A stretch of DNA of 64,000 nucleotides from assembly GCA_016764895.1 (NCBI GenBank), contig JAESRA010000069.1, positions 1,045 to 65,044 of the forward strand, read 5' to 3'. The position numbers were made by a program, and so were the translations under genes. A model generated the notes under the pieces. It saw only the letters and a program-made list of their open reading frames with translations, did no database searches and was not told the DNA's origin. Source of the stretch: Phycisphaerales bacterium (GTDB taxonomy: Bacteria; Planctomycetota; Phycisphaerae; Phycisphaerales; UBA1924). Positions within the stretch are counted from its first letter, which is position 1, and every line of letters begins with the position of its first letter. This document shows, one piece after another, positions 1 to 64,000 of this stretch.

Positions 1-366
1 GGCGAGACGATCAAGATGTTTGGTGATGGATCAATGAGCCGGGATTTTACCTATATCGACGACATCGTTTCTGGGATGATGGCTGCCTACGAGCGGATTG
101 ATTTACACGGGTACCGAATCTGGAATCTTGGGAGCGATCATCCGATGGAATTGCGTGAGTTGATCTCGACTGTAGAAAGTGTTGTCGGGCGTGAGGCAAT
201 CATTGATCAGCTTCCAATGCAGCCCGGGGATGTGGACCGGACATGGGCGGATCTGACGCGATCGAAAGAGGAACTTGGCTATGGAGCATGTACTTCGATC
301 CGAGAGGGGATATCGAGCCAATGGTCTTGGATGCAGAAGCACGCCGATGTGATTGGTTGCGGGTAA
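1..366 (+). CDS. NAD-dependent sugar-nucleotide epimerase/dehydratase, C-terminal fragment (5' end outside window)
   Basis: Frame 1 is open from base 1 (GETIKMFGDGSMSRDFTYIDDIVSG...). The G-x-x-x-RDFTYIDD block is typical of extended-SDR UDP-sugar 4-epimerases. Stop TAA at 364-366. Confidence 0.7.
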   Translation, partial: GETIKMFGDGSMSRDFTYIDDIVSGMMAAYERIDLHGYRIWNLGSDHPMELRELISTVESVVGREAIIDQLPMQPGDVDRTWADLTRSKEELGYGACTSIREGISSQWSWMQKHADVIGCG

Positions 367-375
367 GGATTGTTG

Positions 376-1170
376 ATGGGCTCGCAGAAACCAAGGATCC
401 GAATTTTGCGACATCTTGCTCGGACGGGTGGGACGCTGATTACCAAGTGTCTCGGTTCGATGGACAAAGTGGTGGTGCTCTCTGAGGTGCATCCGGCGGT
501 GTTGAATGCGACGGATCCGATGAAGCAGGCGGTGGAGTGGTTTGGGCTTGTGAGCAAGAAGCAGATGTTGAGGTGGCGGAATCTTCGGGGGCCGCGGTTC
601 GAGCAGTTTGTGTGGGCGTGTCATGATGCGGCCGAGTCGAGGGGGGAACATTTGGTGCTGCGGGATTGGTCGCATCTTGATTATTACGGGAAGCCATTTA
701 TTGAAAAGCCTTTGATGGGTTCTGGTCTGCGTGATTCGCTGACGGAATTATTTGAGATCATCGAGGCGTGCACGGTTCGGCATCCGATTGATCAGTATCT
801 GTCGCTGGGCAAGATCGCTGCGATTCCTGAGATAGACTGGGAGTTGTTTCTTGATGGGAATCTGGCGTTTGCAAAATATGCGTTGGAATGCGGGTTTGTG
901 CGGTATGAAGATCTGACGAGTGATCCCGATGGGAAGTTGCGGGAACTGTGCGGGATGCTGAAACTGGATTTTGATCCTAAGTACGCTCAACGATGGGCTT
1001 CGTACACGACTGTGACAGGGGACATTGGCAAGCAAGGCGGCGGACGGGGGGCGCGTGAAGTCCAGATCAAATCGTTTAAACGCAAAGCGGTTGATGAAGG
1101 GCTTGTTGAGCGGTTCCGTTCTGATGCGCGGTATCAGGAGACCTGCCAGTTGCTGGGGTACGAGGTTTAG
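376..1170 (+). CDS. putative sulfotransferase-family protein
   Basis: ATG at 376 lies 6 nt after AAGGA (the ORF track starts at TTG 370). Shows an N-terminal HLARTGGTLI (PAPS-loop-like), RHPID (3'-PB-like) and YEDLTSDPDGKLRELCGMLKLDFDP, which resembles the C-terminal block of the Sulfotransfer_3-type families. Assigned from motifs only. Confidence 0.5.
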   Translation: MGSQKPRIRILRHLARTGGTLITKCLGSMDKVVVLSEVHPAVLNATDPMKQAVEWFGLVSKKQMLRWRNLRGPRFEQFVWACHDAAESRGEHLVLRDWSHLDYYGKPFIEKPLMGSGLRDSLTELFEIIEACTVRHPIDQYLSLGKIAAIPEIDWELFLDGNLAFAKYALECGFVRYEDLTSDPDGKLRELCGMLKLDFDPKYAQRWASYTTVTGDIGKQGGGRGAREVQIKSFKRKAVDEGLVERFRSDARYQETCQLLGYEV

Positions 1171-1994
1171 CTTTCGTAGCCGAACTCGACGAGTTCATCT
1201 TTGAAGGCGGCGTTGAACTGGGCGTCGAATCCTGGAGCAATGGCAGTGAGGGATTGGTTGGATTCGCCCTTGTTCATGAAGTAGACCCCCTTGCGGGTGG
1301 CGTTGTTTGAGCCTACGAAGAGTCGTTTGGTGAGGTCGTTTGATTTATCAGTGTTTTTTTCGCGGATTTCGAGTGCGCGCATGGTGTCAAAGGAACTTGC
1401 GGTGACGGCTTGCTGGATTTGGTCATCGGTGCGGGAAATTTCAAGGAAACTCAGGATGCCTTTGAGTTGGGTTGTAGGGTCTGCTTTGAGTTCTTCGTAG
1501 CGGAGGGGCAGGACGGGGAAGCGGGTGGTGGTACGCCATGAGCGGGCGTTGGAGGCCCAGGTCCCGAAGCCCATCTTCGCAAAGTGGGGATCGCCGTGGA
1601 GTGCCATGAAGGATTTTGCGTAGTGTTTTTTGATAACCTGATTGGTGTCGCTTGAGGCGAGTTTTTGGTAGTGAATAGTGCTCAACATCACATCGCGTGG
1701 ATTGCGGATGATGTGGATGGCTTTGATGGTGCGGTCGAGTTGTGGGTGTTGGTCGGTGAGTTCAAAGTGTGTTTTGATATATGTGGGGCCAGATAGGTCT
1801 GGGTCGGTGGGGAGCTTTCGGTGGATGTCGGCGATCTTTGTGGTGACATCAATAGAGTGCTTTGGCGGGCCATAGAGCGCGGCGTAGAGCATAAAACGGA
1901 GCCAGGTGTTGCCGGATTTTGGGTAGGAGGCGAGCCAGATGATTGGTGAAGAAGGGGGCATCGGGTGTCTCGGCGAATTTATGTGGAGCACCAT
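1167..1994 (-). CDS. sulfotransferase domain protein
   Basis: SYPKSGNTWLRFML is the 5'-PSB loop and IIRNPRDVMLS the 3'-PB motif of PAPS-dependent sulfotransferases. An alternative ATG at 1961 would remove the 16-bp overlap with the upstream gene. Confidence 0.85.
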   Translation of the reverse strand: MVLHINSPRHPMPPSSPIIWLASYPKSGNTWLRFMLYAALYGPPKHSIDVTTKIADIHRKLPTDPDLSGPTYIKTHFELTDQHPQLDRTIKAIHIIRNPRDVMLSTIHYQKLASSDTNQVIKKHYAKSFMALHGDPHFAKMGFGTWASNARSWRTTTRFPVLPLRYEELKADPTTQLKGILSFLEISRTDDQIQQAVTASSFDTMRALEIREKNTDKSNDLTKRLFVGSNNATRKGVYFMNKGESNQSLTAIAPGFDAQFNAAFKDELVEFGYES

Positions 1995-3772
1995 TGCGTC
2001 CAGAGTGTACGGTATGCATCCTCGACCTTGATGGCATACGCCCTAGCGTCACAGAGCGGAGAGGTGAGGGTTTGATTGCGGAGCTCGTCGCGGGCGTCTT
2101 TACTGAGGACTCCTTGGTCGATGATTTCAAGGGCTTTGGCGATGTAGTCGGATTCGGTTGCTGCGATGAGTTCGCCGCGTCCTACAGCGGTCAGGAGCGA
2201 CGCGCTGACCCGTCCGGCATGGGTTTGTCCGAGCAATGTGAGCGTGGGGACACCCATGATGAGCGACTCGCAGGTGGTGGTGGTGCCGGTGTACGGGAAA
2301 GTGTCCAAGGCCAGGTCGAGCTCGTTGTAGGTATCAAGGTGGTCTTTGGTGGTGGGGGCAAAGGTGCGGAGATCGAGACGGGACTCGTTGATGCCTTTAT
2401 TTGCGAAGCGTTCGAGGAGTTCGGCTTTGAGTTCTTCGTTGGCGAGCTTTGGTGATTTGATCAGCAGGGTTGTGTTTGGCCGCTGGGCAAGAATTTGTGA
2501 CCAGACATTGATCGATGAATCCGAGAGTTTTTTGAGGTTATTGAATGAGCCGAGGGTGAATGGGCGGGATTCATCGGGCGATTGTGTGGGCGGGGTTTCG
2601 TGTTGAGGGGGCTGGTAGCAAAGGAAACAACCTGGGAGGCGAACAAGCGTTTCGGTCGCCAATGGATCTGCTAAAGGCTCTGGATCGGTGATGTTGTCCA
2701 CGAATCGAGCATCGATTGTCGAGAGCCCGGTGGTGTTGCCGTAGCCGATGAATGTGATTTGAATCGGGGCTGGTCGGGCGGCAAAGACTGGGAGTTTGTG
2801 TCCTGAAAAATGCCCGGTGAGTTCGATGAGGATATCGATGTTTTGTGATTTGATAAATTCTACGAGTACGGGGAGGGTCATCGCGTTGCATATATGCCAG
2901 TGGTCAGCGCATTCATTGAGCCGTTCGGTGACTTGATCTCTGTGGGACGAAGCAGTGAAGATGTGGGTTTCAAATTTGGTTTTGTTGGTGTTCTGGAGGA
3001 TTGGTTCTAGGAAGTAGGTGATTGAGTGTCGATGGAAATCGCCTGAGATATAGCCGATTTTGAGTTTCCGGTCTGGGTCTTTGGGGTTGGTGTGTTTGGT
3101 TGCTGGGCGGATGTGTGCTTCGAGTTGTGAGCCGTAGTCTTTGTGGGCTTGGAATGCTTGTTGTGGAGATTTGGTATCGTCGTATGAATGGGCAAGAGCA
3201 AATAGGTCCAGCACTGCTGGGTGGTTGCGGATTTCAGGTGGTGCTGAGTCCAGGATTTCTATTGCGCGGTGGGCGTGGGTGGTGTCGAGTTCTAGGAGCG
3301 CGCAGTTGACAACGGGTTCGGGGAGATTTGGGGATGAGTCACGGACTTGTTTGAGTGTCTTTCTGGCCGCGGCGTATTGCCCGAGTTCTGATTGCGTGGT
3401 GCCCAGACCTGATAGGGCTCCGGGGTGGTCTGGCTGGACAGCAAGGGCCTGCCGATAGAGATCGAGTGCTTTGGTGTGATCCGAAGCGAGCGCGTGGAGG
3501 GATGCGAGTGTGGCGATAGCGTCTGCATTTTGTGGGTCGAGTTTGATTGCGGTGTTCGCGTGATACAGCGCTCGGTCTTGCTGATCGGTCGCTGCTGCGA
3601 TCATGGCGGCCAGTGTGTGGGCGTGAGAAGATTTCGGGCTCTTGACCAAGAGACGCGCCGCTAGAGGCCCGGCTTTGTCGAACTGGCCTTGCTGATAGAG
3701 GGCGTAGATTTCCTTGATCTGTGCGAGCAGGCGGTTGTGCTTTGCGGCTGTCTGTGGCGATCGTTTATTCAT
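1979..3772 (-). CDS. TPR-repeat protein with C-terminal GT41 (O-GlcNAc transferase / SPINDLY-like) glycosyltransferase domain
   Basis: The N-terminal ~200 aa are TPR-like helices (ALDLYRQALAVQPDHPGAL...). The C-terminal part carries IGYISGDFHRHSITYFLEPIL and GVPTLTLLGQTHAGRVSASLL, typical of bacterial SPINDLY-family GT41 enzymes. Its start overlaps the dxr stop by 4 bp. Confidence 0.8.
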   Translation of the reverse strand: MNKRSPQTAAKHNRLLAQIKEIYALYQQGQFDKAGPLAARLLVKSPKSSHAHTLAAMIAAATDQQDRALYHANTAIKLDPQNADAIATLASLHALASDHTKALDLYRQALAVQPDHPGALSGLGTTQSELGQYAAARKTLKQVRDSSPNLPEPVVNCALLELDTTHAHRAIEILDSAPPEIRNHPAVLDLFALAHSYDDTKSPQQAFQAHKDYGSQLEAHIRPATKHTNPKDPDRKLKIGYISGDFHRHSITYFLEPILQNTNKTKFETHIFTASSHRDQVTERLNECADHWHICNAMTLPVLVEFIKSQNIDILIELTGHFSGHKLPVFAARPAPIQITFIGYGNTTGLSTIDARFVDNITDPEPLADPLATETLVRLPGCFLCYQPPQHETPPTQSPDESRPFTLGSFNNLKKLSDSSINVWSQILAQRPNTTLLIKSPKLANEELKAELLERFANKGINESRLDLRTFAPTTKDHLDTYNELDLALDTFPYTGTTTTCESLIMGVPTLTLLGQTHAGRVSASLLTAVGRGELIAATESDYIAKALEIIDQGVLSKDARDELRNQTLTSPLCDARAYAIKVEDAYRTLWTQWCST

Positions 3773-5022
3773 GGAGTGGCCGCCGTGTTTGAGTTGATGA
3801 GTTCAGTCGCGATTGCTCTGGCTTGGGCATGAATACCAAGAACAGATTCGAGCGAATCGGCGGGGCAATGGTCGAATCTCTCTAAAGTATTTTGGACGAT
3901 TGCAGTGATGGTCCCGAAAGCAATCTGCTTCTTGAGGAAAGCCTCAACAGCCGCTTCGTTGGCGGCATTGAGAACAGCCCCGGAACTGCTACCGGCCTTG
4001 ATAACCTCTTGAGCCATATTGATCGCGGGGAAGCGCAGTGGATCGACTGGCTGGAAGTCCAGCGATCCGATGGCCGTCAGATCAAGGGGTCGTGTTTGCG
4101 AGGTGGCCCGGTGTGGGTGGGTCAAAGCGTGCTGGATTGGGCACCGCATATCTGTTGGGCCCATGTGCGCCAGGACTGAACCATCAACGGTTTCAACGAT
4201 TGCGTGAACAGTGGATTGCGGATGGATCACCGCATCGAGTTGGTCGGCACTTAACCCAAAGAGCCAGTGGGCCTCGACGAGTTCGAGGGCTTTGTTCATA
4301 AGGGTGGCGCTGTCGATGGACACTTTTTTGCCCATTGTCCATGTCGGGTGGTTCAGGGCTTGCTCGACCGTGGCATCCTGAACCTCTGCAAGCGATCTAC
4401 CTCTAAATGGCCCGCCCGATGCGGTGAGTGTCACGCGCCGGATTGATTCTGGCGGCGCAGATGGCGGCGCGTACTGGGGGCCTTCTAGCGAGAGCAGGCA
4501 TTGCCAGAGCCCGGCGTGCTCTGAATCAACGGGGTAGATTTTCGCGCCGGATTGAAAGAGTGCATCGGTCACGATCTTCCCGCCGGCTACCAGAGATTCT
4601 TTGTTGGCCAGCGCGATGTTGATGCCGAGTTGCGCGGCCCGGAGGGTTGACGAGAGCCCCGCGATCCCGACGATTGCGCCGATGACAAGATCGGGCCTGG
4701 TATCTTCGACGAGCCGTACCGGGGCGTCTTGGCCGCGGGTGAGCAGGGCGGGGCTAAGTCCGCTTTGGTCAGCGGCGGGATTGCAGAGGCCAAGGGCCGC
4801 GCCAGGATGCACGCCAGATTGTTGGGCGAGCTTAGAAGCACTTTCATGAGCGCACAAAGCGACGACCTCATATCGGGTCGGGTGGCGGCCTTGTGCGTTG
4901 AGCGCGTTGAGGTGCCCGATGGTGTCGAGGGCTTGGGTGCCTATCGAACCTGTAGAGCCGAGGATAGCGACCCGGAGAATCGCGGGTGCAGGCGGGGCTG
5001 GATTGCTCGGGTCTGCGGGCAT
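3769..5022 (-). CDS. dxr: 1-deoxy-D-xylulose 5-phosphate reductoisomerase
   Basis: ILGSTGSIGTQALD (NADPH loop), ANKESLV, DSEHAGLWQCL and NHPTWTMGKKVSIDSATLMNKALELVEAHWLF are all hallmark Dxr blocks. Confidence 0.95.
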   Translation of the reverse strand: MPADPSNPAPPAPAILRVAILGSTGSIGTQALDTIGHLNALNAQGRHPTRYEVVALCAHESASKLAQQSGVHPGAALGLCNPAADQSGLSPALLTRGQDAPVRLVEDTRPDLVIGAIVGIAGLSSTLRAAQLGINIALANKESLVAGGKIVTDALFQSGAKIYPVDSEHAGLWQCLLSLEGPQYAPPSAPPESIRRVTLTASGGPFRGRSLAEVQDATVEQALNHPTWTMGKKVSIDSATLMNKALELVEAHWLFGLSADQLDAVIHPQSTVHAIVETVDGSVLAHMGPTDMRCPIQHALTHPHRATSQTRPLDLTAIGSLDFQPVDPLRFPAINMAQEVIKAGSSSGAVLNAANEAAVEAFLKKQIAFGTITAIVQNTLERFDHCPADSLESVLGIHAQARAIATELINSNTAATP

Positions 5023-5028
5023 CTGGAC

Positions 5029-7767
5029 TTATATATCACGGTCGATTGCGGCGACTTCGGCACTGGAGAGCTTCCTGCGTCCGCCGGAATACAAACCCCT
5101 TCGGCGCGGTTTAGGCTCGGCGACAGGTTCGGCCTTGGGCTTAGGCTTTGACTCAGGTTTCGACTCTGGCCTTGATGAAGAGTTCGAACCCTCGGTGCTT
5201 TGCGTAGCAGAATCAGATTGTGATCGGCCCCGACCGCCGCGACGGCGACGGCGTTTCTTTTTGACAGGCTCGCCATTCTCATCGAGTTCTGGTTTGGACT
5301 CCGGTTCCCCGGAGGTTCTCTCTCTGGGCTTGCCAGAGTTCTCGGATCTTGATCTGTTGTCCGTTTTATTTTCCGCGTTGTCATCAGAGCCGGCTGCTGG
5401 TGTGCTTTGGCTTCCGGCATCTCCTTCGGATCGTCCGCGACCACGGCGCCGGCGCCGGCGTTTCTTGTTGACCGGATTACCATTCTCATCTACGAGCGGC
5501 GAGGAATCATCAATCGGGAGATCAGCTTTCTCGACCAGTTCGGCCTTACGCGCGAAATCTTCTGCAAGTTTGAGGACCGTGGATTCATCGCTTTCTTCGG
5601 TGATGTCGATTGCCCATCCAGAATCATCGGTGTCGATCTGAGACCATTCGACAACACTAGGCCTTGGCTTGGTCATCTTGGCGAGTTTTTCGGTGTCAAG
5701 ATCGTTGCCGTTGGCTTCATACGCATAGAGCGCAAAGCGATCCATCGGGAGCGAATCAGAGACACGAACATCGACCGCTTTGCCCGAACTGAGTTCAACA
5801 CGGATCAGCGATGAGCGGCGCGTTGAGAGCAGTTCAGAAGCGACTCGCGGATTGACCACAAGCTCGGCGTGGTGGACACTTTTGTGATCAACCAGCGCAG
5901 CCAAGTCTCGGAGAGCTGTGTCGGCAACCGAACCAGGACGCTGAACCAGCCCGCGACCACGGCAGGTCGGGCAATCAGCGAAGTGTTGTGATTCCATCGA
6001 GCCACGCATACGCTGGCGGGTCATTTCCAAGAGCCCAAACTCAGAGATCGAGGTGACAGAGGTCTTGGCCCGGTCGCGTTTGAGTCGCTCTATAAAGCGG
6101 TTCTCGATATCTCTTCGGTGCGACATGTACCGCATATCGATCAAGTCATTGACAACCAACCCGCCGAGGTCTCTCAGGCGGAGCTGGCGGCAAATGGCAT
6201 CGACTGCCTCAAGATTTGTCCTGTACGCATTGGTCTCCGCATCTTTGGCGCCGCGGCTCTTGCCGGAGTTGACATCGATGGCAACCAATGCTTCGGTTTG
6301 GTCGATGACGAGGCGTCCGCCGGAGGGGAGGACAACCTCTCGCGCGTGGATATCTTCGATTTGGCGCTCGATATCAAACGCGTGGAAGATCGGCGCGGTA
6401 CCGACATAGTGGGCGAGTTTGGCGTGCGATCGCGGAGCGGCGATCTTGACAAACCGGGCGACGCGTTTAAGGGCGGCCTCAGAGTCAATAACAACGCGGT
6501 CCATGTCCGATGAGAGCAAGTCACGGACAGTGCGGACCAGTAGGTCAGATTCTGAGTAGAGCAAGCGGGGTTTTCTGCCTCCCTTGCGTCGTTGTTCCAT
6601 GTCGGACCAGAGCCGCTGGAGGTAAGCCAGGTCACGCTTGAGTTCGGTTTTGTTGCGGTCAAATCCTGCTGTGCGGAGGATAAATCCGAACCCGTCCGGG
6701 AGATCGAGCGTGTTGAGCACTTTCTTGGCGGCTTTGCGTTTGTCGTCATCTTCTTCTTTGCGAGAGACACCAACTTTATCCATCCCAGGCATCATCACAA
6801 GGAAGCGGCCAGGGATCGAAAGGTACGAAGTCAGCGAGGGGCCTTTGGTTCCCACGCCTTCTTTGAGGACCTGAACAGTGATCTCTTGCCCTCGCTTGAG
6901 GCAATCTTGGATCGGTGGACGCTCACGGTGCGGCGTTTTCTTGCCGACGCGTTCGGTTTTATCTTCCCCCTTGGCAAAGTACTGCGGGTGAATGTCGGAG
7001 ATATGGAGGAAGCCATTAAACTCCGTCCCAAAGTCAATGAACGCGGCCTGGATAGACGCCTCGACATTGGTGACCCGGCCAACATAAATATTGCTGACAC
7101 GAGAGACCTTGTTGGTGTTCTCGGAGAACACATCTTCGAGTTGCCCGTCTTCAACGATCGCGATCCGGCAGTCTTCGCCGGGGACATAGTTGACGATCAT
7201 TTCGGTATAGGGGCGTTTCTCTTCGGCTTTGGGCTTGGTCTTTGGATTGGAGGCCGACCTAGAAACCGGCTTGGCATCTCGCTTGGCACCGGACTTGTCA
7301 TCGAACTTGTCACCTGACTTGGCATCAGGATTGGATTCATCGAAATTTCTGGTAGACGCTGCCTTGGAGGTCCTCTTAGAAGATCTCCGGCGTGTTCTCT
7401 TCGGGGCCTGGGCTTCTTGGGTCTGGGCATCGTCGGTCTGGGATTCAGCGGGCTGATCCTGATCGGATGCCTCTACGGCAACAGTTTCGCTGGCGACATC
7501 GTCAACGGCTGTTTCTTCGGCAGCCTCTTTGGTAGCCGTCTTCTTGGTTGTTTTTTTGGTGACCTTCTTCTTGGTCGTCTTTTTCGTAGTCTTCTTTGAA
7601 GCCGCTTTCTTGGCGGCGGGCTTCTTGACTACTTTCTTAGTCGTCTTTTTAGTCGTTTTCTTGGTTGTTTTCTTGGTTGTTTTTTTACGAGTGACTTTCT
7701 TCTTCGTAGTTTCTGGAGTGGATTCAGATTCAGCGGATGCTGCAGTGTCTTTGGGTTCGTCGGTCAT
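5029..7767 (-). CDS. rne: ribonuclease E/G family endoribonuclease (RNase E-like, with basic low-complexity termini)
   Basis: S1 domain NIYVGRVTNVEASIQAAFIDFG, catalytic core LVAIDVNSGK...ETNLEAV and the Zn-link CPTCRGRG. The N-terminus is (KKTT)n-rich. The C-terminus has two DENG-x-PV-KKRRRRR-GRGRS modules. Confidence 0.9.
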   Translation of the reverse strand: MTDEPKDTAASAESESTPETTKKKVTRKKTTKKTTKKTTKKTTKKVVKKPAAKKAASKKTTKKTTKKKVTKKTTKKTATKEAAEETAVDDVASETVAVEASDQDQPAESQTDDAQTQEAQAPKRTRRRSSKRTSKAASTRNFDESNPDAKSGDKFDDKSGAKRDAKPVSRSASNPKTKPKAEEKRPYTEMIVNYVPGEDCRIAIVEDGQLEDVFSENTNKVSRVSNIYVGRVTNVEASIQAAFIDFGTEFNGFLHISDIHPQYFAKGEDKTERVGKKTPHRERPPIQDCLKRGQEITVQVLKEGVGTKGPSLTSYLSIPGRFLVMMPGMDKVGVSRKEEDDDKRKAAKKVLNTLDLPDGFGFILRTAGFDRNKTELKRDLAYLQRLWSDMEQRRKGGRKPRLLYSESDLLVRTVRDLLSSDMDRVVIDSEAALKRVARFVKIAAPRSHAKLAHYVGTAPIFHAFDIERQIEDIHAREVVLPSGGRLVIDQTEALVAIDVNSGKSRGAKDAETNAYRTNLEAVDAICRQLRLRDLGGLVVNDLIDMRYMSHRRDIENRFIERLKRDRAKTSVTSISEFGLLEMTRQRMRGSMESQHFADCPTCRGRGLVQRPGSVADTALRDLAALVDHKSVHHAELVVNPRVASELLSTRRSSLIRVELSSGKAVDVRVSDSLPMDRFALYAYEANGNDLDTEKLAKMTKPRPSVVEWSQIDTDDSGWAIDITEESDESTVLKLAEDFARKAELVEKADLPIDDSSPLVDENGNPVNKKRRRRRRGRGRSEGDAGSQSTPAAGSDDNAENKTDNRSRSENSGKPRERTSGEPESKPELDENGEPVKKKRRRRRGGRGRSQSDSATQSTEGSNSSSRPESKPESKPKPKAEPVAEPKPRRRGLYSGGRRKLSSAEVAAIDRDI

Positions 7768-8093
7768 AGATAGATTCCTGAGTCGTAAACGAAGGGAGCG
7801 TATTTGTAGAATGCAAGGCGACTGGTTGGTCGATCAGCGGGCATCGCGATGGCGATGCTGAATCATCCGTGAAGGTGATTGGTGTGATCGGGTTGGTCAG
7901 GCGCGTGCGGTTTTTCAAACGCTTCGCTCGCTCACTGGTTATGCGCGGTGCGTGTCGGGCTGGGCTGGGAAAGCCATCTTCGTCGCGGGGCCGGTCTGGG
8001 ATGTTTCATTGCTGAAAGACATCAGAGCGGCTGGCGGAGGGCGTGTCCCGGCGGCGCGAGTATGCACACGGCGCGGTGGTTTGGTACCGAGGA

Positions 8094-9854
8094 TCAGAAG
8101 ACGGAACGGCCGTCGAAGACCTCGGGGATTATTTTGCGGAGCCGATTGAACACATAGCTCGAAGATTCGGCTTCGGAATCGAACCCGATCGCTCGTTTGG
8201 CGATCCGTTCGCATCGTTTGGAATCGAGTCCTCTGATCGCCCTTTTGAGGAGCGGGAGGCTCGATGCCGTTACTGAGAGGGTACGCACGCCCAAACCGAT
8301 CAGCAACGCGGCAAAGGCGGGATCTGCTGCAGATTGACCACAGCAAGAGACAGGGATGTCTCTTTTACGCCCTGCGCGGGCCACATCGCGGACCAAACGC
8401 AGGACAGCCGGGTGAATCGGTGTATATAACGACGCCACCCGTTCATTGGTTCGGTCTACTGCGAGGGTATATTGAACAAGGTCGTTGGTTCCGATAGAGA
8501 AAAAGTCCACTTCTCGCGCAAAAGCGGACGCCATAAGGGCTGCGGCCGGGACCTCGACCATCATTCCGACCTCAATGTTCGGGTTATATTCAATACCATC
8601 CTCGGCGAGTTCTTCCATCTCTTCGTTGAGAAAATAGCGTGCCGAGCGGAACTCGCTGATGTTGGTAATCAACGGGAACATGACCTTCACAGGGCCCAGG
8701 GCACTGGCGCGGAGGATGGCTCTGAGCTGCGTGCGGAACATTTTTTGGTTCTGGAGGGAGTACCGGATCGAGCGGAGCCCCAAGAATGGGTTGCGTTCTG
8801 GGGTTTCTTCTTGCTGCTGGGTGTATTTGTCGGCCCCGAGGTCGATGGTGCGGATGGTCAGGGGCTTGCCATCGAGCATGTCGATGCACTGTTTGTAGGC
8901 GTTGAAATGATCTTCTTCGGTTGGGAGAGTATTGCCTGTGAGGTAGAGGAACTCGGTGCGGAAGAGCCCGACACCCTGGCCCCCGTCATCGAGAAGGCGG
9001 GTGATCTCGTCAGCAAACTCGATGTTGCCCAGGAGCTCAATCTCAACGCCATCGGTGGTGATGGCGGGCAGATTAGCAAGCTCGTGGAGCGATATCCGGG
9101 CTTCTTCGGCGGATTGGATCAGTGCCTTGTACTGAGTGATGGTTTCCTCGTCTGGATCGAGGATGATGGTGCCCTTGTTTCCATCGACGATAATGTCTTG
9201 TCCGTCATGGCATTGGGCGGTGATATTACTTGTACCCACCACAGCCGGCAATGACAAGGCCCCGGCAACGATCGCGGTGTGGGAGGTGCGTCCGCCGAGA
9301 TCGGTGACAAATCCGATGATGTGGTGCCGATGAAAGCCTGCGGTCTGGGTGGGGGTCAGGTCTCTGGCCACGATGATCGTGTTCTCTCCGACTTGCGAGA
9401 GCGAGGCGGCGGACTTGCCGCTGAGTTTGCGGATGAGCCTAGAAGCGAGGTCACGGAGGTCATCAACCTTGGACTGGAAGGTGGAATCTGGGTGCTTTGC
9501 GAACCGGTCGGCGAGTTTTTTGAGGGTAAAGCTGGTGGCGTATTCGGGGGTGACATGGTCATCCCCGATCATCGAGCGGATGGGTTTGAGAATGGTTGGG
9601 TCGTTGAGGGCGCCGATGTGGAAGAGGAAGATTTTGGCTGCTTCTGTGCCCATTTCGCCGGTGGATTCTTCGTGAAGCGCGTCGAGATCAGCGATTGCCG
9701 CCATTCTTGCGAGTTCGAAGCGTTCGAGTTGTGCGGGTGCGTCTTGGGCGTTGATTGCCTGGGGACCAACCCGGAAAGAACGGTCTTCCTCCAATAGATA
9801 GACACGCCCGATGACGAGTCCTTTAGAAACCGGGATGCCTGTAATTCGTTTCAT
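8094..9854 (-). CDS. ptsI: phosphoenolpyruvate-protein phosphotransferase (PTS enzyme I)
   Basis: GGRTSHTAIVAGAL (phospho-His loop), GLFRTEFLY and FFSIGTNDLVQYTLAVDR are canonical EI motifs. Confidence 0.95.
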   Translation of the reverse strand: MKRITGIPVSKGLVIGRVYLLEEDRSFRVGPQAINAQDAPAQLERFELARMAAIADLDALHEESTGEMGTEAAKIFLFHIGALNDPTILKPIRSMIGDDHVTPEYATSFTLKKLADRFAKHPDSTFQSKVDDLRDLASRLIRKLSGKSAASLSQVGENTIIVARDLTPTQTAGFHRHHIIGFVTDLGGRTSHTAIVAGALSLPAVVGTSNITAQCHDGQDIIVDGNKGTIILDPDEETITQYKALIQSAEEARISLHELANLPAITTDGVEIELLGNIEFADEITRLLDDGGQGVGLFRTEFLYLTGNTLPTEEDHFNAYKQCIDMLDGKPLTIRTIDLGADKYTQQQEETPERNPFLGLRSIRYSLQNQKMFRTQLRAILRASALGPVKVMFPLITNISEFRSARYFLNEEMEELAEDGIEYNPNIEVGMMVEVPAAALMASAFAREVDFFSIGTNDLVQYTLAVDRTNERVASLYTPIHPAVLRLVRDVARAGRKRDIPVSCCGQSAADPAFAALLIGLGVRTLSVTASSLPLLKRAIRGLDSKRCERIAKRAIGFDSEAESSSYVFNRLRKIIPEVFDGRSVF

Positions 9855-10125
9855 ATAGAGAGGTATTCGGTGACTATCTTAGCGCAAAGAAGGTTTCAGG
9901 GGTAGCTATCGGACGCTTGCTGTATTCCTGAGGAGGAATGGTGTATTTGGTGCTTGACTCGCGGGGCCGAATGATGGACTATACTTTTGATGTAGAGGGC
10001 AAAGCTTGCCCCTGCACACAGTTGTAATCCATGGTTTGAGCGAGGCGATAATCGTTGCCCCGAGCTTTGGATTGCCGGTACTAGAACTAGGCAGCAGAAC
10101 TCTTCACTTTGAAGAATGGGTTTGG

Positions 10126-11340
10126 ATGACTATGCTCACAGGCATATTGGAATGGCCACAGCGCACCGAGGGGCGTGTTCGTATCAACGGCACGACAGTA
10201 GACACCGCTGAAGGCATCGAAATCAAAGACGATCCGTTTGTTCCGATTCACTTCGGTGACGAACTCCCCCTGCGCGATGGTTTGCGGGTCGAAGTCGTAG
10301 TCGAAATGAAAAAGCCCCGCCGCCGACGGCGCGGAAAGAACAACGGCCCGCGCCAGCCAAGGCTGGTCGTTGAACGCTTTGTCAGCATCGAAGGGATGTC
10401 GCCCGAAGCGTTTGCCAATCGCAAAAAATTCGAGGACCTTACATCCATCGACCCTGAGCCGATCCTGAAGCTAGAGCATCCCGGCTGCGCCCCATCGTGC
10501 CGATTGATTGACATGTTTTGCCCGATCGGCCGCGGCCAGCGCGGGATGATCGTTTCGCCACCCAAAGCCGGCAAGACGACCCTACTCAAAGACATCACCA
10601 CCGGAATCCTCATCAATCACCCCGATGTCCATGTGATCGCGCTGCTCATCGATGAGCGTCCCGAAGAAGTGACCGATTTTACGCGGGCCTTCTTGGGGAA
10701 CCTGGCGCAGCGCGAAGGGGATGCAGAGTGGGACAAGCCGTGGGACCGGGACCGGATCGAGGTCATTGCATCAAGCAACGACCACGACATCAAACGGCAC
10801 ATCGAGATTTCGACCCAAACCATTGACCGTTGTAAGCGGATGGTCGAGAACGGGCAGCATGTTGTGGTGGTACTCGATTCATTGACCCGTCTTGGGCGAG
10901 CGTTTAACCGTTCGGGCCGGCATGCCAACTCAGGACGAACGCTCTCAGGCGGGATCGATTCCAAAGCGCTCGAAGTTCCCAAGAGAATCTTTGGCGCAGC
11001 CCGCAACACTGAAGAAGGCGGATCACTCACGATCATCGCGACTTGCCTGGTCGATACAGGCTCCCAAGGCGATCAGGTGATCTTCGAAGAGTTCAAAGGC
11101 ACCGGCAATATGGAACTGATCCTTGACCGGAAGATCGCCGAGAAGCGGTTGTTCCCTGCGATCAATCTTGCTGCAAGCGGGACGCGCAAAGATGAGAAAC
11201 TCATCGGCAGCGAGCCGCTCAAAACGATTACTGCATTGCGTCGCCGCATGATGAACATGCCGCCGCCGCAGCAGATCGAGCAGTTGCTCGCGGCCTTGGC
11301 CCGCTTTGAGACCAACGAGGGGTTGGTCGGTAAGGCTTAG
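10126..11340 (+). CDS. rho: transcription termination factor Rho (start uncertain; ORF is open from TTG 10006)
   Basis: PIGRGQRGMIVSPPKAGKTTLL (Walker A), LLIDERPEEVTDF, GGSLTIIATCLVDTGS and FKGTGNMELILDRKIAEKRLFPAI. The first in-frame ATG is at 10126 (MTMLTGILEW...). No Rho_N-like helix bundle is visible upstream. Confidence 0.9.
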   Translation: MTMLTGILEWPQRTEGRVRINGTTVDTAEGIEIKDDPFVPIHFGDELPLRDGLRVEVVVEMKKPRRRRRGKNNGPRQPRLVVERFVSIEGMSPEAFANRKKFEDLTSIDPEPILKLEHPGCAPSCRLIDMFCPIGRGQRGMIVSPPKAGKTTLLKDITTGILINHPDVHVIALLIDERPEEVTDFTRAFLGNLAQREGDAEWDKPWDRDRIEVIASSNDHDIKRHIEISTQTIDRCKRMVENGQHVVVVLDSLTRLGRAFNRSGRHANSGRTLSGGIDSKALEVPKRIFGAARNTEEGGSLTIIATCLVDTGSQGDQVIFEEFKGTGNMELILDRKIAEKRLFPAINLAASGTRKDEKLIGSEPLKTITALRRRMMNMPPPQQIEQLLAALARFETNEGLVGKA

Positions 11341-11346
11341 TATAAA

Positions 11347-11414
11347 CTTGTTGTCACTTTGTCACTTTGTCACTTTGTCACTTTGTCACTTTGTCACTTT
11401 GTCACTTTGTCATT
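11347..11414. repeat. octanucleotide tandem repeat (GTCACTTT)x7 plus partial units
   Basis: Seven perfect head-to-tail GTCACTTT units at 11353-11408 with degenerate flanks. It starts 7 bp after the rho stop, between convergent genes. Confidence 0.95.
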
Positions 11415-11448
11415 AGCAGGCAGTTTTGACCGGTGGCGATGCCGGTGT

Positions 11449-12057
11449 TTATTTTTCATTGGACTTGGGGAGATGGCGACTCAAGAACAGCCCGATATGC
11501 ACAAGTTGTTTGTCATCAGCCGGGCCTGAGTCGTTGCAGAACTCCCAGATTTGATCGATCATTTCATTGAGTTTGGCGAGTTGTTTTTTATCCACCCAAA
11601 CGCTGTGCCCGCCGCAGTGGTGGTTGCGTTGATCGGTGCGTGGGTTGACATCGGGATCGCGGGCGCCGCGTTCATACTTGCGGGCCAGTAAACGGGCGAG
11701 TGCTTTGGCGAAGGTCATGTGGTAGTCGAGGTTTTTGGGGTCGTCTTGATTGAACCGTGTTCCGATCATGCTTGCCAGTGGCCGGTAGAGTTGTTCGTAG
11801 CGTTTGCCGATGAGCCGGGTGTTGGATTCGATGAGCAACCCGCACTCAACGAGTTTCTGGATATGCGGATAAAGCGAGGTACGCGCGCGGGCGAGGAACT
11901 CAGCAATATCTGCGGCCGAGCATTCGCCAAGGGCAGCGGCGGCGTCCAAGACTTCCCATCTGACAGGATTGGCAAGAGCCTGCATGGTGGTGGTGTCTTC
12001 AACAATAAAAAACGGGATGGTTTCGGGTGGTGTTGTGTGTGGTGTTATTGGTGACAT
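11449..12057 (-). CDS. ArsR-family winged-helix transcriptional regulator
   Basis: ALANPVRWEVLDAAAALGECSAADIAEFLARARTSLYPHIQKLVECGLLIE matches the ArsR/SmtB HTH layout (PxR..IL...E.s..ela..lg.s.s..S.HL..L...GLv). The first ATG is at 12057; the ORF track extends to TTG 12081. Confidence 0.6.
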   Translation of the reverse strand: MSPITPHTTPPETIPFFIVEDTTTMQALANPVRWEVLDAAAALGECSAADIAEFLARARTSLYPHIQKLVECGLLIESNTRLIGKRYEQLYRPLASMIGTRFNQDDPKNLDYHMTFAKALARLLARKYERGARDPDVNPRTDQRNHHCGGHSVWVDKKQLAKLNEMIDQIWEFCNDSGPADDKQLVHIGLFLSRHLPKSNEK

Positions 12058-12096
12058 GATGATTTGTGTATTGAATATCAAAAACTAAAATGGTTT

Positions 12097-12125
12097 GGTG
12101 TGATGAATGCCAAGTGTATCACACC
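12097..12125. promoter_or_regulatory. candidate operator: 8-bp inverted repeat GGTGTGAT-N13-ATCACACC
   Basis: Perfect 8-bp arms at 12097-12104 and 12118-12125, in the divergent region between the ArsR-like gene and the first dockerin-tailed gene. Confidence 0.3.
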
Positions 12126-12329
12126 TGGTGCATTTGCAGGCAAGGGCTTGCTGGCCGACGGCAATGGAGCCTTGCAGGGCATTTGGGGTCCGATATTTGT
12201 GTGACGCTTGGAGGGAATTGTTAAAAATGTACTCGCTTTTGATATAAAATCTGGTATGGTGGAAGCCGGGGTATCACGCCTTATCGGCGCGTTGGTTGTG
12301 TATGTGTTAAACCATGAGAGCGAGTACCA

Positions 12330-13322
12330 GTGATGAATATCAAGTTTGCTTCGATGTGTGCTTTGGTCGGACTTTGTGTTGTGAGTGCCTTTGGTGAAGA
12401 GGTTGTTGTCCAGAACGACAGTCTTACAGCCGGAGACAGCGCGAGTATCTGTCCGTGCTTTGTTGGTGGCGAAGAAGCCGCCGTCTGGCTGACATCGCCC
12501 TGTGATGGCTCGATCGTGGCGATTCAAATCTTCTGGAGATCACAATTTGGCGGAGCCCCGATATCGCTCGAAGATTCGATCATTGTCTACGAAGGGGGCG
12601 CGTTTCCCAATGTCGGCCCCGTCAAGAGCGAACTGCTCTCGCCCGCAATGATCGACGGCGGACTCAACGAGTTCCGGTATACCGATGAGAACCAAACAAT
12701 CCCGATCAACATCCCGGTGACCGCCGGCGAAGAGTTTGTCGTTTCGCTCAAGTTCTTTAACAACTCGACAGTATTTGGCCCCAGTATTCTCTTTGATGAT
12801 TCAGGGATCACGCCAGGCAAGAACGCAGTCAAAGTCAACGGCAACCTCTGGCAGTCAGCCGAATCGCTCGGGGTCACAGGCGACTGGATTATCCGTGTCA
12901 TAGTTGATTGTACAGGCGGTCTTGTTGGCTCGGTATGTCTCGAGAACGGCGGGTGTATTGATGGAATGACCGAAGAAGAAGCCGATTTACTCGGCGGCGT
13001 ATGGAGCGGCCCCGGATCAACATGTGCAGAGGTTCAATGTCTTGGTGCTTGCGAAATCCCCGCTACCGGAGCGTGCGTTCAGTTTGATCTGGCGACCTGT
13101 GATGTGGTTGGCGGCAACTGGTTCGGCCCCGGAACAACCGAGTGTGTCACCTCATGCCCGCCAGACATGAACATGGACGGCATGCTCGATTTCTTCGATA
13201 TTTCCGCATTCTTGACCGCATTTTCAAACCAGGACCCCGTCGCCGACTTCACAGACGATGGCCAGTTCGACTTCTTCGATATTTCCGCGTTCTTGACGGC
13301 GTTCGGGCAAGGGTGTCCATGA
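12330..13322 (+). CDS. secreted protein of unknown function with C-terminal 55-aa double EF-hand dockerin-like module (island gene A)
   Basis: Signal peptide MMNIKFASMCALVGLCVVSAFG (GTG 12330 / ATG 12333). Two Cys-rich C...GG-x-W-x-GPG-x2-C repeats. Terminal module at 13155-13319: CPPDMNMDGMLDFFDISAFLTAFSNQDPVADFTDDGQFDFFDISAFLTAFGQGCP. Confidence 0.85.
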   Translation: MMNIKFASMCALVGLCVVSAFGEEVVVQNDSLTAGDSASICPCFVGGEEAAVWLTSPCDGSIVAIQIFWRSQFGGAPISLEDSIIVYEGGAFPNVGPVKSELLSPAMIDGGLNEFRYTDENQTIPINIPVTAGEEFVVSLKFFNNSTVFGPSILFDDSGITPGKNAVKVNGNLWQSAESLGVTGDWIIRVIVDCTGGLVGSVCLENGGCIDGMTEEEADLLGGVWSGPGSTCAEVQCLGACEIPATGACVQFDLATCDVVGGNWFGPGTTECVTSCPPDMNMDGMLDFFDISAFLTAFSNQDPVADFTDDGQFDFFDISAFLTAFGQGCP

Positions 13323-13411
13323 CTCCTACGATCAAATAAGTGCCGATGTGTTGACGGCCTTGTGTAGAGGCACAAAATCCGTCTCCAGTGACATCCACGC
13401 AGGAGTATCAG

Positions 13412-15325
13412 ATGATGAGCACCTCTTCACTGAATGGTTTACTGTCACCGATTCGATTCGGAATATTGGCATGTGTGCTATCGACTCCTGTGCATGCGCA
13501 AGACCAGTTTGGGATCGATCAAGCAAAGGCAAGCATGGACGCGGCCGATGTTGCCCAGCCCCAGGCAGGCCCGCCGTTGTGGGAACCGAGCACGCCTACG
13601 CAGAACCCATACTCAGAATCCAAGCGTGTGCTTGGAAAAATACTGTTCTGGGATGAACAACTTTCCAGCGACAACACGATTTCATGCGGCACCTGCCACA
13701 TCCCCGCCAGCGGCGGTGCCGATCCCCGCCCTGGGCTTCATCCGGGATTCGACGAATCATTCTTAACCGTTGACGATGTGCTCGGCTCTCGGGGCGTGAT
13801 TCGTATGGATGAGATGGACGAGTACCAGCAGAGTGATTCATTTGGCCTTGAGGTGCAAGTGACAGGTCGCGTGTCGCAGTCCAACATGATGGGGATGTTT
13901 GCAGGGAGTTTGTTCTGGGATGGCCGAGCAGAACTGAACTTCGTCGATCCAGAGACCGGCGAGTTGCTGTTCCAGTCCGGTGTAGCCGGCCTTGAAATCC
14001 AAGCAACCGCGCCGATCTTAAACGAAATAGAAATGGGGCACGCCGGGCGAACATGGGATCAGGTCCGCGACAAGCTCGACCTGGTAAGACCCCTTGCGCT
14101 CTCAGACTCAATCCCGCCAGACATGCTCGCGGCCATTGGTGTCGATCCGACCTACGCAGAACTTTTCGAACTCGCATTCGGCGACCCAGAAATCACAGCC
14201 GTGCGGATCGCCTTTGCTATGGCAACCTACCAGCGGACGCTGATCCCCAACCAATCTCCATGGGACTTGTGGAACGACGGCGATGACGGAGCGATGACAT
14301 TTGAGCAGAAAGCCGGCTTTAGCCTGCTCCAAGCCTCGGCGTGTGGATTCTGTCACGCAGCACCAACCTTCAGCAACTTCGATCTTATGGTTGACGGCGT
14401 CCGCCCTCCATTCGAAGACATCGGCCGTCAGGCAGTGACCGGGCTGAGTTCTGATCGGGGCAAGTTCAAAACCCCATCAATACGAAATGTCGCCCTGCGG
14501 AACCGGTTAATGCACACCGGAGGGCTCGCCGACATCGACGACATCTTTGATTTCTATGGCCACCGCAACGGCCTCGTGCCCTTCTTCGATAACGCTCATT
14601 TTCTCGTGCGATCACCGATCTTATTTAGTGAATCAGGCGAGATCGCGGTCAAGGATTTCTTGGTCAACGCCCTCACAGACCCACGCGTCGCAAACGAGAC
14701 CTTCCCATTCGACCGTCCCGGGCTCTACACAGAACGGGCAGTGCCAAACCCCAAGATCATCGGCAGCGGCGATACCGGTTCGGGCGGCTTTATCCCCAAG
14801 ATGATCGCGGTGATCCCGCCGAACCTGGGCAACGATGATTTCAAGATCGGAGTTGATTTCGCGCTCGGCGGCGCCCAAGCATGGGTCGCGGTTTCTTCAA
14901 ATCCGCCCGTCGGTGGGGTTCTTCCTCAAGACGAGTTGATCGGACCGATCACACTCATCGGCATGGGCAACGGCGGCGGCTTCGGAACACTCGCCTACCC
15001 AATCGCCAATAACCCAGCACTCGACGGCCAACGCCTGTACATGCAGTGGATCATCTCAGACCCCGCCGGACTCAACAAAGGTGGCGATGGATTTGTTCGT
15101 TCACCAGTTGCGCAGCTGGATATATTCTGCACCGAAGCGGTCCCGTGTTCGGTTGCCTGCGCGGCAGATTTCAACGGCGACGGTTTATCGGACTTCTTTG
15201 ATATCGCGGCGTTCCTCTCTGCATTCTCCTCTGGGCATCCATCGGCGGATCTGAGTGGCGACGGATCATTCGATTTCTTTGATATTTCAGCGTTCTTGTC
15301 TGTATTTGGACAGGGATGCCCATAA
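13412..15325 (+). CDS. di-haem cytochrome c peroxidase (CCP/MauG family) with C-terminal dockerin-like module (island gene B)
   Basis: ATG 13412 follows AGGAG at 13401-13405. Signal peptide ...ILACVLSTPVHAQ. Two haem motifs, CGTCH and CGFCH, plus GKFKTPSIRNVALRNRLMHTG, typical of the bacterial CCP family. Module at 15158-15322. Confidence 0.9.
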   Translation: MMSTSSLNGLLSPIRFGILACVLSTPVHAQDQFGIDQAKASMDAADVAQPQAGPPLWEPSTPTQNPYSESKRVLGKILFWDEQLSSDNTISCGTCHIPASGGADPRPGLHPGFDESFLTVDDVLGSRGVIRMDEMDEYQQSDSFGLEVQVTGRVSQSNMMGMFAGSLFWDGRAELNFVDPETGELLFQSGVAGLEIQATAPILNEIEMGHAGRTWDQVRDKLDLVRPLALSDSIPPDMLAAIGVDPTYAELFELAFGDPEITAVRIAFAMATYQRTLIPNQSPWDLWNDGDDGAMTFEQKAGFSLLQASACGFCHAAPTFSNFDLMVDGVRPPFEDIGRQAVTGLSSDRGKFKTPSIRNVALRNRLMHTGGLADIDDIFDFYGHRNGLVPFFDNAHFLVRSPILFSESGEIAVKDFLVNALTDPRVANETFPFDRPGLYTERAVPNPKIIGSGDTGSGGFIPKMIAVIPPNLGNDDFKIGVDFALGGAQAWVAVSSNPPVGGVLPQDELIGPITLIGMGNGGGFGTLAYPIANNPALDGQRLYMQWIISDPAGLNKGGDGFVRSPVAQLDIFCTEAVPCSVACAADFNGDGLSDFFDIAAFLSAFSSGHPSADLSGDGSFDFFDISAFLSVFGQGCP

Positions 15326-15516
15326 TTTATTCGGCCCTGTTCATTATTGAATAAGGGTCGGCAGTATGCGATTTCCTTGCAACCGTGGGGCTTTTGAGCC
15401 GAAGATACAAAGTGGGCAATCGCCCTTGCATACGCTATTACACCGAGATTTTGAATCGGTAGTTAATTTGAAGACTGTTCAACAACCCAAAATGGATCTG
15501 TAGGGAGACCAATCCA

Positions 15517-16875
15517 ATGAAGCATCTTTTGTGTACATGTATTCTCGCCGCCGGAGCAGCCAGTGCTCATGGCCAGCTCTCAAGAGTGGTCTACGCCAAC
15601 GGCATCGACCGTCCTGTGTTTATGACCCACGCCGGTGATGACTCAAACCGGATGTTCGTCATCGAGCAAGAAGGTGCGATCCGAATCATTGATGCGGGCG
15701 GCAACCTGCTGCCAGCACCCTTCATCGATATTGACGCGATCGTAGTCGGCGGCAACAGCGGCGGTGACGAGCGAGGCCTCCTCGGTCTCGCGTTCCACCC
15801 AGACTACGCCAACAACGGCAAGTTCTATGTCAACTACACAGGAAGCGGTACAGCCACCCGCATCGCAGAATACCAGGTTTTAGCGGGTGATCCAGACATC
15901 GCCAACCCAGCCACGGCTCGGATCCTGATGACCATCGGCCAACCATTCTCAAACCACAACGGCGGCTGGATGGGATTCGGCCCAGACGGCTTCCTGTACA
16001 TCGCTACAGGTGACGGCGGATCGGGCAACGACCCAGGAAACCGCGCAGCCAATCTCGGCCAACTCCTCGGTAAAATCCTCCGCATCGATGTCGATACTCA
16101 AGACGCCGGGTTGGAGTACGGGATTCCAGCCGGAAACCCATGGGCCGACGATGGCGACCCCGGTACGCGTGCCGAAATTTGGCACTACGGCCTGCGCAAT
16201 CCCTGGCGGACAAGCTTCGACAGTGAAACCGGCGACATGTGGATCGGCGATGTCGGGCAAAATGCACGGGAAGAAGTGAATCACGATATCGGCAATGTCG
16301 GCGGCAAAAACTACGGCTGGCGATGCCGCGAAGGCTTCCAGGCAACCGGGATGGCATGTACCGCCCCCGATCCATGGACCGATCCGGTGCATGATTACCC
16401 ACTATCGGGCGGCAACTGCTCGGTCATCGGCGGGTTTGTCTATCGCGGATGTGAACTTGGTGAAGCCTATCAAGGAAAGTACTTCTTTGGTGATTACTGT
16501 GCCGGTACCATCTGGACTCTTGATCCAGACAACGGCTACGCCTTGTCAACCGAGTTTGACTTTGGCTTTGGTCTCTCCTCATGGGGAACCGACGAAAGCG
16601 GTGAGTTGTACATGGCCAACCTCTTCGGTGGAACAGTGTACAAAATGGTGAATACAAGTGCACCCGATGTGGACGAAAACGGGATTCCAGATGCGTGTGA
16701 ATCCTCGTGCCTGCCCGACATGAACGGCGACGAAACACTCGATTTCTTTGATATTTCAGCATTCCTGACCGCATTTTCAGCCGGAGATCTAAGTGCGGAT
16801 TTTACCGGTGATGGCGCACTCGATTTCTTTGATATCAGCGCATTCTTGACCGCGTTCGCCACTGGCTGCCCATAA
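15517..16875 (+). CDS. PQQ-dependent sugar dehydrogenase (soluble glucose/sorbosone dehydrogenase-type beta-propeller) with C-terminal dockerin-like module (island gene C)
   Basis: Signal peptide MKHLLCTCILAAGAASAHG. ERGLLGLAFHPDY, NHNGGWMGFGPDGFLYIATGDGG, LGKILRIDV, GLRNPWR, GDVGQNAREEVN and NYGWRCREG match the GSDH family. Module at 16708-16872. Confidence 0.9.
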   Translation: MKHLLCTCILAAGAASAHGQLSRVVYANGIDRPVFMTHAGDDSNRMFVIEQEGAIRIIDAGGNLLPAPFIDIDAIVVGGNSGGDERGLLGLAFHPDYANNGKFYVNYTGSGTATRIAEYQVLAGDPDIANPATARILMTIGQPFSNHNGGWMGFGPDGFLYIATGDGGSGNDPGNRAANLGQLLGKILRIDVDTQDAGLEYGIPAGNPWADDGDPGTRAEIWHYGLRNPWRTSFDSETGDMWIGDVGQNAREEVNHDIGNVGGKNYGWRCREGFQATGMACTAPDPWTDPVHDYPLSGGNCSVIGGFVYRGCELGEAYQGKYFFGDYCAGTIWTLDPDNGYALSTEFDFGFGLSSWGTDESGELYMANLFGGTVYKMVNTSAPDVDENGIPDACESSCLPDMNGDETLDFFDISAFLTAFSAGDLSADFTGDGALDFFDISAFLTAFATGCP

Positions 16876-16986
16876 CCAGTTTGTCGTTCCGATTTGCGAA
16901 ATCGCATATGTGAAGATAGAGCATATGTGAAAAAGAGAAGGTTTGGCGAGGTGTCTCGTTGCAGTGTGTCTGCTTTTGAATAGGAC

Positions 16987-17024
16987 GCTTTGCTGCCCGC
17001 TTTGTTGCCCGCTTTGTTGCCCGC
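16987..17024. repeat. 12-bp tandem repeat GCTTTG(C/T)TGCCC x3
   Basis: Three adjacent units at 16987-17022 in the C-D intergenic spacer, followed by the hairpin CCAGATCA-CTAC-TGATCTGG at 17027-17046. Confidence 0.9.
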
Positions 17025-17086
17025 ATCCAGATCACTACTGATCTGGTTGTGGGCGAACTTGCCGAACCTGTCTTTCTAGCCCGCGC

Positions 17087-17130
17087 CAGTGAATCCATGC
17101 CGGTGAACCCATACCGGTGAACCCATACCG
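17087..17130. repeat. 14-bp tandem repeat (C(A/G)GTGAA(T/C)CCAT(G/A)C) x3
   Basis: Units at 17087-17100, 17101-17114 and 17115-17128 (the last two identical). The repeat ends 28 bp upstream of the gene D ATG. Confidence 0.9.
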
Positions 17131-17157
17131 ACGACGCTCAATCAGGGAGTAAGTGAG

Positions 17158-18237
17158 ATGAGAAACATGTTTCAAAAATGTACAGTCAGCATCGGAATAA
17201 CACTGGCAACGCTATCAGGTACCGCCTTTGGAGATGAGTTCGACGGGGTCGTTGATTCCGTCGCATCTACCGCCGCTCTGTCAGGATCGGTAGAGATTCA
17301 CAACAACGGCATCTTGATCGGCGATTTCAACGCCGAGACAAACCCAACAGGCACCAGCACCATCCCAGGGCTCTTCGGCGGATCGGGCAACAACCCGATC
17401 GACATGCAACTCACCGGCGCAGTCAATACCGATCTCAACACCAACCCCACCGGCTCGATGGTACTCGACATCGACTTTGACCTACTCATCATCGACATCG
17501 AGAATCTCACACTCGATCTACTGGGCGGCCAAACCGGCGCAGCCCAGCCGACCGTCTCGATGATCTATGACACCTTCCGCTCCGTCAATCCAACATTTCT
17601 CTACTTCGGAGGGATTCCATTCGAATTCCCCATCGGCGATGCGTCAACCATCGATCAAGCCGTAGCCACGCAGACAGGCCCAGCCGCAGGCGTGCTCGTT
17701 GCATCTGGAAATCCCGATGTCTTCGACTTCACCATCTTGATCCCGGCAGAACTAGCGATCGAACTCACCCTTGGCTTCGGAGATTTCCAACCGCCAGATG
17801 ACGGGCTCGCACCACTCCCAATGGTCTTGCCTCTGACGGGAATTATCCAACGCATGGGCGATGGTTCAGTCCAACTAACCATGACCACCGAGACACAACA
17901 ACTCGAGCAGATCACACCGATTGAAGGCGTCACATCACCAGAGATTCCCTTCGAGCTCCCGACATTTGGAGCCGAAACAGCCGGGGTACTCTTTACGCTC
18001 ACTCCGGATGAACTGGCCGTCGGACTCAGCTACGGCTGGACACTCTTTGTCAATGGCTCGCCTGCGTCCTGTATCCCAGATTTCAATGGCGACGGCGAAC
18101 TCGATTTCTTCGATATCTCCGCATTCCTCACGGCATTCTCAGCCAGCGACCCAGCCGCCGATCTCACCGGCGACGGCGCGTTGGACTTCTTTGACATCAG
18201 CGCATTCTTAACCGCGTTCGCCGCTGGCTGCCCATAA
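17158..18237 (+). CDS. secreted protein of unknown function with C-terminal dockerin-like module (island gene D)
   Basis: GGGAG SD-like motif at 17145-17149. Signal peptide MRNMFQKCTVSIGITLATLSGTAFG. I recognise no catalytic motif. Module at 18070-18234: CIPDFNGDGELDFFDISAFLTAFSASDPAADLTGDGALDFFDISAFLTAFAAGCP. Confidence 0.8.
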   Translation: MRNMFQKCTVSIGITLATLSGTAFGDEFDGVVDSVASTAALSGSVEIHNNGILIGDFNAETNPTGTSTIPGLFGGSGNNPIDMQLTGAVNTDLNTNPTGSMVLDIDFDLLIIDIENLTLDLLGGQTGAAQPTVSMIYDTFRSVNPTFLYFGGIPFEFPIGDASTIDQAVATQTGPAAGVLVASGNPDVFDFTILIPAELAIELTLGFGDFQPPDDGLAPLPMVLPLTGIIQRMGDGSVQLTMTTETQQLEQITPIEGVTSPEIPFELPTFGAETAGVLFTLTPDELAVGLSYGWTLFVNGSPASCIPDFNGDGELDFFDISAFLTAFSASDPAADLTGDGALDFFDISAFLTAFAAGCP

Positions 18238-18272
18238 AGTTATTCCCAATAAAAATTCATAGATCACTCAAT

Positions 18273-18299
18273 CGACCGTTCATGTAACGGTCGGTTTTT
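18273..18299 (+). terminator. Rho-independent terminator after gene D
   Basis: CGACCGTT-CATGT-AACGGTCG stem-loop followed by GTTTTTA. Confidence 0.7.
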
Positions 18300-18431
18300 A
18301 TGTGTTTATTAGGCTGTATGGTCTAAAAACAAGGGATTATCTCCGAGTTTGGTCTTTGGAAAATGAGGTTTGTGTGCTATTCTTGTTATGCTCATAGGGA
18401 GTATTGCTGAGTTGAGTTTTTAGGAGAGAGA

Positions 18432-21400
18432 ATGATGAATCGGAAAGTAAATCTATCGGCATTGGTAATCGTGGCTTTGGCGGGTTCAAGTGCAGGGGCA
18501 CAGGTGATCGATTGGGCATCGGCTGTTGATGGCAACTGGAACGACGCCTTCAACTGGAGCCCGGCGAATGTTCCCAACCTGATTGGCGAGGACGCAGTGC
18601 TTGGGCTGGTCGGGGCGTACACCGTTCATACGATCAATAGCTTTACGATCGGATCGCTGACGCTTTCCAACCCTCTTGTAGTGCTCCAAATCGGGAGCAA
18701 CCAAACACTGATTTTGAACGGCGACCTGAACAACAGCGGAATTGTCAATGTCAATTTCCAAGGGACGATCTTCAATGCACACCTCAGTTTCAACACCGAT
18801 GCGACGATTGCCGGCAACGGATCGATCCTGCTCAATGCGCAGAGTGATCCGGGCGATGCGCAGATTTTGGCAAACGCATTCACCGTGACCAACGCAAGCG
18901 GGCACCTGATTCATGGCTCAGGTCATATCGCCGGCGCGATGATCAACTCAGGAAACATCATCGCCGATGACCCCGCCGGGGCCGGGCTGCGGCTGGGCGG
19001 AACGCTCACGCAGACCCCGGGCGGAAACGCCGGGGCCGATGCGGGGACGCTGTTGCTCGGCAATGGATCCATCACCACCGGCGGCGAACTGCTGTCCATC
19101 AACGGCGGTGTGATCTCGGTTCAAACTTCGGCAACCATCGGGAACATCATCAACTCCGGCGACATCGAAGTACCAGGACAAGGCTGGTCGCTGCGTATGA
19201 ACGGGGATGTCCAGAACAACGGCACCATCACGCTCAACTCAAACGGTGCAATATTCAATGCACATCTCTGGTTTGACGGCGCCACAACACTTGCGGGTTC
19301 GGGCAATGTAATGATGGTCAGCGCCGGCGACTTAGGCGACGCCCAGATTCTCACCAGCGGACTCTTTGATGGCACGATCGGCGGGAATCAAACCGTCGAG
19401 GGCAGCGGGCTCATCACCGGCGGATCCGATGGCACAATCGTCAACCTCGGCACGATCAATGGCAACGATCCGGCTGTGGGGCTGGGGCTTGCCGGGAACC
19501 ACAGCGGGGTCGGCGGCGGCGTATATCGGTCTGACGGCGGATCGATTATTCTCCGCAACGGGCTTGTCCTCAACGGCGGAACCTTTGATTCCTCAGGCAC
19601 CGGCATCGTGGAAATGACAAGCAGCGGCATCGCCACACTCTCCAACATCACCAACCTCGGCCAGATGGGTGTCCGCGGGCAAGGCGGCTCGATCACGCTG
19701 ACTGGGCCAATGACCAACAACGGGACTCTGACACTCAACAGTAATGGGGCAATATTCAATGCTCATCTGCGGTTCGGCGCAAGCACCGCCATTGATGGTT
19801 CGGGCACAATCAACATGGCCACCGCAGGAAGCTCTGGTGATGCACAACTCTTCACAGACGGCCCATTCATCGGCACGATCGGAGCCAGCCAGACCGTACA
19901 AGGATCAGGACAAGTCGATGGACGCAGCGACGGCACCATCGTCAACAACGGCACGATCAACGGCAACGACCCTGCATTCCCACTCGAACTCCGCGGCAAT
20001 CACACCAGCTCCGGCATGTACCGCTCAGATGACGGCGTGCTTGCACTCATCAATGGGGCAAACCTTGACGGCGGCACCTTTGATTCCTCAGGCACCGGCA
20101 TCGTGGAAATGACAAGCAGTGGCATCGTCACACTCTCCAACATCACCAACCTCGGCCAGATGGGTGTCCGCGGCCAGGGCGGGAGCATCAGTCTTGCGGG
20201 GCCGATGACCAATGATGGGACATTGACCATTAACTCGAATAACAATGGGTTCAACGCCCACCTCCGGTTCGTGGCTGATACGGCGATTACTGGATCGGGC
20301 ACTGTCCGAATGAAGATGGCGGGAAGCGATCTTGGTGATGCCCAGCTCTTTACCGATGGCAAGTTCTTCGGTGTGATCGGCGCGAACCAGACAGTCGCGG
20401 GCAGCGGGATTGTGGATGGACGCTCGCTGGGTACGATTGTGAATGATGGAACCATCAACGGCGACGACCCAGTCTTTGAGTTGCGGCTCCAAGGGAACCA
20501 CGACGGGACCGGCGGCGGTGTGTACCGCTCCGACGACGGCCTGCTCGGGTTATCCAACGGGTTGGTCATGAACGGTGGAACCTTTGATTCTTTGGGCACC
20601 GGTATTGTGGACATGACCACCAGCGGCACCGTGATGCTCTCGAACATGACGAACTTCGGAACGCTGGGTATCCGTGGCCAGGGCGGGGTTGTTGGTCTTT
20701 CGGGTCCTCTGACCAATAACGGTACGATTCTCATCAACTCCAATGACAATGGGTTTAATGCTCATATCCGGTTCTTCGCGGCCACCGAGATCAACGGGAC
20801 CGGGACGATCAATATGGAGTTGACGGGGAGCCTTGGTGATGCTCAGATCCTCAATGACCAGGGGTTCATCGGGACCATTGGCAGTGGGCAGACGATAACA
20901 GGTTCTGGAATGATTGTTGGTGAGATGAACATGAACGGGATATTTGATCCGAGTTCAGACGAGCGACGGTTCCATCTGGCCGGTGACACAAACCTCTCGG
21001 CGACCTCTGGGTTCGTTGCCGATCTTGGCGGGTTGCTGATAGGCGAGTTTGACCGGCTGACTATGGGCGTCGGCGACACCATGAATCTTGACGGCACGCT
21101 GACGGTCAATCTTGATGCCGGGTACTTGCCGGAGTTCGGAGATTCATGGGACATCATCTCTGGAGGATCAGTCACCGGCGAGTTCGCCTCTGAGGTTGTC
21201 CCCGAATCCGGGATCGGCCTGGTGTACAGGGTAATCTACGAGCCAAGCCGTGTATTTGTTGTGTTAACCTGCGCAGCGGATCTGACGGGTGACAATGTTC
21301 TCGACTTCTTCGACATCTCGCTGTTCTTAAACTACTTCACCTCAAATGATGTCAGGTCAGATCTCAACGGCGATGGCGTCTTTGACTTCTTTGATATTTC

Positions 21401-21437
21401 ACTGTTCCTTCAGATATTTAACGGGGACTGTTTGTAA
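18432..21437 (+). CDS. large secreted repeat protein (autotransporter-associated beta-strand-repeat-like) with a divergent dockerin-like module (island gene E)
   Basis: Signal peptide MMNRKVNLSALVIVALAGSSAGAQ and an N-terminal GNWNDAFNWSPANVP motif. Five copies of a ~165-aa unit are marked by (I/G)FNAH(L/I)-x-F. The 97-nt segments 19581-19677 and 20076-20172 differ at 2 positions. Terminal module at 21270-21434 is the variant CAADLTGDNVLDFFDISLFLNYFTSNDVRSDLNGDGVFDFFDISLFLQIFNGDCL. Confidence 0.85.
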   Translation: MMNRKVNLSALVIVALAGSSAGAQVIDWASAVDGNWNDAFNWSPANVPNLIGEDAVLGLVGAYTVHTINSFTIGSLTLSNPLVVLQIGSNQTLILNGDLNNSGIVNVNFQGTIFNAHLSFNTDATIAGNGSILLNAQSDPGDAQILANAFTVTNASGHLIHGSGHIAGAMINSGNIIADDPAGAGLRLGGTLTQTPGGNAGADAGTLLLGNGSITTGGELLSINGGVISVQTSATIGNIINSGDIEVPGQGWSLRMNGDVQNNGTITLNSNGAIFNAHLWFDGATTLAGSGNVMMVSAGDLGDAQILTSGLFDGTIGGNQTVEGSGLITGGSDGTIVNLGTINGNDPAVGLGLAGNHSGVGGGVYRSDGGSIILRNGLVLNGGTFDSSGTGIVEMTSSGIATLSNITNLGQMGVRGQGGSITLTGPMTNNGTLTLNSNGAIFNAHLRFGASTAIDGSGTINMATAGSSGDAQLFTDGPFIGTIGASQTVQGSGQVDGRSDGTIVNNGTINGNDPAFPLELRGNHTSSGMYRSDDGVLALINGANLDGGTFDSSGTGIVEMTSSGIVTLSNITNLGQMGVRGQGGSISLAGPMTNDGTLTINSNNNGFNAHLRFVADTAITGSGTVRMKMAGSDLGDAQLFTDGKFFGVIGANQTVAGSGIVDGRSLGTIVNDGTINGDDPVFELRLQGNHDGTGGGVYRSDDGLLGLSNGLVMNGGTFDSLGTGIVDMTTSGTVMLSNMTNFGTLGIRGQGGVVGLSGPLTNNGTILINSNDNGFNAHIRFFAATEINGTGTINMELTGSLGDAQILNDQGFIGTIGSGQTITGSGMIVGEMNMNGIFDPSSDERRFHLAGDTNLSATSGFVADLGGLLIGEFDRLTMGVGDTMNLDGTLTVNLDAGYLPEFGDSWDIISGGSVTGEFASEVVPESGIGLVYRVIYEPSRVFVVLTCAADLTGDNVLDFFDISLFLNYFTSNDVRSDLNGDGVFDFFDISLFLQIFNGDCL

Positions 21438-21521
21438 GCAGAACCGGTCGTTTTGCGTATACTGGATATTTGAAGAGAGTTCAATAAGATTCTCGATACC
21501 AACTTTGTACAGGAGAGAGAA

Positions 21522-22340
21522 ATGAAAGCAATTTGTGTATTGTGCCTAGCCGGCGTTGTGTCAACTGCCTCAGCCCAATCAATGCTGGACTTTACGATCG
21601 ACCCAACTCAGTCCTCGGTTGATCTGACCATCGAGATCGATCTCGGCGGGCTTGGTGGAGATACCGATAGTGATACCTCGTCGCTCTCAGGATTTGTCCA
21701 AGCGGCTCCAGACGATCCCGAAGCCGCCTCTTCTCTCTGGTTGCACGACTTCTTTACTTCAATGGACTCAGACCTGACCTACAACTGGTCGCTCGGATTC
21801 TTATCCACAGCCGACGCGAACTTGGTCGGCGGGACAGTCGAGTACGCAAATCCAGGCATTATTCTCGGCCCAGTACCCGTAGTCGCTGGTGACTTCGAGT
21901 TTCCAAGCGTCTCGGTCATTCTTGGCGGAGTGATGACGGTCAACTACAACATCTTCCTATTCGGTTCAGGGTCCGAGGTTATTGATCTATCAACCCTCGC
22001 CCCATCAGACACGGTCTATTCAGGATCAGTGGTTTCCAGTAATGGCGTGATGACCATGACCAGCACAGTCCCGCTCGCCGGAACTCAGCCATTGGTTATT
22101 GATGGGAGTGTACTCGGAGATGTGATTTTCAGCGGCACCGCGACCATGGTCGCCACCGCAGACATCCCCGATTGCCCCGCAGACTTCACCGGTGATGGCG
22201 TGCTCGACTTCTTTGATATCTCAGCATTCCTCACGGCCTTTGGCAATCAAGAACCCGCCGCCGATATGAACGCTGACGGAGCATGGGATTTCTTTGACAT
22301 CTCAGCATTCCTGACCGCGTTTAGTACCGGATGCCCTTAA
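21522..22340 (+). CDS. secreted protein of unknown function with C-terminal dockerin-like module (island gene F)
   Basis: Signal peptide MKAICVLCLAGVVSTASAQ, a ~200-aa body with no motif I recognise, and the module at 22173-22337. Confidence 0.8.
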   Translation: MKAICVLCLAGVVSTASAQSMLDFTIDPTQSSVDLTIEIDLGGLGGDTDSDTSSLSGFVQAAPDDPEAASSLWLHDFFTSMDSDLTYNWSLGFLSTADANLVGGTVEYANPGIILGPVPVVAGDFEFPSVSVILGGVMTVNYNIFLFGSGSEVIDLSTLAPSDTVYSGSVVSSNGVMTMTSTVPLAGTQPLVIDGSVLGDVIFSGTATMVATADIPDCPADFTGDGVLDFFDISAFLTAFGNQEPAADMNADGAWDFFDISAFLTAFSTGCP

Positions 22341-22534
22341 GAGATATACACATCGTTTATCTTGGGTATCGGACGGAAATAACACGGACAGACCTGACTA
22401 ATCCGACAGGCAAGAATATCCCGTATTTCGGGGCGATTTCTTGCATCCAGTTACTGGTCTGGGGACAATAGTAATGTGGAAAGACCCGATCGGGTCTTAG
22501 AGATGAATGCACGAAACATCCAGGAGGTTGTGCG

Positions 22535-24460
22535 ATGAGAATTCACCGGAGCGGTATCGCCGCATATTTTAAGCGGTCTTGTATGGCAGCAGGGCTGCTG
22601 GCTTTGGCTGGGTCGTCGTCGATCTCGCTGGCGGCACCAGTCCCAACAACGATTGAAGATTTCTTCCTTCCAGGCACCCAACCCGAAACCATCAACCACC
22701 CCATCGCCGACGGCAACAACTGCGCCGCATGCCACTCAGTACCAGAGCATGATTTCGATCCCAACGAAGGATGGGTTGCATCAATGATGGGCCAGTCGAT
22801 GCGCGACCCAATCTTTCACGCCGCCATGTCCGTCGCAAACCAAGATGTCGCCTTTGCCGGCGATCTATGCCTCCGTTGCCACACCCCAGGCGGTTGGCTC
22901 GCCGGACGCGCCGGCAACACAAACCCCGCCGACCCCTTGGATCCCGATGGATCTGATGGCTCGCTGCTCCAGCCAATCGACTTCCAAGGCGTGTCGTGCA
23001 ACTTCTGTCACCGCATGGTCGACCCAGAATACAAACCAGGCGTGAGCCCCATCGCTGACATTGAAGTATTCGACGGCCTCAAAGGCGCAAACCCAGGCAT
23101 CGAAGATACAACACCAAACCCACACTCGGGCGCATTTGTCGTCGACTTCTTCGATCGCCGAAGAGGCCCGTTCGACCTAGGGCCCGACTTCTTTTACCAT
23201 GCCTGGGAACTCTCGCCCTTCCATCGTGACTCAGCCATGTGCGCAACCTGCCATGATGTTTCCAACCCAGCATTCTCCAAACAACCCGACGGAACCTACG
23301 CGCTCAACGCCCTAGGCACTCCCCACGAAACATTCGACAAGTACGACATGTTCCCCATCGAACGCACCTCATCAGAATGGGAACAGAGCGATTTTGCAAT
23401 CGCACCCATCGACATGAGCGGAAGATTCGGCGGCGACAACCCAATGGTTTCAAGCTGTCAAGATTGCCACATGCCAGACCAGAACGCCAACGCCTGCCGT
23501 ATTGATCCAACCAAGCGTCCCGACATGCCACAGCACGCATTCAACGGCGGCAACAACTGGGTCATCAACGCAGTCCGGTCGCTCTACCCAGACCTTGAAA
23601 CAGGTCTCGACGCCACCATGGCCGCCGATTCAATCGCAAGAGCCGAATACATGCTCGTCAACGCCTCTGATCTTGAACTCTCAGAAGACGGCTCAACACT
23701 GACTACGCGGATCATCAACCAAACCGGGCACAAACTCCCCACCGGCTACCCAGAAGGCCGCCGAATGTGGATCAATGTTCAGTTCTTGGACAAGTCAGGA
23801 GTACTCGTCCAAGAGCATGGCGCCTATGACAGCGCAACAGCCATACTCTCGCAAGGCGACACAAAAGTATACGAAGCCCATCTCGGCGTAGACGCAGCGG
23901 TCTCAGCCCTGACCGGAATCCCCGAAGGCGTCGGCTTCCACTTCGCCGCCAACAATGTCTGGATCAAAGACAACCGCATCCCGCCCCGCGGATTCACCAA
24001 CGCCGGGTTCGAATCAGTCCAAGCCGCCCCGGTCGGATACTCCTATATAGATGGTCAATACTGGGACGACACCGATTTCACCATCCCAGCCGGCGCGACC
24101 CAAGCCGAGGTCCGCGTCTACTTCCAACTCGTCAGCAAAGAGTACATCGAGTTCCTCCGCGACGAAAACGACCAAACCGGTGTTGACCCTCTCAACCCAA
24201 GTACCGGCGAGATCGCTTATGCACAATGGGTACTCCACGGCAAGAGCCCCGTCGTCGAAATGGACTTCATGACCATCGACATCATCGGCGGCTGCCCCGC
24301 AGACTTCAACGGCGACGGCGAAGTCGACTTCTTTGATATTTCAGCGTTCCTCAGTGCGTTCTCAAGCCAGCATCCATCGGCAGACATCACCAACGATGCC
24401 CAATGGGATTTCTTCGACATCTCGGCATTCCTGACCATGTTCAGTGCAGGATGTCCATAA
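22535..24460 (+). CDS. multihaem (five CXXCH) c-type cytochrome with C-terminal dockerin-like module (island gene G)
   Basis: AGGAGG at 22522-22527 and a signal peptide. Haem motifs CAACH, CLRCH, CNFCH, CATCH and CQDCH, plus GHKLPTGYPEGRRMW. Module at 24293-24457. Confidence 0.85.
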   Translation: MRIHRSGIAAYFKRSCMAAGLLALAGSSSISLAAPVPTTIEDFFLPGTQPETINHPIADGNNCAACHSVPEHDFDPNEGWVASMMGQSMRDPIFHAAMSVANQDVAFAGDLCLRCHTPGGWLAGRAGNTNPADPLDPDGSDGSLLQPIDFQGVSCNFCHRMVDPEYKPGVSPIADIEVFDGLKGANPGIEDTTPNPHSGAFVVDFFDRRRGPFDLGPDFFYHAWELSPFHRDSAMCATCHDVSNPAFSKQPDGTYALNALGTPHETFDKYDMFPIERTSSEWEQSDFAIAPIDMSGRFGGDNPMVSSCQDCHMPDQNANACRIDPTKRPDMPQHAFNGGNNWVINAVRSLYPDLETGLDATMAADSIARAEYMLVNASDLELSEDGSTLTTRIINQTGHKLPTGYPEGRRMWINVQFLDKSGVLVQEHGAYDSATAILSQGDTKVYEAHLGVDAAVSALTGIPEGVGFHFAANNVWIKDNRIPPRGFTNAGFESVQAAPVGYSYIDGQYWDDTDFTIPAGATQAEVRVYFQLVSKEYIEFLRDENDQTGVDPLNPSTGEIAYAQWVLHGKSPVVEMDFMTIDIIGGCPADFNGDGEVDFFDISAFLSAFSSQHPSADITNDAQWDFFDISAFLTMFSAGCP

Positions 24461-24566
24461 CAATCTTTCCTTATTCGGGCCTCAAAGGGTCCGAGTAGGC
24501 TTTAACAATCCGCAATATGCCCGAGTCGTTTGGGTGCTGCAGACTGTTTGACATCTGGAGGTCGAT

Positions 24567-27500
24567 ATGCGGCTCAAGCTTCTCAATGGTTCGGTTTTTT
24601 CAACGACTCTGACGACCGCCATCGTCCTCACCAGCGGGCTCGCCGCCGCAGCACCCGTCCAGTGGAAAAACACCGCCGATCCAGCACTACACAGCGCCCG
24701 GCTCAGCCACCAGTCCCCAAAGTCTGTCCTCCAATCAGCCGCCGCCCTCAACAACCATTTGAGCAACGACGGGTATGTCTTGGTGCAACTTTCTAAAACA
24801 CCCGACAAATCCGCTCGCCAAGCATTCATCAATGACGGGCTCGAACTGCTCAGCCCAGTAGGCGACAACACCTACTTCGCCCGCGTCAGTGCCAACGCCG
24901 ACGCCGCTGTTTTTGAGACACGCCTTATCGACGCCGGCCAAATCACCCGCAGCCACAAACTCCACCCATTAATCCAAAACGACGAGATGCCATCATGGGC
25001 CATCGTCGGCAGCGACACCGTCAAAGCAATCAGCGGGACTATCGAAAACTACACCGTCGCGGCCTATGTCATGATGCACTCAGATGTAGATATCGCCTCA
25101 CCAGAAATGGACAAACTTCTCAAGTCATACAAAGGCACCATCCGCTCGGTCGTGATGTCAATGAACACACTGGTCGTCGAGATTCCCTACCAGCAACTCA
25201 AAAAACTCGCAGACGACGGACGCGTTCAATGGATCGAGCCACCGCTCCCACCATTGGATACCACAAACGCATCCAACCGCGTGCTCACCCAAGCCAGCAT
25301 CGCCCAGTCAGCACCATATTCGCTCGACGGCACAGGGGTCACCGTGTTCGTCTATGACGGCGGATCAATCCGCGCCGCCCACAACGACTTCTCAGGCCGC
25401 GTAACCAATATCGACTCCACCGCAACAAACTTCCACGCAACCCATGTCGCCGGCACCATCGGAGGCGACGGCAGCACCAACATCAACAACCGAGGCATGG
25501 CGCCCGGTGTCAATCTTCTCGGGGCCGGCTTCCAAGTTCCGGGCGGATTGAGCGAAGGCTTCTTGTACACCGATCCGGGTGACATGGAATCCGACTACGC
25601 GATGGCACTATCCCTGGGCGCATCAATCTCAAACAACTCCATCGGCTCCAATGTCGCCCAGAACGGATACCCATGCGCCTGGCACGGCGACTACGGCATC
25701 ACCGCAGGTGTCATCGACAATATCATCCGCGGATCACTCGGCGATCCCATCACCATCTTCTGGGCAGCCGGAAACGAACGCGGAAACGGTCGCTGCGGCA
25801 CCGGCTATGGCACAACAGCACCTCCCGGAAACAATAAAAACGCAATCTCCATCGGGGCCGTCAACTCCAACGATGATTCGATGACCAGCTTCTCAAGTTG
25901 GGGCCCATCAGACGACGGCCGCATCCGCCCCGTCATCTCAGCACCCGGCTGCCAGAGCGGTTCAGACAACGGCGTCACATCCACCGGCGACGGATCAAAC
26001 ACACAATACATCACCCTGTGCGGAACCTCCATGGCCTCGCCAACAGCAGCAGGTGTCGCCGCACTGATCCTCCAAGACTTCCGAGTCCAGTTCCCAGCAT
26101 GGGGCGACCCATCAAACCAACTCATGAAAGCCATCCTGATCGAAGGCGCTGTAGACATCCTCAATACCGGACCAGACTTCCAAAGCGGCTACGGCTCGAT
26201 CCGCGCAGTCAATAGCATCGACTTCATGCGCACCGGAAACTTCAAAGAAGAAACAATCGACCAAGGCACCTCATCAACCTTCACGGTCACTGTCAATCCG
26301 GGCGACCCCGTCTTCCGCGTCACCATCGCATGGGATGATCCCGCCGGCGCTCCCAATGTATCGCCCGCCCTGGTCAACGATCTGGACCTGATCGTCACAG
26401 ACCCAAACGGTGTTCGTCATTATCCATGGACGCTCAACCCAGCAAGCCCAAGTGCAGCAGCGGTCCGCACACAAGAAGACCACCTCAACAATGTCGAGCA
26501 AGTCTTTGTAGAAAACCCAGCATCGGGCACCTGGCAAATCCAAGTGCTGGGCACCTCAGTTTCAGATGGCCCGCAATCCTTCGCGCTCACCTCAGCACTC
26601 GACCTCGGCGAAGGGCTCCTCTCGATCTCACTCGCTGATGCAGCACCCGAACTCATTCCGCCCGGAACCCCAATCGAGGTTCTTGCATTTGTCAACGAAG
26701 GGATCGACACGGTCATTCCCGGATCAGTCCAGCTCAACTACCACTACGCCCCAGGCGGATTCATCTCAGTCCCAATGAGCGACAACGGAGACGGCTCCTT
26801 CTCAGGAACCGTTCCCGGCGCAGACTGCGGGCAGTTCATCGAATACTACATCTCCGCCAGCGGCGTAGTCGCCGGCTCGGTCTTCTCACCACCACTTGGC
26901 GCAAGCGGCCCAACCCACACCCAAATAGGTGAAATCAAAATCGTCCTGACAGACAACTTCCAAACCGACAACGGCTGGTCCGTATCAAGCGACACAACAG
27001 ACGGCCAATGGACCAGAGGCGTTCCCGTAAACTGTTCAACCAGAGGCGCACCGGCTGCAGACTCCGACGGCTCAGGACAGTGCTGGATCACCGACAACGA
27101 TGCCGGAAACTCCTGCAACTCGGATGTTGACAACGGCACAACAATCCTAACCTCACCAATTTATGACATCTCCAGCGGCGGAGAATTCTCCTTCGACTAT
27201 TGGTACTCAGACATCGCCACCGGCGAAGTCAACGGCGACGAATGGGCCGTCGAAGGCTCAACAGACGCAGGAAACAACTGGACCCGCCTGCGAACCTCCA
27301 CCACAGTATCCCAGACATGGCGGAGCGATACCATCACCGTCGGCCAAGAAATCGCCGCATCATCGACAATGCGGTTCCGCTTCATCGCCAACGATGTGGG
27401 CACTCAAAATGTCATCGAAGCAGGCCTCGACAATGTCCAGATCACACGCTTCGTGTGCGATGAGACAACCGGCTGCATCCCAGACTTTACAGACGATGGG

Positions 27501-27641
27501 ATACTGGACTTCTTTGATATTTCTGCGTTCTTAAGTGCGTTTGGAAGCGGTGATCCAGTCGCCGACATCAACGGCGACGGCACGCTGGACTTCTTCGACA
27601 TCTCCGCCTTCATCGCCGCCTTCAACGCCGGCTGTCCATAA
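24567..27641 (+). CDS. S8 subtilisin-like serine protease with P-domain-like and MAM/jelly-roll-like domains and C-terminal dockerin-like module (island gene H)
   Basis: Signal peptide. Catalytic triad contexts VFVYDGG (Asp), HATHVAGTIGG (His) and GTSMASPTAAGVAALIL (Ser). Followed by RVTIAWDDPAG...NDLDLIVTDPNG and DNFQTDNGWSV...GLDNVQI. Module at 27474-27638. Confidence 0.9.
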   Translation: MRLKLLNGSVFSTTLTTAIVLTSGLAAAAPVQWKNTADPALHSARLSHQSPKSVLQSAAALNNHLSNDGYVLVQLSKTPDKSARQAFINDGLELLSPVGDNTYFARVSANADAAVFETRLIDAGQITRSHKLHPLIQNDEMPSWAIVGSDTVKAISGTIENYTVAAYVMMHSDVDIASPEMDKLLKSYKGTIRSVVMSMNTLVVEIPYQQLKKLADDGRVQWIEPPLPPLDTTNASNRVLTQASIAQSAPYSLDGTGVTVFVYDGGSIRAAHNDFSGRVTNIDSTATNFHATHVAGTIGGDGSTNINNRGMAPGVNLLGAGFQVPGGLSEGFLYTDPGDMESDYAMALSLGASISNNSIGSNVAQNGYPCAWHGDYGITAGVIDNIIRGSLGDPITIFWAAGNERGNGRCGTGYGTTAPPGNNKNAISIGAVNSNDDSMTSFSSWGPSDDGRIRPVISAPGCQSGSDNGVTSTGDGSNTQYITLCGTSMASPTAAGVAALILQDFRVQFPAWGDPSNQLMKAILIEGAVDILNTGPDFQSGYGSIRAVNSIDFMRTGNFKEETIDQGTSSTFTVTVNPGDPVFRVTIAWDDPAGAPNVSPALVNDLDLIVTDPNGVRHYPWTLNPASPSAAAVRTQEDHLNNVEQVFVENPASGTWQIQVLGTSVSDGPQSFALTSALDLGEGLLSISLADAAPELIPPGTPIEVLAFVNEGIDTVIPGSVQLNYHYAPGGFISVPMSDNGDGSFSGTVPGADCGQFIEYYISASGVVAGSVFSPPLGASGPTHTQIGEIKIVLTDNFQTDNGWSVSSDTTDGQWTRGVPVNCSTRGAPAADSDGSGQCWITDNDAGNSCNSDVDNGTTILTSPIYDISSGGEFSFDYWYSDIATGEVNGDEWAVEGSTDAGNNWTRLRTSTTVSQTWRSDTITVGQEIAASSTMRFRFIANDVGTQNVIEAGLDNVQITRFVCDETTGCIPDFTDDGILDFFDISAFLSAFGSGDPVADINGDGTLDFFDISAFIAAFNAGCP

Positions 27642-27659
27642 TCAACGGCGTCTAGATTC

Positions 27660-27706
27660 AAAAAAGAAGCCGGGCACGGATCAATTCCGTGCCCGGCCTT
27701 GTTTTT
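27660..27706. terminator. bidirectional Rho-independent terminator between convergent genes H and I
   Basis: A-run, then GCCGGGCACGGA-TCAAT-TCCGTGCCCGGC (12-bp perfect stem), then CTTGTTTTT. Confidence 0.8.
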
Positions 27707-27722
27707 AAATGACCAATCTCAA

Positions 27723-30122
27723 TCAGGGGCAGCCCTGACCAAAGATCGTCAAGAATCTCGATATATCAAAGAAATCCAGAACGCCATCGTTGTTGAGATC
27801 AGCCTCAATGTTTCCGCTGGTAAAGGCGCTCAGGAACGCAGAAATATCAAAGAAGTCCAGTATCCCATCAGCGGTAAAGTCCGCATCAGAGCACGCCGAG
27901 GTCAACTGGTCCGGGCCTACATACACATTGTCGATGTAGATCGGGTCATCCGAAGACGAACTCATCCGAAGCCGCAGACCGTCGAAAGCCCATGCGGTAA
28001 TCGGAGTCTGGAACTCAAAAGTCTCAGGCGAAGTGCCCAACGAACCAGCGTCGATGATCCCCAGTGATTCCCAGACCCCCGCGACATTCTGGATTTCAAA
28101 TTCGATCGAATCATCCCCACTGGCACCAGGGCCAGCCCACGCATCAACCCGAATAAACCCAGGCGCGATCCCGAACTGCAACATCGGGATATCGAAGGAC
28201 TCGATCACCTGTTCTCCAATAAACTCGGCCGCGTGTGTTGAGTTGCTGATACCAACCCCAACCCCGGTATTGCTCTCCCAACTCAGGGCAGAAACCACAC
28301 CGGTCTCAAACGAGTCTACAAACGGCGCAACCGGAACATTTGAAGGGAGTTCGATTGTAAAGTCGTCAATCAACCATTGGCTCGAAGCCCCCGCCCCATC
28401 AGCGGTAATCCGAATCTGCACGCCATGCCAGCGAAACTCGATAGGAAGCTGCATCGCAAATTGGAGGTAGCCCTGGGTATCAGTTCCTGTTGCTGTGTAG
28501 TCAAGCAGGGTCTGCCATGATCCGTCGGATCGCAAAGACTCGAGCGTTAATGTATCTCCAGAAACAGCCCCATCTATTTTGAGCCCGTAACTGATTACAG
28601 GAAGCTGCGTGATCATCGTCCCGCCCAGCGGGGTACTCGTGATCTGGTCAGATCCATCAAGAAGCAGCACAGAACCAGCTCCCGAAGACTCGGCGTCAAC
28701 AACCGTTGACACCGATCCAGAAGTAATCGAGAACAGATCCATCCACGAAGCACTTTCAAAAGGCTCCGATACCGGGATCGGCATCCGAGGCGTATACACA
28801 AGAGCATCCTGCATCGCATTAAATGTATTGACCCGCCCACGACCAAAGCTGTTGTCTCGCCCAGGGGCACCAAGATCATCAACACTGTTGTACAGAATAT
28901 CTTGAACATCCTGACCGCTCAGATCCGAACGAACCGAGAAGATCATCGCCCCAACACCAGCAGCGATCGGCGATGCATAGCTCGTCCCCGAGCCGTTCCC
29001 GTAGCCCCCACCGACACGGGTAGATCGAACACTTGATCCCGGAGCAACAAGGTCAACACCAGTGCCGAAGTTTGAGAACCCAGATTTGTTGTCGGAGAAT
29101 GTTGTGGATCCAACCATAACAAGATCAATCCCGTCAAAGCCAACAAACGCGTTGTCATTCCCTGCTGCCCAAAAAAGCAGTCCGCCGCGATCAATGATAT
29201 ATTTGGCTGTTGTCTGATTCCCCGATCCACCGCCACCAGAGTACGACACATTGACAACAGTTGCCCCATTATCAATAGCCCACCGGGAACCTTCAAGAAG
29301 ATCAAAGGCGTTCGCATTCCCACTGGCAATATTACTCACCCGCACAGGCATCACACGGAAGTCCCAGCCAGCCCCAACAACCCCGGTCCCGTTGTTTCCT
29401 TGAGCCGCAGCACATCCAGAAACAAAGGTTCCGTGCCCGTTGATATCTTCAATGTTGGCACCATCAGCCTGCGACAGGTTATTCACCGCGTTGTATCCTG
29501 GTACAAGAGCGTCTTGCAGGTCCGGGTGGTTTGTGTCAACCCCTGTATCACACACCGCCACCACAATATCGCTCTCGCCTGTATGCAGATCCCACGCCGC
29601 TGCAGACTGGATTCTGGTGTGTTGCCAGCTCGATCCAAACTGAGGATCATTCGGCGTATTGAGCGGGAAGAGCATCCAGTTGGGCTCAACAAACTTGTAG
29701 TCACCCGTTGCCATCAACATCGCGGCAAACTCGCCTTCGCTGACCCCGTCGGGGACGACGATCGTAAATTCATCAACAAACGCGCTCGATTTAACAACCG
29801 TCTGCCCAAGGCGGGCTCTGGCAACCGGGGCCCGATCGCTCTTGGCATGAACAATAAGCTCCCCAGTGAACTCTCTGTTCCGGGCAGATTCAATAAAGAC
29901 AAGCGGCTCAAGAATCGCAGCTCTCATGACTTCTTCATCGCCGGGCTGAAGAACCAGCACCGATCGGACACGGTCGATTTTCTGAACATCACTCACCCTC
30001 TCAACACCCCGATCCTTTGAATCAGGAGTTGGGGCAGCATTCACGACGCTCGCGGGCAATCCGCAGCACAACAAGAGTGAGCACGCCAGTGTGGCATGAC
30101 CGAGCTTCAAATGGATAGGCAT
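27723..30122 (-). CDS. S8 subtilisin-like serine protease with two jelly-roll-like domains and C-terminal dockerin-like module (island gene I)
   Basis: Signal peptide MPIHLKLGHATLACSLLLCCGLPASVVNA. VAVCDTGVD, HGTFVSGCAAA and GTSYASPIAAGVGAMI. Module at 27726-27893 (56 aa): CSDADFTADGILDFFDISAFLSAFTSGNIEADLNNDGVLDFFDISRFLTIFGQGCP. Confidence 0.9.
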   Translation of the reverse strand: MPIHLKLGHATLACSLLLCCGLPASVVNAAPTPDSKDRGVERVSDVQKIDRVRSVLVLQPGDEEVMRAAILEPLVFIESARNREFTGELIVHAKSDRAPVARARLGQTVVKSSAFVDEFTIVVPDGVSEGEFAAMLMATGDYKFVEPNWMLFPLNTPNDPQFGSSWQHTRIQSAAAWDLHTGESDIVVAVCDTGVDTNHPDLQDALVPGYNAVNNLSQADGANIEDINGHGTFVSGCAAAQGNNGTGVVGAGWDFRVMPVRVSNIASGNANAFDLLEGSRWAIDNGATVVNVSYSGGGGSGNQTTAKYIIDRGGLLFWAAGNDNAFVGFDGIDLVMVGSTTFSDNKSGFSNFGTGVDLVAPGSSVRSTRVGGGYGNGSGTSYASPIAAGVGAMIFSVRSDLSGQDVQDILYNSVDDLGAPGRDNSFGRGRVNTFNAMQDALVYTPRMPIPVSEPFESASWMDLFSITSGSVSTVVDAESSGAGSVLLLDGSDQITSTPLGGTMITQLPVISYGLKIDGAVSGDTLTLESLRSDGSWQTLLDYTATGTDTQGYLQFAMQLPIEFRWHGVQIRITADGAGASSQWLIDDFTIELPSNVPVAPFVDSFETGVVSALSWESNTGVGVGISNSTHAAEFIGEQVIESFDIPMLQFGIAPGFIRVDAWAGPGASGDDSIEFEIQNVAGVWESLGIIDAGSLGTSPETFEFQTPITAWAFDGLRLRMSSSSDDPIYIDNVYVGPDQLTSACSDADFTADGILDFFDISAFLSAFTSGNIEADLNNDGVLDFFDISRFLTIFGQGCP

Positions 30123-30201
30123 GAGTCTTCGTCTCCTAGAAGTTGCCGAGGTGAGTCTCGCGCCTCGGGTTCAGGTATGTGTTGTTGTCAAGTATGATCT
30201 A

Positions 30202-32832
30202 TTACGGGCATCCACTACTAAATGCGGATAGGAATGCAGAGATATCAAAGAAATCCCATGCTCCGTCACCATTAAAGTCACTGATTGGGTCATTGGCACC
30301 AAACGCGCTGAGGAATGCGGAAATATCAAAGAAGTCCAACACACCATCGCCGTTGATGTCGGCGGGGCAAGGGTCTGGCTCGTCAATGAAGTCCATCGTC
30401 ACCGCGATATTGTCCACAAACCAGTCATCGTCGGCCTCATCACCCTGAGCCGTCAAACGAAGCTGCAAATCAGCCCCGTAAGCGATAAACGGAAGCTCCA
30501 GTTGATTCAAATCAAACCCGCTCTGATCAACTCCGTCTGAAACAATCGTGGTCAGTTCGGCCCATGTGCCAATAATGTTCTTGTATTCAACAAGCAACGA
30601 CTCGCCAGCTTCAACACCCTTGTGTTGTGTATAGAACTGAACATACACGATCGGCTCCGCGGTGGTCACATCGATTGATTTGGTGGTCATGCTATCGGTG
30701 TTGTCAAGGTTTGCGCTCAGTGTTCCAGAAGGCTCATTGTCGCCAAGGGTGCTGACAGCGGCGTTGCTCGATTCCCAGTTGAAGTTCAGCGATATTCCGG
30801 ATTCAAAGGTATCGATCCATGGAACAGTGTTGCCCTCAAAGAACTTGATCTCGACATCATCAATGAACCAGTTGTCATCGCTCTGGTCGCTTGTTGTCGT
30901 AAACCGCAACCGGAAATCATTATGAATAGCCAGTCCAGGGACTTCAAGCAGGTGGTACGCAAACTCGCTCTGGTCAACGCCGTCCGACGGGATGACCGTG
31001 AGCGGGGTCCAAATCCCGGCGATGTTTGCATATTCGACAACAAGATCCTCACCCGCCTCGGTGCCTGAGTGTTGTGTGTAGAAACTGATCTGTCCCGTTT
31101 GCAAGAAGAACTCCGCAGCCCGGACCATCACCGTATTGATCTGGGCTGTCCCAGAAAGGTTCAATGAATCAGGCCCGCTGGGTTCAGCCAACGCATCCGA
31201 GTTCACAGTCACAGCCCCGCTTAAATCACGCCAAAGCGCCAGTGACGGATCATTGAACAAATCAGCAAACGGAAGCGATACCGCCGAAGGCCCAAAGATC
31301 GCATCCTCGATAGCCCGGCCAACATTAATCCGTCCGTTCCCAGTCTGGTTATCTTCGCCGACCGCCTGCTTGTCGTCACAAGAGTTCAGTAGAATCGCTT
31401 CAACCTCATCAGCACTCAACGCAGGATTGGCAGAGCGAATCAGCATCAACGCCCCAGCAGTAATCGGAGACGAGAAACTGGTGCCCGTGGTGTTTCCGTA
31501 TCCGCCGCCTCTTGTGGTTGTCTGAATATTGGTTCCGGGAGCGATGCAGTCGATCCCAACACCAAAGTTCGAGAACGCCGCATAGTTATCACTTGAGTTT
31601 GATGCACCAACAATGATCACTTTCGCCCAGTCATTTGTTTGATTGCCCACCCCGCTATTACCCGACGAAAAGACAAGTAAGTTCCCCTGTGACCGGATCG
31701 AAATACCGGTCGTGTTGGTCGCGTTATCCTCGGCCCCGCCATACGAACAGTTCGAAACATACGCGCCGTTGTCCGATCCCCACCGAGCGCCTTGGAGAAT
31801 ATCTGACAGAAATGCAGTCCCCCCAGAGTTAATCGAAACCCGGCAAGACATGATCCCAAAGTTCCACCCGACCCCCGATACCCCAACACCATTATTCCCA
31901 ATAGCCGCGGCCGAACCCGCAACCATAGTCCCATGCCCGTTGAGCGTATCATCAACAATCCCGCCATTGGCTTGCGATAAATTAGTCACCGCATTAAACC
32001 CAGAAACAAGCGCGCCCTGCAAATCAGGATGATCCTGGTCAACACCGGTATCACACACCGCGATAATCTCGCCCGACCCCGTCGTAAAGTCCCACGCGCC
32101 GTAGGTGTCGATCCGTGTAGAAGGGTGGTACCACTGAAGGTTTATCCGTGGATCGTTGGGAATCGTTTCAACCGGGTAGCACAACCAATCGATCGAAACA
32201 AACTCATAATCACCCGTCTGCATCAACACCTCGGCCATCGTCTCGGCACTCACCCCAAACGGGAGATGAATCGTGTGCATATCCACATCATCAAACGCCT
32301 CAATCAATGACGGCTCGATCCGCGACCGCGCTTCGACCATTCGGAGTTGGGCTTGTCCAACAAACTCGGCCCCGCCCTGGGCGCCGGCCGCAACTGCTCG
32401 CACCTGTTGTCCGGCGGCCTCTGCCATCGCCAACTCTGTACTCATCTGCTGAAGCATCTGAGATTGTGTCTTAACCTTCACAGTCAGCCGGTTGGTCCGC
32501 TCTTTGAGCCCGATCGTTTCGGTAAAAATTTCGCTTGGCACAATGCTTCCATCAAGCAAACCCGCATCCCGCGTTTCCCAATTGAACGCCTTGGTGATAC
32601 TCCGCTTCTGAGCATTACTCAAGGAAACAGGAGCCGCCGATCCGCTGATCCTCGTCCCATCTACAGCCTTGATGCCAGGATTCAAAAATGAGTCATTGGC
32701 AACCGCACTCCCACTGGCAAGCACAATCGCCAGCCCTGCTGCTACTGCGGTTATTTTCATTGCCTGGCGGAAGTTTGCCTGGCGGAAATTCGCCTGACGG
32801 AAATTTGTTTGGCGGAGTGTCGAATTTTTCAT
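30202..32832 (-). CDS. S8 subtilisin-like serine protease, paralog of gene I, with duplicated jelly-roll-like domains and C-terminal dockerin-like module (island gene J)
   Basis: ATG 32832 is preceded by AAGGAAAGAG; an alternative ATG at 32760 sits directly before the hydrophobic signal core MKITAVAAGLAIVLASGSAVAN. IAVCDTGVDQDHPDL, GHGTMVAGSAAA and GTSFSSPITAGALMLI. Two ~150-aa repeats end DDNWFIDDVEI and DDDWFVDNIAV. Module at 30205-30369. The ORF track extends to 32976 without support. Confidence 0.9.
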   Translation of the reverse strand: MKNSTLRQTNFRQANFRQANFRQAMKITAVAAGLAIVLASGSAVANDSFLNPGIKAVDGTRISGSAAPVSLSNAQKRSITKAFNWETRDAGLLDGSIVPSEIFTETIGLKERTNRLTVKVKTQSQMLQQMSTELAMAEAAGQQVRAVAAGAQGGAEFVGQAQLRMVEARSRIEPSLIEAFDDVDMHTIHLPFGVSAETMAEVLMQTGDYEFVSIDWLCYPVETIPNDPRINLQWYHPSTRIDTYGAWDFTTGSGEIIAVCDTGVDQDHPDLQGALVSGFNAVTNLSQANGGIVDDTLNGHGTMVAGSAAAIGNNGVGVSGVGWNFGIMSCRVSINSGGTAFLSDILQGARWGSDNGAYVSNCSYGGAEDNATNTTGISIRSQGNLLVFSSGNSGVGNQTNDWAKVIIVGASNSSDNYAAFSNFGVGIDCIAPGTNIQTTTRGGGYGNTTGTSFSSPITAGALMLIRSANPALSADEVEAILLNSCDDKQAVGEDNQTGNGRINVGRAIEDAIFGPSAVSLPFADLFNDPSLALWRDLSGAVTVNSDALAEPSGPDSLNLSGTAQINTVMVRAAEFFLQTGQISFYTQHSGTEAGEDLVVEYANIAGIWTPLTVIPSDGVDQSEFAYHLLEVPGLAIHNDFRLRFTTTSDQSDDNWFIDDVEIKFFEGNTVPWIDTFESGISLNFNWESSNAAVSTLGDNEPSGTLSANLDNTDSMTTKSIDVTTAEPIVYVQFYTQHKGVEAGESLLVEYKNIIGTWAELTTIVSDGVDQSGFDLNQLELPFIAYGADLQLRLTAQGDEADDDWFVDNIAVTMDFIDEPDPCPADINGDGVLDFFDISAFLSAFGANDPISDFNGDGAWDFFDISAFLSAFSSGCP

Positions 32833-33265
32833 TTGTTGGTCTCTTTCCTTATTGAGATGGCCAAGCCTGGGGCTCGCTGTATGTCCGATAAAAAGCCGCA
32901 TACGCAATGATGCACTTGCACCCAGAACCAACTGAGCGACCACGCACACAATGCCCGAATTTTGCCCCGAAATCAAGGCAAAAACCCCTTTAGTACCCCA
33001 GAATCACATGATTCAGGCGTACCCGCGAGCATCTCGGACCCTTCCTCCAGAAGAGCCTAAGAGTTCACACCATCAAGGTCTGAGAACCAGTCCTGTTTCT
33101 CGTCCTGTTTTTCGTCTTACTTTTTCAACACTGAATACATCAGTCACCATCATCAGGACCGATAACAGCAAGTGCCACACAAATCCAGCACCGTCCTACT
33201 CTTCGCATCCCAGCACCCGCTGGTTGCAGATATCGGGCGATTCCACCCCATTCAAACCTAAACAA

Positions 33266-34210
33266 TCAGTCCGCAGGATACGCAGGCTCCTCCCCATCGA
33301 GTACCGCCCACACATCACGCACCACCCAGCTCATCGCCAACTTCGCCTGCCGAGTCGCGGCCGCAATATGAGGCGTCAAAATCACATTCCCAAGCCCCAT
33401 CAGCCCAGAATCACGATCAATCGGCTCAGGATCATGCACATCAAAGATCAGCCTCGCATCAGGATTGGCCCTGGCAAACACAGCCGCGGCCTCAGCATCA
33501 ACCACAAAACCCCTCGATGCGTTCACCAGAATCACATCAGGACGCATCAGGGCAAATTCCCCATGCCCGATCAATCCCCGATTTTTAGCCCGTCCATCGA
33601 CATGCACACTCACGCATCGGCTCTGCCCAAGCAACGCCTCAAACGATTCGCTCGATGCACCATGCGTATCTCTGGGCTCAATATCACGCAAATCATTGAA
33701 CGAAACGACCATCCCCATCCCCAAACCCGCGCGGGCAACCCGCGATCCGATATGCCCCATACCCACAACCCCAAGCGTCGTTCCAACCACAGACCCAGGC
33801 GTAATCGCCGCTTCACGCGCCGCATGCCATTGTTCAGCATGTACATATTCTGTCAGCGCATTGATCGGCCTCAGTGTATTGATCAGCATTGACATCGTGT
33901 ACTCAACCACCGCCATCGCGTTGGCGCGGGGCGTATGAACAACGCGGATTCCCCGGTCAGCGCACGCCTCAAGATCAATATTGTCCAGCCCAACCCCAGC
34001 CCGCCCAACAACCCGCAAATCCGGGGCCCGGTCCAGCATCGCCGCATCAACACGGGTATAAGTCCGCACCACCAGCCCCTGGGCGACAGAGAGCAGTTCC
34101 TCAAACCCGGCATCGTTGACACTATGCGAATGAACATTGCATTTTTTTTCAAGCCACGAACTGGGTTCGCAAGCGATCGATTCAGTGATAAGTAGTATTG
34201 GTTTGTTCAT
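33266..34210 (-). CDS. D-isomer-specific 2-hydroxyacid dehydrogenase (phosphoglycerate dehydrogenase-like)
   Basis: ATG 34210 (MNKPILLITE...). NAD loop LGVVGMGHIGSRVA. LVNASRG, FDVHDPEP and ILTPHIAAAT are family hallmarks. Substrate is not assignable from sequence. Confidence 0.85.
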   Translation of the reverse strand: MNKPILLITESIACEPSSWLEKKCNVHSHSVNDAGFEELLSVAQGLVVRTYTRVDAAMLDRAPDLRVVGRAGVGLDNIDLEACADRGIRVVHTPRANAMAVVEYTMSMLINTLRPINALTEYVHAEQWHAAREAAITPGSVVGTTLGVVGMGHIGSRVARAGLGMGMVVSFNDLRDIEPRDTHGASSESFEALLGQSRCVSVHVDGRAKNRGLIGHGEFALMRPDVILVNASRGFVVDAEAAAVFARANPDARLIFDVHDPEPIDRDSGLMGLGNVILTPHIAAATRQAKLAMSWVVRDVWAVLDGEEPAYPAD

Positions 34211-34449
34211 GGTTCTAAACACTTGAAAACAAAAGAATTGCAACTGTGCCCAAAGAGTGCCCAAAGAAGGCTGGTCACACACACCAGGCTGATTCTACAC
34301 AAGTCCAAGCCCGCTGGTATTGGCCCGGCATTTGGGAAAATTCATGCTATGTCACATTAATGTCCGAATAAGTATCAATCAAAGGCCAGGTCACGGATGA
34401 CCCGGTCTGGACATTCACACGCAGCACCATTCTCTTGGAGGCGCACCAA

Positions 34450-34743
34450 ATGAACAAATCAGACCTTGTAGACTCCGTCGCTTCCCAGCTCGAAACGAGT
34501 AAAGCAGATGCAAGTCGGGCGATCGAAGCCGTCATTGCATCAATTTCTCAAGGGCTTCAGGAAGAACAAAAAGTAGCCATCTCAGGATTCGGAACCTTCA
34601 CCAAAAAACACCGCTCAGCACGCACCGGCATGAACCCCGCAACCAAGCAGCCGATTCAAATCCCTGAATCAACCACATGCTCCTTCAAACCCTCCCAGCA
34701 GCTCAAAGAAAATCTGCACGCCAACACCACGCAATCTGCTTGA
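34450..34743 (+). CDS. hup: HU-family nucleoid-associated DNA-binding protein
   Basis: GGAGG lies 8 nt upstream of ATG 34450. MNKSDLVDSVA...ISGFGTFTKKHRSARTGMNPATKQPIQIPESTTCSFKPSQQLK matches the HU/IHF fold signature. Confidence 0.9.
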   Translation: MNKSDLVDSVASQLETSKADASRAIEAVIASISQGLQEEQKVAISGFGTFTKKHRSARTGMNPATKQPIQIPESTTCSFKPSQQLKENLHANTTQSA

Positions 34744-34838
34744 GCAACAAACAACAGTTCGACCGGATCGCCAGGCCTGACCCACACTCATCGCCGACCA
34801 CACCGACCCGAGCCGATCAATCTCCGAACCCTACTGAA

Positions 34839-34861
34839 CCCCGCATTTGGCGGGGTTTTTT
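34839..34861 (+). terminator. Rho-independent terminator after hup
   Basis: CCCCGC-ATTTG-GCGGGG followed by TTTTTT. Confidence 0.8.
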
Positions 34862-34905
34862 AGAACCAATCATGTCTTCAATCAGAAAGTTTTAATCAGA
34901 AAGCT

Positions 34906-36519
34906 TCAACCAGAAAACGCATCCTCAGCAAGATCAATCGCGCGCCCAAGAGCCGCCGCTTTATTGACAGTCTCAAGAAACTCAAGCTCGGCCACAGAAT
35001 CCGCAACAATCCCCCCAGCCGCCTGGATGTGATACTCCCAAGTTCCATCAGAATCAGATTCATCAATCCGATCAATCGGCACCACAATCGTCCGCAGCGC
35101 AAGAGCAATATCCATCTCCTGATCAAGCCCAACCCACCCAAGCCCACCGCCATAAGGCCCCCGCCGAACCTTCTCAAGCTCATCAATAATCTGCATCGCC
35201 CGAACCTTGGGTGCCCCCGAAATAGTCCCCACAGGCAGCGCAGCACGCAACGCATCCCAGCAATCAAGCCCCTCCCGCACAACCCCCGTCACCGTCGAAG
35301 AAATATGCATCACATGCGAGTACCGCTCGATATCCATCACCGATTCAAGCTGAACCGACCCCGGCACCGCAACCCGCCCAACATCATTCCGCCCAAGATC
35401 AACCAACATCGAATGCTCAGAACATTCCTTAGGATCAGCAAGCAACTCCCGCTCAAGGGCCAAATCCTCCTCCGGCGTCCGCCCCCGCCTCCGCGTCCCC
35501 GCCAGCGGACGATTCGTCACCACCAACCTCCCATCATCCCCCCGCCGAACCCGGCACAAAATCTCAGGCGACGACGCCACCAAAATACACCCGCTCGTCT
35601 GCAAATACACCATATAAGGCGAAGGATTCACCGCACGCAAAGACCGATACACATCAAACGGATCCGCATTGGTCCGCCGCTCAAACCGATGCCCCAGCAC
35701 CACCTGAAACACATCCCCAGCTTTGATATATTCCCGCGCCTTCTCGACCATCGCCGCGTGTTCTTGGCGCGTCGTGTTGGCCGGCATCGCAACGGTCTTT
35801 ACCGAAGGCTTCCGCGCCACCCGTCCAAGCACCAATGGCCGAGCATGGTGCTGAATCTCCACCGCAAGGGCCTCAAGGTCCACCAGCGATTGGTCATACA
35901 TCACAGCAAGATCATCACCAAGATTTACAACCGCCAGCCGGACCAAATGCACAAGCTTCTCAACATGATCAAAGATCACCAGCGTGTCATACAACCCAAA
36001 CGCAATCTCAGGCAACCCCCGATCATCCCGCGGCGCATGCTCAGGATTAAGTTTCACCGGCTCAGCGTACCGCACCGAGTCATACCCCGCATACCCAAAC
36101 CATCCACCCAAAACACACTCCGGGATCAGCCCCTGATCAACCGCATCACTCGGCAGAGCCAGGTGCCAGCCATCGGAAATCTCCCGTACTTTGGCCAGTG
36201 GATCGGCGCATGGCTCAGTCGTGGTCTGCCCGCTCCGGTGATCCGCAATGGTGATTTTCCCGTCACGGGCACTGACCTCGATCACCGGGCGCGACCCAAG
36301 AATCGAATGCCGCCCCTGATGCGTCCCCCCCTCGACCGATTCAAGCAAAAACGACGGCGCAGTCCGATCATCAGCACTCACCAATCTCCGGTACGCCAAG
36401 ACCGGCGTAAGCTGGTCGGCAAGCACCCGAATACCAATCGGCACCACAACAACCCCGTGTCCGTTCTTGCGGGCATTGTCAACGGCCTGGGTAAATTCTT
36501 GAAGTGTTGAAGACGGCAT
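34906..36519 (-). CDS. trpE: anthranilate synthase component I
   Basis: ATG 36519 (MPSSTLQEF...). FLLESVEGG, SPEILCRV, GAPKVRAMQIIDELE and RGPYGGGLGWV are TrpE/chorismate-binding motifs. No trpG is adjacent. Confidence 0.9.
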   Translation of the reverse strand: MPSSTLQEFTQAVDNARKNGHGVVVVPIGIRVLADQLTPVLAYRRLVSADDRTAPSFLLESVEGGTHQGRHSILGSRPVIEVSARDGKITIADHRSGQTTTEPCADPLAKVREISDGWHLALPSDAVDQGLIPECVLGGWFGYAGYDSVRYAEPVKLNPEHAPRDDRGLPEIAFGLYDTLVIFDHVEKLVHLVRLAVVNLGDDLAVMYDQSLVDLEALAVEIQHHARPLVLGRVARKPSVKTVAMPANTTRQEHAAMVEKAREYIKAGDVFQVVLGHRFERRTNADPFDVYRSLRAVNPSPYMVYLQTSGCILVASSPEILCRVRRGDDGRLVVTNRPLAGTRRRGRTPEEDLALERELLADPKECSEHSMLVDLGRNDVGRVAVPGSVQLESVMDIERYSHVMHISSTVTGVVREGLDCWDALRAALPVGTISGAPKVRAMQIIDELEKVRRGPYGGGLGWVGLDQEMDIALALRTIVVPIDRIDESDSDGTWEYHIQAAGGIVADSVAELEFLETVNKAAALGRAIDLAEDAFSG

Positions 36520-36591
36520 ATTGGGCAGTCTATGCGTATGGAATTGCCGAGCCGACGAACCCAAGCCGGGTCAGGGCGGTACAGTGTAGAG

Positions 36592-38697
36592 ATGCCACGA
36601 TTATCCCCACTTGTTTTCAATAGCGTTCGTTCACTTCTGGCCTGTACTTTGGCCTGTACCTTGATCGGAGCCTTCGCCAGCCACGCGCTCGGGCAAAGTT
36701 CGCCCACCACCCCGCCCGCCCAAATACCACCCGATCTCCCGGCCCCTACAAATCCAACGAATCCTAAAAAGCAGAAGGTTCAAATGACCTTCGGCCAGAT
36801 ATTCGCCTCAGTAGACACCGCCGAGCCCAACCGTCGCGCCGGGATCCGATCTACGCTCCTGGCCCAAGCCATGCATGTCGCCCCCGTCGTCATCATCGTC
36901 GAAACCCCCTCGGCCTACCTCGACGCCATCAGCCAGTGGGAAGGACCACTCAAGTTCCCAATCCTCTACGACGACGGCACAGACATAAGCCGAGAACACA
37001 TCGCACGCTTTGTGCGAGCCTTCGATCCCAAACAGGTCGTCCGAATCTCCGGCACCGGCACCAGTACATGGGGAAAGAACGCCCAGCAGCGACAAGACGC
37101 CATCAACAAAGCCCTGTCAGCCTCCTTCTTCCAAACAGAATCAGACTGGACAACCATCCTCAAAAAACTCACCGCCACCGGCGTCACCTCGCCCGGCGTA
37201 GTCGTGCTCGATCCAATGGATCATCACTGGGCAGCCGGATTAGCCATGGCCGCCGGTCGTCTCCAACCAATCATCTACCTCAAAGGCCCGCAAAATTCAC
37301 ACAAAGAACTCCAACCCTCCCAAGGGCAGGTCATCAACCAAGCCATCGAACAAGGCCTCCTCCGCCAAGGCCTGTCCTTTGATCAAATCGGCGATCAAAT
37401 CGACGCCATCACCCTCGCATTCCGCGCCCCGACACGAATCAAAACAGGGCCCCAGCCCCGCGACCGCCTAGCACTCACAGATCAGATCGGCCGAGCAGAC
37501 TCCACCATGGGCGGCATGCGCTGGGCATGGTGCGGACAGTTCTTCGGCTCCACTTCAGAAACGGTCTACCAAGCCATGTGCGCCCTGTTCTTACCCATCG
37601 AGAGTGCATTCATATGGGATGGCTACCCAAGCGACGGAGACTGGGCCCGCTATGACGGCACCAAAGCCGAAGCGGCCTTGTCGAAAGCCGGATTCAAAAC
37701 AGAACTCTTCGACGAGCCTCGAAACTCAATGGCGGGTTTTAGAGCACGCAGCGATTCAGGCCCCGTAGACGCATCACTGATCCTGATGAACACCAAAGGC
37801 ACGCCGTACTACTACGACCTCCCCCATTCACCAGATGGGCTCGGAAAACCGGGTGATCTACCAATGCTCGCGCGTCCCAGTGCCCTCCATCTTGTACATT
37901 CGTTTTCGCTCGCTTCTCCACACAGAAAGGACTCGGTGGGGGGGCGATGGCTCCAACGCGGCGTGTACCTCTACGCAGGATCAGTCGACGAACCGTTCCT
38001 CTCAGGATTCGTTCCCACACCACTTGTCGCAGGCAGACTCCTAGCCCAACTCCCCTTCGCCGCCGCAGTCCATTACGACGACGGGCAAGCCTGGAAAATC
38101 GCAGTCATCGGCGATCCACTCAAAACAATCAGCCCCTGCGGCTCGCGCCAAACCTCAATCCCCGACGCAATCAATACATTCATCAAAACCCAAGGCGGCG
38201 AATTACTCAGCACTCGCGCCAAAGACCACCTCAAAGCCGGCCAGTACACCAACGCCATCGAAGACTTTGTCCTCACCAACCGCGACGACGCCGTCGTCCG
38301 GCTCGCCAAAGCACTCATCAACGACAAGCCCGAAGCAATCGACGATCTCGGTGCCAAAATCATCATCCAGGCCGCGATGCGACAGAGCGAGCACGAACTC
38401 GTCCTCGACATCTTCGAGCGGCTCTCCATCGATGCCCAAGCCGATCTAGCGACCCGCGACGCGATGTGGTTCGCCGCCCGCTACCGCGTCTCTCGCTTCG
38501 GCGATGATCGAGCCATGGTTCTGATGCAAAAAAATCTCCGTGCTGGACAAGAAGTCCAAGACGCCGAGCAACTCGCCATGATCCTCAGGCGTAAATCCAT
38601 GTCCCGCGCGATCGGGTTCCTCGAATCGCTCCGCCCAACCCTCAAAGAGAACAAGCGCCCATCACTCGATAAAGCCATCAAGCGCGTCCGCAGATAA
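36592..38697 (+). CDS. secreted hypothetical protein (~700 aa)
   Basis: ATG 36592 gives the signal-like MPRLSPLVFNSVRSLLACTLACTLIGAFASHALGQ followed by a Pro/Thr-rich linker. Coding-like composition throughout. I recognise no family motif. Confidence 0.6.
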   Translation: MPRLSPLVFNSVRSLLACTLACTLIGAFASHALGQSSPTTPPAQIPPDLPAPTNPTNPKKQKVQMTFGQIFASVDTAEPNRRAGIRSTLLAQAMHVAPVVIIVETPSAYLDAISQWEGPLKFPILYDDGTDISREHIARFVRAFDPKQVVRISGTGTSTWGKNAQQRQDAINKALSASFFQTESDWTTILKKLTATGVTSPGVVVLDPMDHHWAAGLAMAAGRLQPIIYLKGPQNSHKELQPSQGQVINQAIEQGLLRQGLSFDQIGDQIDAITLAFRAPTRIKTGPQPRDRLALTDQIGRADSTMGGMRWAWCGQFFGSTSETVYQAMCALFLPIESAFIWDGYPSDGDWARYDGTKAEAALSKAGFKTELFDEPRNSMAGFRARSDSGPVDASLILMNTKGTPYYYDLPHSPDGLGKPGDLPMLARPSALHLVHSFSLASPHRKDSVGGRWLQRGVYLYAGSVDEPFLSGFVPTPLVAGRLLAQLPFAAAVHYDDGQAWKIAVIGDPLKTISPCGSRQTSIPDAINTFIKTQGGELLSTRAKDHLKAGQYTNAIEDFVLTNRDDAVVRLAKALINDKPEAIDDLGAKIIIQAAMRQSEHELVLDIFERLSIDAQADLATRDAMWFAARYRVSRFGDDRAMVLMQKNLRAGQEVQDAEQLAMILRRKSMSRAIGFLESLRPTLKENKRPSLDKAIKRVRR

Positions 38698-38734
38698 TCC
38701 GTCCCGCTCCTCATCGAGAACCCTACAATCGGCC

Positions 38735-39520
38735 ATGATTCAGCTCGGTGTCAATATCGATCATGTCGCCACGATCCGCAACGCCCGCTACCGCGGCCAG
38801 CCCGATCCCGCCATCAGCGGCGCCGAGCCCGATCCAATCCGGGCCGCCCACGAAGCCGAACTCGGCGGGGCCGATTCAATCACCATCCATCTCCGCGAAG
38901 ACCGCCGTCACATCATGGATCGCGATGCCCAACTCCTGCGTCAACTGGTCAATGTCCGCCTGAATCTGGAAATGGCCGCGACCGATGAAATGGTGACAAT
39001 CGCCTGCAATCTCCAGCCAAACACCTCAATGCTGGTCCCCGAAGGCCGATTAGAAGTCACCACCGAGGGCGGGCTTGATGTTCTTGGGCAACGAGAACAA
39101 CTCAAAAAAGTAGTCGCCCGGCTCAAAGACAGAGGCCTTGTCGTCAGTGCTTTCATTGATCCAGACAACGCCCAAGTCCAAGCCGCCAAAGAAGTTGGGT
39201 TCGATGTTTGCGAAATCCATACCGGCCCATACGCCCAAGCCTTCCGCCAAACCGGAGGCGATCTCCACCACCAAAAATTACGAGATGCACTCGAGCAAGT
39301 CCAAACCGCCGGCGCCCTCATCAACCAACTCGGCATGCAGTTCAATGCAGGCCACGCGCTCAACTATCACAATGTTCACCACATCGCCACGCTCCCAAAC
39401 CTCAGCGAGTTGCACATCGGCCATTCAATCGTGGCCCGCGCCGTATTTGTCGGTTTGCGATCAGCAGTCGCCGACATGAAAGCACTCCTGAATCACGCCG
39501 ATTCTATGTCGAGTAGGTAA
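38735..39520 (+). CDS. pdxJ: pyridoxine 5'-phosphate synthase
   Basis: LGVNIDHVATIRNAR, ITIHLREDRRHI, LNLEMA, CEIHTG and ELHIGHSIVARAVFVGL. Confidence 0.95.
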   Translation: MIQLGVNIDHVATIRNARYRGQPDPAISGAEPDPIRAAHEAELGGADSITIHLREDRRHIMDRDAQLLRQLVNVRLNLEMAATDEMVTIACNLQPNTSMLVPEGRLEVTTEGGLDVLGQREQLKKVVARLKDRGLVVSAFIDPDNAQVQAAKEVGFDVCEIHTGPYAQAFRQTGGDLHHQKLRDALEQVQTAGALINQLGMQFNAGHALNYHNVHHIATLPNLSELHIGHSIVARAVFVGLRSAVADMKALLNHADSMSSR

Positions 39521-39589
39521 GTCCCCTGACATTCTAAAGTTCGCACACTTTGTGCTTTGTATTTTGGGATTGTCTGGTATGATCTCTCC

Positions 39590-41020
39590 ATGCCGCGCAG
39601 TGGAGACACAAACCAAGGTGAATCACGATCAAAAAATCGTGCCAAAGCAAACCCCGCTCCGGGTCTGTTTGTGAACTACCAAGCCGCTCTCGACTTCTTG
39701 AACTCAAGGGTCAACTTCGAGCAGATCCATTCCAAAAAAATCACTCAAGAGTCATTCAAACTCGACCGCATGCACGCCCTGGTCAAAGCTCTCGGCGACC
39801 CCCATCTCGCGGTCCCCGTCGTCCACATCGCCGGTTCCAAAGGCAAAGGCTCAACCTGCGCCATGCTCGAAAGCTGCTTGAGATCCAGCGGCTACACCAC
39901 AGGCCTCTTCACCAGCCCGCACCTCACCGATGAACGCCAACGCGTTCGAATCAACGGCTCAATGGTCGATAAAGACCTGTTCGGTATCGCCCTGAGCCAG
40001 TGCAAAGACGCCGCGGTATCCATTGCCAAAGAACACGGACAAGCCACCTATTTCGAGTTGTTGACCGCCATGGCATTCGTCGTTTTCGCCCAAGAAGCGG
40101 TCGATATCGTGATTCTCGAAACCGGGCTCGGCGGACGCCTCGACTGCACCAATGTCGCCAACCCCGTCGTCGTAGGGCTCACCAGTATCCATCTCGAACA
40201 CACCGATGTCCTTGGAAATACACTCGAAAAAATCGCCACAGAAAAAGCCGGCATCATGAAACCAAAAGCCACGGCCATCAGCGTTCCCCAGCCCGATCAA
40301 GTCATCGAAGTCTTCAGAACCAAATCCAAAGAAGTCGATTGTAATCTCGTCGTCCTCGGCCAAGACACCCTCTACTCCTGCCGATTCCAATCAGCAACAA
40401 CCCGCGGCCCACACCCAAAAGTCTGCGTCGGTCAAGGCGAAGATTGCTTCGAACACATGTCCGTCCCACTCCTCGGCGAGCATCAAGGCGCAAACTGCGG
40501 CCTAGCACTCGCCATCATCCTCGAACTCCGGAACCACGACTTCGACCTCCCCGAACAACAAATCATCGCCGGACTCCAACACACCCCCCGCCAAGGCCGG
40601 CTCGAAAAAATCAACGGCCGCCCGAAAGTCTACATCGACGGCGCCCACACCCCCGAAAGTATCAAAGAAACACTCAAAGCAGTGGCCCAGCAAGTATCCT
40701 TTGATTCGATGGTTGTCATCTTCGGATGCAGTTCTGATAAACAGTCCGGTGCAATGCTCAAAGAACTCAAGGCCCGCGCCGACAAAATCATCTTCACCAA
40801 AGCATCATCCAACCCTCGGGCCATGGATCCCATCAAACTCTCAAAGCAATACGCCGAGCGATTCGACCGATCATGCGAGTCCTACACCTCGCCAGCCCAA
40901 GCCATCAAAGCCGCCGGGATGTCACTGGGCTCAGACGACCTGCTCCTGATCTTGGGCAGTTTTTATCTCGCAGGCGAAGTCAAATCCCTGTTCGAAGCCA
41001 AAGCCGCCTCCCCCGCATAA
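39590..41020 (+). CDS. folC: bifunctional folylpolyglutamate synthase / dihydrofolate synthase
   Basis: ATG 39590. HIAGSKGKGSTCAML (Mur-ligase P-loop), FTSPHL, ETGLGGRLDCTN and VYIDGAHTPES. Confidence 0.9.
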   Translation: MPRSGDTNQGESRSKNRAKANPAPGLFVNYQAALDFLNSRVNFEQIHSKKITQESFKLDRMHALVKALGDPHLAVPVVHIAGSKGKGSTCAMLESCLRSSGYTTGLFTSPHLTDERQRVRINGSMVDKDLFGIALSQCKDAAVSIAKEHGQATYFELLTAMAFVVFAQEAVDIVILETGLGGRLDCTNVANPVVVGLTSIHLEHTDVLGNTLEKIATEKAGIMKPKATAISVPQPDQVIEVFRTKSKEVDCNLVVLGQDTLYSCRFQSATTRGPHPKVCVGQGEDCFEHMSVPLLGEHQGANCGLALAIILELRNHDFDLPEQQIIAGLQHTPRQGRLEKINGRPKVYIDGAHTPESIKETLKAVAQQVSFDSMVVIFGCSSDKQSGAMLKELKARADKIIFTKASSNPRAMDPIKLSKQYAERFDRSCESYTSPAQAIKAAGMSLGSDDLLLILGSFYLAGEVKSLFEAKAASPA

Positions 41021-41066
41021 GGCACACATCCCAGTTCGAACGCTTACAGACGCCGATTTCGCGCCA

Positions 41067-41094
41067 TTGTTCCAAAGCCGGTCTACATTATAAT
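41067..41094 (+). promoter_or_regulatory. candidate sigma70-type promoter for pepA (TTGTTC-N16-TATAAT)
   Basis: A perfect TATAAT at 41089-41094 with a weak -35 at 41067-41072, about 97 nt upstream of the pepA ATG. The promoter consensus for this lineage is not known to me. Confidence 0.25.
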
Positions 41095-41190
41095 GGACTG
41101 ATTCCTGATCAAAATCCGCTTTGAGCGTCATTCAGGCAACTTTCCGCTCTAGGTCTTGTATATTCATTCAGAAAAATAGGAGATTCTGAA

Positions 41191-42681
41191 ATGTTCGATC
41201 CAATCAAAGTCGGTTCACGCTCAAAAGCCAAAGCACTCGTCGTCGGCATGTTCAAAGGACAACCGCTCGACACCGAAACAAAAAACCTCGACACCGACGG
41301 CTCCATCGCCGCCGCATCCAAACGATCCGAAGCCACAGGAAAAGCAGGATCAATCGTCCAGGCATACCCAACCAAAGGCTACGACCGAGTCTTCATCCTC
41401 GGGCTCGGCGACAAAGCAACCTTCGATGTCTCCTCATTCCGCAACGCCGGAGGCTCCCTCGGACGCGCCCTGAGCGCAGCGGAAATCAACTCCGTCGAGT
41501 TCGCACTCAGCGGAGCAATGTCCAAACTCCCCAAAAAATCAAAGGTCACTCCCTTTGATGTCGGAGCCATGCTCGGCGAAGGCCTCGGACTCGTCTCCTG
41601 GTCCTACGACAGTCTCCGAGGCTCGGCAACAACCGTCACCAAAAAATCAACGCTAACACTTTCTGGCTCCCACGCCAAATTCGAAGACGGGCTCCGACGC
41701 GGGCTCGGCATGGCCGAAGGCTCAAACATCGCCCGCACCCTCTCACAAACCCCGCCAAACATCGCCACGCCCATGTGGATCGCCGGCGAGTGCAAAAAAA
41801 TAGCCCGCAAGTCCGGCATGAAATGCACCGTGTTCTCAGGCAAAAAACTCGAAGACGAAAAACTCGCCGGGCTCATCAATGTCGGCAAAGCAAGCGAAAA
41901 CAAGCCCTGCATGATCCGCATGGAATACACCCCAAAAATCGGCAAGTCCAAAGCCCCGATCGTCATCGTCGGAAAAACAATCTCCTACGACTCCGGCGGC
42001 CTCTCCATCAAAATCAGCGGCGGCATGGTCGGCATGAAACGAGACAAAGACGGCGGCTGCGGCGCCATCGGCGCCATGCACATCATCGCCAATGTCATCA
42101 AACCAAACCGCCCGGTCATTGCACTGCTCATGAGTGCCGAAAACTCAATCTCCGACGAGGCCTACCGCCCAGACGATGTCATCGAGTTCCGCAACGGTGT
42201 GACGGTCGAAATCACCAACACCGACGCCGAAGGCCGCCTCGTCATGGCCGACGGCCTCTGTTGGGCGTGTGAAAAAGAAAATCCAGAGTTCGTTGTCGAC
42301 ATCGCGACCTTAACGGGCGGCATCGTCGTCGCGCTGGGATCGTCATATGCCGGCTGCTGGTCCAACGACGACGCGCTCTTCGACAAATTCAACCAAGCAG
42401 GGCAATCCTCTGGCGAACGAGTCTGGCGCATGCCCCTCCACCCTGAGTACAAAGCATTGATGAAGTCCCCCATCGCCGACATCCTCAACAGCGCACCAAT
42501 CCGCGAGGCCCACCCAATCCAAGGCGCCGCATTCCTCGAACACTTCGTAGAAGAAGGCGTCAAATGGGCCCATGTCGACATCGCAGGAACCCACGCCACC
42601 AAAACCACCAAAGGCCCATTCAACCCCGGCCCAACCGGCTTCGGCGCCCGCCTGCTGGCTGAAGTCGTCGAACGGAGCTAG
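41191..42681 (+). CDS. pepA: leucyl aminopeptidase (M17)
   Basis: AGGAG SD-like motif. VGKTISYDSGGLSIK, MKRDKDGGCGAIGAM and NTDAEGRLVMADGL (M17 signature). Confidence 0.95.
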   Translation: MFDPIKVGSRSKAKALVVGMFKGQPLDTETKNLDTDGSIAAASKRSEATGKAGSIVQAYPTKGYDRVFILGLGDKATFDVSSFRNAGGSLGRALSAAEINSVEFALSGAMSKLPKKSKVTPFDVGAMLGEGLGLVSWSYDSLRGSATTVTKKSTLTLSGSHAKFEDGLRRGLGMAEGSNIARTLSQTPPNIATPMWIAGECKKIARKSGMKCTVFSGKKLEDEKLAGLINVGKASENKPCMIRMEYTPKIGKSKAPIVIVGKTISYDSGGLSIKISGGMVGMKRDKDGGCGAIGAMHIIANVIKPNRPVIALLMSAENSISDEAYRPDDVIEFRNGVTVEITNTDAEGRLVMADGLCWACEKENPEFVVDIATLTGGIVVALGSSYAGCWSNDDALFDKFNQAGQSSGERVWRMPLHPEYKALMKSPIADILNSAPIREAHPIQGAAFLEHFVEEGVKWAHVDIAGTHATKTTKGPFNPGPTGFGARLLAEVVERS

Positions 42682-42706
42682 GTCGTATCTGACGACTCAC
42701 CCTCTT

Positions 42707-42780
42707 CCGGTAGAACGGGCTTCCAGCCCGTTTCTTATACAATCGAAACATAAGAAAACGGGCTGGAAGCCCGTTCTACC
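42707..42780. repeat. inverted pair of a REP-like hairpin element (CCGGTAGAACGGGC-TTCCA-GCCCGTTTCTTAT), probable bidirectional terminator
   Basis: Arms at 42709-42738 and 42750-42780 are reverse complements apart from one extra A. Each arm carries its own AACGGGCT/AGCCCGTT hairpin followed by a T-rich tail. Lies between convergent pepA and the permease gene. Confidence 0.7.
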
Positions 42781-42823
42781 AAGAATGCCAGAGCCGTCAG
42801 ACACGGCCTAATCACTTCTCAAA

Positions 42824-44143
42824 TCAAGACCCACAGCACCCGCTCTTCGGAGCGGGTTTTTCTTGCGATGAACATCCGCAGGAAGAAGCCCCAGTTGACG
42901 AGCAGCACCCGCCGCCGGACTTGGTGCCGACCTTATGGGCACCGAGCCATTTGCGGGCCTTGATCCCAAGGGCCCACGCCATGAGCATCACAAAAATCAC
43001 GGCCGCGACATCTTTGAAACCAAACCCCGCCATCGAGTGCTCATGCTTGGACGCGGTGTCGGCCAGTCTCACCATATTGATAAAGAACGCATCAAAGATG
43101 ATCCCGGCACCAAGGGCAACACCCGCGATCACGCCGAGATAAATCACCAGCGCCTTGATGCCAAGGTCTTTAATCAACCAACTCATCGTCGCCACATTCG
43201 TCGCCGGACCCGACAACAACAGCACAAGCGCCGCACCCGGAGAGAGCCCCGCAACCACAAGCGAGAACGCCAAAGGCGTCGAACTCGTCGCGCAGATATA
43301 CAGCGGAATCCCCACAAGCAGCATCACCAACTTGGGCCACAAGCCAGAGCCAACATTCTCCTCGATCCATCCATGAGGCACCACCGATCCAATGATCGCC
43401 GCCATCACCAGCCCGATCGTCAGCCACATCGCCAGATCAACAAGCATCACCCCAAACCCATGACGGAACACCTCTTTAGTCGAGCCAGCAAACCCAAGCC
43501 CAGTCTTCTGAGGCGTCGACGAACAGCACGAACCACCCGCAGGCTCTTCCTTAGGTTTGGTCGACGAACAGCACGAACCCGCAGCAGGCTCAGCCTTCGA
43601 CGAGCAACATGACCCCGTCGCCTTCTTGCCGGTCTGAGCAACCACAGCACCAGCATCATCGGCGTTGGTAATCGACAACCCAATAGCGTTCGGATCCTCG
43701 AGAGAATCCGGCTGGGCCTTCGTTCCCGTTTCTGTCTCATTCCGATGCGTCAGATCAATCAACACCCCCGCAAGCAATCCCGTAAACACCGCGATCACAG
43801 GCCGAGCCAACGCAAAAACCGGCCCAAAGAGCCCCCAAGTCAGCGGAATCGACTCTTCGCCCGTCTGAGGCGTAGAGATCGCAAACGCAGCACTCGCCCC
43901 CTTGGTTGCCCCCTGTTCCCGCAGCCCCGCCGCCACCGGGATCACTGCACACGAACACAAAGGCAGCGGAATCCCCAAAAGGGACGCCTTGGCAATTGGG
44001 ATAATCCCCTTGCCGCCAAGGTGTTTCATCATCCACTCCCGAGGCACCACAACATGCATCACCCCAGCGAGTAAAAAGCCAAAGATCAGCCAAACGGACG
44101 ATTCAGTCAGAATCATCCACAGTTCAGTAAAGAAAGCTTCCAT
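42824..44143 (-). CDS. UPF0718/SO_0444-like permease (putative metal efflux) with Cys-rich loop and tail
   Basis: The N-terminus ...LLGIPLPLCSCAVIPVAAGLREQGATKGASAAFAISTPQTGEESI matches the permease family annotated as Cu/Zn efflux (SO_0444-like). The central loop has three GSCCSS repeats. The C-terminus is GGGCCSSTGASSCGCSS...SGCCGS. Confidence 0.75.
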   Translation of the reverse strand: MEAFFTELWMILTESSVWLIFGFLLAGVMHVVVPREWMMKHLGGKGIIPIAKASLLGIPLPLCSCAVIPVAAGLREQGATKGASAAFAISTPQTGEESIPLTWGLFGPVFALARPVIAVFTGLLAGVLIDLTHRNETETGTKAQPDSLEDPNAIGLSITNADDAGAVVAQTGKKATGSCCSSKAEPAAGSCCSSTKPKEEPAGGSCCSSTPQKTGLGFAGSTKEVFRHGFGVMLVDLAMWLTIGLVMAAIIGSVVPHGWIEENVGSGLWPKLVMLLVGIPLYICATSSTPLAFSLVVAGLSPGAALVLLLSGPATNVATMSWLIKDLGIKALVIYLGVIAGVALGAGIIFDAFFINMVRLADTASKHEHSMAGFGFKDVAAVIFVMLMAWALGIKARKWLGAHKVGTKSGGGCCSSTGASSCGCSSQEKPAPKSGCCGS

Positions 44144-44221
44144 AGTGTGGGAAGTATAGACAGATCGGTTTGATGCCAGTACTCGATGTGGGGGCTTGAT
44201 GAGTTGTAAACAAAAAACATG

Positions 44222-44265
<44 letters not shown>

Positions 44266-44301
44266 AAGTTTCGTGTATAGTCATTGAAACGGAGATTATT
44301 A

Positions 44302-46512
44302 ATGTTCAAATTCGCAACCATATGCACTGTCCTATACGCCTCATATTCTGCATTGGCAGGACAATCTTCATATCTCGTATTTCCAGTTCCAGACTTACCA
44401 GCCGAATCAGTTTCGAGTTCGTTGACGGCGGTATTTGACGACGGATTATGTGTAGGTGTGTGGTATGATGCCGATGGAAACGATCATTCATTCGCATGGG
44501 CGCCTGAGGCGACCGACGATTATGCCCAGGGGTATACAGATACCGGTATCTGGTGGGCGCGGGAGATCGGAGACAAGAATATTGATGGGCATTGGGCTCG
44601 CCAGAGTTGGATCTGGTCACCATCGTTGCAAGATTCGGTACCGACGCCGGGATACTGGATCCCAGGGAGCCCGCAAACCGCAATCGGCACACTGGGTGGA
44701 GAATCCGGTGCATCGAGGGCGATTTCAGACACCGACACCTTAATCGGATGGTCGCAAACAGCTGACTTTGATCCAGCGGGCAATCCTGTATCTCACGGTT
44801 TCGTATGGACCGAAGCCGGAGGCATGGCTGCCGTCGAGCCGCTTACGGGGTTTGAACATCTTACCCTCAACGACATTCATCCTGATGAGTTGCTCATAGT
44901 CGGTACGATGTGGAATGCTGAGTTACGCGAGCCAGGATGGATTCCACCGCTCGGCGATGAAATCATCGTGGCAGATTCTGAGGGTATTTATCTCGACAAC
45001 GGAAACCCTGTCTCGATCAATGCCTTGCTTGCGCCAGCATGTCAGTGGGAAATCACAGGTGCCAACTCGGTCAACTCCCAGCAATGGATCGGTGGCTCGG
45101 CCCAAGGAAATGACGGGATGCTCCACGCGGTTCTCCTGATTCCTAACAAAGCGGATGTAGATATGGATGGGCAGATCACCATCCAAGACATCACCATCTA
45201 TCTACAAAACTACGGATCAAACGATCCACTCGCGGATACAAACAATGATGGTCTGATTGACCAGGACGATCTGGTGGAGTTTACAAACGACTTTACAACA
45301 GGGACCTCATCGGGGGTTGCAGGTTCTACACCCATTGGTGGTGGCTCAAATGTTGGCAGGCCTGTCCCAGTAAATTGCTTGCGCCGGATGGCCTCAAACT
45401 CAAACTGTGGCAAAGACTGCGACGGGTGGAACAACGACAATCCGGGCCAGTTCAGCCAAGAATGCAATCCGCACTGCTATGGGTGTTCTGGTGATGATGA
45501 GCACAACATCCACGCTCCAAATGGCGCACCGGGTTGGCCTGGGGATGACCCGAAAAATCCCTATGCCCCCAACGGCGGTCCAGGTGGGGCTGGTGCGGAT
45601 GCTGATGAGGGCTCTGGTGAACCGGGTGGCTATGGTGGTGCTGGTGGCAATGGCGATGAGGGAGGGGATGGCGGTGCTGGTGGCGAAGGTGGAAATGGAG
45701 ATGGATACGGCGACGGCGGCCATGGTGGTGCTGGTGGCAATGGTGGGGGTGGCGGTAATGGTGGCAACGGAGGCGGCGGAGGCGAAACAGATTCCGGGAA
45801 CGGCGGAAACGGCGGCAATGCTGGCAATGGTGGGGACGACGGTAATGGTGGCAACGGAGGCGGTGGAGGCGGTTCCAGTTCTGGGGTTGGTGGTACAGGG
45901 GGAAGCGGCGGTGGGGGCGGCTCCTCGGCAACTGGCGGCAATGGGGGCAGTGGTGGCGATGGAGGAAGTGGCGGGGCTTCCGGTTCTGGTACTGGTGGCA
46001 CTGGTGGACCTGCTGGCCCTGGTGGTGGCGGGGGAGGATCTGGCGATGGTGGCCAAGGTGGTGTTGGTGGTGCTGGAGGATCATCAGATAGCGGCACCGG
46101 TGGGACCGGTGGAACAGGTGGGAGCGCGGGCTCAGGTGGATCGAGTGGCGGGAACGGGGGTGTAGGAGGATCTGGTGGTGCTGGGGGTTCGTCCGGCAGC
46201 GGAAACGGCGGACAAGGGGGGGGCGGCGGCTCAGGTACGACCGGAGGCAGTGGAAATGGATCCAATGGTGGTGCAGGGGGCACCGGCGGAGCATCAACAT
46301 CGGGCACAGGCGGGGATGGTGGCAATGGGGGGTCTGGTGGCGGGGCTACTCCCGGAGGTCAAGGCGGGGACGGCGGTCGTGGTGGAGATGGCGGTTCAGG
46401 TGGTGAGGGTCAAGGCGAAGGCGGGGACGGCGGCCGCGGCGGCAACAGAGGCGGTAATGGTGGGAACGGTGGTAATGGCGATCCTGACGGCAACCCCGGC
46501 CAGGATGACTGA
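44302..46512 (+). CDS. secreted HAF-repeat protein with internal classical dockerin-like EF-hand pair and ~310-codon polyglycine (PGRS-like) C-terminal region
   Basis: ATG 44302 follows ACGGAG; signal peptide MFKFATICTVLYASYSALAG. HAF-like repeats (DHSFAW, SHGFVWTEAGGM, LHAVLLIP). EF-hand pair DVDMDGQITIQD...DTNNDGLIDQDD at 45154-45294. From ~45570 to the end the sequence is GG-x-GG-x repeats (GGAGGNGDEGGDGGAGGEGGNG...). Confidence 0.8.
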   Translation: MFKFATICTVLYASYSALAGQSSYLVFPVPDLPAESVSSSLTAVFDDGLCVGVWYDADGNDHSFAWAPEATDDYAQGYTDTGIWWAREIGDKNIDGHWARQSWIWSPSLQDSVPTPGYWIPGSPQTAIGTLGGESGASRAISDTDTLIGWSQTADFDPAGNPVSHGFVWTEAGGMAAVEPLTGFEHLTLNDIHPDELLIVGTMWNAELREPGWIPPLGDEIIVADSEGIYLDNGNPVSINALLAPACQWEITGANSVNSQQWIGGSAQGNDGMLHAVLLIPNKADVDMDGQITIQDITIYLQNYGSNDPLADTNNDGLIDQDDLVEFTNDFTTGTSSGVAGSTPIGGGSNVGRPVPVNCLRRMASNSNCGKDCDGWNNDNPGQFSQECNPHCYGCSGDDEHNIHAPNGAPGWPGDDPKNPYAPNGGPGGAGADADEGSGEPGGYGGAGGNGDEGGDGGAGGEGGNGDGYGDGGHGGAGGNGGGGGNGGNGGGGGETDSGNGGNGGNAGNGGDDGNGGNGGGGGGSSSGVGGTGGSGGGGGSSATGGNGGSGGDGGSGGASGSGTGGTGGPAGPGGGGGGSGDGGQGGVGGAGGSSDSGTGGTGGTGGSAGSGGSSGGNGGVGGSGGAGGSSGSGNGGQGGGGGSGTTGGSGNGSNGGAGGTGGASTSGTGGDGGNGGSGGGATPGGQGGDGGRGGDGGSGGEGQGEGGDGGRGGNRGGNGGNGGNGDPDGNPGQDD

Positions 46513-46537
46513 GTCATCTGCCAGTTGCGTGACTCTC

Positions 46538-46570
46538 AGAACCGTGTCTTCCCGGCACGGTTCTTTCTTC
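46538..46570 (+). terminator. putative terminator after the Gly-rich gene
   Basis: AGAACCGTG-N9-CACGGTTCT followed by TTCTTCC (a weak T tract). Confidence 0.5.
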
Positions 46571-46607
46571 CTATGATAGAGTCCATCGGAACCATTGGAG
46601 CGGATAT

Positions 46608-47897
46608 ATGCCATACACACTCACACCCGACACCGGAATCGATCCAAACACCGACAAGGTCGATTACCTCAAAGACCATGTCGACACCGGCGACCGCTGG
46701 GTCCTCAACTTCGGCCCCCAGCACCCCGCGACACACACGACCCTCCGCCTAGTCCTGGAACTCGATGGCGAGCGCGTCGCGCGCTGCACGCCCCACATCG
46801 GCTACCTCCACTCTGGCTTCGAGAAACTCGCCGAGCATATGGACTACAACCAGTATGTGACGATTGTTTCAAGGATGAACTACCTCTCCTCAATCTCCAA
46901 CGGCATCTGCTGGCACCACACCGTCGAAAAACTCTTCGACATCCAAATCTCCACCAAGTGCAAAGTCCTCCGCACCATCATGGCCGAACTCGGTCGCATC
47001 CAAGACCACCTCCTCTGCGTCGGTGCAGCAGGCCTCGATGTCGGCGCCATCACCGGCTTCCTCTACGCCTTCAATCCACGCGAACACATCTACGACATCA
47101 TGGACTACGCCTCAGGCCAACGCTTCCACCCAGACTGGTCCCGCGTCGGAGGCATCGTCAAAGAAATCCCAGATGAAGCCGTCTTCGTCCGCATGGTCAA
47201 ACAATTCCTCCACGGCGTACTCGAACAAGCCATCGACGACCTCATGACCCTCGTCGAACGCAACCGCATCTTCATGGATCGCACCCAAGGCATCGGCGTC
47301 ATCACCCACGACGAAGCCATCGCCTACAGCGCAACAGGCCCCATCGCCCGAGGCTCAGGCGTAAGACGAGACCTCCGCAAAGACGAACCCTATCTCTGCT
47401 ACGCTGACAACTGGGACGGCAACGGCGCAAAAGCAGTCGAATTCGATGTCCCCATCGCACAAGACGGCGACGCGTACTGCCGCTTCCTCGTACGCATCGA
47501 AGAAATCAAACAATCCATCCGCATCATCGACCAACTCATCGACCAAATCCCAGAAGGCCCGACCGATGTCTACGCCGATGAAAAAATGACCAAGCCACCC
47601 AAGTCCGATGTCTACGGCTCCATCGAAGGACTCATCCAACACTTCCAGCTCATCATGACCAACCGAGGCTGGGAAGCCCCCATCGGTGAGGTCTACGGTG
47701 CCCACGAAACCGCCAACGGCGAACTCGGCTATTTCATCGTCGCCGACGGTAGTAAATGCTCATGGCGAGCCAAAACCCGCCCGCCAAGCTTCCTCAACTA
47801 CTCGCTCATGTCCAAAATGCTCGAAGGCCACATGCTCGCCGACCTCGTCGCCGTCATGGGCTCCCTCAACATCGTCGCCGGCGAACTCGACCGATGA
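46608..47897 (+). CDS. nuoD: NADH-quinone oxidoreductase subunit D
   Basis: NFGPQHPATHTTLRLVLELDGE, HIGYLHSGFEKL and the C-terminal ...SLNIVAGELDR. No nuoA/B/C upstream in the window. Confidence 0.95.
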   Translation: MPYTLTPDTGIDPNTDKVDYLKDHVDTGDRWVLNFGPQHPATHTTLRLVLELDGERVARCTPHIGYLHSGFEKLAEHMDYNQYVTIVSRMNYLSSISNGICWHHTVEKLFDIQISTKCKVLRTIMAELGRIQDHLLCVGAAGLDVGAITGFLYAFNPREHIYDIMDYASGQRFHPDWSRVGGIVKEIPDEAVFVRMVKQFLHGVLEQAIDDLMTLVERNRIFMDRTQGIGVITHDEAIAYSATGPIARGSGVRRDLRKDEPYLCYADNWDGNGAKAVEFDVPIAQDGDAYCRFLVRIEEIKQSIRIIDQLIDQIPEGPTDVYADEKMTKPPKSDVYGSIEGLIQHFQLIMTNRGWEAPIGEVYGAHETANGELGYFIVADGSKCSWRAKTRPPSFLNYSLMSKMLEGHMLADLVAVMGSLNIVAGELDR

Positions 47898-48274
47898 AAC
47901 ACCCACAGATTCTGATCCTCTTGTCAGCATTGATCTTCGCGCTACTGCTCACCGGCTGCTCGATCAAACCAACCTACACCGTCCGCGTTCTCAACGATTC
48001 AACGACCAACCTCAACGCCCGCATCGAGCATCGCCCCAAGTTCGCCGATGCCATCATCCTCGAATCCATCACCGTCAAAGCCGGCCAAGAACAAACCCTA
48101 GGCCCCGTCGAATCCCCTCCAATGGAACGCGTCGTACTCCTGATCGGCGCCGCCGGCAGTTCGATCAACGATCCAGAGCAGTTCGTCATCAAACGCGGCT
48201 CCTACACCGCCAGAATCTCAACAGGCACCTCCACAAGCTGGACCCCATACAACATCAGCGTCCTCAAAGATTGA
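47894..48274 (+). CDS. small lipoprotein, translationally coupled to nuoD
   Basis: Its ATG overlaps the nuoD TGA (ATGA at 47894-47897). MKHPQILILLSALIFALLLTGC carries a lipobox (LLTG|C). The 126-aa product has no recognisable family. Confidence 0.7.
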   Translation: MKHPQILILLSALIFALLLTGCSIKPTYTVRVLNDSTTNLNARIEHRPKFADAIILESITVKAGQEQTLGPVESPPMERVVLLIGAAGSSINDPEQFVIKRGSYTARISTGTSTSWTPYNISVLKD

Positions 48275-48285
48275 GTATCTCCTCT

Positions 48286-48317
48286 CCGGTAGAACGGGCA
48301 TCGAGCCCGTCTCTTCC
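48286..48317 (+). repeat. third copy of the CCGGTAGAACGGGC-N5-GCCCGT REP-like hairpin
   Basis: CCGGTAGAACGGGCATCGAGCCCGTCTCTTCC shares the flank and stem with the 42707-42780 copies. Only the loop and tail differ. Lies between the lipoprotein gene and nuoE. Confidence 0.6.
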
Positions 48318-48365
48318 CGATCCAACCCCCTACGATCCCACGACCCGAACCCACAAGGATTCCCA

Positions 48366-48938
48366 ATGCCCTGGATCACCAAAAACTCCGGCTCCGCAAC
48401 CATCCAAACCCGCGATGAACCTTACTTGACCGCCGACATGGTCAAAAAACTCCGCGACGAGTACATCCCCCGCTACCAAAAACCAAAGGGCGCCCTCTTC
48501 CAAGCCCTCCACCTCATCCAGCACCACTACGGCTGGGTCCCCAAACAAGCCATGAAAGAAATCGCCGAGGTCCTGAGCATCACCCCAGGCGAAGTCCTCG
48601 ACACCGTCACCTTCTACGAAGAATACTGGGAACACACCAAAGGCGAAAACCTCATCTCCGTCTGCCGCTCCATCGCCTGCGAGTTCTGCAGCGCGACCGC
48701 CTGCACCGAAGCCATCAAAGAAAAACTCGGCATTGATGTCGGCCAAACCACCGAAGATGGTAAGTTCACCCTCGTCGAACTCGAATGCATCGGCTCCTGC
48801 GGCACCGCCCCAGCAGCCCTCTACAACGAAGACCTCCACGAAAACCTCACCCCAGAACGAGCCGTAGAAATGATCGACCAAATCCAAAACGGCACCTATA
48901 AACAAGGCGGCACCGGAGCTGTCAAAGAAGATTTATAA
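48366..48938 (+). CDS. nuoE: NADH-quinone oxidoreductase subunit E
   Basis: The 2Fe-2S ligand pattern CRSIAC...C...ECIGSCGTAP and the conserved LHLIQHHYGWVP. Confidence 0.95.
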   Translation: MPWITKNSGSATIQTRDEPYLTADMVKKLRDEYIPRYQKPKGALFQALHLIQHHYGWVPKQAMKEIAEVLSITPGEVLDTVTFYEEYWEHTKGENLISVCRSIACEFCSATACTEAIKEKLGIDVGQTTEDGKFTLVELECIGSCGTAPAALYNEDLHENLTPERAVEMIDQIQNGTYKQGGTGAVKEDL

Positions 48939-48955
48939 ACAGGAGATTTCCAGAG

Positions 48956-49681
48956 ATGATGATCTTCTTCGATGAGTCCTTCAGGAAACATGAGAGAACT
49001 GATGTCCGGTTTGGCGTGCTTATGGGGGTTGCTATTCCAGAAGATGTATTTGCTCGATTCCAAAGGGATTTTTATCAAATCTGTAAACCGTATTTCGGAA
49101 CCGTTCTGAAGGAAGGGCATGATGTTCACGGTTCTGATTTACTCACAAATGTGACCATGCGGATCCAAGATGAAGGTGGCCATAGTGGGCATTGGAGTCT
49201 TGCGGAAGACATTCTTAATTATTCTGCTCGGGCGGGTATTAAAGTATTTGGAGTGGTTTGTTTCAAGACGGATTTCCAGTCCTTTGTGTGCTCTGATGAG
49301 ACAAATCTCGATCTTACCTTCAAATATTTATTTGAGCGGGTAGATTTGTTTATGAAGAATGAGTTTCCAACCCGGTATGCAAAGCTCGTCTTTGATGACC
49401 GTGGGCGATCAACCAATGAAAAGAATGGCCGAGCTATTACCAGCTTTTTTCTGAAGAGCACTGTTGGATCAAGTTATGATTCGTTAATTAAAACTCCGCT
49501 CTATGGAGTATCAAAGAGTCATAATTATGGTTTACAACTTGCAGACTTGGTAACTACGGTTGCTGGCCGAAAGTTTCAGGGCGACCGTAGGGTTCAGTTG
49601 TTGTGGGAAAAAGTTCACCAGATGCTTTATATTGGGAAGATTGGAAACATGAATCAATCGAGCTTGAAAGTCATGCGGTAG
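48956..49681 (+). CDS. DUF3800-like protein (AT-rich insert in the nuo cluster)
   Basis: AGGAG lies 10 nt upstream. The N-terminal IFFDES and the C-terminal GLQLADLVTTVAG resemble the two conserved DUF3800 blocks (x-DESG ... Q-x-AD). Codon usage is visibly more A/T-rich than in the flanking nuo genes. Confidence 0.5.
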   Translation: MMIFFDESFRKHERTDVRFGVLMGVAIPEDVFARFQRDFYQICKPYFGTVLKEGHDVHGSDLLTNVTMRIQDEGGHSGHWSLAEDILNYSARAGIKVFGVVCFKTDFQSFVCSDETNLDLTFKYLFERVDLFMKNEFPTRYAKLVFDDRGRSTNEKNGRAITSFFLKSTVGSSYDSLIKTPLYGVSKSHNYGLQLADLVTTVAGRKFQGDRRVQLLWEKVHQMLYIGKIGNMNQSSLKVMR

Positions 49682-49788
49682 AAAAATAAAAAAAGGACTC
49701 GGCGACCTTGCAGTCTATGACTGGGTGAATAGCCCAGTACCGAATCCATACTTGTATTATCGCATCAAACCATGGATTGTTCAAGCAA

Positions 49789-49818
49789 ATTGTCAACTAT
49801 TGTCAACAATTGTCATTT
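49789..49818. repeat. 10-bp tandem repeat ATTGTCA(AC/TT)N x3
   Basis: ATTGTCAACT, ATTGTCAACA and ATTGTCATTT are adjacent. The last unit overlaps the tag stop codon (49813-49815). Confidence 0.8.
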
Positions 49819-50397
49819 AGACGCCAGAATACACTCTTCATGCCTCGGGCACCCAACCACATGGTCATTGACCATCCCGCACGCCTGCATCATCGCATAC
49901 ACAATCGTCGGCCCCACAAACCCAAACCCCCGCTTCTTCAAATCCTTCGAAATAAACTTCGACAACTCCGTCTGAGCCGGCAACTCCTTGAGCGTCTCGT
50001 ACCGATTCACAATCGGCGCATCATCCACATACGACCACATCAACGCGCTCAAACTCGTCCCTTGCGCATACAACACAAGCACCGCCTTGGCGTTGCTCAC
50101 CGTTGACTCAATCTTGAGCCGGTTCCGAACAATCGACGCATCAAGCATCAGCCGCTCAACATCATCCTGCGTGAACCTGGCGACCTTCTTGGGATCAAAC
50201 CTCTTGAACAACTTCCGATACCCGGCCCGTTTATTGAGAATCGTCGACCAACTCAGTCCCGCCTGAGCCCCTTCGAGCGTCAGCATCTCAAACAAATGGT
50301 GCTCATCTCGATTGGGCACCCCCCATTCCGTATCGTGATACACAATATCCGCTTCCCCTTTGGCCCAAGCGCATCGATGGTCGTTCTTTGTACTCAT
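49813..50397 (-). CDS. tag: DNA-3-methyladenine glycosylase I
   Basis: ATG 50397 (MSTKNDHRCAW...). YHDTEWGVP, LEGAQAGLSWSTIL and FVGPTIVYAMMQACGMVNDH. The ORF-track extension to 50709 is unsupported. Confidence 0.9.
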   Translation of the reverse strand: MSTKNDHRCAWAKGEADIVYHDTEWGVPNRDEHHLFEMLTLEGAQAGLSWSTILNKRAGYRKLFKRFDPKKVARFTQDDVERLMLDASIVRNRLKIESTVSNAKAVLVLYAQGTSLSALMWSYVDDAPIVNRYETLKELPAQTELSKFISKDLKKRGFGFVGPTIVYAMMQACGMVNDHVVGCPRHEECILASK

Positions 50398-50635
50398 AGG
50401 ACTAGAATAGTGCGTGAAGCACGAAAAAGAAATCCCGATCACAAGAGCCATCGGCCAGTTCTTCGGCCACCTCTGGCACTCCACCACCAAACCCACCCAA
50501 CCAGACTCCCACACCGAAACCATCTCCAAAACCACCCAAGAAACCAACGCCGAGATCAATGGTAATAAAGTCACCCTCCGAAAAACCACCATCGAAGAAA
50601 TCGAATACCGCGATAATCCCGGAAAATCATGAGGC

Positions 50636-51979
50636 CTAAACCAATCTTCGACGCCGCCCAAGCAGCACAACCCCTCCCAACACGATAAGGGTTGACGGTG
50701 CTGGCACAACGGTCAGGGTGACGCTGGTGCTGTTGATTGCAGTTTCAAAGAACAGGCCGCCATTGAGTTCTGGGAGCATGATGAAATCAAACTCTCCAAA
50801 TCCATCGAGCGGTATCACCTGATCAAGTATCGTGATAATCTCAAATGAATCACCGAAAACAGGGTTGAATTCTTCGGCCAGGGCAATTTCGAGTATCCCA
50901 CCAAAGGAGAGACTCCCAACAACAAGTTGGTCGAACGCGCCCAAGGAGGTGCCTCCTAAATCGAAGTGCAGTATTCCACCCGTGAGATTCGGATTGTCGC
51001 TGTAGTCAGCGGAGTTGTCCAGCATGCCGCTGATTTCAAGCCGACCAAAGGTGCCAAGTTCGCCGGGATCGATCACCCCGCTATGAACATTGAAGACATC
51101 GCCCAGCAACACGCCGGTGCCCTGAATAAGCCCCCGACTGCCATTGAGCATAGTGGGGACTACGGAACTCGCATTTTGGGTGTCGAGGGTCCCTCCATTT
51201 CGGAGTGTCAGAACGGCACCGCCGACGGGTGGATGATCCTCATAGAGCCTGATATCGCGTCCCATATGAAAAAACTCGCTGACACGCAGCACCGAATCCG
51301 GGCCATCAATAACCAGCGAACTCCCAGCGGCCGTGGTCGAAGCGAGGAACCCGCTGGTGGTCTCCACGACCGCGCCGTCGGTGATGGTCACCGAACCGCT
51401 GCCGTCGAGCCCAATCCGGAAGACAGAATCGGACAAAGTCTGGGTGATTTGTACAAGTGTTCCGGGTCCACGGATTACAAGATCAGCGCTTGAAAGAAAC
51501 TGCCGCGAGTCATTGCGGTCGCGGCCACCCACGGCAAGGCGTTCAAGAGTGATCTGCGATCCACCCGAAATCTCGCCAACGGCGTTTCCATTCCACCCAA
51601 GCACAAGAGCACTCGTCGAGAGCGTCGCGCCGTTCATCAAGGCGAGTCGTCCGGTGGTTCCCAGATCACGCCCAAAGAGCATCCCGCCGAAACCATCCCA
51701 ACTGGTGCTTCCGCCGTGCTGTTCAAAGCCACCATCGCCGAACTGCCCATTGAGATCGCCGCCGAAGACGCCAGAGCCAAGCAAGAGATTCTCATTGGTG
51801 ACCACGGCGGTCCCGCCGTTGTTGATCAACGCGATGTTCGAGAAATTCGGAGGAGTCCCATCGGCCCAGTTGGCTGGGTCGCTCCAATCGCCGATACCAC
51901 CGATCCATTCATCAACCCCCCCGGCCGCCGCATGTCCCGATACCAAAAGCCCCACCACGAGTACAGTCCATTTCAACAT
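50636..51979 (-). CDS. secreted repeat protein with PEP-CTERM-like C-terminal sorting signal
   Basis: ATG 51979 gives the signal peptide MLKWTVLVVGLLVSGHAAAGG. C-terminus VVPAPSTLIVLGGVVLLGRRRRLV (P-x-P, hydrophobic span, Arg cluster). Confidence 0.75.
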   Translation of the reverse strand: MLKWTVLVVGLLVSGHAAAGGVDEWIGGIGDWSDPANWADGTPPNFSNIALINNGGTAVVTNENLLLGSGVFGGDLNGQFGDGGFEQHGGSTSWDGFGGMLFGRDLGTTGRLALMNGATLSTSALVLGWNGNAVGEISGGSQITLERLAVGGRDRNDSRQFLSSADLVIRGPGTLVQITQTLSDSVFRIGLDGSGSVTITDGAVVETTSGFLASTTAAGSSLVIDGPDSVLRVSEFFHMGRDIRLYEDHPPVGGAVLTLRNGGTLDTQNASSVVPTMLNGSRGLIQGTGVLLGDVFNVHSGVIDPGELGTFGRLEISGMLDNSADYSDNPNLTGGILHFDLGGTSLGAFDQLVVGSLSFGGILEIALAEEFNPVFGDSFEIITILDQVIPLDGFGEFDFIMLPELNGGLFFETAINSTSVTLTVVPAPSTLIVLGGVVLLGRRRRLV

Positions 51980-52304
51980 GATCTTTCTCCAGAAGAATAA
52001 GAATCGTCCACAACCCAATACGCATCAATCGAAGCTCTAGATTCCAAAACTGCGTGAGAAAGAGGCATTGCCAAGCGATTTAGAATGTTTCTAAGGCCTC
52101 GTGCATCCACTCCCGAATCTGACGAGCCGCGACCGTAAGGGAGCGGTCTTTCCCGAAAACTCAAGACCACTCCCGAACGATCACGGCTCATTCAGAAAAA
52201 CACCCAATCCAAGCCCTAGAATCGACCACCCCCCAAAGTACCCCCCAAAGTTGCCCCTGTGGCTGTTGCGAGGGGAATGTTTGCTATCAGCTTGGAGCCG
52301 ATCA

Positions 52305-53690
52305 ATGCCGAAAAAAGTATGGGACAACACACTCTCCGAGCACATCCTGCTCAAACGAATCCCCACAGCCCCCTTCGGGCACATCCGCGATCGCCATGTC
52401 GTCGGATACGACGAATACATCAAGACCGGCGGCTACGAAGGACTCCGCAAAGCCCTCACCATGAAACCCGAAGATGTGACGAGCCAGGTCAAAGACGCCG
52501 TCCTCCGCGGACGCGGCGGCGCAGGTTTCCCCTGCGGCCTCAAATGGACCTTCCTCCCAGACCCAGACGGCCAAGAACGCTACCTCGCCATCAACGCAGA
52601 CGAATCAGAACCAGGCACATTCAAAGACCGACTCCTCATGGACTTTGACCCCCACGGCATGCTCGAAGGCATCGCCATCTGCATGTACGCCTGCCGACTC
52701 GACAAAGCCTACATCTTCATCCGAGGCGAATACCACCACCAAGCCAAGGTTCTCGAAACCGCCATCAAAGAAGCCTACGACAACGGCATCTTCGGCAAAA
52801 ACGGCATGATCAACAAATCCTCCGCCTCCGGCGATCCATTCGTCGCCGAGTGCTATGTCCATCGCGGAGCCGGCGCCTACATCTGTGGCGAAGAAACCGC
52901 ACTCCTCGAAGGCATCGAAGGCAAACGAGGCTGGCCAAGAATCAAACCACCATTCCCCGCCATCAAAGGCCTCTTCGGTCGCCCAACAATCATCAACAAT
53001 GTCGAAACCCTCGCACACCTCCCCTACATCCTGACCGACGGCGCCAAAGCATTCTGCGAACTCGGCGTTGAATCCTCCATCGGCGGCCCGCCGTCCTACG
53101 GCACAAAGTTAATGGGCGTCTCAGGACATGTCGAAAAACCCGGCTGCTACGAACTCGAACTCGGCGTCCCCCTCCGCACACTCATCGAAGACTACTGCGG
53201 CGGCATCAAAGGCGGCAAAAAATACAAAGCCGCCATCCCCGGCGGCGTCTCCATGGGCATCCTCGGAACCGACCAATACGAAGCATGCCTCGACTTCGAC
53301 ATCGGCAAACAACACGGCGTCCTCGGTCTAGGCACCTCAGGCCCAACAGTCTTCGACGAAGACACCGACATGGTTTCGGTCTGTCGAAACATCACCCGAT
53401 TCTTCAAACACGAATCCTGCGGCCAATGCACTCCCTGCCGCGAAGGCTCCGGCTGGCTCTACCAAATCATGACCCGAATCGAAGCCGGCGACGCCAAATC
53501 CAAAGACCTCGACCTCGCCCTAGAAATCGCCAACTCCATGGGCTCCATGCCTGGCACCACCATCTGTGGTTTAGCCGACGGCAACGCTTGGGCGACCCGA
53601 ACCATCATGGAAAAATTCCCCGAAGAGTTCCAAAACCGAGTCCAACGAACCTTCATCCCCGTCACGCTCGACATGTCCACACTGGGCTAA
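52305..53690 (+). CDS. nuoF: NADH-quinone oxidoreductase subunit F
   Basis: ATG 52305 follows GGAG. GRGGAGFPCGLKW (FMN), NADESEPGTFKDR and ESCGQCTPCREG (4Fe-4S). Confidence 0.95.
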   Translation: MPKKVWDNTLSEHILLKRIPTAPFGHIRDRHVVGYDEYIKTGGYEGLRKALTMKPEDVTSQVKDAVLRGRGGAGFPCGLKWTFLPDPDGQERYLAINADESEPGTFKDRLLMDFDPHGMLEGIAICMYACRLDKAYIFIRGEYHHQAKVLETAIKEAYDNGIFGKNGMINKSSASGDPFVAECYVHRGAGAYICGEETALLEGIEGKRGWPRIKPPFPAIKGLFGRPTIINNVETLAHLPYILTDGAKAFCELGVESSIGGPPSYGTKLMGVSGHVEKPGCYELELGVPLRTLIEDYCGGIKGGKKYKAAIPGGVSMGILGTDQYEACLDFDIGKQHGVLGLGTSGPTVFDEDTDMVSVCRNITRFFKHESCGQCTPCREGSGWLYQIMTRIEAGDAKSKDLDLALEIANSMGSMPGTTICGLADGNAWATRTIMEKFPEEFQNRVQRTFIPVTLDMSTLG

Positions 53691-53778
53691 TTTTCCTTCG
53701 GATCGAATAATCCATCGTTCAACCGCGTTGAGTTCTCTATAAGGCCGTCATCGGTCTGCTATCCCAGAGGAGAACTTC

Positions 53779-54213
53779 GTGGCCCAACCCAAAAAACCAA
53801 TCGTAAGCTGGATTCTCCAAGCACTCATCATTCTCATCCTTCTCATGGCCGGCCCAATCCCCAAACTCACCGGCGCAGAAGGCGCGATCGCACTCTTTAC
53901 AGAACTCGGCGCAGAACCAATAGGCCGCTACGCCGTCGGCGCATTTGAAGCCCTCGCCATCACCCTGCTCATCGTCCCCAAGACCACCATCTACGGCGCG
54001 ATCCTCACCACCGGCCTCATGGCCGGCGCAATCATGGGACACCTCACCAAACTCGGCATCTCCATCTCCCCCGATGTCCACCCAGACCTCCAAGGCCCAG
54101 GCATGTTCATCATGGCCGTCGTCGCCTTCCTCTCAGCACTCGGCATCCTCGCCATCCGCCGAGCCCAACTCCCAATCATCGGCGACAAGTTCACCACCGC
54201 ATCAGATCCCTGA
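53779..54213 (+). CDS. DoxX-family membrane protein
   Basis: GTG 53779 follows GAGGAG. Four predicted TM helices. ILLMAGPIPKLTGAEGAIALFTELG...GAFEALAITLLIVPKT fits the DoxX pattern. Confidence 0.7.
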   Translation: MAQPKKPIVSWILQALIILILLMAGPIPKLTGAEGAIALFTELGAEPIGRYAVGAFEALAITLLIVPKTTIYGAILTTGLMAGAIMGHLTKLGISISPDVHPDLQGPGMFIMAVVAFLSALGILAIRRAQLPIIGDKFTTASDP

Positions 54214-54221
54214 ACACATTT

Positions 54222-54334
54222 GGGTGCCGTGCTTTCGCCGTCTTCGGCTAAAGCACGAACGGACATCTCCAAACAAAAAGCAAGCCGGGTGCCACTATTC
54301 GCCGTTTTTGGGGGGCGGCGCAGTAGTATTTTTT
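54222..54334 (+). repeat. structured intergenic repeat, copy 1 (two GGGTGCC-led hairpins with CGCCG-TCTT-CGGC cores)
   Basis: GGGTGCCGTGCTTTCGCCGTCTTCGGCTAAAGCACGAA ... GGGTGCCACTATTCGCCG...CGGCGCAGTAGTA followed by TTTTTT. Homologous to 59138-59219. An inverted GGGTGCCACT lies at 54389-54399. Confidence 0.7.
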
Positions 54335-54420
54335 GGATTGCACTGAATTGCTAAGTTTTCAAGACACTGCTGCGCATAAGAATGCGAGCAGTGGCACCCA
54401 CAAATCCAATCTTCCTCTCT

Positions 54421-54447
54421 GTGTTCTCTGTGTTCTCTGTGTTCTCT
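54421..54447. repeat. 9-bp tandem repeat GTGTTCTCT x3
   Basis: Three perfect adjacent units in the DoxX-downstream spacer. Confidence 0.9.
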
Positions 54448-54590
54448 GTGGTCAAGTCTTCTCTTATCTTTTCTTCCCCCAATGGCAAGTGGCTAATCCC
54501 TAATCCCTTCTTCAAAAATCAAGCAGCGAGCGTTCCCGCTCGCTGCCCGCCTGAAGGAATCAGGATGGTGTGGTTTGTTAGGCCGATGAT

Positions 54591-55457
54591 TCAATCATCA
54601 TCGGAACCTTGATTCTGTTTCGTCACGCGCCGCTGTTTCTTGTTGCGCCGTTCTTTGCGCTCACCCGCCTCAGCGTTCTTAACTTTGGATCGCTTCGATT
54701 TCACCGCCCCGTCAACACGCTCATGGCGTTGCACACGCATCTTGGCAACCTTCTCCTTGACCGCGGTTTGTTGCTCAGAAGTTAAAACCGACCACAGTTT
54801 CTTCTTGGCGGCCTGATCCGAAGGAGCCTTGCTCATCACCTCACGCCTCTGTGTACGCCTCTGCTCACGCATCTGCTGTTGTTTCTCTGGCGACGCACGC
54901 TCTCCCTGCTGAGCGCGTTTCTTTTCACCGAGTTCTCCATCGGGGCGTTGTCGTTGGAGTTGTCCAGCGTTGCTGCCCTCGCGATGTTTGCCATTACCCT
55001 TGGCTTTCCGGTCTCCGTCTCCACGCTTCTGCTCGCCGGCTTTCTCGCCATCGCGTTGTCCTTGCTTTCCCTGCTGCCCTCGCTGTTTCCGCATTCCTTC
55101 AAGCTCTTTTTTATGAGCTTCCTTAAACGCGGCTACCTTTTTCTTATGCGATTGAACGATCTCTTTGATCTGCACCTTCTGCTCATCGCTGAGCGCAAGC
55201 TCAGGATTATCCTGCGCGGCTTTATTCAATCCCCGGATAGCACCAAGATACGCCCGAAACGGCAAATCCCCCGCACGCCGAGTCGCCTCACCAGACCCAC
55301 TCATCGAATCCCCAGCATCAGCCCCAGAAGATTCAACAACCTCAGGCCCGCGAAGCAATCCAGCCTCCTCTTCATTTGGTTCAGCAGCAACAACGGTTCC
55401 CGCCAAAGCCGCGATCATCACAGCAATCCCAAATCGTTTTATGTTTGTAGTAGTCAT
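54591..55457 (-). CDS. periplasmic LTXXQ-motif (Spy/CpxP-like) basic protein
   Basis: ATG 55457 gives the signal peptide MTTTNIKRFGIAVMIAALAGTVVAA. LSDEQKVQIKEI and LTSEQQTAVKEKV motifs. Very K/R/Q/E-rich. The longer ORF-track start (55787) runs into the mrp gene. Confidence 0.5.
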   Translation of the reverse strand: MTTTNIKRFGIAVMIAALAGTVVAAEPNEEEAGLLRGPEVVESSGADAGDSMSGSGEATRRAGDLPFRAYLGAIRGLNKAAQDNPELALSDEQKVQIKEIVQSHKKKVAAFKEAHKKELEGMRKQRGQQGKQGQRDGEKAGEQKRGDGDRKAKGNGKHREGSNAGQLQRQRPDGELGEKKRAQQGERASPEKQQQMREQRRTQRREVMSKAPSDQAAKKKLWSVLTSEQQTAVKEKVAKMRVQRHERVDGAVKSKRSKVKNAEAGERKERRNKKQRRVTKQNQGSDDD

Positions 55458-55659
55458 ATACCAAAGTCTCCCATCAAGGCCGAGCGTCACGCCCAGCGGT
55501 GTACCTGTATTGCCTATCGACCAGCCAAACGCCACACGATTCCTCATATTGCACACCACCGAAATCTTCAACGGTCTATGATCTTCCCGGTTCGGTTTAC
55601 GCCGGTTATCCCATCTAAAACACCTGCATTTCAAGCAATCCACCCCAAAGGACCTTCCC

Positions 55660-56859
55660 ATGCCCCTCACCAAAGAACTCATCAACGACGCACTCTCAGG
55701 AGTCTCCCACCCAGAAGGCGGCGACCTCGTCTCACGAAACTGCATCCTCAACATCGCCATTTGCAGCACCGACGCCTCAGTCCGCATCTGCTACACCCAA
55801 GGCAACCCAGACCAAAAACAACCAGATCGCAACACCCTCTCCAACATGGGCAAGTTCATCGAACAACTCATCCGCGCCACCGCCAAATCAGAAGGCGTAG
55901 AAAACCTAGGCCTCATCATCGACTTCGTAGACCACGCAGGCCAGGTTGTGTTGAAGTTGAAGAGTGACACCCCCCAAAATAAAGATCACGCCAAGCCGAC
56001 CGAGCAACCGCCTCAAGGTACCCCGCAAAATAGTGCCGCCGCCGGAGTCCCAGGCGTCAAGCACATCATCGCCGTCGGCGCAGGAAAAGGTGGCGTAGGA
56101 AAATCCACCGTCGCCATCAACCTCGCAATAGGACTCGCACGAAAAGGCCACGCCGTCGGCGTCCTCGACGGCGACATCTACGGCCCATCACTCCCAACAA
56201 TGCTCGGACTCGGCGCACTCGACCAAGCAGTCATCGAATCAACACTCCAACCATTCCTCGTCCACGGCATCAAATCAATCACCATGGGCAAACTCGTCGA
56301 CCCCGAAAAACCACTCATCTGGCGAGGACCAATGGCCCACGGCGCATTCCACCAACTCATCGAACGCACACAATGGGGCGAGCTCGACTACCTCATCGTC
56401 GATCTCCCACCAGGCACCGGCGATGTCCCCCTCACCCTCGCCCAATCCGTCAAACTCACCGGAGCCGTCATCGTCTGCACCCCTCAAAAAGTAGCCCAAG
56501 ACGACGCCGTCCGCGCGTCAAAGATGTTCGAATCCCTCGGAGTTGATGTCCTGGGCGTCGTCGAAAACATGTCCTACTTCATCGGAGACGACGGCAAAGA
56601 ATACGACATCTTCGGCAAAGGCGGCGCACAAAAAATGGCCCAACGACTCGCCCTCCCCTTCCTAGGCTCCATCCCCATCAACACCGCCTTGCGCCAAAAC
56701 ATGGACAACGGCAACCCACCAAAAAACTTCGACCCCAAAACCGCCGGAGGCAACCAACTCCCCGCAGCATTAGAACAACTCACCGACCAACTCATCGCCC
56801 AAGTCACCCTCGCATCAATGAACAAAAACAACCAAGCACCAACACTCAGCATCTCCTGA
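55660..56859 (+). CDS. mrp: Mrp/NBP35 (ApbC) family iron-sulfur cluster carrier ATPase
   Basis: N-terminal DUF59-like segment. IIAVGAGKGGVGKSTVAINLA (deviant Walker A) and DYLIVDLPPGTGDVPLTL. Confidence 0.9.
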   Translation: MPLTKELINDALSGVSHPEGGDLVSRNCILNIAICSTDASVRICYTQGNPDQKQPDRNTLSNMGKFIEQLIRATAKSEGVENLGLIIDFVDHAGQVVLKLKSDTPQNKDHAKPTEQPPQGTPQNSAAAGVPGVKHIIAVGAGKGGVGKSTVAINLAIGLARKGHAVGVLDGDIYGPSLPTMLGLGALDQAVIESTLQPFLVHGIKSITMGKLVDPEKPLIWRGPMAHGAFHQLIERTQWGELDYLIVDLPPGTGDVPLTLAQSVKLTGAVIVCTPQKVAQDDAVRASKMFESLGVDVLGVVENMSYFIGDDGKEYDIFGKGGAQKMAQRLALPFLGSIPINTALRQNMDNGNPPKNFDPKTAGGNQLPAALEQLTDQLIAQVTLASMNKNNQAPTLSIS

Positions 56860-58506
56860 TTATCGAGTACGAACTTTCGACCGAATCAACTCACGCAACG
56901 CCGGGCCCTTCCGAGGCACCACCGGCACCACATCAAGCACCTGCCCCGGCAACACATCCGTCAGCACCGTCTGCGTCCCATCAGGCCACTTCACCACCAC
57001 CTCATCAATCATCGTGTGTTGTCCAATTCCAAAATGCGCCTCCGCTGGTACCTGAGCCATAAAACTCGTCCCCGCGCTGATGAGCCGCATGCGATCGACG
57101 CTCCCAGTTCGTATCGTCACCACCGCTCCAATCGCCCGCGTGTTATTGGTCCCAGGCATCCGAGGCCGCACCACCAACCACCGATTCCCAGGCCTCACCT
57201 CAGCCACATTACTCTCCAATACACGCACCGGCCCATTCATCACCGTCACAATCAAATCCAAATCCCCATCACGATCAAAATCCACATCCACAAGCGCAGA
57301 ACCATAATCATCAAACCCAAACCCAATTGCCTCCTCCTCCGCAACATACACAGGCGTCCCCACCATCGGCCCCCGATTCATCCACAACTTCCAAGGCACA
57401 TCAGCCCCCCCAAACTCAATAGCATTGACCTCCGCCAAATCCAACTTCCCGTCGTTGTCAAAATCAACAAACACCGTCCCCCATCCCCAACCACCATTAT
57501 CCACCCCGAGCGCAACGGCCTCTTCATCGTACCCGATTGTTGTGTTGGACTTGGTAAAGAACACATTGTGTTCAGGAATCCCAGACGGATTCCCAAACAA
57601 GTTCGTCACATACAAATCAAAATCCCCATCATTATCACAATCCCCCAGCGTCGCCCCCATCTCATTAAACGAAGTATCGAGCCCAAGAGCCACCGCCGAA
57701 TCAATAAACACTCCCGTCCCATCATTTTCCAGCATCGTATTAGGCAAAAAATCATGCGCCAAAAATACATCAAGATCCCCATCACCCTCCTGGTCAAACA
57801 TCAAAGCCTGCCAGTACGCCCCCCCCGCACCAGCCAGCGGCGAATCACCAGTAATATCCGTAAACATCATCCCCCCATCATTCCGAAAAATCCAAGCACC
57901 CTCATCCCAAGTCGTCACCACCAAATCAAGCCGACCATCCCCCGTCAAATCCCCCGCACACATCGCCCCCCCATGCGTCTGGGCTGCAAGCAATGGCATT
58001 AAATCCAACCCAGACCCAACCGTCACCTCCACAAACGAATGATCCGCCTGCTGCTGATACAACGCAATCGTCCGCGCCCCAATCACACCCGGAATCTGAA
58101 ACTGATCGTACTGAATCACCAGATCAAGCAGATCATCCCCATCAGCATCAAACCACAACGCCGATCGAGCGTTATCCAAATCCGTAATCCCAGAAGCGAC
58201 CGCGATCTCAGTAAACACGCCCCCATCATTGCGATACAACTGGCACGCAAACCCAACCCCGCTGGGCACAAACAGATCAACATCCCCATCATTGTCATAG
58301 TCCGCCGCAATCAAGCCCGTCCCCATCCCCATCCCATGATTCAAAGCCCCAATCCCGATCGCCCCGCCAACATCACTCAGCCGCAACTCGTACTCAACCG
58401 CATCAATCGTCGACGCGCTGGGCCGGGTCGACCTCGTCGCCCCCGCCGGCCCAAGACACAGCCCGAACAATAAACCACCGCTCAATGCAATACTCACAAA
58501 TGCCAT
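56860..58506 (-). CDS. FG-GAP repeat / ASPIC-UnbV (CRTAC1-family) secreted protein
   Basis: Seven D-x-D-x-DG-x-x-D-L repeats (DYDNDGDVDLF, GDLTGDGRLDLVV, GDCDNDGDFDLYVTN...) and a C-terminal UnbV-like block NRWLVVRP...GAVVTIRTG...GTSFMAQVPAEAHFGIG. Confidence 0.85.
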   Translation of the reverse strand: MAFVSIALSGGLLFGLCLGPAGATRSTRPSASTIDAVEYELRLSDVGGAIGIGALNHGMGMGTGLIAADYDNDGDVDLFVPSGVGFACQLYRNDGGVFTEIAVASGITDLDNARSALWFDADGDDLLDLVIQYDQFQIPGVIGARTIALYQQQADHSFVEVTVGSGLDLMPLLAAQTHGGAMCAGDLTGDGRLDLVVTTWDEGAWIFRNDGGMMFTDITGDSPLAGAGGAYWQALMFDQEGDGDLDVFLAHDFLPNTMLENDGTGVFIDSAVALGLDTSFNEMGATLGDCDNDGDFDLYVTNLFGNPSGIPEHNVFFTKSNTTIGYDEEAVALGVDNGGWGWGTVFVDFDNDGKLDLAEVNAIEFGGADVPWKLWMNRGPMVGTPVYVAEEEAIGFGFDDYGSALVDVDFDRDGDLDLIVTVMNGPVRVLESNVAEVRPGNRWLVVRPRMPGTNNTRAIGAVVTIRTGSVDRMRLISAGTSFMAQVPAEAHFGIGQHTMIDEVVVKWPDGTQTVLTDVLPGQVLDVVPVVPRKGPALRELIRSKVRTR

Positions 58507-58700
58507 TTCTAAGCCCTCAATACGAGTTAAGATTCCACACCCAGTACACCAGAATTACCCTCCAAACTCAACCTAAAACCACCGATTTCACACGCTCTTT
58601 ACAATTTTCACACAAAATCGGACCTTTCCACATCCGTCATCATGCATCGGTGGTATATTCCAAACAGAAAGCAAACAAAAAAGTCTACTAAGGGAACCCA

Positions 58701-59126
58701 ATGACCACAACATCCACCATCATCGCCCAAATTGCCAAAGACCTCGTCGCCCACTGCAACACCGAGCATGAGGACATCATCGCTCACGACTGCGCCCTCT
58801 GGGACAAGCACTTCGCTCCAGACTTCATCAGCATCGAAGGCGACGGCAAGACCTACCAGGGCCGCGACGCCATGATCGCCAAATACAAAGAATGGCAAGC
58901 CTCCACCAAAATGCACTCCTGCAAAGTCACAGGCCCATTCCTAGGCCAAGACTCCTTCAGCGTCATCTTCGAAATCGACATGGAATCAAACACCGGCCAG
59001 TTCCCCCGCATGACCATGCAAGAAGTCGCCATCTACACCGTCACCAACGGCAAAATCACCAAAGAAGAGTTCTGCTACCCATGCCAAGACTGCCAAGACT
59101 GCCAAGACTGTCAAGACTGCGAGTAA
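58701..59126 (+). CDS. NTF2/SnoaL-like small protein with C-terminal (CQD)4 tail
   Basis: AAGGGA SD-like motif. About 125 aa with an NTF2-like pattern (low-confidence family call), ending YPCQDCQDCQDCQDCE. Confidence 0.5.
   Translation: MTTTSTIIAQIAKDLVAHCNTEHEDIIAHDCALWDKHFAPDFISIEGDGKTYQGRDAMIAKYKEWQASTKMHSCKVTGPFLGQDSFSVIFEIDMESNTGQFPRMTMQEVAIYTVTNGKITKEEFCYPCQDCQDCQDCQDCE
59082..59117 (+). repeat. in-frame 9-bp tandem repeat TG(C/T)CAAGAC x4
   Basis: Units at 59082, 59091, 59100 and 59109 encode the C-Q-D repeats at the 3' end of the CDS. Confidence 0.95.
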
Positions 59127-59137
59127 ACCAATTTTAA

Positions 59138-59219
59138 GGGTGCCATGCTTTCGCCGTCTTCGGCTAAAGCATGAATAGATACTCGGGTACCACTACTCGC
59201 CGTCTTCGGCGCAGTAGTG
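59138..59219 (+). repeat. structured intergenic repeat, copy 2
   Basis: GGGTGCCATGCTTTCGCCGTCTTCGGCTAAAGCATGAA ... GGGTACCACTACTCGCCGTCTTCGGCGCAGTAGTG. Relative to copy 1, the first stem changes G..C to A..T at the paired outer position. Confidence 0.7.
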
Positions 59220-59255
59220 TCTTATGTCACCAATTTTCATCCCACCTCATCCCCC

Positions 59256-59876
59256 TCACCCCACCCTCGCCGCCTCAACCTTCTCAATCGCCTCAGCAAT
59301 CGCCCGCTCAATATCCTCATTGATCACAAAGGTGTCATACACATCAGATTCCTTCGCAAACGCAATCTCCCGCTTGGCCTCAGCAAACCGCTTCTGAATC
59401 AACTCCTCAGATTCCCGCTTCCGGTTCCGCAACCGATTGAGCAACTCCTCTTCGCTCGGCGGCAAAATAAACAACCCAAACGCCTCAGGCATCCGATTCT
59501 TCACCTGTTGAGCCCCCAAAACATCAATCTCCAAAATCACAAGCCGCCCGCGCGCAAGTTGCTCGGCAACCCACTTGCGCCGCGTCCCATACTTCTTCCC
59601 AAACACATCAGCCCATTCCAAAAATAAGTCGTTCTCCACAAGTTCATCAAACTCATCGTCGGAAATAAAGTGATAATCCACCCCCTCAATATCCGCCTCA
59701 GTCTTGGCCCGCGTCGTATAGCTCACCGAAAACACCGAATCCCCAATCGACCGCTCAACCCCACGCGTAATCGTCGTCTTCCCAACCCCCGAAGGCCCAG
59801 AAATAATCAACAACAACCCATTCTCAGTATCAGTCGGTAGCCGCGGGTATCCAGTTTCCATCGAAATCATCTCCAT
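59256..59876 (-). CDS. gmk: guanylate kinase
   Basis: ISGPSGVGKTTI (P-loop), SYTTRAKTEADIEGVDYHFISDDEF and LEWADVFGKKYGT. In-frame ATGs also at 59870 and 59861. Confidence 0.95.
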   Translation of the reverse strand: MEMISMETGYPRLPTDTENGLLLIISGPSGVGKTTITRGVERSIGDSVFSVSYTTRAKTEADIEGVDYHFISDDEFDELVENDLFLEWADVFGKKYGTRRKWVAEQLARGRLVILEIDVLGAQQVKNRMPEAFGLFILPPSEEELLNRLRNRKRESEELIQKRFAEAKREIAFAKESDVYDTFVINEDIERAIAEAIEKVEAARVG

Positions 59877-59894
59877 GACCTGAGCGTAGCCCCC

Positions 59895-59938
59895 AAAAAA
59901 AGAAAGAGGGCGTAGCAGGCAGGAACCACTACGCCCTC
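59895..59938 (-). terminator. Rho-independent terminator (minus strand) after the PEP-CTERM gene pair
   Basis: 10-bp stem GAGGGCGTAG/CTACGCCCTC (59906-59938). On the minus strand it is followed by TTTCTTTTTTT. Confidence 0.75.
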
Positions 59939-59962
59939 GTGGAAAATTGTCCTAAAACTAGA

Positions 59963-60619
59963 TCAGTCTCCGCGTCTCCTCGCCCCAAGGGCAAGCACTC
60001 CGCTCAAGACAACCAGCGATCCTGGCGTTGGCACAACCGAAACAGAAGCACCGCCAAAAACCCCAATCCGGTCACTGATATCAGGTCCATAGGTAAAGTT
60101 GAGTTCAACATCTCCGCCAGACCATCCATCAAGCGGATTGCCCAGCAGATCACCAACGAACACCTCATACCGAACAGAGTGGGGGCCCTTAACATCGCTG
60201 GCATACCAATTGTGGATCATCGACCCATCCCATTGCCACACCGAATCAGAGCCATCGGTCCCCAAAATAGGGTCATACCCAAACTCCGAATACACCGACA
60301 AGTGCTCTGATCCGCCAAGCGTCCGCACAAAGACCCCGCTGTTTGGTGGCAACGAGATAAACCCATTGGCCAGCCACCCAAACTGCGAGTTATGTCCAAT
60401 CCCATCAAGCACCGAAGCCGAGCCGCTGAAGGCCCCAGACCCTTCAAGCATCTCAACGGTCGACATCGCCGGCGACTCAAAAGTCACATACACCTGCTGG
60501 TCAAATATAGAAACCAACAAATGACTCATCGGCCCACCCATCTGCGGAATGTCCGCCTGGGCAACACCAACAACAGCGATAGAAATGGCACACACGGTTA
60601 TCAATGATCGATTCAGCAT
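59963..60619 (-). CDS. secreted protein with PEP-CTERM-like anchor (paralog 1)
   Basis: Signal peptide MLNRSLITVCAISIAVVGVAQA. C-terminus VVPTPGSLVVLSGVLALGARRRGD. Shares blocks with the upstream paralog (YDPILGTDGSDSVWQWDGSMIHNWY vs YDAILGTDGSSDQWMWGGTMVHNWY). Confidence 0.75.
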   Translation of the reverse strand: MLNRSLITVCAISIAVVGVAQADIPQMGGPMSHLLVSIFDQQVYVTFESPAMSTVEMLEGSGAFSGSASVLDGIGHNSQFGWLANGFISLPPNSGVFVRTLGGSEHLSVYSEFGYDPILGTDGSDSVWQWDGSMIHNWYASDVKGPHSVRYEVFVGDLLGNPLDGWSGGDVELNFTYGPDISDRIGVFGGASVSVVPTPGSLVVLSGVLALGARRRGD

Positions 60620-60622
60620 GGC

Positions 60623-61252
60623 TTATGCCCTCCGCCGACGAGCCGCGACCAAACCGCCAAGCCCGATGAGCGAAAGCCCAGCAGGCGAAGGCACCGCATT
60701 AAAGTTCAGCGTCACATCAGAAGAAGTAAACCCAGCAAGCTCAATACCGCTCGCATCGCCAACATACACCCGGTAAGTCGCATCAAACTCACCAAGTGTA
60801 TCGGCGCTGTACCAGTTGTGAACCATTGTCCCGCCCCACATCCATTGGTCACTTGAACCGTCAGTTCCGAGGATTGCGTCATAGGTGTGCATCGAGCGCA
60901 TCATCCGCATACCACCTTCATACACATTGAGCCCAGCCGTCGAGCTCACATGCTCAACCCACACAAACTCACCAGCATCAAGGTTGATAAAACCATCGGC
61001 CACCCATCCATACTGACTCGAGTAATACGAATCATCAAGAACAGCCGCAGCTCCAGAATAAGTCTCACCAACAAACCGATTCATCTCGACCCGATTGCTG
61101 GCGCTGGTCATCACATGGGTATGAATGACATTATCGGCGCCCATCGAAATCTCAATATGCTCCATTGCTCCCCAAACATTGGGCCAGCTCATGCCGCCAA
61201 TGGCCGAGCCACAAACCAAAGCAACTGTCAAAGTAGTCATTATCGTATTCAT
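60623..61252 (-). CDS. secreted protein with PEP-CTERM-like anchor (paralog 2)
   Basis: ATG 61252 (or 61240) gives the signal peptide MNTIMTTLTVALVCGSAIGG. C-terminus AVPSPAGLSLIGLGGLVAARRRRA. Its stop is 3 bp from the start of paralog 1. Confidence 0.75.
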   Translation of the reverse strand: MNTIMTTLTVALVCGSAIGGMSWPNVWGAMEHIEISMGADNVIHTHVMTSASNRVEMNRFVGETYSGAAAVLDDSYYSSQYGWVADGFINLDAGEFVWVEHVSSTAGLNVYEGGMRMMRSMHTYDAILGTDGSSDQWMWGGTMVHNWYSADTLGEFDATYRVYVGDASGIELAGFTSSDVTLNFNAVPSPAGLSLIGLGGLVAARRRRA

Positions 61253-61323
61253 TGTATTCCTCTTCCATATAAATCCGCTCTTTGCAGAAGCGGTGTTGTT
61301 GTAAATAAGCCCAAGCAAACACT

Positions 61324-62082
61324 TCACCGGGCTGTCTTCGGGTACCAATTGTCCCGTTCTTTGTCCGCGTCGTACATCTCCGCAAACCGGTGCGCCGCAG
61401 CGTGCCCGTCAAGCATCAAGTACCCCGCCTTGTCCCCGTGCCGCTCCGTAGCAACCTCAAACCCAGGCTCAACGCCACGGGTCCTCCAAAAATGGGACAT
61501 AATGTGATCCGCGCTGAGCTCCTCACGCATCTCACCAAGCAATATGGTGACTGATGCATGAGGCGTTGCCCAACGCTTCCTATAAGGCGTAAACCGATCA
61601 CCCATAAACATCTCAGGGTCAATCTCCTCACGCCGAAGCTCAAAATACACATTCATCCCATAGCTCAGAGCCGCCGTAGAAAACGGCAACCCCGGCTGCT
61701 CGATCGGGCTCTCCCGCTGGTCATGAGCACAACGATAAAAATCATTGCTCGCGCTCCACCAAGACTCGCTCTGCCACAAATCCGACTCACCCTCAAACGA
61801 CTGAGAAGTCAGATACTCAAACATCTGAGGCCCCCAGGGCAGGATCCCGGAAAAACCTACAGAATGCTTCGAGCGAGGAAGCACATCCTTGTTGTCATCG
61901 GTGTACATGCTCATCACCATCCCGAGTGAACGGAGCGAAGATAAACATTGAACCGAGCGAGCACTATCACGCGCCCCACTGAGTGACGGGAGCAGGATCC
62001 CAATCAGCAGAGCGATGATCGCAATCACCACAAGCAACTCAATAAGCGTAAAGCCAGAGCGGCCGGCATAAACCAATCGCAT
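61324..62082 (-). CDS. DUF1559-type protein with prepilin N-terminal cleavage/methylation domain and H-X9-DG motif
   Basis: ATG 62082 follows GGGAGG. GFTLIELLVVIAIIALLIGILLPSL is the type IV pilin-like leader. The C-terminal HGDKAGYLMLDG fits H-X9-DG exactly. Confidence 0.85.
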   Translation of the reverse strand: MRLVYAGRSGFTLIELLVVIAIIALLIGILLPSLSGARDSARSVQCLSSLRSLGMVMSMYTDDNKDVLPRSKHSVGFSGILPWGPQMFEYLTSQSFEGESDLWQSESWWSASNDFYRCAHDQRESPIEQPGLPFSTAALSYGMNVYFELRREEIDPEMFMGDRFTPYRKRWATPHASVTILLGEMREELSADHIMSHFWRTRGVEPGFEVATERHGDKAGYLMLDGHAAAHRFAEMYDADKERDNWYPKTAR

Positions 62083-62163
62083 ATCAGCAACCTCCCAATG
62101 CACCACAAGGCGCATCGAAAAAATCAACTACAGAAAATAATGTGTACAACTCGATCGATCAAC

Positions 62164-62598
62164 TCACCCGCGAGGCGGAGGCGTCGCCAGCTCAAGGCCG
62201 CGAGATATCGGTGCCCGATCATTGGTCGTAAGAATCACAACCCGATCAGCATCAATAAAGACCGAAGCATCCGCCCGCCCCATCATCATCCCCACAAAGA
62301 ACGCAACAACAATATTGCTCCCCGCGCCCCCCAACGCCTCAACAGATTTATTGTTCTTAGGCACCCGGCGGACCGGCTCCTCAGAATCCAACGGATCCAT
62401 CAGCCCCGCCTCACACAACGGACAATCAGGCCCCCCCGCCATCGGCATCACGCAAGAACACATGTCCTGCCCACACACAGACCACTCCGGCCGATCGCGA
62501 TCCATCGAAGACAACACAAACGACCATCCCGATCCAGCCAATATAAAGCCGATCGCAAAGATCATCGTCGCCACAAAATGGAAGCGTTGGGTTCTCAT
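62164..62598 (-). CDS. hypothetical membrane-anchored Cys-rich protein
   Basis: ATG 62598 gives MRTQRFHFVATMIFAIGFILAG (a TM segment), then CGQDMCSCVMPMAGGPDCPLC. No family recognised. Start is uncertain. Confidence 0.4.
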   Translation of the reverse strand: MRTQRFHFVATMIFAIGFILAGSGWSFVLSSMDRDRPEWSVCGQDMCSCVMPMAGGPDCPLCEAGLMDPLDSEEPVRRVPKNNKSVEALGGAGSNIVVAFFVGMMMGRADASVFIDADRVVILTTNDRAPISRGLELATPPPRG

Positions 62599-62660
62599 AG
62601 AACCGGAAAGCATATGGCCAGGCAGTAATACAAGACAACTCCATCCACTATGAAATTGCT

Positions 62661-63773
62661 CTAATTGTGCCCAATCAAGGACTTTACCGCATCCCGCACC
62701 CACTCTTCCTCAATCCGATCAATCCCGCACCGCTCCAAATGGTCATTGGCCGACTCGCTCGCTGGTAGCGACGGATCAGCCACCACCACCACCTCGCTTG
62801 GCCGACCATCGGAAAACGGAATCACCGGCACCGTCGTCCACCGAGGATCCGTAGGCCCAAACAAACTCACCAAAGGCGTCCCCATCGCCGCCGCAATATG
62901 CCGAGGCCCAGTGTCATTGGTCACCATCAAACGCGCCCCCTTACACAACGCCTTCAGCCCCCCCAAAGTATTCCCCATCTTCGGCAGTGACACCGGATCA
63001 GAACCGCACAACCCACAAATCTCATCAACCAACTCCGACTCCGCCGGCGACCCATTGATCAAAACCTTCAACCCAAACTCATCACCCAACCAATCCGCCA
63101 ACCGAGCAAACCGATCCCCCGCCCAACGCTTGGCCTCATTATTCCCCCCAGGATTCAAAATCGCATACCCCGAATCACCAACCCCCGCCTCCGCCAATAT
63201 CTCATCGCATTTCGCCTGATCCCCCTCCGACACCGGCAACTCCATCACCACCCCATCCGGAATCGCCAAAGGCATCGACACACAATCCACCGGCGAATGC
63301 ACCGACCAATCCACAAGTTCTTCTTCAAGCAAATACCCCGCCAGATTCCAGTAGTAATCCACCGCAGGAACCATCTTCCAAGACCCGTCCCCATTCCGCG
63401 GCGGCACCACCTTGTCCGTCAACAAAATCCCCCGCCCATCCCGGTCATACCCAATCCGCCGATCAATAAACGCCAGCCGCGTCGTCAACGCCGTCGAAAA
63501 CGAGTTCGTCATCAACAACGCCGCATCATACCGCCGAGGCCGAACCTTCGCCGCCGCTTTCTTGGTCGCCATCATCCCATGAGGAACAAACACATGCAGT
63601 TCATCGAAAAGGTCACCACCCCCAACCAAATGATCAATCCCCCCCCGGCACAACCCACCAATAAAAATCCCAGGCATCGCCTCTCGAATCCGCCGAACCG
63701 CAGGCGTCGCCATCACCACATCCCCCACCCAAGAAGGCAACACAATCAAAAGTCTCAAAGGCCGATCACCCAT
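62661..63773 (-). CDS. glycosyltransferase family 9 (ADP-heptose:LPS heptosyltransferase-like)
   Basis: LRLLIVLPSWVGDVVMATPAVRRIREAMP and VTNDTGPRHIAAAMGTPLVSLFGPTDP are GT9 hallmarks. Confidence 0.85.
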   Translation of the reverse strand: MGDRPLRLLIVLPSWVGDVVMATPAVRRIREAMPGIFIGGLCRGGIDHLVGGGDLFDELHVFVPHGMMATKKAAAKVRPRRYDAALLMTNSFSTALTTRLAFIDRRIGYDRDGRGILLTDKVVPPRNGDGSWKMVPAVDYYWNLAGYLLEEELVDWSVHSPVDCVSMPLAIPDGVVMELPVSEGDQAKCDEILAEAGVGDSGYAILNPGGNNEAKRWAGDRFARLADWLGDEFGLKVLINGSPAESELVDEICGLCGSDPVSLPKMGNTLGGLKALCKGARLMVTNDTGPRHIAAAMGTPLVSLFGPTDPRWTTVPVIPFSDGRPSEVVVVADPSLPASESANDHLERCGIDRIEEEWVRDAVKSLIGHN

Positions 63774-64000
63774 CTACCAATCCTTCCCCATCGACCACAA
63801 CGCCGTCCCAAACTGCCGCTCATGCCACCGATTCGTATCCCGCCGAAGCTGCGCCATAAACGCCAACGCCCCCAACCGATGCACCCCAATGACCACCTCA
63901 ATCTTCTTCTCATCACACGACAACTCATGAATCACCACCCCCGTCCGCTCCGCGATCCCCCGCGCCACCGCCTCAACCATTTCTCGCGTCCGCAAATCAG
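63774..64000 (-). CDS. hypothetical protein, C-terminal fragment (5' end outside window)
   Basis: The frame is open to the window edge. Its stop TAG (63774-63776) abuts the GT9 start. No motif recognised. Confidence 0.4.
   Translation of the reverse strand, partial: DLRTREMVEAVARGIAERTGVVIHELSCDEKKIEVVIGVHRLGALAFMAQLRRDTNRWHERQFGTALWSMGKDW

Follow-up and report, generated by a model that had tools for sequence, protein, structure and literature searches.

A GC-type dockerin tail shared by ten consecutive genes of a marine planctomycete and its possible role in docking exported proteins

We analyzed a 64-kb stretch of DNA (the window) from an uncultured marine planctomycete, a Phycisphaerales MAG. 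Between positions 12330 and 32976 it holds ten consecutive ORFs, genes A to J, whose products all end in a module with the same duplicated Ca-loop/helix architecture, and the ten-gene run described in the first-pass annotation was thus borne out. The block proteins are already in GenBank (JKY43_034xx), and the product lengths of E to H are the same in independent public gene calls. The features are listed with the score of each tail against the NCBIfam model NF041540.

11449..12081, minus strand: ArsR/SmtB-like HTH regulator, transcribed divergently from gene A; shares the synteny of the block
12330..13322, plus strand: gene A, signal peptide, Cys-rich domain without known family, GC-type dockerin tail; module 13155-13319 (43.5 bits)
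13388..15325, plus strand: gene B, di-haem CCP/MauG-like peroxidase with tail; module 15158-15322 (42.8 bits)
15517..16875, plus strand: gene C, PQQ-dependent glucose/sorbosone dehydrogenase (GSDH) with tail; module 16708-16872 (45.9 bits)
17158..18237, plus strand: gene D, F paralogue whose cargo is presumed to be a beta-barrel, with tail; module 18070-18234 (49.2 bits)
18432..21437, plus strand: gene E, protein of 1001 aa whose variant tail ends in GDCL; module 21270-21434 (36.7 bits)
21522..22340, plus strand: gene F, up-and-down beta-barrel cargo (YceI/OmpA-like by predicted fold) with tail; module 22173-22337 (48.9 bits)
22535..24460, plus strand: gene G, penta-haem c-type cytochrome with tail; module 24293-24457 (47.7 bits)
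24567..27641, plus strand: gene H, S8 subtilase with tail; module 27474-27638 (42.9 bits)
27667..27699, no strand: hairpin resembling a bidirectional terminator, in the gap between the convergent genes H and I; its GC-rich stem of 12-14 bp is followed on either strand by a run of T
27723..30122, minus strand: gene I, S8 subtilase, tail of 56 aa; module 27726-27893 (41.8 bits)
30202..32976, minus strand: gene J, S8 subtilase with tail; module 30205-30369 (46.4 bits)

The cargo identities proposed from the letters alone were recovered in our searches. Gene B has two CxxCH motifs and matches CCP_MauG (PF03150, 8.8e-33), C matches GSDH (PF07995, 6.7e-36) and is named 'PQQ-dependent sugar dehydrogenase' in GenBank (MBL4809095.1), G has five CxxCH motifs and weak matches to MtrC/MtrF and cytochrome c7, and H (MBL4809100.1), I and J match Peptidase_S8 (PF00082; 3.2e-34, 1.1e-41 and 2.3e-38, respectively), the catalytic motifs DTG, HGT and GTSYASP being present in I. 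Gene J probably starts at Met73 (~32760) and not at the mechanical TTG at 32976, because its signal peptide comes after Met73. No Pfam family was matched by A or by E; the latter shows internal repeats of ~180 aa by eye, and its PDB search returned only dockerins, matched by its own tail. D and F share one blastp family. The AF2 model of F (pLDDT 87.8) has 12 strands and helices at 230-241 and 257-269, and Foldseek found 1wub (E 1.2e-4) followed by OmpA/OmpT/Pla barrels, with low TM throughout. F and D were considered as candidate cohesins and rejected, since the predicted fold is a beta-barrel and not the cohesin jelly-roll.

Synteny of the block extends over at least six Phycisphaerales genomes, and orthologues of gene A with the module were found in six loci. 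The module is retained in every orthologue across at least six species and diverges no faster than its cargo. Judged by this synteny the block is a vertically inherited chromosomal segment, and its earlier description as an 'island' is misleading. The ArsR/SmtB-like protein, with weak matches to HTH_20 and NF033788, belongs to a family that flanks the block in five other loci and is a possible regulator of the block.

Each tail lies directly before the stop codon, is 55 aa long (56 in I) and contains the DFFDIS-type repeat twice. When the 64 kb were scanned in six frames for D[FW]FD[IV], exactly 20 matches came up, two in each of the ten genes and none elsewhere. Ca-loop ligand positions 1, 3, 5, 9 and 12 are D/[NTS]/D/D/D in all 20 loops, 22 of the 55 columns are invariant (mean column identity 76%) and the two halves of a tail agree at 12-17 of 20 residues. 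The pattern first written for the module fits ten of ten tails in a relaxed version and six of ten as a literal regular expression; likewise, the GCP end ascribed to every product is found in nine, gene E ending in GDCL. Eight Phe are conserved per 55 residues. Among 252 modules of other genomes the EF-hand ligand positions, Asp at position 12 included, are kept in ~90-100%, and both Cys are near-universal. This pair comprises the only Cys of mature D, E and F, and a disulfide clamp between the two is plausible.

A 'GC-type dockerin' model was named in the first-pass annotation as one that may cover the tail, and this was confirmed: each of the ten tails scores above the cut-off curated for NF041540, 'GC-type dockerin domain-anchored protein' (36.7-49.2 bits vs 29). 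In the other HMM search suggested there, against Pfam Dockerin_1 (PF00404), both repeats aligned at 16-19 bits, which is sub-threshold. By profile match, then, the block tail is the catalogued GC-type dockerin domain of NCBIfam. The family is uncharacterised; its name, which NCBI already gives to some MAG proteins, stands for an annotation rather than for a function shown by experiment, and our literature search found no paper on it. The block tails are plain members, alike in C-terminal position, G-C terminus and Phycisphaerales source, and the differing details are the GDCL end of gene E and an eleventh copy in the window, which is internal and has no GC end:

44284..46512, plus strand: eleventh NF041540-positive protein, with signal peptide, N-terminal domain and internal dockerin-like pair at ~45151-45303

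This protein also has a Cys-rich stretch and a Gly-rich tail of ~330 aa. Its divergent module scored 34.8 bits against NF041540 (cut-off 29) and 28.5 bits against the module HMM built here, and aligned without gaps in hhalign (P 4.5e-9). Two other proteins of the window carry a true tripartite PEP-CTERM-like signal, quite unlike the tail module, and the window also contains sulfotransferase and glycosyltransferase genes.

Worldwide, 2,254 protein clusters carry the tail at E<=1e-10. The module is C-terminal in 258 of 262 database proteins and ends exactly at the stop codon, mostly as GCP, in 227 of the 252 copies in other genomes; its sequence is invariant across paralogues and species. Counting module proteins, as proposed, gave a minimum of 39-50 genes per genome in two related genomes, within the ~240-300 kb sampled from each. 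Across the family the cargo is typically beta-propeller proteins and peptidases, and a cargo-less gene, with signal peptide and module only, persists in the same organism. No CAZyme was found among the cargo of the block or the family, in agreement with the earlier remark that the cargo is unlike a cellulosome. Taken together, our results show that the tail tags diverse cargo throughout the genome and is not specific to the block. The block is one of many tagged-gene clusters and contains cargo genes only; it is not a self-contained system, and the earlier suggestion that it may encode a docking system is not supported.

A signal peptide was predicted by a heuristic on all ten block products, as annotated before, on 195 of 223 products of module genes and on 214 of 539 products of other genes. 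Several of the cargos (di-haem peroxidase, PQQ dehydrogenase, multihaem cytochrome) are of typically periplasmic kinds, and the earlier placing of the products on the cell surface is overstated. Our searches of the 64-kb window for a cohesin, sortase, exosortase or other receptor found none, which is also what had been reported for cohesin-like partners, sortases and exosortases. A single-sequence probe with a CipA cohesin, a search of low sensitivity covering part of each genome, gave nothing in ~1.3 Mb of related loci. Apart from housekeeping genes and pseudopilin-like proteins, no module-free family recurred beside the module genes.

The dockerin likeness of the tail, two F-hand Ca loops with a helix after each, is real but marginal by sequence. 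In a PDB profile search dockerins made up seven of the top eight matches (best E 0.005), with the C. perfringens NagH dockerin as the second-best sequence match, and hhalign against the CelS dockerin gave P 5.8e-4; the calmodulin N-lobe aligned to the module profile almost as well as dockerin (P 0.002). AF2 predicted the module with a pLDDT of 94.2 as a loop, a helix at 13-24, a short helix and a helix at 40-52, and the same fold recurs in the model of full-length F. Foldseek matches of the module to dockerins were not significant (E 6.4, TMq 0.55). The duplicated EF-hand architecture first read from the letters is in this way supported by the loop ligands, the predicted fold, the PDB matches and the CelS alignment.

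Type I dockerins are recognized by cohesin through Ser-Thr and Lys-Arg. In the alignment to the CelS dockerin, Phe-Phe falls on the Ser-Thr positions in both halves and Leu-Thr/Ser on those of Lys-Arg. Like the type I cellulosomal dockerins (PF00404; C. thermocellum CelS 1DAQ/2MTE, Xyn10B 1OHZ_B), the tail has duplicated 12-residue F-hand loops with Asp at position 12, one helix per loop and high internal symmetry, and it aligns in register over both repeats. Dockerins are also usually C-terminal and generally have an N-to-C-terminal clasp that stabilizes the fold and promotes cohesin binding (PMC3821032); in the tail this clasp would be covalent (Cys-Cys). The tail differs further in scoring below the Pfam threshold, in being shorter (55 aa, with a 7-aa linker), in its exchanged recognition residues, in ending at the stop codon with no Pro/Thr-rich cargo linker seen, and in having no cohesin found, non-CAZyme cargo and a diderm planctomycete host rather than a Firmicute. 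Strict C-terminal placing and an invariant GCP are unusual for dockerins, and a sorting or processing machine that recognizes the terminus would fit too.

The explanation we favor, with slightly better than even confidence, is that the tail is a mini-dockerin, folded by Ca2+ and clasped by a disulfide, through which Sec-exported proteins dock non-covalently onto one common, putative envelope receptor. Each product would be exported by Sec via a cleavable N-terminal signal peptide, as predicted by the heuristic, and its last 55 residues would then fold in the oxidizing, Ca-rich envelope to a compact dockerin, whose two loops, judged by their residues and by the predicted fold, would bind Ca2+. 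This fold may be locked by a disulfide that joins the penultimate Cys of G-C-P to the Cys located three residues ahead of loop 1, as a covalent version of the classical clasp. The near-identical halves would show the invariant Phe-Phe, which the alignment places at the type I Ser-Thr positions, at the surface, and this face could plug into the shared receptor.

A closely related alternative is that the tail is a true cohesin-binding dockerin and that a divergent cohesin scaffold elsewhere in the genome builds an outer-membrane peptidase/redox complex of the 'planctosome' type. The dockerin-like sequence and fold, the near-perfect twofold symmetry, as in type I dockerins with dual binding modes, and the three S8 peptidases of the block agree with this, and freshwater Planctomycetes (Nemodlikiaceae) are reported to have cohesin/dockerin modules with peptidase cargo, read as a hypothetical planctosome (PMC6461901). 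However, the Phe-Phe and Leu-Thr/Ser faces would not fit the known cohesin surface, the barrel-like F and D are no cohesins by predicted fold, and the window and fetched loci gave no cohesin in a low-sensitivity search of part of each genome; we regard a cohesin partner as unlikely. Possibly, the tail could instead be an export or sorting signal read by a dedicated machine, for outer-membrane passage or for covalent attachment via the penultimate Cys, and may be cleaved or modified rather than bind reversibly. Its extreme C-terminal position with the invariant G-C-P-COOH would suit such a signal, as would the lineage-restricted, genome-wide tagging of dozens of unrelated exported proteins, which is known from PEP-CTERM, LPXTG and T9SS C-terminal domains; moreover, cargos that fold with cofactors in the periplasm would, if surface-displayed, need an outer-membrane route.

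Several observations make a sorting signal rather improbable. The tail has no transmembrane helix, basic cluster or basic tail, whereas two other proteins of the window do carry a true PEP-CTERM-like signal, and it is confidently predicted as a folded Ca-loop domain and not as a T9SS-type beta-sandwich. The Sec signal peptides argue against T1SS, the joint conservation of both Cys points to an internal disulfide more than to a free reactive Cys, and both the persistence of the cargo-less gene and the internal module copy at 44284-46512 speak against it. That no protein partner appeared in any search would agree with a module without a protein receptor, either a Ca2+-dependent stabilizing or self-associating tag or one whose Phe-rich face binds something other than protein in the envelope (LPS, capsule, sulfated glycan or peptidoglycan, for example). 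Eight conserved Phe exceed the obvious need of a two-helix core, the invariance across paralogues and species fits a chemically constant ligand, and the sulfotransferase and glycosyltransferase genes are weak, circumstantial pointers in the same direction. Against this, the helical face, with its twofold symmetry, is of the kind by which dockerins bind proteins, and we know of no Ca-loop (F-hand) dockerin shown to bind glycan or lipid; we give this reading a small chance.

If non-covalent docking onto a shared envelope receptor is correct, the tagged peptidases, redox enzymes and beta-propeller/beta-barrel proteins would be kept by the cell and not lost to seawater. Dockerin-type modules on non-cellulolytic enzymes, peptidases included, likewise occur in the non-cellulosomal dockerins (C. 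perfringens NagH, 2JNK/2OZN) and in the proposed planctosome. Docking of peptidases on the planctomycete surface has already been proposed as this hypothetical 'planctosome' of freshwater Planctomycetes, a model that builds on Pfam domains recognizable as cohesin and dockerin and on named scaffold/adaptor proteins (PMC6461901). In comparison, no cohesin was found in the window or the related loci searched, the tail is a distinct Cys-bracketed subfamily, and the cargo adds redox enzymes and many beta-propeller proteins.

The ten consecutive genes at 12330-32976 (A to H on the plus strand, I and J on the minus strand; hereafter the block) were confirmed by the ORF list and translations, and each product ends, directly at the stop codon, in a dockerin-like tail (the module) of 55 aa, or 56 aa in I (10/10). 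The first-pass annotation had described the genes in this way, and had also let every tail end in GCP and follow one residue pattern. The GCP ending is present in nine of the ten tails, gene E ending GDCL, and the literal pattern matches six, a slightly relaxed version being needed to match all ten. Its cargo assignments agree with the Pfam matches and CxxCH counts, and the signal peptides it proposed for all ten with N-termini that are Sec-like in 10/10 by a sequence heuristic (not SignalP). By the same kind of heuristic, again not SignalP, these N-termini resemble the signal peptidase I type and not the lipoprotein type. The features of the block are:

12330-13322, plus strand: gene A, no Pfam family found
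13388-15325, plus strand: gene B, CCP/MauG di-haem enzyme with two CxxCH motifs
15517-16875, plus strand: gene C, PQQ glucose/sorbosone dehydrogenase
17158-18237, plus strand: gene D, no Pfam family found
18432-21437, plus strand: gene E, no Pfam family found
21522-22340, plus strand: gene F, no Pfam family found
22535-24460, plus strand: gene G, five CxxCH motifs
24567-27641, plus strand: gene H, S8 subtilase
27667-27699, between the convergent genes H and I: bidirectional terminator-like hairpin, 12-14 bp perfect GC-rich stem, T runs on both strands
27723-30122, minus strand: gene I, S8 subtilase
30202-32976, minus strand: gene J, S8 subtilase, true start probably at Met73 (~32760)

The product lengths of E to H are identical in independent public gene calls, and identical genes were found in JGI and ENA metagenome assemblies. 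The GenBank record of the window's genes, from a MAG of an uncultured Phycisphaerales bacterium (locus tags JKY43_034xx), gives proteins MBL4809095-101 no names beyond PQQ-dependent sugar dehydrogenase, S8 peptidase or hypothetical protein. The hairpin is likely a bidirectional intrinsic terminator. An ArsR/SmtB-like HTH regulator (11449-12081, minus strand) is divergent from gene A, with the same position in five other loci, and may regulate the block.

AF2 confidently predicts F as an up-and-down beta-barrel of 12 strands, and by paralogy the same fold is assigned to D; the nearest structures are YceI-like polyisoprenoid/quinone-binding barrels and OmpA/OmpT-type barrels, with TM scores that are all low. 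F and its paralogue D were therefore rejected as cohesin candidates, the modelled fold being a YceI/OmpA-like barrel and not a jelly-roll. The predicted barrels sit among the genes for the di-haem peroxidase, the PQQ dehydrogenase and the penta-haem cytochrome. A putative lipid- or quinone-binding barrel amid such genes hints at a redox theme for the block. A PDB sequence search returned no solved relatives of A or E, save for the tail of E itself, which matched dockerins, and no DNA tandem repeats were found in gene E.

The module consists of two near-identical halves, D-x-[NTS]-x-D-G-x-hydrophobic-D-F-F-D-I-S-A-F-L-x-x-F, and is flanked by a Cys pair, one three residues ahead of the first loop and one penultimate. 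A six-frame scan of the window for D[FW]FD[IV] gave exactly 20 matches, two in each of genes A to J and zero elsewhere, and chance origin is not an issue. Across the ten tails 22 of 55 columns are invariant, with a mean column identity of 76%. The suspicion raised at first reading, that the module might already be catalogued, proved right: all ten tails score 36.7-49.2 bits against NF041540, the NCBIfam model "GC-type dockerin domain-anchored protein" (curated cut-off 29 bits), and NCBI already uses this name for some Phycisphaerales MAG proteins. By this curated test on their sequences the block proteins are members of NF041540. We found the term "GC-type dockerin" in no paper, and the name therefore reflects curation rather than a demonstrated function. 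Since the family itself is already catalogued by NCBI curators, the block adds members and descriptive detail, but no new system.

How closely the module is related to dockerins was only in part settled by the Pfam check that had been suggested. The Dockerin_1 HMM aligns over both repeats, but at 15.7-19.0 bits, below its gathering cut-off of 22.9, and with the ten full-length proteins PF00404 gave no match at E<=0.01. The thresholds of a canonical EF-hand pair (Pfam EF-hand_1/6, ~25 bits) were missed as well, the module reaching at most 20.5 bits. In a PDB-wide profile search dockerins made up seven of the top eight matches (5lxv_B at E 0.005, then 2jnk/2ozn, 2y3n_B, 8ajy_B, 5k39_B, 6kg9 and 6kgc). 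Using hhalign, the module aligned to the type I dockerin of CelS (CelS sequence verified against 2MTE/1DAQ) with P 5.8e-4 and both halves in register; the calmodulin N-lobe, used as a control, gave P 0.002 but needed a 9-residue insertion. Judged by such statistics alone, a dockerin can hardly be told from an EF-hand pair, and at this level a dockerin relationship is consistent but marginal.

The predicted architecture is more telling. Alignment and AF2 indicate two duplicated Ca loops of F-hand type with conserved residues, each followed by a helix; the AF2 model of the module (pLDDT 94.2) has coil before loop 1, helix 13-24, a short helix, a loop and helix 40-52, and the same helices recur in the AF2 model of full-length F. 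As loop 1 has no preceding helix, it is an F-hand and not an EF-hand. A canonical EF-hand pair has an entering E-helix and Glu at position 12, and the GC-type module lacks both: Asp occupies loop position 12 in 251-252 of 252 modules of other genomes, and the linker within the module is only 7 residues. F-hand, Asp at 12, short linker and modelled helices, taken together, decide for a dockerin over an EF-hand pair as far as the predicted structure goes. In Foldseek against the PDB the best TM match was the C. thermocellum double dockerin 8x3a (TMq 0.55, rmsd 3.5 Å, E 6.4, probability 0.21; the domain is too small for significance), and the remaining matches were calmodulins, none significant. 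In the hhalign alignment the invariant Phe-Phe of each half is placed opposite the Ser-Thr pair of CelS. In type I dockerins this Ser-Thr pair forms the centre of the face that recognises cohesin.

The Cys pair is nearly as constant as the loops. The penultimate Cys is found in 249 of the 252 modules from other genomes and the upstream Cys in nearly all, the seeming exceptions being alignment offsets of 1-3 residues; mature D, E and F contain no Cys beyond these two. Slutzki et al. showed an intramolecular clasp to be general in dockerins, linking residues just ahead of the first Ca loop to C-terminal residues, often a Pro, stabilising the fold and improving cohesin binding (PMC3821032). By analogy, we infer that this clasp would have a covalent counterpart in a Cys(-3)...Cys-Pro-COOH disulfide. 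Classical dockerins are larger than the GC-type module, differ in recognition residues, host lineage and cargo, and lack its presumed covalent clasp, its fixed terminus and its direct attachment to the cargo without a linker.

A strict DFFDISAF scan of GTDB species representatives gave 261 confirmed sites; the best 80 are all in MAGs, nearly all of them Phycisphaerales, Phycisphaeraceae or Planctomycetota, and a few named just "bacterium". The module is matched by 2,254 of 1.84 billion cluster representatives at E<=1e-10 and by 14,556 of them at E<=1e-3, the latter set probably including generic dockerin and EF-hand proteins. The module is exactly C-terminal in 258 of 262 strong database matches, 248 of those 258 with a GCP end, and its end coincides with the stop codon in 227 of 252 genomic copies at loci of other genomes. 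Single genomes contain many copies: the sampled loci of the MAG MAG_29 (299 kb) have at least 50 different module genes and those of OFTM189 (236 kb) at least 39, and other 20-kb loci have up to 10 modules. A Pfam census of 88 full-length representatives was led by FG-GAP_2 (20), LVIVD (18) and Beta_propel (7), with further cargo of Chlam_PMP, beta-helix and Ig domains and S8, M10, M12B and M66 peptidases; no glycoside hydrolase or CBM was found by Pfam in the ten block genes or the 88 representatives. Distribution, copy number and varied cargo thus make the tail a genome-wide tag on the general exported proteome, and not a property of the block.

The block itself is a segment of the chromosome that has been conserved. 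Its order (PEP-utilising enzyme, rho, ArsR-like HTH regulator, A to J, 2-hydroxyacid dehydrogenase, trpE) recurs in at least six genomes (OFTM189, MAG_29, HXMU1429-2, UBA3190, JB052 and binchicken_co208_89), at a DNA identity of only 78.5% to the closest, and every orthologue has retained the module. Modules of orthologues are 82-91% identical, as compared to 49-84% (mean 67%) between paralogues, so the tails are old, inherited vertically with each gene and not homogenised. Recent duplication or gene conversion of the tails was rejected on the same grounds, paralogue DNA averaging 65% identity. The term "island" used at first reading does not hold in the sense of a mobile element, as GC content is uniform, synteny extends across species and no tRNA or Rfam elements were found. 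A defence island was likewise rejected, PADLOC giving zero matches.

A docking domain would call for a receptor, and we searched for one in the window and in related loci. Pfam and NCBIfam searches of essentially all other sizeable ORFs in the 64-kb window found no cohesin, sortase or exosortase, in agreement with the first reading. What they did find was housekeeping genes (dxr, RNase E/G, rho, trpE, pdxJ, a Mur ligase, leucyl aminopeptidase, nuo subunits and guanylate kinase), along with sulfotransferases, a small cluster of pseudopilins, an FG-GAP/ASPIC protein and a few ORFs without a family. Of the 18,005 ORFs in the window plus ~1.3 Mb of related loci, none was matched by a CipA cohesin-2 probe of low sensitivity (sequence verified against the PDB; phmmer and jackhmmer), and no scaffoldin was found in the related loci, either beside module genes or by this probe. 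When 895 genes of 73 related loci were clustered, the only module-free neighbours that recurred were housekeeping genes, syntenic flanks and pseudopilin-like proteins. At the start of the window lie two adjacent sulfotransferase-family ORFs (370-1170, plus strand, a weak match; 1167-1994, minus strand), followed by a TPR plus GT41 glycosyltransferase at 1979-3772; these genes could relate to sulfated envelope glycans.

Our results combine into a best-supported reading, towards which we lean slightly: the tagged proteins would be exported by Sec, fold with Ca2+ into a compact dockerin, be closed by the disulfide clasp and present a twofold-symmetric Phe-rich face, by which they would dock non-covalently on one common envelope receptor, at the cell surface or in the periplasm. 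The periplasm is the usual compartment of di-haem peroxidases, soluble PQQ dehydrogenases and multihaem cytochromes. An alternative, kept alive as much less likely, is that the tail is not a docking domain but a classical sorting signal, or a tail recognised by its terminus. Three features of the window and its organism bear on this choice:

44284-46512, plus strand: eleventh NF041540-positive protein, 742 aa, secreted, with an internal dockerin-like pair at aa 290-340
59963-60619 and 60623-61348, minus strand: two paralogous small secreted proteins with tripartite PEP-CTERM-like tails
4001-4249 of locus L077 from the window's organism: JKY43_08915 (P0005), a stand-alone 82-aa gene with signal peptide and GC-type module only

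The strictly terminal G-C-P end would fit a terminus-recognised signal, and the failure to detect a receptor in the window and related loci leaves room for rivals of the docking reading. Against this, the tail is predicted to be a folded Ca-loop domain. PEP-CTERM and LPXTG-type signals combine a short motif, a hydrophobic TM segment and a basic cluster, whereas the module has its GCP end and neither hydrophobic span nor Arg/Lys cluster. Genuine tails of the tripartite kind are found in the same window for contrast: those of 59963-60619 and 60623-61348 read VPSPAGLSLIGLGGLVAARRRRA and VPTPGSLVVLSGVLALGARRRGD, each ending at the stop, and adjoin a GspG-like pseudopilin gene (61324-62127), so exosortase-type substrates, judged from these tails, seem to be present in the organism as well. 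Further, the module is not bound to the terminus in 44284-46512, where the internal pair scores 34.8 bits with NF041540 and aligns to the block modules without gaps (P 4.5e-9); it lacks both the flanking Cys and the GCP end, and behind it lie a stretch rich in Cys and a low-complexity tail of ~330 aa that is extremely rich in Gly (GGNGG...). Finally, JKY43_08915, 157 bp downstream of the ATP synthase alpha gene, has been kept without cargo. In four other genomes (loci L001, L003, L014 and L060) a similar atpA-linked gene encodes a signal peptide, a ~170 aa domain and the module, and JKY43_08915 looks like a natural cargo deletion in which the tag was kept. By eye, the ~170 aa domain is like a proprotein-convertase P-domain.

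Two other known systems differ from the block as well. T1SS/RTX substrates have no N-terminal signal peptide, GGxGxD nonapeptide repeats and a C-terminal secretion signal, unlike the block proteins with their heuristically Sec-type N-termini (10/10) and 12-residue EF-type loops. A cellulosome joins dockerin-bearing glycoside hydrolases/CBMs to a cohesin scaffoldin, and the block has no GH, no CBM and no scaffoldin that we could find. Earlier work has already put forward dockerin modules on enzymes that are not cellulolytic and, for freshwater Planctomycetes, a "planctosome" that docks peptidases (PMC6461901). To this our analysis adds Phe-Phe at the recognition positions, the clasp logic, the copy number per genome, the cargo census, the block synteny and the negative partner searches, which make the receptor question concrete.

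A bolder version of the docking model, which we regard as rather doubtful, is that GC-type dockerins, Ca2+-loaded and closed by the disulfide, bind no cohesin at all and that their invariant, twofold-symmetric Phe-Phe face docks 50-100 exported proteins per cell on one receptor of a new kind, which could be a glycan or lipid of the envelope or a protein whose fold is not that of cohesin. If true, marine Phycisphaerales would have a docked exoproteome of haem/PQQ redox enzymes, peptidases and beta-propeller proteins, and thereby a lineage-specific form of envelope retention. With its near-invariant interface, dozens of cargos per genome, strict terminus and natural cargo-less variant, this family could be a clean test case for what dockerin-like modules bind outside cellulosomes. 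Phycisphaerales are often associated with algae, and a receptor, if found, would show how these abundant marine bacteria keep peptidases and redox enzymes attached. A further use of the module might be as a compact docking tag of 55 aa, switchable by Ca and locked by a disulfide.

Module-only mini-proteins are not common; most short database matches come from truncated gene calls, P0005 being the one genuine stand-alone gene. Among the other database proteins P0123 has three half-repeats (DFLDISAFL x3), and P0122 and P0142 (~540-610 aa) have 5-7 tandem Cys-bracketed dockerin-like modules with ends ...CGPCP or ...CPVCP, so that the compact Cys-bracketed dockerin unit also exists in tandem arrays.

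Follow-up and report, generated by a model that had tools for sequence, protein, structure and literature searches.

The C-terminal tail shared by the di-haem, propeller and penta-haem proteins of genes B, C and G appears, on balance, to be a generic dockerin-like tag for a common envelope receptor and not the mark of a dedicated electron-transfer chain. In the window (that is, the whole stretch of 64,000 nucleotides analyzed here), a profile search revealed that ten contiguous genes (12330-32976; Table 1) bear the same tail, all above the cutoff of the NCBIfam model NF041540 (29 bits). The first-pass annotation had treated this tail as a feature of B, C and G; such a distinction is lost in the complete island, whose seven other genes encode three S8 peptidases as well as four proteins without assigned function. 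Orthologues of gene A adjoin B in five lineages and those of gene E, whose translation contains internal repeats, lie upstream of G in three. Pfam searches gave no match for genes A and D. Gene J probably starts further downstream than the first TTG (JGI gene calls are 876-899 aa long, with a signal-like segment from M73).

Table 1. Features of the tail-bearing gene island (positions in the window; the last column gives NF041540 bit scores)
Feature	Position	Strand	Description	Tail	Bits
Gene A	12330-13322	+	330 aa, Cys-rich, secreted, unknown function	13155-13319	43.5
Gene B	13388-15325	+	645 aa, di-haem CCP/MauG-superfamily protein; alternative start ATG at 13412	15158-15322	42.8
B, CGTCH	13685-13699		haem motif, residue 100
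B, FWDGRA	13913-13930
B, CGFCH	14342-14356		haem motif, residue 319
B, FKTPSIRNV	14465-14491		residue 360
B, Tyr390	14555-14557		Met-ligand position
Gene C	15517-16875	+	452 aa, GSDH/HHIP-like six-bladed propeller	16708-16872	45.9
Gene D	17158-18237	+	359 aa, unknown function	18070-18234	49.2
Hairpin and T-run	18270-18296	+	intrinsic-terminator-like, directly 3' of gene D; 11-pair stem, then TTTATGTGTT
Gene E	18432-21437	+	1001 aa, repetitive, adhesin-like; variant tail with terminal DCL	21270-21434	36.7
Gene F	21522-22340	+	272 aa, unknown function	22173-22337	48.9
Gene G	22535-24460	+	641 aa, penta-haem cytochrome	24293-24457	47.7
G, five CXXCH	22721-22735, 22868-22882, 22997-23011, 23240-23254, 23456-23470		residues 63, 112, 155, 236, 308
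G, Cys321	23495-23497		lone free Cys
G, PTGYP	23738-23752
Gene H	24567-27641	+	1024 aa, S8 subtilase (PF00082, 119 bits)	27474-27638	42.9
Hairpin	27667-27699		bidirectional terminator-like, between convergent genes H and I; 12-14 pair GC-rich stem, T-runs on both strands
Gene I	27723-30122	-	799 aa, S8 subtilase (PF00082, 143.6 bits)	27726-27890	41.8
Gene J	30202-32976	-	S8 subtilase (PF00082, 132.6 bits) with Reelin-subrepeat-B-like domain	30205-30369	46.4

The tail of B, C and G is a 55-residue module of the form C-x52-C-P-stop, and its matches to NF041540 are far beyond chance (E values of 5e-11, 5.5e-12 and 1.5e-12, respectively). All ten island tails match the model end to end. The tail is thus a member of an already catalogued family, 'GC-type dockerin domain-anchored protein' (dockerin_GC), a name that NCBI already applies to G orthologues in Phycisphaerales metagenome-assembled genomes (MAGs); divergent lineage variants of the tail also match, and a literature search found no paper on this family. 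The first-pass annotation had described the tails of B, C and G as identical. They do belong to one family, but share only 36-40 of 55 residues (65-73% identity); the mean for all ten island tails is 66%.

Its description of the tail as dockerin-like agrees with our results, although the structural scores are marginal. A helix follows each of the module's two canonical D-x-N/T/S-x-D-x3-D-x2-D loops, and the best PDB profile matches were all dockerins (5lxv_B at 8.8e-4, then 2jnk, 2y3n, 8ajy and 5k39). The AF2 model (pLDDT 85) has two helices, and its top Foldseek match was the dockerin 2vn5_D (TM 0.55-0.60), with an E value of 3.9 that is not statistically significant. Similar to type I cellulosome dockerins (PF00404; 2vn5_D, 4fl4_D and 5lxv_B), the tail has a duplicated unit of ∼22 residues with a 12-residue Ca loop (D1, N/T/S3, D5, D9, D12) before the helix, and is located at the C-terminus of secreted proteins. 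It differs from them by two flanking invariant Cys and a fixed GCP end, by an FFDISAFL helix face in place of the Ser/Thr recognition pairs, by cargo that is not carbohydrate-active, by having no known cohesin partner, by Ca ligands that are degenerate in many relatives and by a Pfam Dockerin_1 score (maximum 16.7 bits) below the threshold of 22.9. A strictly terminal position and a fixed GCP end are more typical of sorting signals than of classical dockerins, which speaks against docking.

In the same class, Phycisphaerae, a 'planctosome' has been hypothesized, that is, a surface scaffold docking dockerin-tagged M12B and M14 peptidases, which also involves LTD and proprotein-convertase P-domains and draws on cohesin and dockerin modules that Pfam detects in another family, Nemodlikiaceae (Andrei et al., 2019, ISME J; PMC6461901). 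M12, M14, P_proprotein and LTD cargo is also found on GC-type tails, whereas redox cargo lies outside that model and neither cohesin nor scaffold protein was found within the 64-kb window.

The occurrence of the tail is very wide. We found 261 confirmed copies in reference genomes, almost all from Phycisphaerales; in three MAGs, distinct ORFs with the tail numbered at least 27-39 per genome. An exhaustive profile search (E⩽1e-3) yielded at least 18,159 protein clusters at 50% identity, almost all from Phycisphaerales where named. Of 142 representatives, 118 have a GCP end and 115 a Cys-Cys spacing of exactly 53. Censuses of the cargo revealed S8, M10, M12 and M14 peptidases, FG-GAP, LVIVD, propellers and Ig domains, with FG-GAP, LVIVD and propeller proteins and peptidases being the most common; redox domains were a minority in some censuses and absent from another.

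Within one genome, tails on unrelated cargo have a mean identity of 59-79%, whereas those of genomes of the window type (the window itself plus close relatives) are only 35-45% identical to those of CP060234 or JAJDDO, which is lower than the identity of the G cargo itself in the same comparisons (58-62%). Identity of synonymous codons among the window tails was near random (0.49 versus 0.41 expected); thus, the likeness of the tails is kept by protein-level selection rather than by gene conversion, of which no recent sign was observed. Since the tails are lineage-specific yet uniform within a genome, one shared receptor appears to be a reasonable candidate. Canonical Ca ligands have been lost in about half of G orthologues and in two lineages (L078 and L080), all of which retain NF041540 membership, so Ca-dependent docking cannot be the universal mechanism.

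We therefore favor docking to a common receptor through the following steps. Each protein would be exported by the Sec pathway, and the haems of B and G would be attached in the periplasm, as their signal-like N-termini and CXXCH motifs suggest. Judging from the sequence and the AF2 model, the tail would then fold as a pair of helices with an EF/F-hand Ca2+ loop ahead of each, and a disulfide between the invariant first and the penultimate Cys probably clasps it. The folded tail may bind one cell-envelope receptor, either cohesin-like or other, non-covalently. Surface location is assumed here, and haem protein families of the B and G types are usually periplasmic, which counts against docking at the surface.

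Concerted, lineage-specific tails would fit co-evolution with a sorting machine equally well, and it is possible, if rather unlikely, that the tail is a C-terminal signal read by dedicated secretion or attachment machinery, like the T9SS CTD or PEP-CTERM. In that case it may be cleaved or covalently modified at the penultimate Cys, with no stable docking. The exact C-terminal position of the module, with a fixed G-C-P-stop in 118 of 142 representatives, the very large and varied tail-bearing secretome, the dispensability of canonical Ca ligands in many lineages and the word 'anchored' in the curated NCBI name are all consistent with such a signal. However, the tail lacks the transmembrane helix and the basic cluster of sortase, exosortase and rhombosortase signals, and its predicted fold is a well-ordered, dockerin-like pair of F-hands with two helices, whereas T9SS CTDs are beta-sandwiches. 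Moreover, an ORF at 44284-46512 carries an internal copy followed by 400 further residues, and the tandem arrays of the module that occur in some proteins would be unsuited to a terminal signal.

The first-pass annotation had proposed that the tail joins C as sugar dehydrogenase donor, G as penta-haem wire and B as H2O2-reducing peroxidase into one assembly. Our results make this highly improbable, even though it is chemically plausible that a quinoprotein passes electrons to a di-haem peroxidase by way of a c-type cytochrome. The three proteins share one tail family and one gene island, all appear to be exported (the annotation had noted signal peptides, and a hydrophobic N-terminal segment precedes an AxA-like site in each, by heuristic only), and they stay together, at 48-88% identity, in five or more related genomes (OFTM189, MAG_29, HXMU1429-2, UBA3190 and JB052). 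However, more distant genomes break the linkage: JAJDDO retains C and G, but B is missing within 10 kb, and CP060234 and JAUIES retain G, with both B and C missing over the same distance. In addition, the strong terminator after gene D divides genes A to D, among them B and C, from genes E to H, among them G. A literature search found no paper on dockerin-tagged di-haem peroxidases or cytochromes, in line with the annotation.

The individual proteins also argue against the chain. The haem motifs and FKTPSIRNV block reported for B are all present, supported by Pfam CCP_MauG (PF03150; 114.5 bits versus a cutoff of 25.6). Tyr390 of B, in PDB alignments to 1iqc and 1eb7, occupies the Met-ligand position, that of the axial ligand of the six-coordinate haem, like Tyr294 of MauG; it is kept in 119 of 120 homologues. 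Peroxidases have an axial Met at that position, and Tyr is the signature of MauG/BthA enzymes, in which H2O2 drives the oxidation of a protein substrate and which are not cytochrome-fed peroxide sinks. B shares with MauG, BthA and MbnH the fold family, two CXXCH motifs, the FWDGR tryptophan and the Tyr ligand position, and its best NCBIfam matches were MbnH and MauG, both far below cutoff (112 versus 363 bits and 108 versus 444 bits). It differs from these enzymes and from canonical CCPs by ∼70 extra residues between the haem motifs, by an additional domain of ∼190 residues and by the tail that follows it. The neighbourhood of B revealed no gene for a known substrate protein.

For gene C, membership of the GSDH family held (PF07995; 124.7 bits versus a cutoff of 25), with the six-bladed propeller and the HNGG and RNPWR motifs of PQQ aldose/glucose dehydrogenases (Asd/YliI and sGDH), but PQQ dependence is regarded as putative. 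Its sequence is closer to Hedgehog-interacting-protein propellers (best PDB match, 5e-49) than to proven bacterial PQQ sugar dehydrogenases (1e-16 to 1e-8), the TIGR03606 score of 50.6 bits fell short of the cutoff (434.55), and no pqq genes were found within the window.

Gene G has exactly the five CXXCH motifs first counted, invariant in 53 homologues. Its AF2 model (pLDDT 82.5) predicts the fold of the penta-haem cytochrome c552 of T. tepidum (5ZE8; Foldseek E value 2e-11, probability 1.0, TM 0.61 normalised to target). As in this family, which also includes Geobacter ExtKL/MccSep and cable-bacteria sPHC, an Ig-like beta-sandwich domain lies C-terminal to the haem motifs, with collinear CQxCHMP and H..PTG.P motifs. 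Sequence likeness is marginal (NF040886, 20.6 bits versus a cutoff of 250), G is ∼200 residues longer with the tail added, it has only one free Cys, and an invariant Tyr (PTGYP) lies at the presumed place of the catalytic D-G-U-P loop of MccSep. The fold family includes a periplasmic catalytic enzyme, the polysulfide reductase ExtKL/MccSep, which is the sole characterised member, and a cytochrome with no assigned role.

A purely stabilising or solubility role for the tail, as an autonomous Ca2+-binding and disulfide-clasped module lacking any specific partner, is similarly improbable: two canonical EF-hand-like loops, tandem arrays and the lack of an identified partner would suit it, but concerted divergence on all unrelated cargo, together with uniformity within a genome, would be unexpected of a tail that binds nothing, conservation is strongest on the hydrophobic helix faces (FFDISAFL..F) beyond the Ca ligands alone, and the module persists in many lineages where these ligands are lost.

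Thus, the tail is a general-purpose anchoring or sorting tag. B, C and G bear it because nearly every protein of the island and of the secretome does, and its presence on the seven non-redox genes next to them, and on other secreted proteins of Phycisphaerales by the thousand, means that it lacks specificity and does not point to a dedicated redox complex. If the tail docks to a common receptor, as we favor, it would hold on the cell a large and varied secretome, composed chiefly of beta-propeller and adhesin-like proteins and peptidases, with few redox enzymes.

A six-frame motif scan revealed the tail module on ten contiguous genes (A–J), and in all ten it formed the extreme C-terminus, with GCP as the last residues in nine of them and DCL in gene E. 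All tails exceeded the curated HMM cutoff (29 bits) of NF041540, the NCBIfam model for 'GC-type dockerin domain-anchored protein', with scores of 36.7-49.2 bits (42.8 for the di-haem protein B, 45.9 for the propeller protein C and 47.7 for the penta-haem cytochrome G). The spacing between the two cysteines was 53, except for gene I (54), whose first Cys is shifted by one residue in the upstream direction. The other seven carriers were the S8 subtilases H, I and J, and A, D, E and F, for which Pfam gave no family assignment. The first-pass annotation had described an identical C-terminal module on B, C and G; the same 55-residue module is present on all three, but the copies are not identical, as 36-40 of 55 residues are shared in pairwise comparison. 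Positions of the features are collected in the table.

Coordinates of the tail-bearing genes and neighboring features in the window
Feature	Position	Strand	Description
Tail-bearing genes, first group (eight)	12330-27641	+	
Gene A	12330-13322	+	Cys-rich (16 Cys), no family match
Gene B	13388-15325 (ATG at 13412 in JGI call)	+	CCP_MauG PF03150, 114.5 bits
Tyr codon in B	14555-14557	+	Tyr in place of Met
Gene C	15517-16875	+	Pfam GSDH, 124.7 bits vs cutoff 25
Terminator-like element	18270-18296		Strong hairpin and T-run, directly after D, between B/C block and G
Gene G	22535-24460	+	Five CXXCH
Bidirectional terminator			Between H and I
Tail-bearing genes, second group (two)	27723-32976	-	
Gene J	30202-32976	-	S8 subtilase
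Exported protein (predicted)	36532-38697	+	721 aa, Pro-rich linker, no Pfam match
Secreted ORF (predicted), eleventh module carrier	44284-46512	+	742 aa
Internal module of this ORF	45151-45294	+	NF041540, 39.4 bits

Each half of the tail consists of a 12-residue loop and a subsequent amphipathic helix (FFDISAFL..F). All 20 loops of the ten tails have D in positions 1, 5, 9 and 12 and N, T or S in position 3. The module resembles type I dockerins (PF00404) in its tandem pair of Ca-binding F-hand loops with a helix after each, but differs from them in that it falls below the Pfam threshold (Dockerin_1, 12.3-16.7 bits, E 0.008-0.2 vs gathering 22.9). Pfam EF-hand models also gave matches below threshold only. 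When a profile of the ten tails was compared with the PDB, dockerins came out on top (5lxv_B at 8.8e-4, then 2jnk/2ozn, 2y3n_B, 8ajy_B and 5k39_B). An AlphaFold2 model of the tail based on 114 sequences (pLDDT 85) showed helices at residues 20-31 and 47-59, and its top Foldseek matches were the dockerins 2vn5_D (TM 0.55/0.60, rmsd 2.7) and 4fl4_D, with E values (3.9-8.7) that are non-significant at so small a size. The motifs make the tail dockerin-like at the sequence level, and its fold is probably dockerin-like too; by HMM score it belongs to NF041540 and not to Pfam Dockerin_1. The eleventh carrier, a predicted secreted ORF, has a more classical dockerin-like pair (DVDMDGQITIQD...DTNNDGLIDQDD) inside the protein, with a Cys-rich stretch and ~330 residues of Gly-rich low complexity downstream.

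The closest published concept is the 'planctosome', itself a hypothesis and from the same class (Phycisphaerae), according to which dockerin-tagged M12B and M14 peptidases of Nemodlikiaceae would attach to an anchor that carries cohesins (PMC6461901). No cohesin match was found among the window ORFs scanned (64 kb), nor was a multi-cohesin scaffold protein found in the window; the flanks contain housekeeping genes (such as rho, ptsI, RNase E/G, dxr, trpE, pdxJ, murein ligase, nuoD and nuoF) and several ORFs without Pfam match. GC skew across the window (1-64000) was positive to ~12-14 kb, near zero to ~22 kb and then increasingly negative (-0.4 at the end), with the Gly-rich ORF at 44-46 kb as the sole exception; this plus-to-minus switch could indicate a replication terminus region. 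For ANME archaea, the literature describes dockerins and cohesins in abundance; there, dockerins occur on substrate-binding and S-layer proteins, and a role in the adhesion of multihaem cytochromes is only speculated. No mention of 'GC-type dockerin' and no paper on a dockerin with cytochrome c peroxidase were found in our literature search.

To assess the distribution of the tail, pattern and tblastn searches with one genome per species were used, which yielded 261 confirmed copies, and nearly all of these came from MAGs of Phycisphaerales or Planctomycetota; three single MAGs contained at least 39, at least 36 and at least 27 distinct copies. When 1.84 billion cluster representatives were searched exhaustively with the HMM, 18,159 matched at E<=1e-3, and 2,821 of them reached E<=1e-10. 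The top 142 representatives were highly uniform, with a GCP-stop end in 118, a Cys-Cys spacing of exactly 53 in 115 and two canonical Ca loops in 114. Cargo was taken from the ORFs of 75 fetched genome loci and from the exhaustive representative search, a word-indexed profile search having given only short fragments. Among the 140 distinct tail-ending ORFs of these loci, we found S8 (12), FG-GAP types (~11), M10 (7), LVIVD (5) and DUF7453 (5), together with M12, M14, trypsin, PAD, CBM56 and propellers. Redox cargo was represented by CCP_MauG (5), GSDH (4) and DHOR (1), counts that are largely made up of orthologues of this same island. The 84 cluster representatives independent of the island carried FG-GAP_2 (15), LVIVD (14), propellers, PMP repeats, Ig domains and a few peptidases, and no redox cargo was found among them. 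Some proteins (among them P0121, P0122, P0125 and P0128) are built of 5-15 dockerin-like modules in tandem, with Cys on either side of each module ('poly-dockerin'). Two tail fragments labelled 'Laminaria digitata' (P0052 and P0087) probably reflect Phycisphaerales contamination in a brown-alga assembly.

Tails of unrelated cargo within one genome averaged 59-79% identity, whereas comparison of CP060234 or JAJDDO with window-type genomes, meaning the window and close relatives of it, gave only 35-45%. The orthologues of G in CP060234, JAUIES and JAJDDO have cargo parts 58-62% identical and tails of different flavour (for example 'AAPFG.LNLQDVFAYL' and 'AEP.GVLDL.DV'), which score 38-61 bits on NF041540, above its cutoff. 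Reading of the C-termini at loci L078-L080, which include CP060234 (L078) and JAJDDO (L080), confirmed that the orthologues end in such variant tails, missed by a strict DFFD pattern. Recent gene conversion was considered as the source of tail similarity and rejected: identical residues in the window tails use the same synonymous codon at a fraction of 0.49 vs 0.41 expected from codon usage, so the similarity is kept by selection on the protein. Uniformity within genomes and divergence between lineages are what is expected if all tails must fit one common partner. A canonical Ca loop is lacking in 52 of 111 tail-bearing G homologues, and with about half of the orthologues in this state, Ca binding is not essential across the whole tail family. 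In many lineages (CP060234, JAJDDO and database G homologues) ligands 3 and 5 of the loop are replaced (D-L-A-A-P-F-G...), and these variants score even higher on NF041540 (60.6 bits).

The best explanation would be that the tail is a secretome-wide, dockerin-like anchoring module bound to one common, putative envelope receptor. As the chief competing reading, the tail would act as a C-terminal sorting signal. Our literature search found no paper that combines dockerin, Planctomycetota and sorting. A further rival is the model of the first-pass annotation, in which C as electron donor, G as wire and B as peroxide sink are tethered by the shared tail into a redox chain. The shared tail of the three genes is a real and non-random observation, but this interpretation over-reads a generic tag that is present on all ten island genes and on a huge secreted set, and we consider it very unlikely.

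The genomic linkage of B, C and G was analyzed in related genomes. Among reference genomes, MAGs of Phycisphaerales are nearest to the window (OFTM189: 80-90% protein identity), and JGI metagenome contigs also match it. In OFTM189, MAG_29 and HXMU1429-2 the whole island, not only its redox genes, is syntenic, and synteny with a changed order (B-A-C-F-D-E-G) was observed in UBA3190 and JB052. The JAJDDO island has kept A, C, E, F and G, and B does not occur within 10 kb; G of CP060234 and G of JAUIES have neither B nor C within this distance. Island composition is heterogeneous and varies between genomes. No small cytochrome gene was detected among the window ORFs scanned. For gene J, the longest ORF begins with TTG and contains a QANFRQANFRQANFR repeat followed by a second signal-like segment at M73; its start is uncertain, since JGI calls on related contigs are 876-899 aa.

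With regard to the three redox genes, the features reported at first pass were confirmed. ORF listing and motif counting placed CGTCH at residue 100, CGFCH at 319 and FKTPSIRNV at 360 of B, together with FWDGRA at 176, and the expected export signals were predicted heuristically on B, C and G as an N-terminal hydrophobic, signal-like segment followed by an AxA-like site. B has the CCP_MauG domain, two CXXCH motifs and the inter-haem Trp (FWDGR), all present in 120 of 120 homologues. However, the axial Met ligand of the high-potential haem in the Pseudomonas (1eb7, Met275) and Nitrosomonas (1iqc, Met258) peroxidases corresponds to Tyr390 in B in gapless HMMER alignments. Tyr occupies this position in all eight island orthologues or paralogues and in 119 of 120 database homologues. 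His/Tyr-ligated haem is a hallmark of MauG-type enzymes. The best NCBIfam matches of B were MbnH (TIGR04039, 112.4 vs 362.85 bits) and MauG (TIGR03791, 107.9 vs a cutoff of 443.85). Given the Tyr at the Met position and scores far below these cutoffs, B represents a distinct superfamily clade that, by sequence, resembles the MauG/MbnH families without being a member. It is probably not a simple peroxidase, its role as a peroxide sink is doubtful, and the label 'cytochrome c peroxidase' given by NCBI to its orthologues is likely imprecise. In addition to the Tyr, the Phycisphaerales family under this label has ~70 residues inserted between its haem motifs and, towards the C-terminus, a further domain of ~190 residues. 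Gene A adjoins B wherever the island has B, as A-B or as B-A (B is upstream of A at loci L024 and L028), and could encode a substrate or partner of the MauG-like protein. JAJDDO, which lacks B, has up to three A-sized genes in tandem (332, 349 and 336 aa); BLAST confirmed similarity to A for the first of them only.

Gene C had been read as carrying the blocks of a PQQ-dependent sugar dehydrogenase. The GSDH domain is clearly recognized by Pfam and an HNGG motif is present, but the subfamily model TIGR03606 gave 50.6 bits vs a cutoff of 434.55, and the closest solved relatives are Hedgehog-interacting-protein (HHIP) propellers (5e-49), which far outrank the bacterial PQQ-dependent aldose and glucose dehydrogenases Asd and sGDH (1e-16 to 1e-8). 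No pqq genes (pqqA-E) were found among the window ORFs scanned (64 kb). PQQ dependence of C is a family-level guess, and its status as a PQQ dehydrogenase is not proven.

Counting bore out exactly five CXXCH motifs in G, all invariant across 53 homologues. Searched against the PDB as a single sequence, G gave no useful match, and its profile gave only weak collinear matches, including CQxCHMP and H..PTG.P. Only one PDB entry matched the AF2 model (pLDDT 82.5, pTM 0.82) significantly, namely 5ZE8, which is the penta-haem cytochrome c552 from Thermochromatium tepidum (E 2e-11, probability 1.0). The model combines the five motifs and a C-terminal Ig-like domain with a predicted c552 fold. An MtrC/OmcA-like outer-membrane cytochrome was rejected, as PF22113 and PF14522 were below threshold and the c552 fold was obtained instead. 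The NF040886 ExtKL equivalog cutoff was also missed (20.6 vs 250 bits). Cytochrome c552, Geobacter ExtKL and the sPHCs of cable bacteria form one family (PMC11976967), and according to a preprint (bioRxiv 10.1101/2025.11.18.688581) ExtKL (= MccSep) is a periplasmic selenoenzyme that reduces polysulfide. MccSep has a catalytic Sec/Cys in a D-G-U-P loop (U325) and a haem-ligating Cys (C239). G has Tyr405, within PTGYP, at the inferred place of this loop, and one free Cys, Cys321. PTGYP aligns to PTGAP of c552, and the Tyr is found in 104 of 119 homologues. By its modelled fold, G is a cytochrome of the c552/ExtKL type and not an MtrC-like wire, and it need not be a passive wire. Its orthologues in Phycisphaerales are already named 'GC-type dockerin domain-anchored protein' by NCBI.

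If true, the redox-complex reading would mean that cohesin-dockerin logic reaches beyond polysaccharide breakdown and applies to electron transfer as well. In its fuller form, GC-type tails would gather much of the Phycisphaerales secretome on one co-evolving envelope receptor ('planctosome'-like and non-cellulosomal), and the island would place the MauG-like B, the HHIP-like quinoprotein C and the c552-type G side by side as an extracytoplasmic redox module. No natural electron-transfer assembly organised by dockerins would have preceded such a B-C-G module on a 'planctosome'-like display; we regard this fuller form as very unlikely, and the redox complex is not what the evidence points to, since that evidence shows a generic tag. 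Our analysis also corrects likely over-annotations of B as a simple peroxidase, C as a PQQ dehydrogenase and G as an MtrC-like wire. The tag family is notable in its own right: it comprises at least 18,000 protein clusters, is highly stereotyped, tags a large share of the proteins that Phycisphaerales of the sea and of fresh water secrete, and co-evolves within genomes as if bound to a single receptor. The identity of this receptor would explain how the envelope of these abundant particle-associated planctomycetes retains, at its surface or within it, peptidases and adhesin-like proteins along with a small number of haem enzymes.

Follow-up and report, generated by a model that had tools for sequence, protein, structure and literature searches.

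Organization of gene E

We analyzed a 64,000-nt window from the Phycisphaerales bacterium (UBA1924) assembly GCA_016764895.1 (contig JAESRA010000069.1, forward-strand positions 1,045 to 65,044). The window is the whole stretch of DNA analyzed, and all coordinates below refer to it. Gene E lies on its forward strand at 18432..21437, and runs from an ATG start through 1001 codons to a stop. The other GC-type dockerin proteins of the surrounding island are S8 peptidases, a PQQ sugar dehydrogenase, a cytochrome c peroxidase, and a multihaem cytochrome. A terminator-like hairpin on the forward strand (18270..18296; an 11-bp stem with a T-rich tail after it), called by a consensus scan only, lies 3' of the upstream gene and suggests that gene E has its own transcript start.

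The first twenty-three residues (MMNRKVNLSALVIVALAGSSAGA, followed by QV; 18432..18500) read as a putative Sec-type signal peptide. The AlphaFold2 model is poorly defined here, with pLDDT below 50 at aa 1–22 and a short helix at 10–18, and strands start at aa 24. The orthologue alignment and the model place a Trp-rich beginning of the beta-helix at aa 24–53 (IDWASAVDGNWNDAFNW...; 18501..18590), in which W28, W36, and W42 are nearly invariant. An earlier note had likened the GNWNDAFNW motif of this region to autotransporter-associated beta-strand repeats. HMMs lend that likeness no support: the corresponding Pfam model (PF12951) found no match even at E ≤ 10.

The note had also described five units of ~165 aa, each with an FNAH and a GDAQ motif, and the motif positions and their spacing confirm this. 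FNAH occurs at aa 114, 275, 442, 607, and 775 and GDAQ at aa 141, 302, 469, 635, and 802, a motif-to-motif spacing of 161–168 aa; the DNA carries direct repeats 495–504 nt apart. From our own alignments and a unit HMM we delimited unit 1 (U1; aa 54–214, 18591..19073), U2 (aa 215–381, 19074..19574), U3 (aa 382–546, 19575..20069), U4 (aa 547–714, 20070..20573), and U5 (aa 715–879, 20574..21068). The HMM matches all five, the first and last only partially. U1 is divergent, with 31–36% identity to the other units; U5 is divergent in its last third and its match ends at aa 868. U3 and U4 are 76% identical; U2 shares 55% and U5 49% identity with this pair. Tandem Repeats Finder returned nothing for gene E (the period of ~500 nt is at the program's limit and the copies are only ~63% identical), and the repeats are defined here by a repeat search and the alignments instead. 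An all-beta segment that is conserved in orthologues (aa 880–946, ...GTLTVNLDAGYLPEFGDSWDII...VFVVLT; 21069..21269) connects the repeats to the C-terminal tail, and the last modelled strands of the body reach aa 947. There is also an antisense ORF at 20000-20749 on the reverse strand within gene E, which we take to be a by-product of the repeats.

At the DNA level, U3 and U4 share a tract at about 19581..19678 and about 20076..20173. As the earlier note had reported, the 97-nt stretches 19581-19677 and 20076-20172 differ at exactly two positions, which we located at 19625 and 19633. Among codons for the same amino acid, 93% are identical inside the tract, against 41% in the rest of U3 and U4, and the probability of at least 95 matches in 97 at a 63% background is 1e-16. 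Both figures point to homogenization of the tract at the level of DNA and not to selection on the protein, which indicates gene conversion. In three lineages, conversion tracts occupy the same position. When we compared copy number across relatives, which the note had called for, orthologues carried three, four, five, or six units, and the variation was in internal units of the U3/U4 type. Unequal recombination and gene conversion among these internal units would tune the length of the protein.

Predicted fold of the body

The main proposal of the earlier note was that gene E is a scaffold, with its five units acting as receptor modules (functional analogues of cohesins) for the GCP-ending dockerins of the neighboring proteins and its variant tail anchoring the loaded scaffold elsewhere, as CipA does in cellulosomes. 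Two features of gene E fit this proposal: no other protein of the island bears repeats, and no other has a consistently variant tail. Scaffoldins of the CipA type or of the hypothetical 'planctosome' likewise combine repeats with a C-terminal dockerin-type module and occur among dockerin-bearing enzymes, including peptidases. Cellulosomal scaffoldins are built, however, from tandem cohesins, which are beta-sandwiches, joined by flexible linkers, and the repeats of gene E are neither cohesins nor separated by linkers. The 'planctosome' was proposed for freshwater Phycisphaerae (Nemodlikiaceae) on the basis of Pfam cohesin and dockerin matches (Andrei et al. 2019; PMC6461901), which lends the scaffold some precedent, but the gene E locus lacks such matches.

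Structure prediction also goes against discrete units and favors one continuous beta-helix, the first half of what the note had said would refute its scaffold. The AlphaFold2 model (pLDDT 93.8, pTM 0.78) has short strands all along, and between aa 31 and 920 the pLDDT of 10-residue blocks never drops below 92. No linker appears in it, and no low-confidence or Pro/Thr-rich segment falls between units. We therefore have high confidence in the predicted body as one uninterrupted all-beta solenoid in which consecutive units follow each other directly. The long beta-hairpin that each of units 1–4 bears in the model could be a periodic surface feature, as receptor modules would offer.

Each of the top thirty-three Foldseek matches of the model is a beta-helix protein, and the meaningful ones are all parallel beta-helices: 7jvi_A (CBM89), Hbp, Ag43, pertactin, Hap, and EtpA. 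No cohesin was returned. The E-values are marginal (9e-4 at best) and the TM-scores low, a common outcome for long solenoids. The body is predicted to belong to the right-handed parallel beta-helix class. We estimate ~6–7 rungs per unit, ~35 or so turns in total, and a length of ~17–18 nm. Pfam assigned the body to no family even at E ≤ 10, and neither Pfam nor NCBIfam has a model that matched the ~165-aa super-repeat. With zero Pfam matches, we dropped the readings of the body as a PATR, autotransporter, TPS, cohesin, or pectate-lyase domain.

The best structural match is CapCBM89 (7JVI; E = 9e-4, probability 1.0), although the target TM-score is only 0.33, identity is 12%, and the binding residues are not comparable. 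CBM89 has fourteen turns, compared to the estimated 35 or so in gene E, and no 165-aa super-repeat. It is a non-catalytic, xylan-binding beta-helix, and so an example of a stand-alone beta-helix serving as a carbohydrate-binding platform (PMC8810776).

The beta-helix adhesins among the matches (Hbp, 1wxr; Ag43, 7koh; pertactin, 1dab; Hap, 3syj; EtpA, 8vbb) share with gene E a long right-handed rod, which in gene E is predicted, a signal peptide, surface display, which gene E would also have, and a length driven by repeats. By its predicted fold, gene E would qualify as a beta-helical passenger of type Va autotransporters. Unlike those proteins, it has no C-terminal beta-barrel translocator, TPS domain, or PATR (PF12951), and carries a dockerin-like anchor instead.

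The C-terminal dockerin-like module

The last fifty-five residues (aa 947–1001; 21270..21434) form a variant of the GC-type dockerin module. NF041540, the NCBIfam model for this module in Phycisphaerae and Planctomycetota, describes a C-terminal module of ~55 aa with two Ca-loop/helix segments and a Cys near the end, and it matches aa 947–1000 with 36.7 bits (E = 4.1e-9), above its curated cut-off of 29. The neighboring modules score 43.5–49.2 bits, ~7–12 bits higher than gene E. The tail has the same length as the nine neighbor modules, the same extreme C-terminal position, both Cys residues, and both Ca-loops. Its putative Ca-loops (D950/T952/D954/D958/D961 and D977/N979/D981/D985/D988) are followed in the models by helices at 959–970 and 986–997, and C947 and C1000 bracket the whole. 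C947, D961, D977, D988, and C1000 are invariant in an alignment of fifty-nine orthologues. A C947–C1000 disulfide probably clamps the tail, and its two EF-hand-like loops, each with a helix after it, would be expected to bind Ca2+.

Profile searches matched the tail to the solved dockerins 2y3n_B (8.9e-5), 5lxv_B (1e-3), and 2jnk_A (6e-3). Dockerins were also the top Foldseek matches of a model of the tail on its own, but at E-values of 1.4–7.7 these are not significant. With 8.2 bits (E = 3.9), the tail falls below the gathering score of 22.9 for type I dockerins (PF00404), a threshold that some distant homologues pass (e.g. P0088, 25.4 bits). The tail shares with type I dockerins (PF00404; 2y3n_B, 5lxv_B, 4dh2_D) a duplicated D-x-[DNT]-x-D-x3-D-x2-D loop plus helix and lineage-specific variation at positions 10/11. 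The Cys bracket and the extreme C-terminal position do not belong to the dockerin pattern, and the setting of gene E among peptidases and redox enzymes is non-cellulosomal. In the literature on 'GC-type dockerins' and on dockerins in Phycisphaerales, we came across only the 'planctosome' paper, and no functional study of the NF041540 family.

The note had singled out this tail as the only consistently deviant terminal module of the island, and we agree: it has SLFL in both halves, NYF and QIF in place of TAF, and ends in GDCL, while all nine other modules of the window end in GCP. The implied difference in architecture does not follow, since both kinds of module carry the Cys one residue before the end (FNGDCL vs FGQGCP) and the changes amount to G→D before and P→L after it. 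Tails of the orthologues end in G-x-C-x, GGC.., or ..C., with the Cys conserved at the penultimate position. Some ~77 orthologues share a signature that separates them from the canonical NF041540 neighbors, in which helix positions 15 and 19 hold bulky residues, position 29 is Arg, position 18 of helix 2 is Gln, and the terminal Pro is missing. The variant is consistent, and an old trait found orthologue-wide. Its substitutions are symmetric in the two helices (positions 15, 18, 19, and 22), and they lie at or adjoining what we take to be the cohesin contacts of type I dockerins. The breadth, symmetry, and placement of the variant all count for a scaffold with a separate anchor. The stripe at positions 15, 18, 19, and 22, plus Arg29, could be a modified interface or a distinct binding site.

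Positions 9–14 of the module tell against a separate anchor. In the eight genomes compared, modules of one genome agree in these residues, while modules from different genomes differ (DFFDIS, NFFDVS, NFLDVS, D(I/V)FDVF, NLQDVF, and DFFDVS), and the gene E tail carries the residues of its own genome like every other module there. This argues for one partner shared by all of the modules, or for paralogous partners. Positions 10/11, the classical specificity positions of type I dockerins, are among them, and there the tail shows no separate flavor. The window's modules are 69% identical as proteins, yet the codons agree at only ~51% of conserved residues (a value with no chance baseline), which suggests that the flavor is not kept by recent homogenization of the DNA. 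Recent gene conversion among the modules is thus an unlikely source of the shared flavor, though ancient conversion is possible, and the flavor is apparently held by selection.

If the units received the neighbors' dockerins, their surfaces might track the flavor as well. In a co-variation comparison, none of the thirty-four positions that are uniform among the units of gene E changes with the genome's module flavor. Two distant homologues (P0087 and P0093) were left out of the flavor comparison because neither is part of a GC-dockerin island or has modules next to it, a context that itself speaks against a scaffold. The other large ORFs of the 64-kb window included no cohesin-like partner, only housekeeping genes.

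Orthologues and homologues

One database protein (P0001) is identical to the gene E product. Full-length orthologues number ~80, from marine Phycisphaerales MAGs; a single-protein locus scan recovered only two true orthologue loci. NCBI names several of them 'GC-type dockerin domain-anchored protein', and JGI uses 'fibronectin-binding autotransporter adhesin'. The chromosomal order GSDH–E–LTD-like–multihaem is conserved. In each close genome examined, gene E is syntenic with GC-dockerin enzymes, as would also be expected of a scaffold.

The unit profile found 1099 representatives with two to nine units each. The 150 best matches included 143 proteins that were newly retrieved, and we typed the C-termini of these by pattern matching: eighty-eight were Cys-terminated and dockerin-like, eighteen T9SS- or FlgD-Ig-like, and twelve PEP-CTERM. 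We checked a sample of these tails by HMM against curated cut-offs. P0088, P0093, P0121, and P0132 passed as canonical GC-dockerins and P0109, P0116, and P0186 as PEP-CTERM. For the T9SS type A tail only P0114 passed, with P0130 and P0133 below the cut-off, and P0101 matched Pfam FlgD_ig (40 bits, cut-off 27). The super-repeat body thus occurs on canonical GC-dockerin, PEP-CTERM, and T9SS-type tails, which is how a passenger behaves and counts against a scaffold.

Possible functions of gene E

We consider it likely, with a probability of roughly 0.6, that gene E encodes a secreted beta-helix rod with a GC-dockerin tail, an adhesin or glycan-binding fiber that is itself cargo of a display system and not its scaffold. 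The evidence favors what the earlier note had offered as its alternative, a beta-helical adhesin-type cargo. The product would be exported by the Sec route to the cell surface, where residues ~24–946 would form a single rigid right-handed rod of five super-repeats, with the conserved FNAH and GDAQ motifs displayed on every one. The tail would then hold the rod on the genome-specific partner common to the island's GC-dockerin proteins, or on a paralogue of that partner. The rod itself would be a non-catalytic, multivalent element for binding or spacing. The putative adhesin or binding role draws on the analogy of fold and on the repeated conserved motifs.

A passive fiber or spacer is possible, though we think it unlikely. 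Here the rod would have no ligand of its own and would form a surface layer or fiber, or self-associate (aggregate) as Ag43 does, with the variant tail packing on the protein's own C-terminal beta domain. The fold matches include Ag43 and further autotransporters that self-associate. Surface fibers typically show such length polymorphism (three to six units here) and recurrent conversion, and the bulky hydrophobic residues specific to this tail could pack intramolecularly. The strong conservation of FNAH, GDAQ, and YRSD in each unit across ~80 orthologues is harder to reconcile with a passive role, as it suggests a specific interaction surface.

A more speculative reading, which we regard as improbable, takes the GC-dockerins as a non-cellulosomal surface assembly co-evolving with its lineage, a real 'planctosome' in marine Phycisphaerales. 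The gene E tail would provide a second docking specificity analogous to that of type II dockerins, and the protein would be a dedicated structural tier (a primary fiber or adaptor) and not just another cargo.

We give slightly less credence still to a catalytic beta-helix, in which a body from the pectate-lyase-like superfamily would act as a polysaccharide lyase, hydrolase, or esterase, on display at the cell surface along with the neighboring enzymes. Many beta-helix proteins are carbohydrate-active enzymes, the rest of the island consists of enzymes, and every unit has conserved D, H, N, and Q residues. PL6 alginate lyases and phage tailspike depolymerases do appear low in the Foldseek list, but enzyme matches there have E > 2 and probabilities of at most 0.04, and neither Pfam nor NCBIfam gave an enzyme family even at E ≤ 10. 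Conserved motifs that recur five times in register are the mark of repeats serving structure or binding, not of one active site, and CBM89, which heads the fold matches, is explicitly described as non-catalytic.

The cellulosome-like scaffold is the least probable reading by our assessment and very doubtful, given a predicted continuous beta-helix with no cohesin signal in Pfam or the PDB, the passenger behavior of the body, the 0/34 positions tracking flavor, and three to six units in islands that hold nine or more dockerin proteins.

Taken by itself, gene E is unremarkable, an unannotated and probable beta-helix surface protein that adds a new member to a poorly characterized kind. As cargo, it would offer a view of a display system by which uncultured marine Phycisphaerales may hang peptidases, redox enzymes, and a rod on one dockerin-like tail. 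The flavor at positions 9–14 and the tail signature of gene E and its orthologues are leads toward the receptor of that system. The ~165-aa super-repeat is widespread (about 1100 representative clusters) and unnamed, and lends itself to definition as a new family.

Gene E and its repeat units

The open reading frame of gene E (18432-21437, + strand) starts with ATG and encodes 1001 amino acids. Read from the sequence, the N-terminus is a Sec-type signal peptide (MMNRKVNLSALVIVALAGSSAGA/QV), and this stretch has low pLDDT in the AlphaFold2 model. FNAH motifs occur at aa 114, 275, 442, 607, and 775 and GDAQ motifs at aa 141, 302, 469, 635, and 802, each spaced 161-168 aa apart, which confirms the five tandem repeats of about 165 aa described in the earlier note. 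Direct repeats at the DNA level are 495-504 nt apart. Alignment of the units places U1 at aa 54-214, U2 at 215-381, U3 at 382-546, U4 at 547-714, and U5 at 715-879. U3 and U4 are 76 per cent identical to each other; identity to U3/U4 is 55 per cent for U2 and 49 per cent for U5, which diverges in its last third, and U1 is 31-36 per cent identical to the remaining units. A 249-aa antisense ORF within the gene (20000-20749, - strand) has a Pro/Ser/Thr-rich translation. Nothing indicates a real gene there; the ORF most likely arises as a side effect of the sense-strand repeats, which are rich in Gly/Asn/Thr.

The 97-nt stretches 19581-19677 and 20076-20172, in U3 and U4, mismatch at exactly two positions. 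Inside this tract 93 per cent of same-amino-acid codons are identical, compared to 41 per cent in the rest of U3/U4, and the probability of at least 95 of 97 matches at the 63 per cent background is about 1e-16. The tract is therefore a product of gene conversion or very recent partial duplication, as had been proposed from the sequence, and not of protein-level constraint. In the window, L001 (gene positions ~1141-1370), and L008 (~1130-1200), the latter two being related loci in other genomes, near-identical U3/U4 tracts occupy a matching position within the gene; L006 and L009 have none there. Their presence at one place in three separate lineages indicates recurrent intragenic gene conversion at a single hotspot.

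Across genomes, the units group by their position in the protein, so the five-unit plan is old; on top of it, U3 and U4 have sporadically been homogenised within individual proteins. A unit HMM found five units in most E orthologues, four in several (e.g. P0023, P0030, P0033, and P0079), three in P0063 and P0064, and six in P0002, and these differences fall in internal U3/U4-type units. Recombination among internal units may tune the length of the protein.

Predicted fold of the body

We modeled E with AlphaFold2 from a 59-sequence alignment (pLDDT 93.8, pTM 0.78). Short strands run uninterrupted from aa 24 to 947, every ten-residue block from aa 31 to 920 has a pLDDT of at least 92, the model has no linkers between units, and the tail forms two helices. 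Reading the strand pattern, rather than model coordinates, we estimate about six to seven rungs per unit; the same pattern has one long beta-hairpin in each of units 1-4 (aa 143-172, 326-368, 493-526, and 659-691).

In a Foldseek search of the PDB with this model, the leading matches were all parallel beta-helix proteins, and no cohesin was returned. The best match was CapCBM89 (7jvi_A, E = 9e-4), a non-catalytic xylan-binding beta-helix (PMC8810776), and further matches were Hbp, Ag43, pertactin, Hap, and EtpA. PL6 lyases and phage tailspikes stood lower down, and an enzymatic role for E has no support. The predicted strands and the Foldseek matches both favour a beta-helical protein, which the earlier note had offered as its alternative reading. 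The resemblance it saw between the GNWNDAFNW motif and autotransporter-associated beta-strand repeats did not hold, since Pfam gave no PATR match in the body even at E<=10. No Pfam or NCBIfam family matched the body. Its fold is a common one. These statements on structure and family are well supported. On the best-supported reading, E is exported by the Sec route and forms a beta-helix rod from its five super-repeats, presumably at the cell surface. The rod may serve for multivalent binding or for spacing, without catalysis, possibly with an adhesin or lectin role.

The tail module and its neighbours

Ten window ORFs (12330-32976) finish in a 55-aa module with the consensus C-x2-D-x-[NT]-G-D-G-x2-D-F-F-D-I-S-A-F-L-x-A-F...G-C-P. 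The family is already catalogued by NCBIfam as NF041540, 'GC-type dockerin domain-anchored protein', a name that NCBI gives to several E orthologues; some are named 'beta strand repeat-containing protein'. E scores 36.7 bits against this model and its neighbours 43.5-49.2 bits (cut-off 29), while Pfam Dockerin_1 is below threshold on E. The module profiles match solved dockerins (2y3n_B, 8.9e-5; 5lxv_B, 1e-3; 2jnk_A, 6e-3). In a tail-only AlphaFold2 model of E, the module has a pLDDT of about 90 and its best fold matches are dockerins, at non-significant scores. Our literature searches turned up no paper on GC-type dockerins, and the idea closest to them is the hypothetical 'planctosome' proposed for freshwater Phycisphaerae (PMC6461901).

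The module of E has the canonical length of 55 aa and preserves all Ca-loop ligand positions, and C947 and C1000 are invariant in 59 homologues. Comparison with the other window modules upheld its deviations, namely SLFL in both halves, NYF/QIF, and a GDCL end. We infer that the rod is tethered by this GC-type dockerin, which probably binds Ca and is probably disulfide-clamped.

The island of GC-dockerin proteins is chromosomal and lies between dxr, RNase E, ptsI, and rho at one end and trpE, pdxJ, folC, pepA, and nuo genes at the other. Besides E it encodes three S8 subtilases, a peroxidase of the CCP_MauG type, a PQQ dehydrogenase of the GSDH type, a multihaem cytochrome, unknown proteins of 330 aa and 359 aa (17158-18237), and a 272-aa protein, the orthologues of which match LTD (lamin-tail-domain) weakly. 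The order GSDH, E, ~260-272-aa protein, multihaem cytochrome (window 15517-24460) is kept across distant Phycisphaerales, in L006, L007, L008, L009, L012, and L013, and every protein in it has a GC tail. An HTH_20 regulator (11449-12081, - strand) is also retained nearby. The 359-aa gene has a counterpart in some genomes, among them L012 and L013 (357-364 aa), but none in L006.

Each of eight genomes has a genome-specific flavour at segment positions 9-14 that is common to all of its modules: DFFDIS in the window, NFFD(V/I)S in L001 and L002, NFLDVS in L006, D(I/V)FDVF in L008, NLQDVF in L009, (D/N)FFDVS in L012, and DFFDVS in L013. The tail of E matches its own genome's flavour in all eight. 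Window modules are 69 per cent identical as proteins, yet only about 51 per cent of conserved residues share the same codon, so the flavour is not maintained by recent DNA homogenisation. It looks like selection by one co-evolving receptor or sorting machinery, for which it offers a handle. Positions 10/11 would correspond to the residues through which type I dockerins classically recognise cohesins with species specificity, an assignment that reportedly goes back to Pages in 1997 and Mechaly in 2001. The shared flavour argues that the tail of E answers to the same co-evolving partner as its neighbours or to a paralogue of it, and E may share its docking system with the enzymes encoded around it.

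The E-specific signature points in a different direction. Between 77 E-orthologue and 59 canonical modules, position 2 is D rather than P, both helices have bulky L/V/F/Y/I in place of Ala at positions 15 and 19, and Arg29 is present in 94 per cent compared to 0 per cent. Position 18 (Gln in E orthologues) and position 22, both in helix 2, also discriminate the two sets, and the last residue is variable in them but Pro in 90 per cent of canonical modules. The stripe is conserved and symmetric; it could alter the docking interface, or its residues could pack onto the C-terminal beta segment of E itself. The flavour and this signature are the aspects of gene E worth following up.

The earlier note had proposed a cellulosome-like scaffold, whose cohesin-like units would receive the GC-dockerin modules. 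This model is unlikely, as it fails every test available here: the body is predicted to be one continuous beta-helix, not a string of cohesins, and, in an indirect test, none of the 34 columns (of 166) that are the same in every unit differs from one flavour group (FF, FL, VF/IF) to another. No cohesin-like protein was found in the 64-kb window.

Relatives and the super-repeat family

We identified 119 homologues of E, of which about eighty are full-length orthologues (46-73 per cent identity); all that are named come from marine Phycisphaerales MAGs. Two distant homologues, P0087 and P0093, lie outside any GC-dockerin island. A profile built from the five units in the window, run against 1.84 billion representatives, retrieved 1099 proteins at E<=1e-3, of which 677 reach E<=1e-10; each has two to nine units. 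The ~165-aa beta-helix super-repeat is thus a large, widespread family, and no Pfam or NCBIfam model matched it.

Pattern matching was used to sort the C-termini of 143 newly retrieved proteins (P0120-P0262) among the 150 best matches of the 1099. Eighty-eight have Cys-terminated dockerin-like C-termini of very diverse flavour, eighteen a T9SS/FlgD-Ig-like domain, twelve PEP-CTERM, and twenty-five another or a truncated C-terminus. In a sample of super-repeat proteins checked with HMMs, the canonical GC-dockerin (P0088, P0093, P0121, P0132) and PEP-CTERM (P0109, P0116, P0186) models scored above cut-off, so with at least two confirmed kinds of tail the body behaves as a passenger of sorting or anchoring tails. 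A third, T9SS-type tail is probably also joined to it: within this sample only P0114 passed the T9SS type A cut-off, P0130 and P0133 fell under it, and P0101 matched Pfam FlgD_ig.

Other features of the window

GC skew is positive in 1-13 kb, where genes are on the minus strand, and negative from about 14 kb, where they are on the plus strand. It therefore reflects which strand is coding, the sense strand being C-rich, and marks no replication landmark. The 721-aa product of 36532-38697 (+ strand) matches no Pfam family; it begins with a signal-peptide-like stretch and contains a Pro/Thr-rich linker. That of 44284-46512 (+ strand, 742 aa) has only a weak EF-hand match. An S8 peptidase ORF (30202-32976, - strand) has a TTG start about 80 residues ahead of a signal-peptide-like stretch. 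Its N-terminal extension includes NFRQANFRQANFRQA and has a weak Pentapeptide match; translation probably starts at a codon downstream of this TTG.
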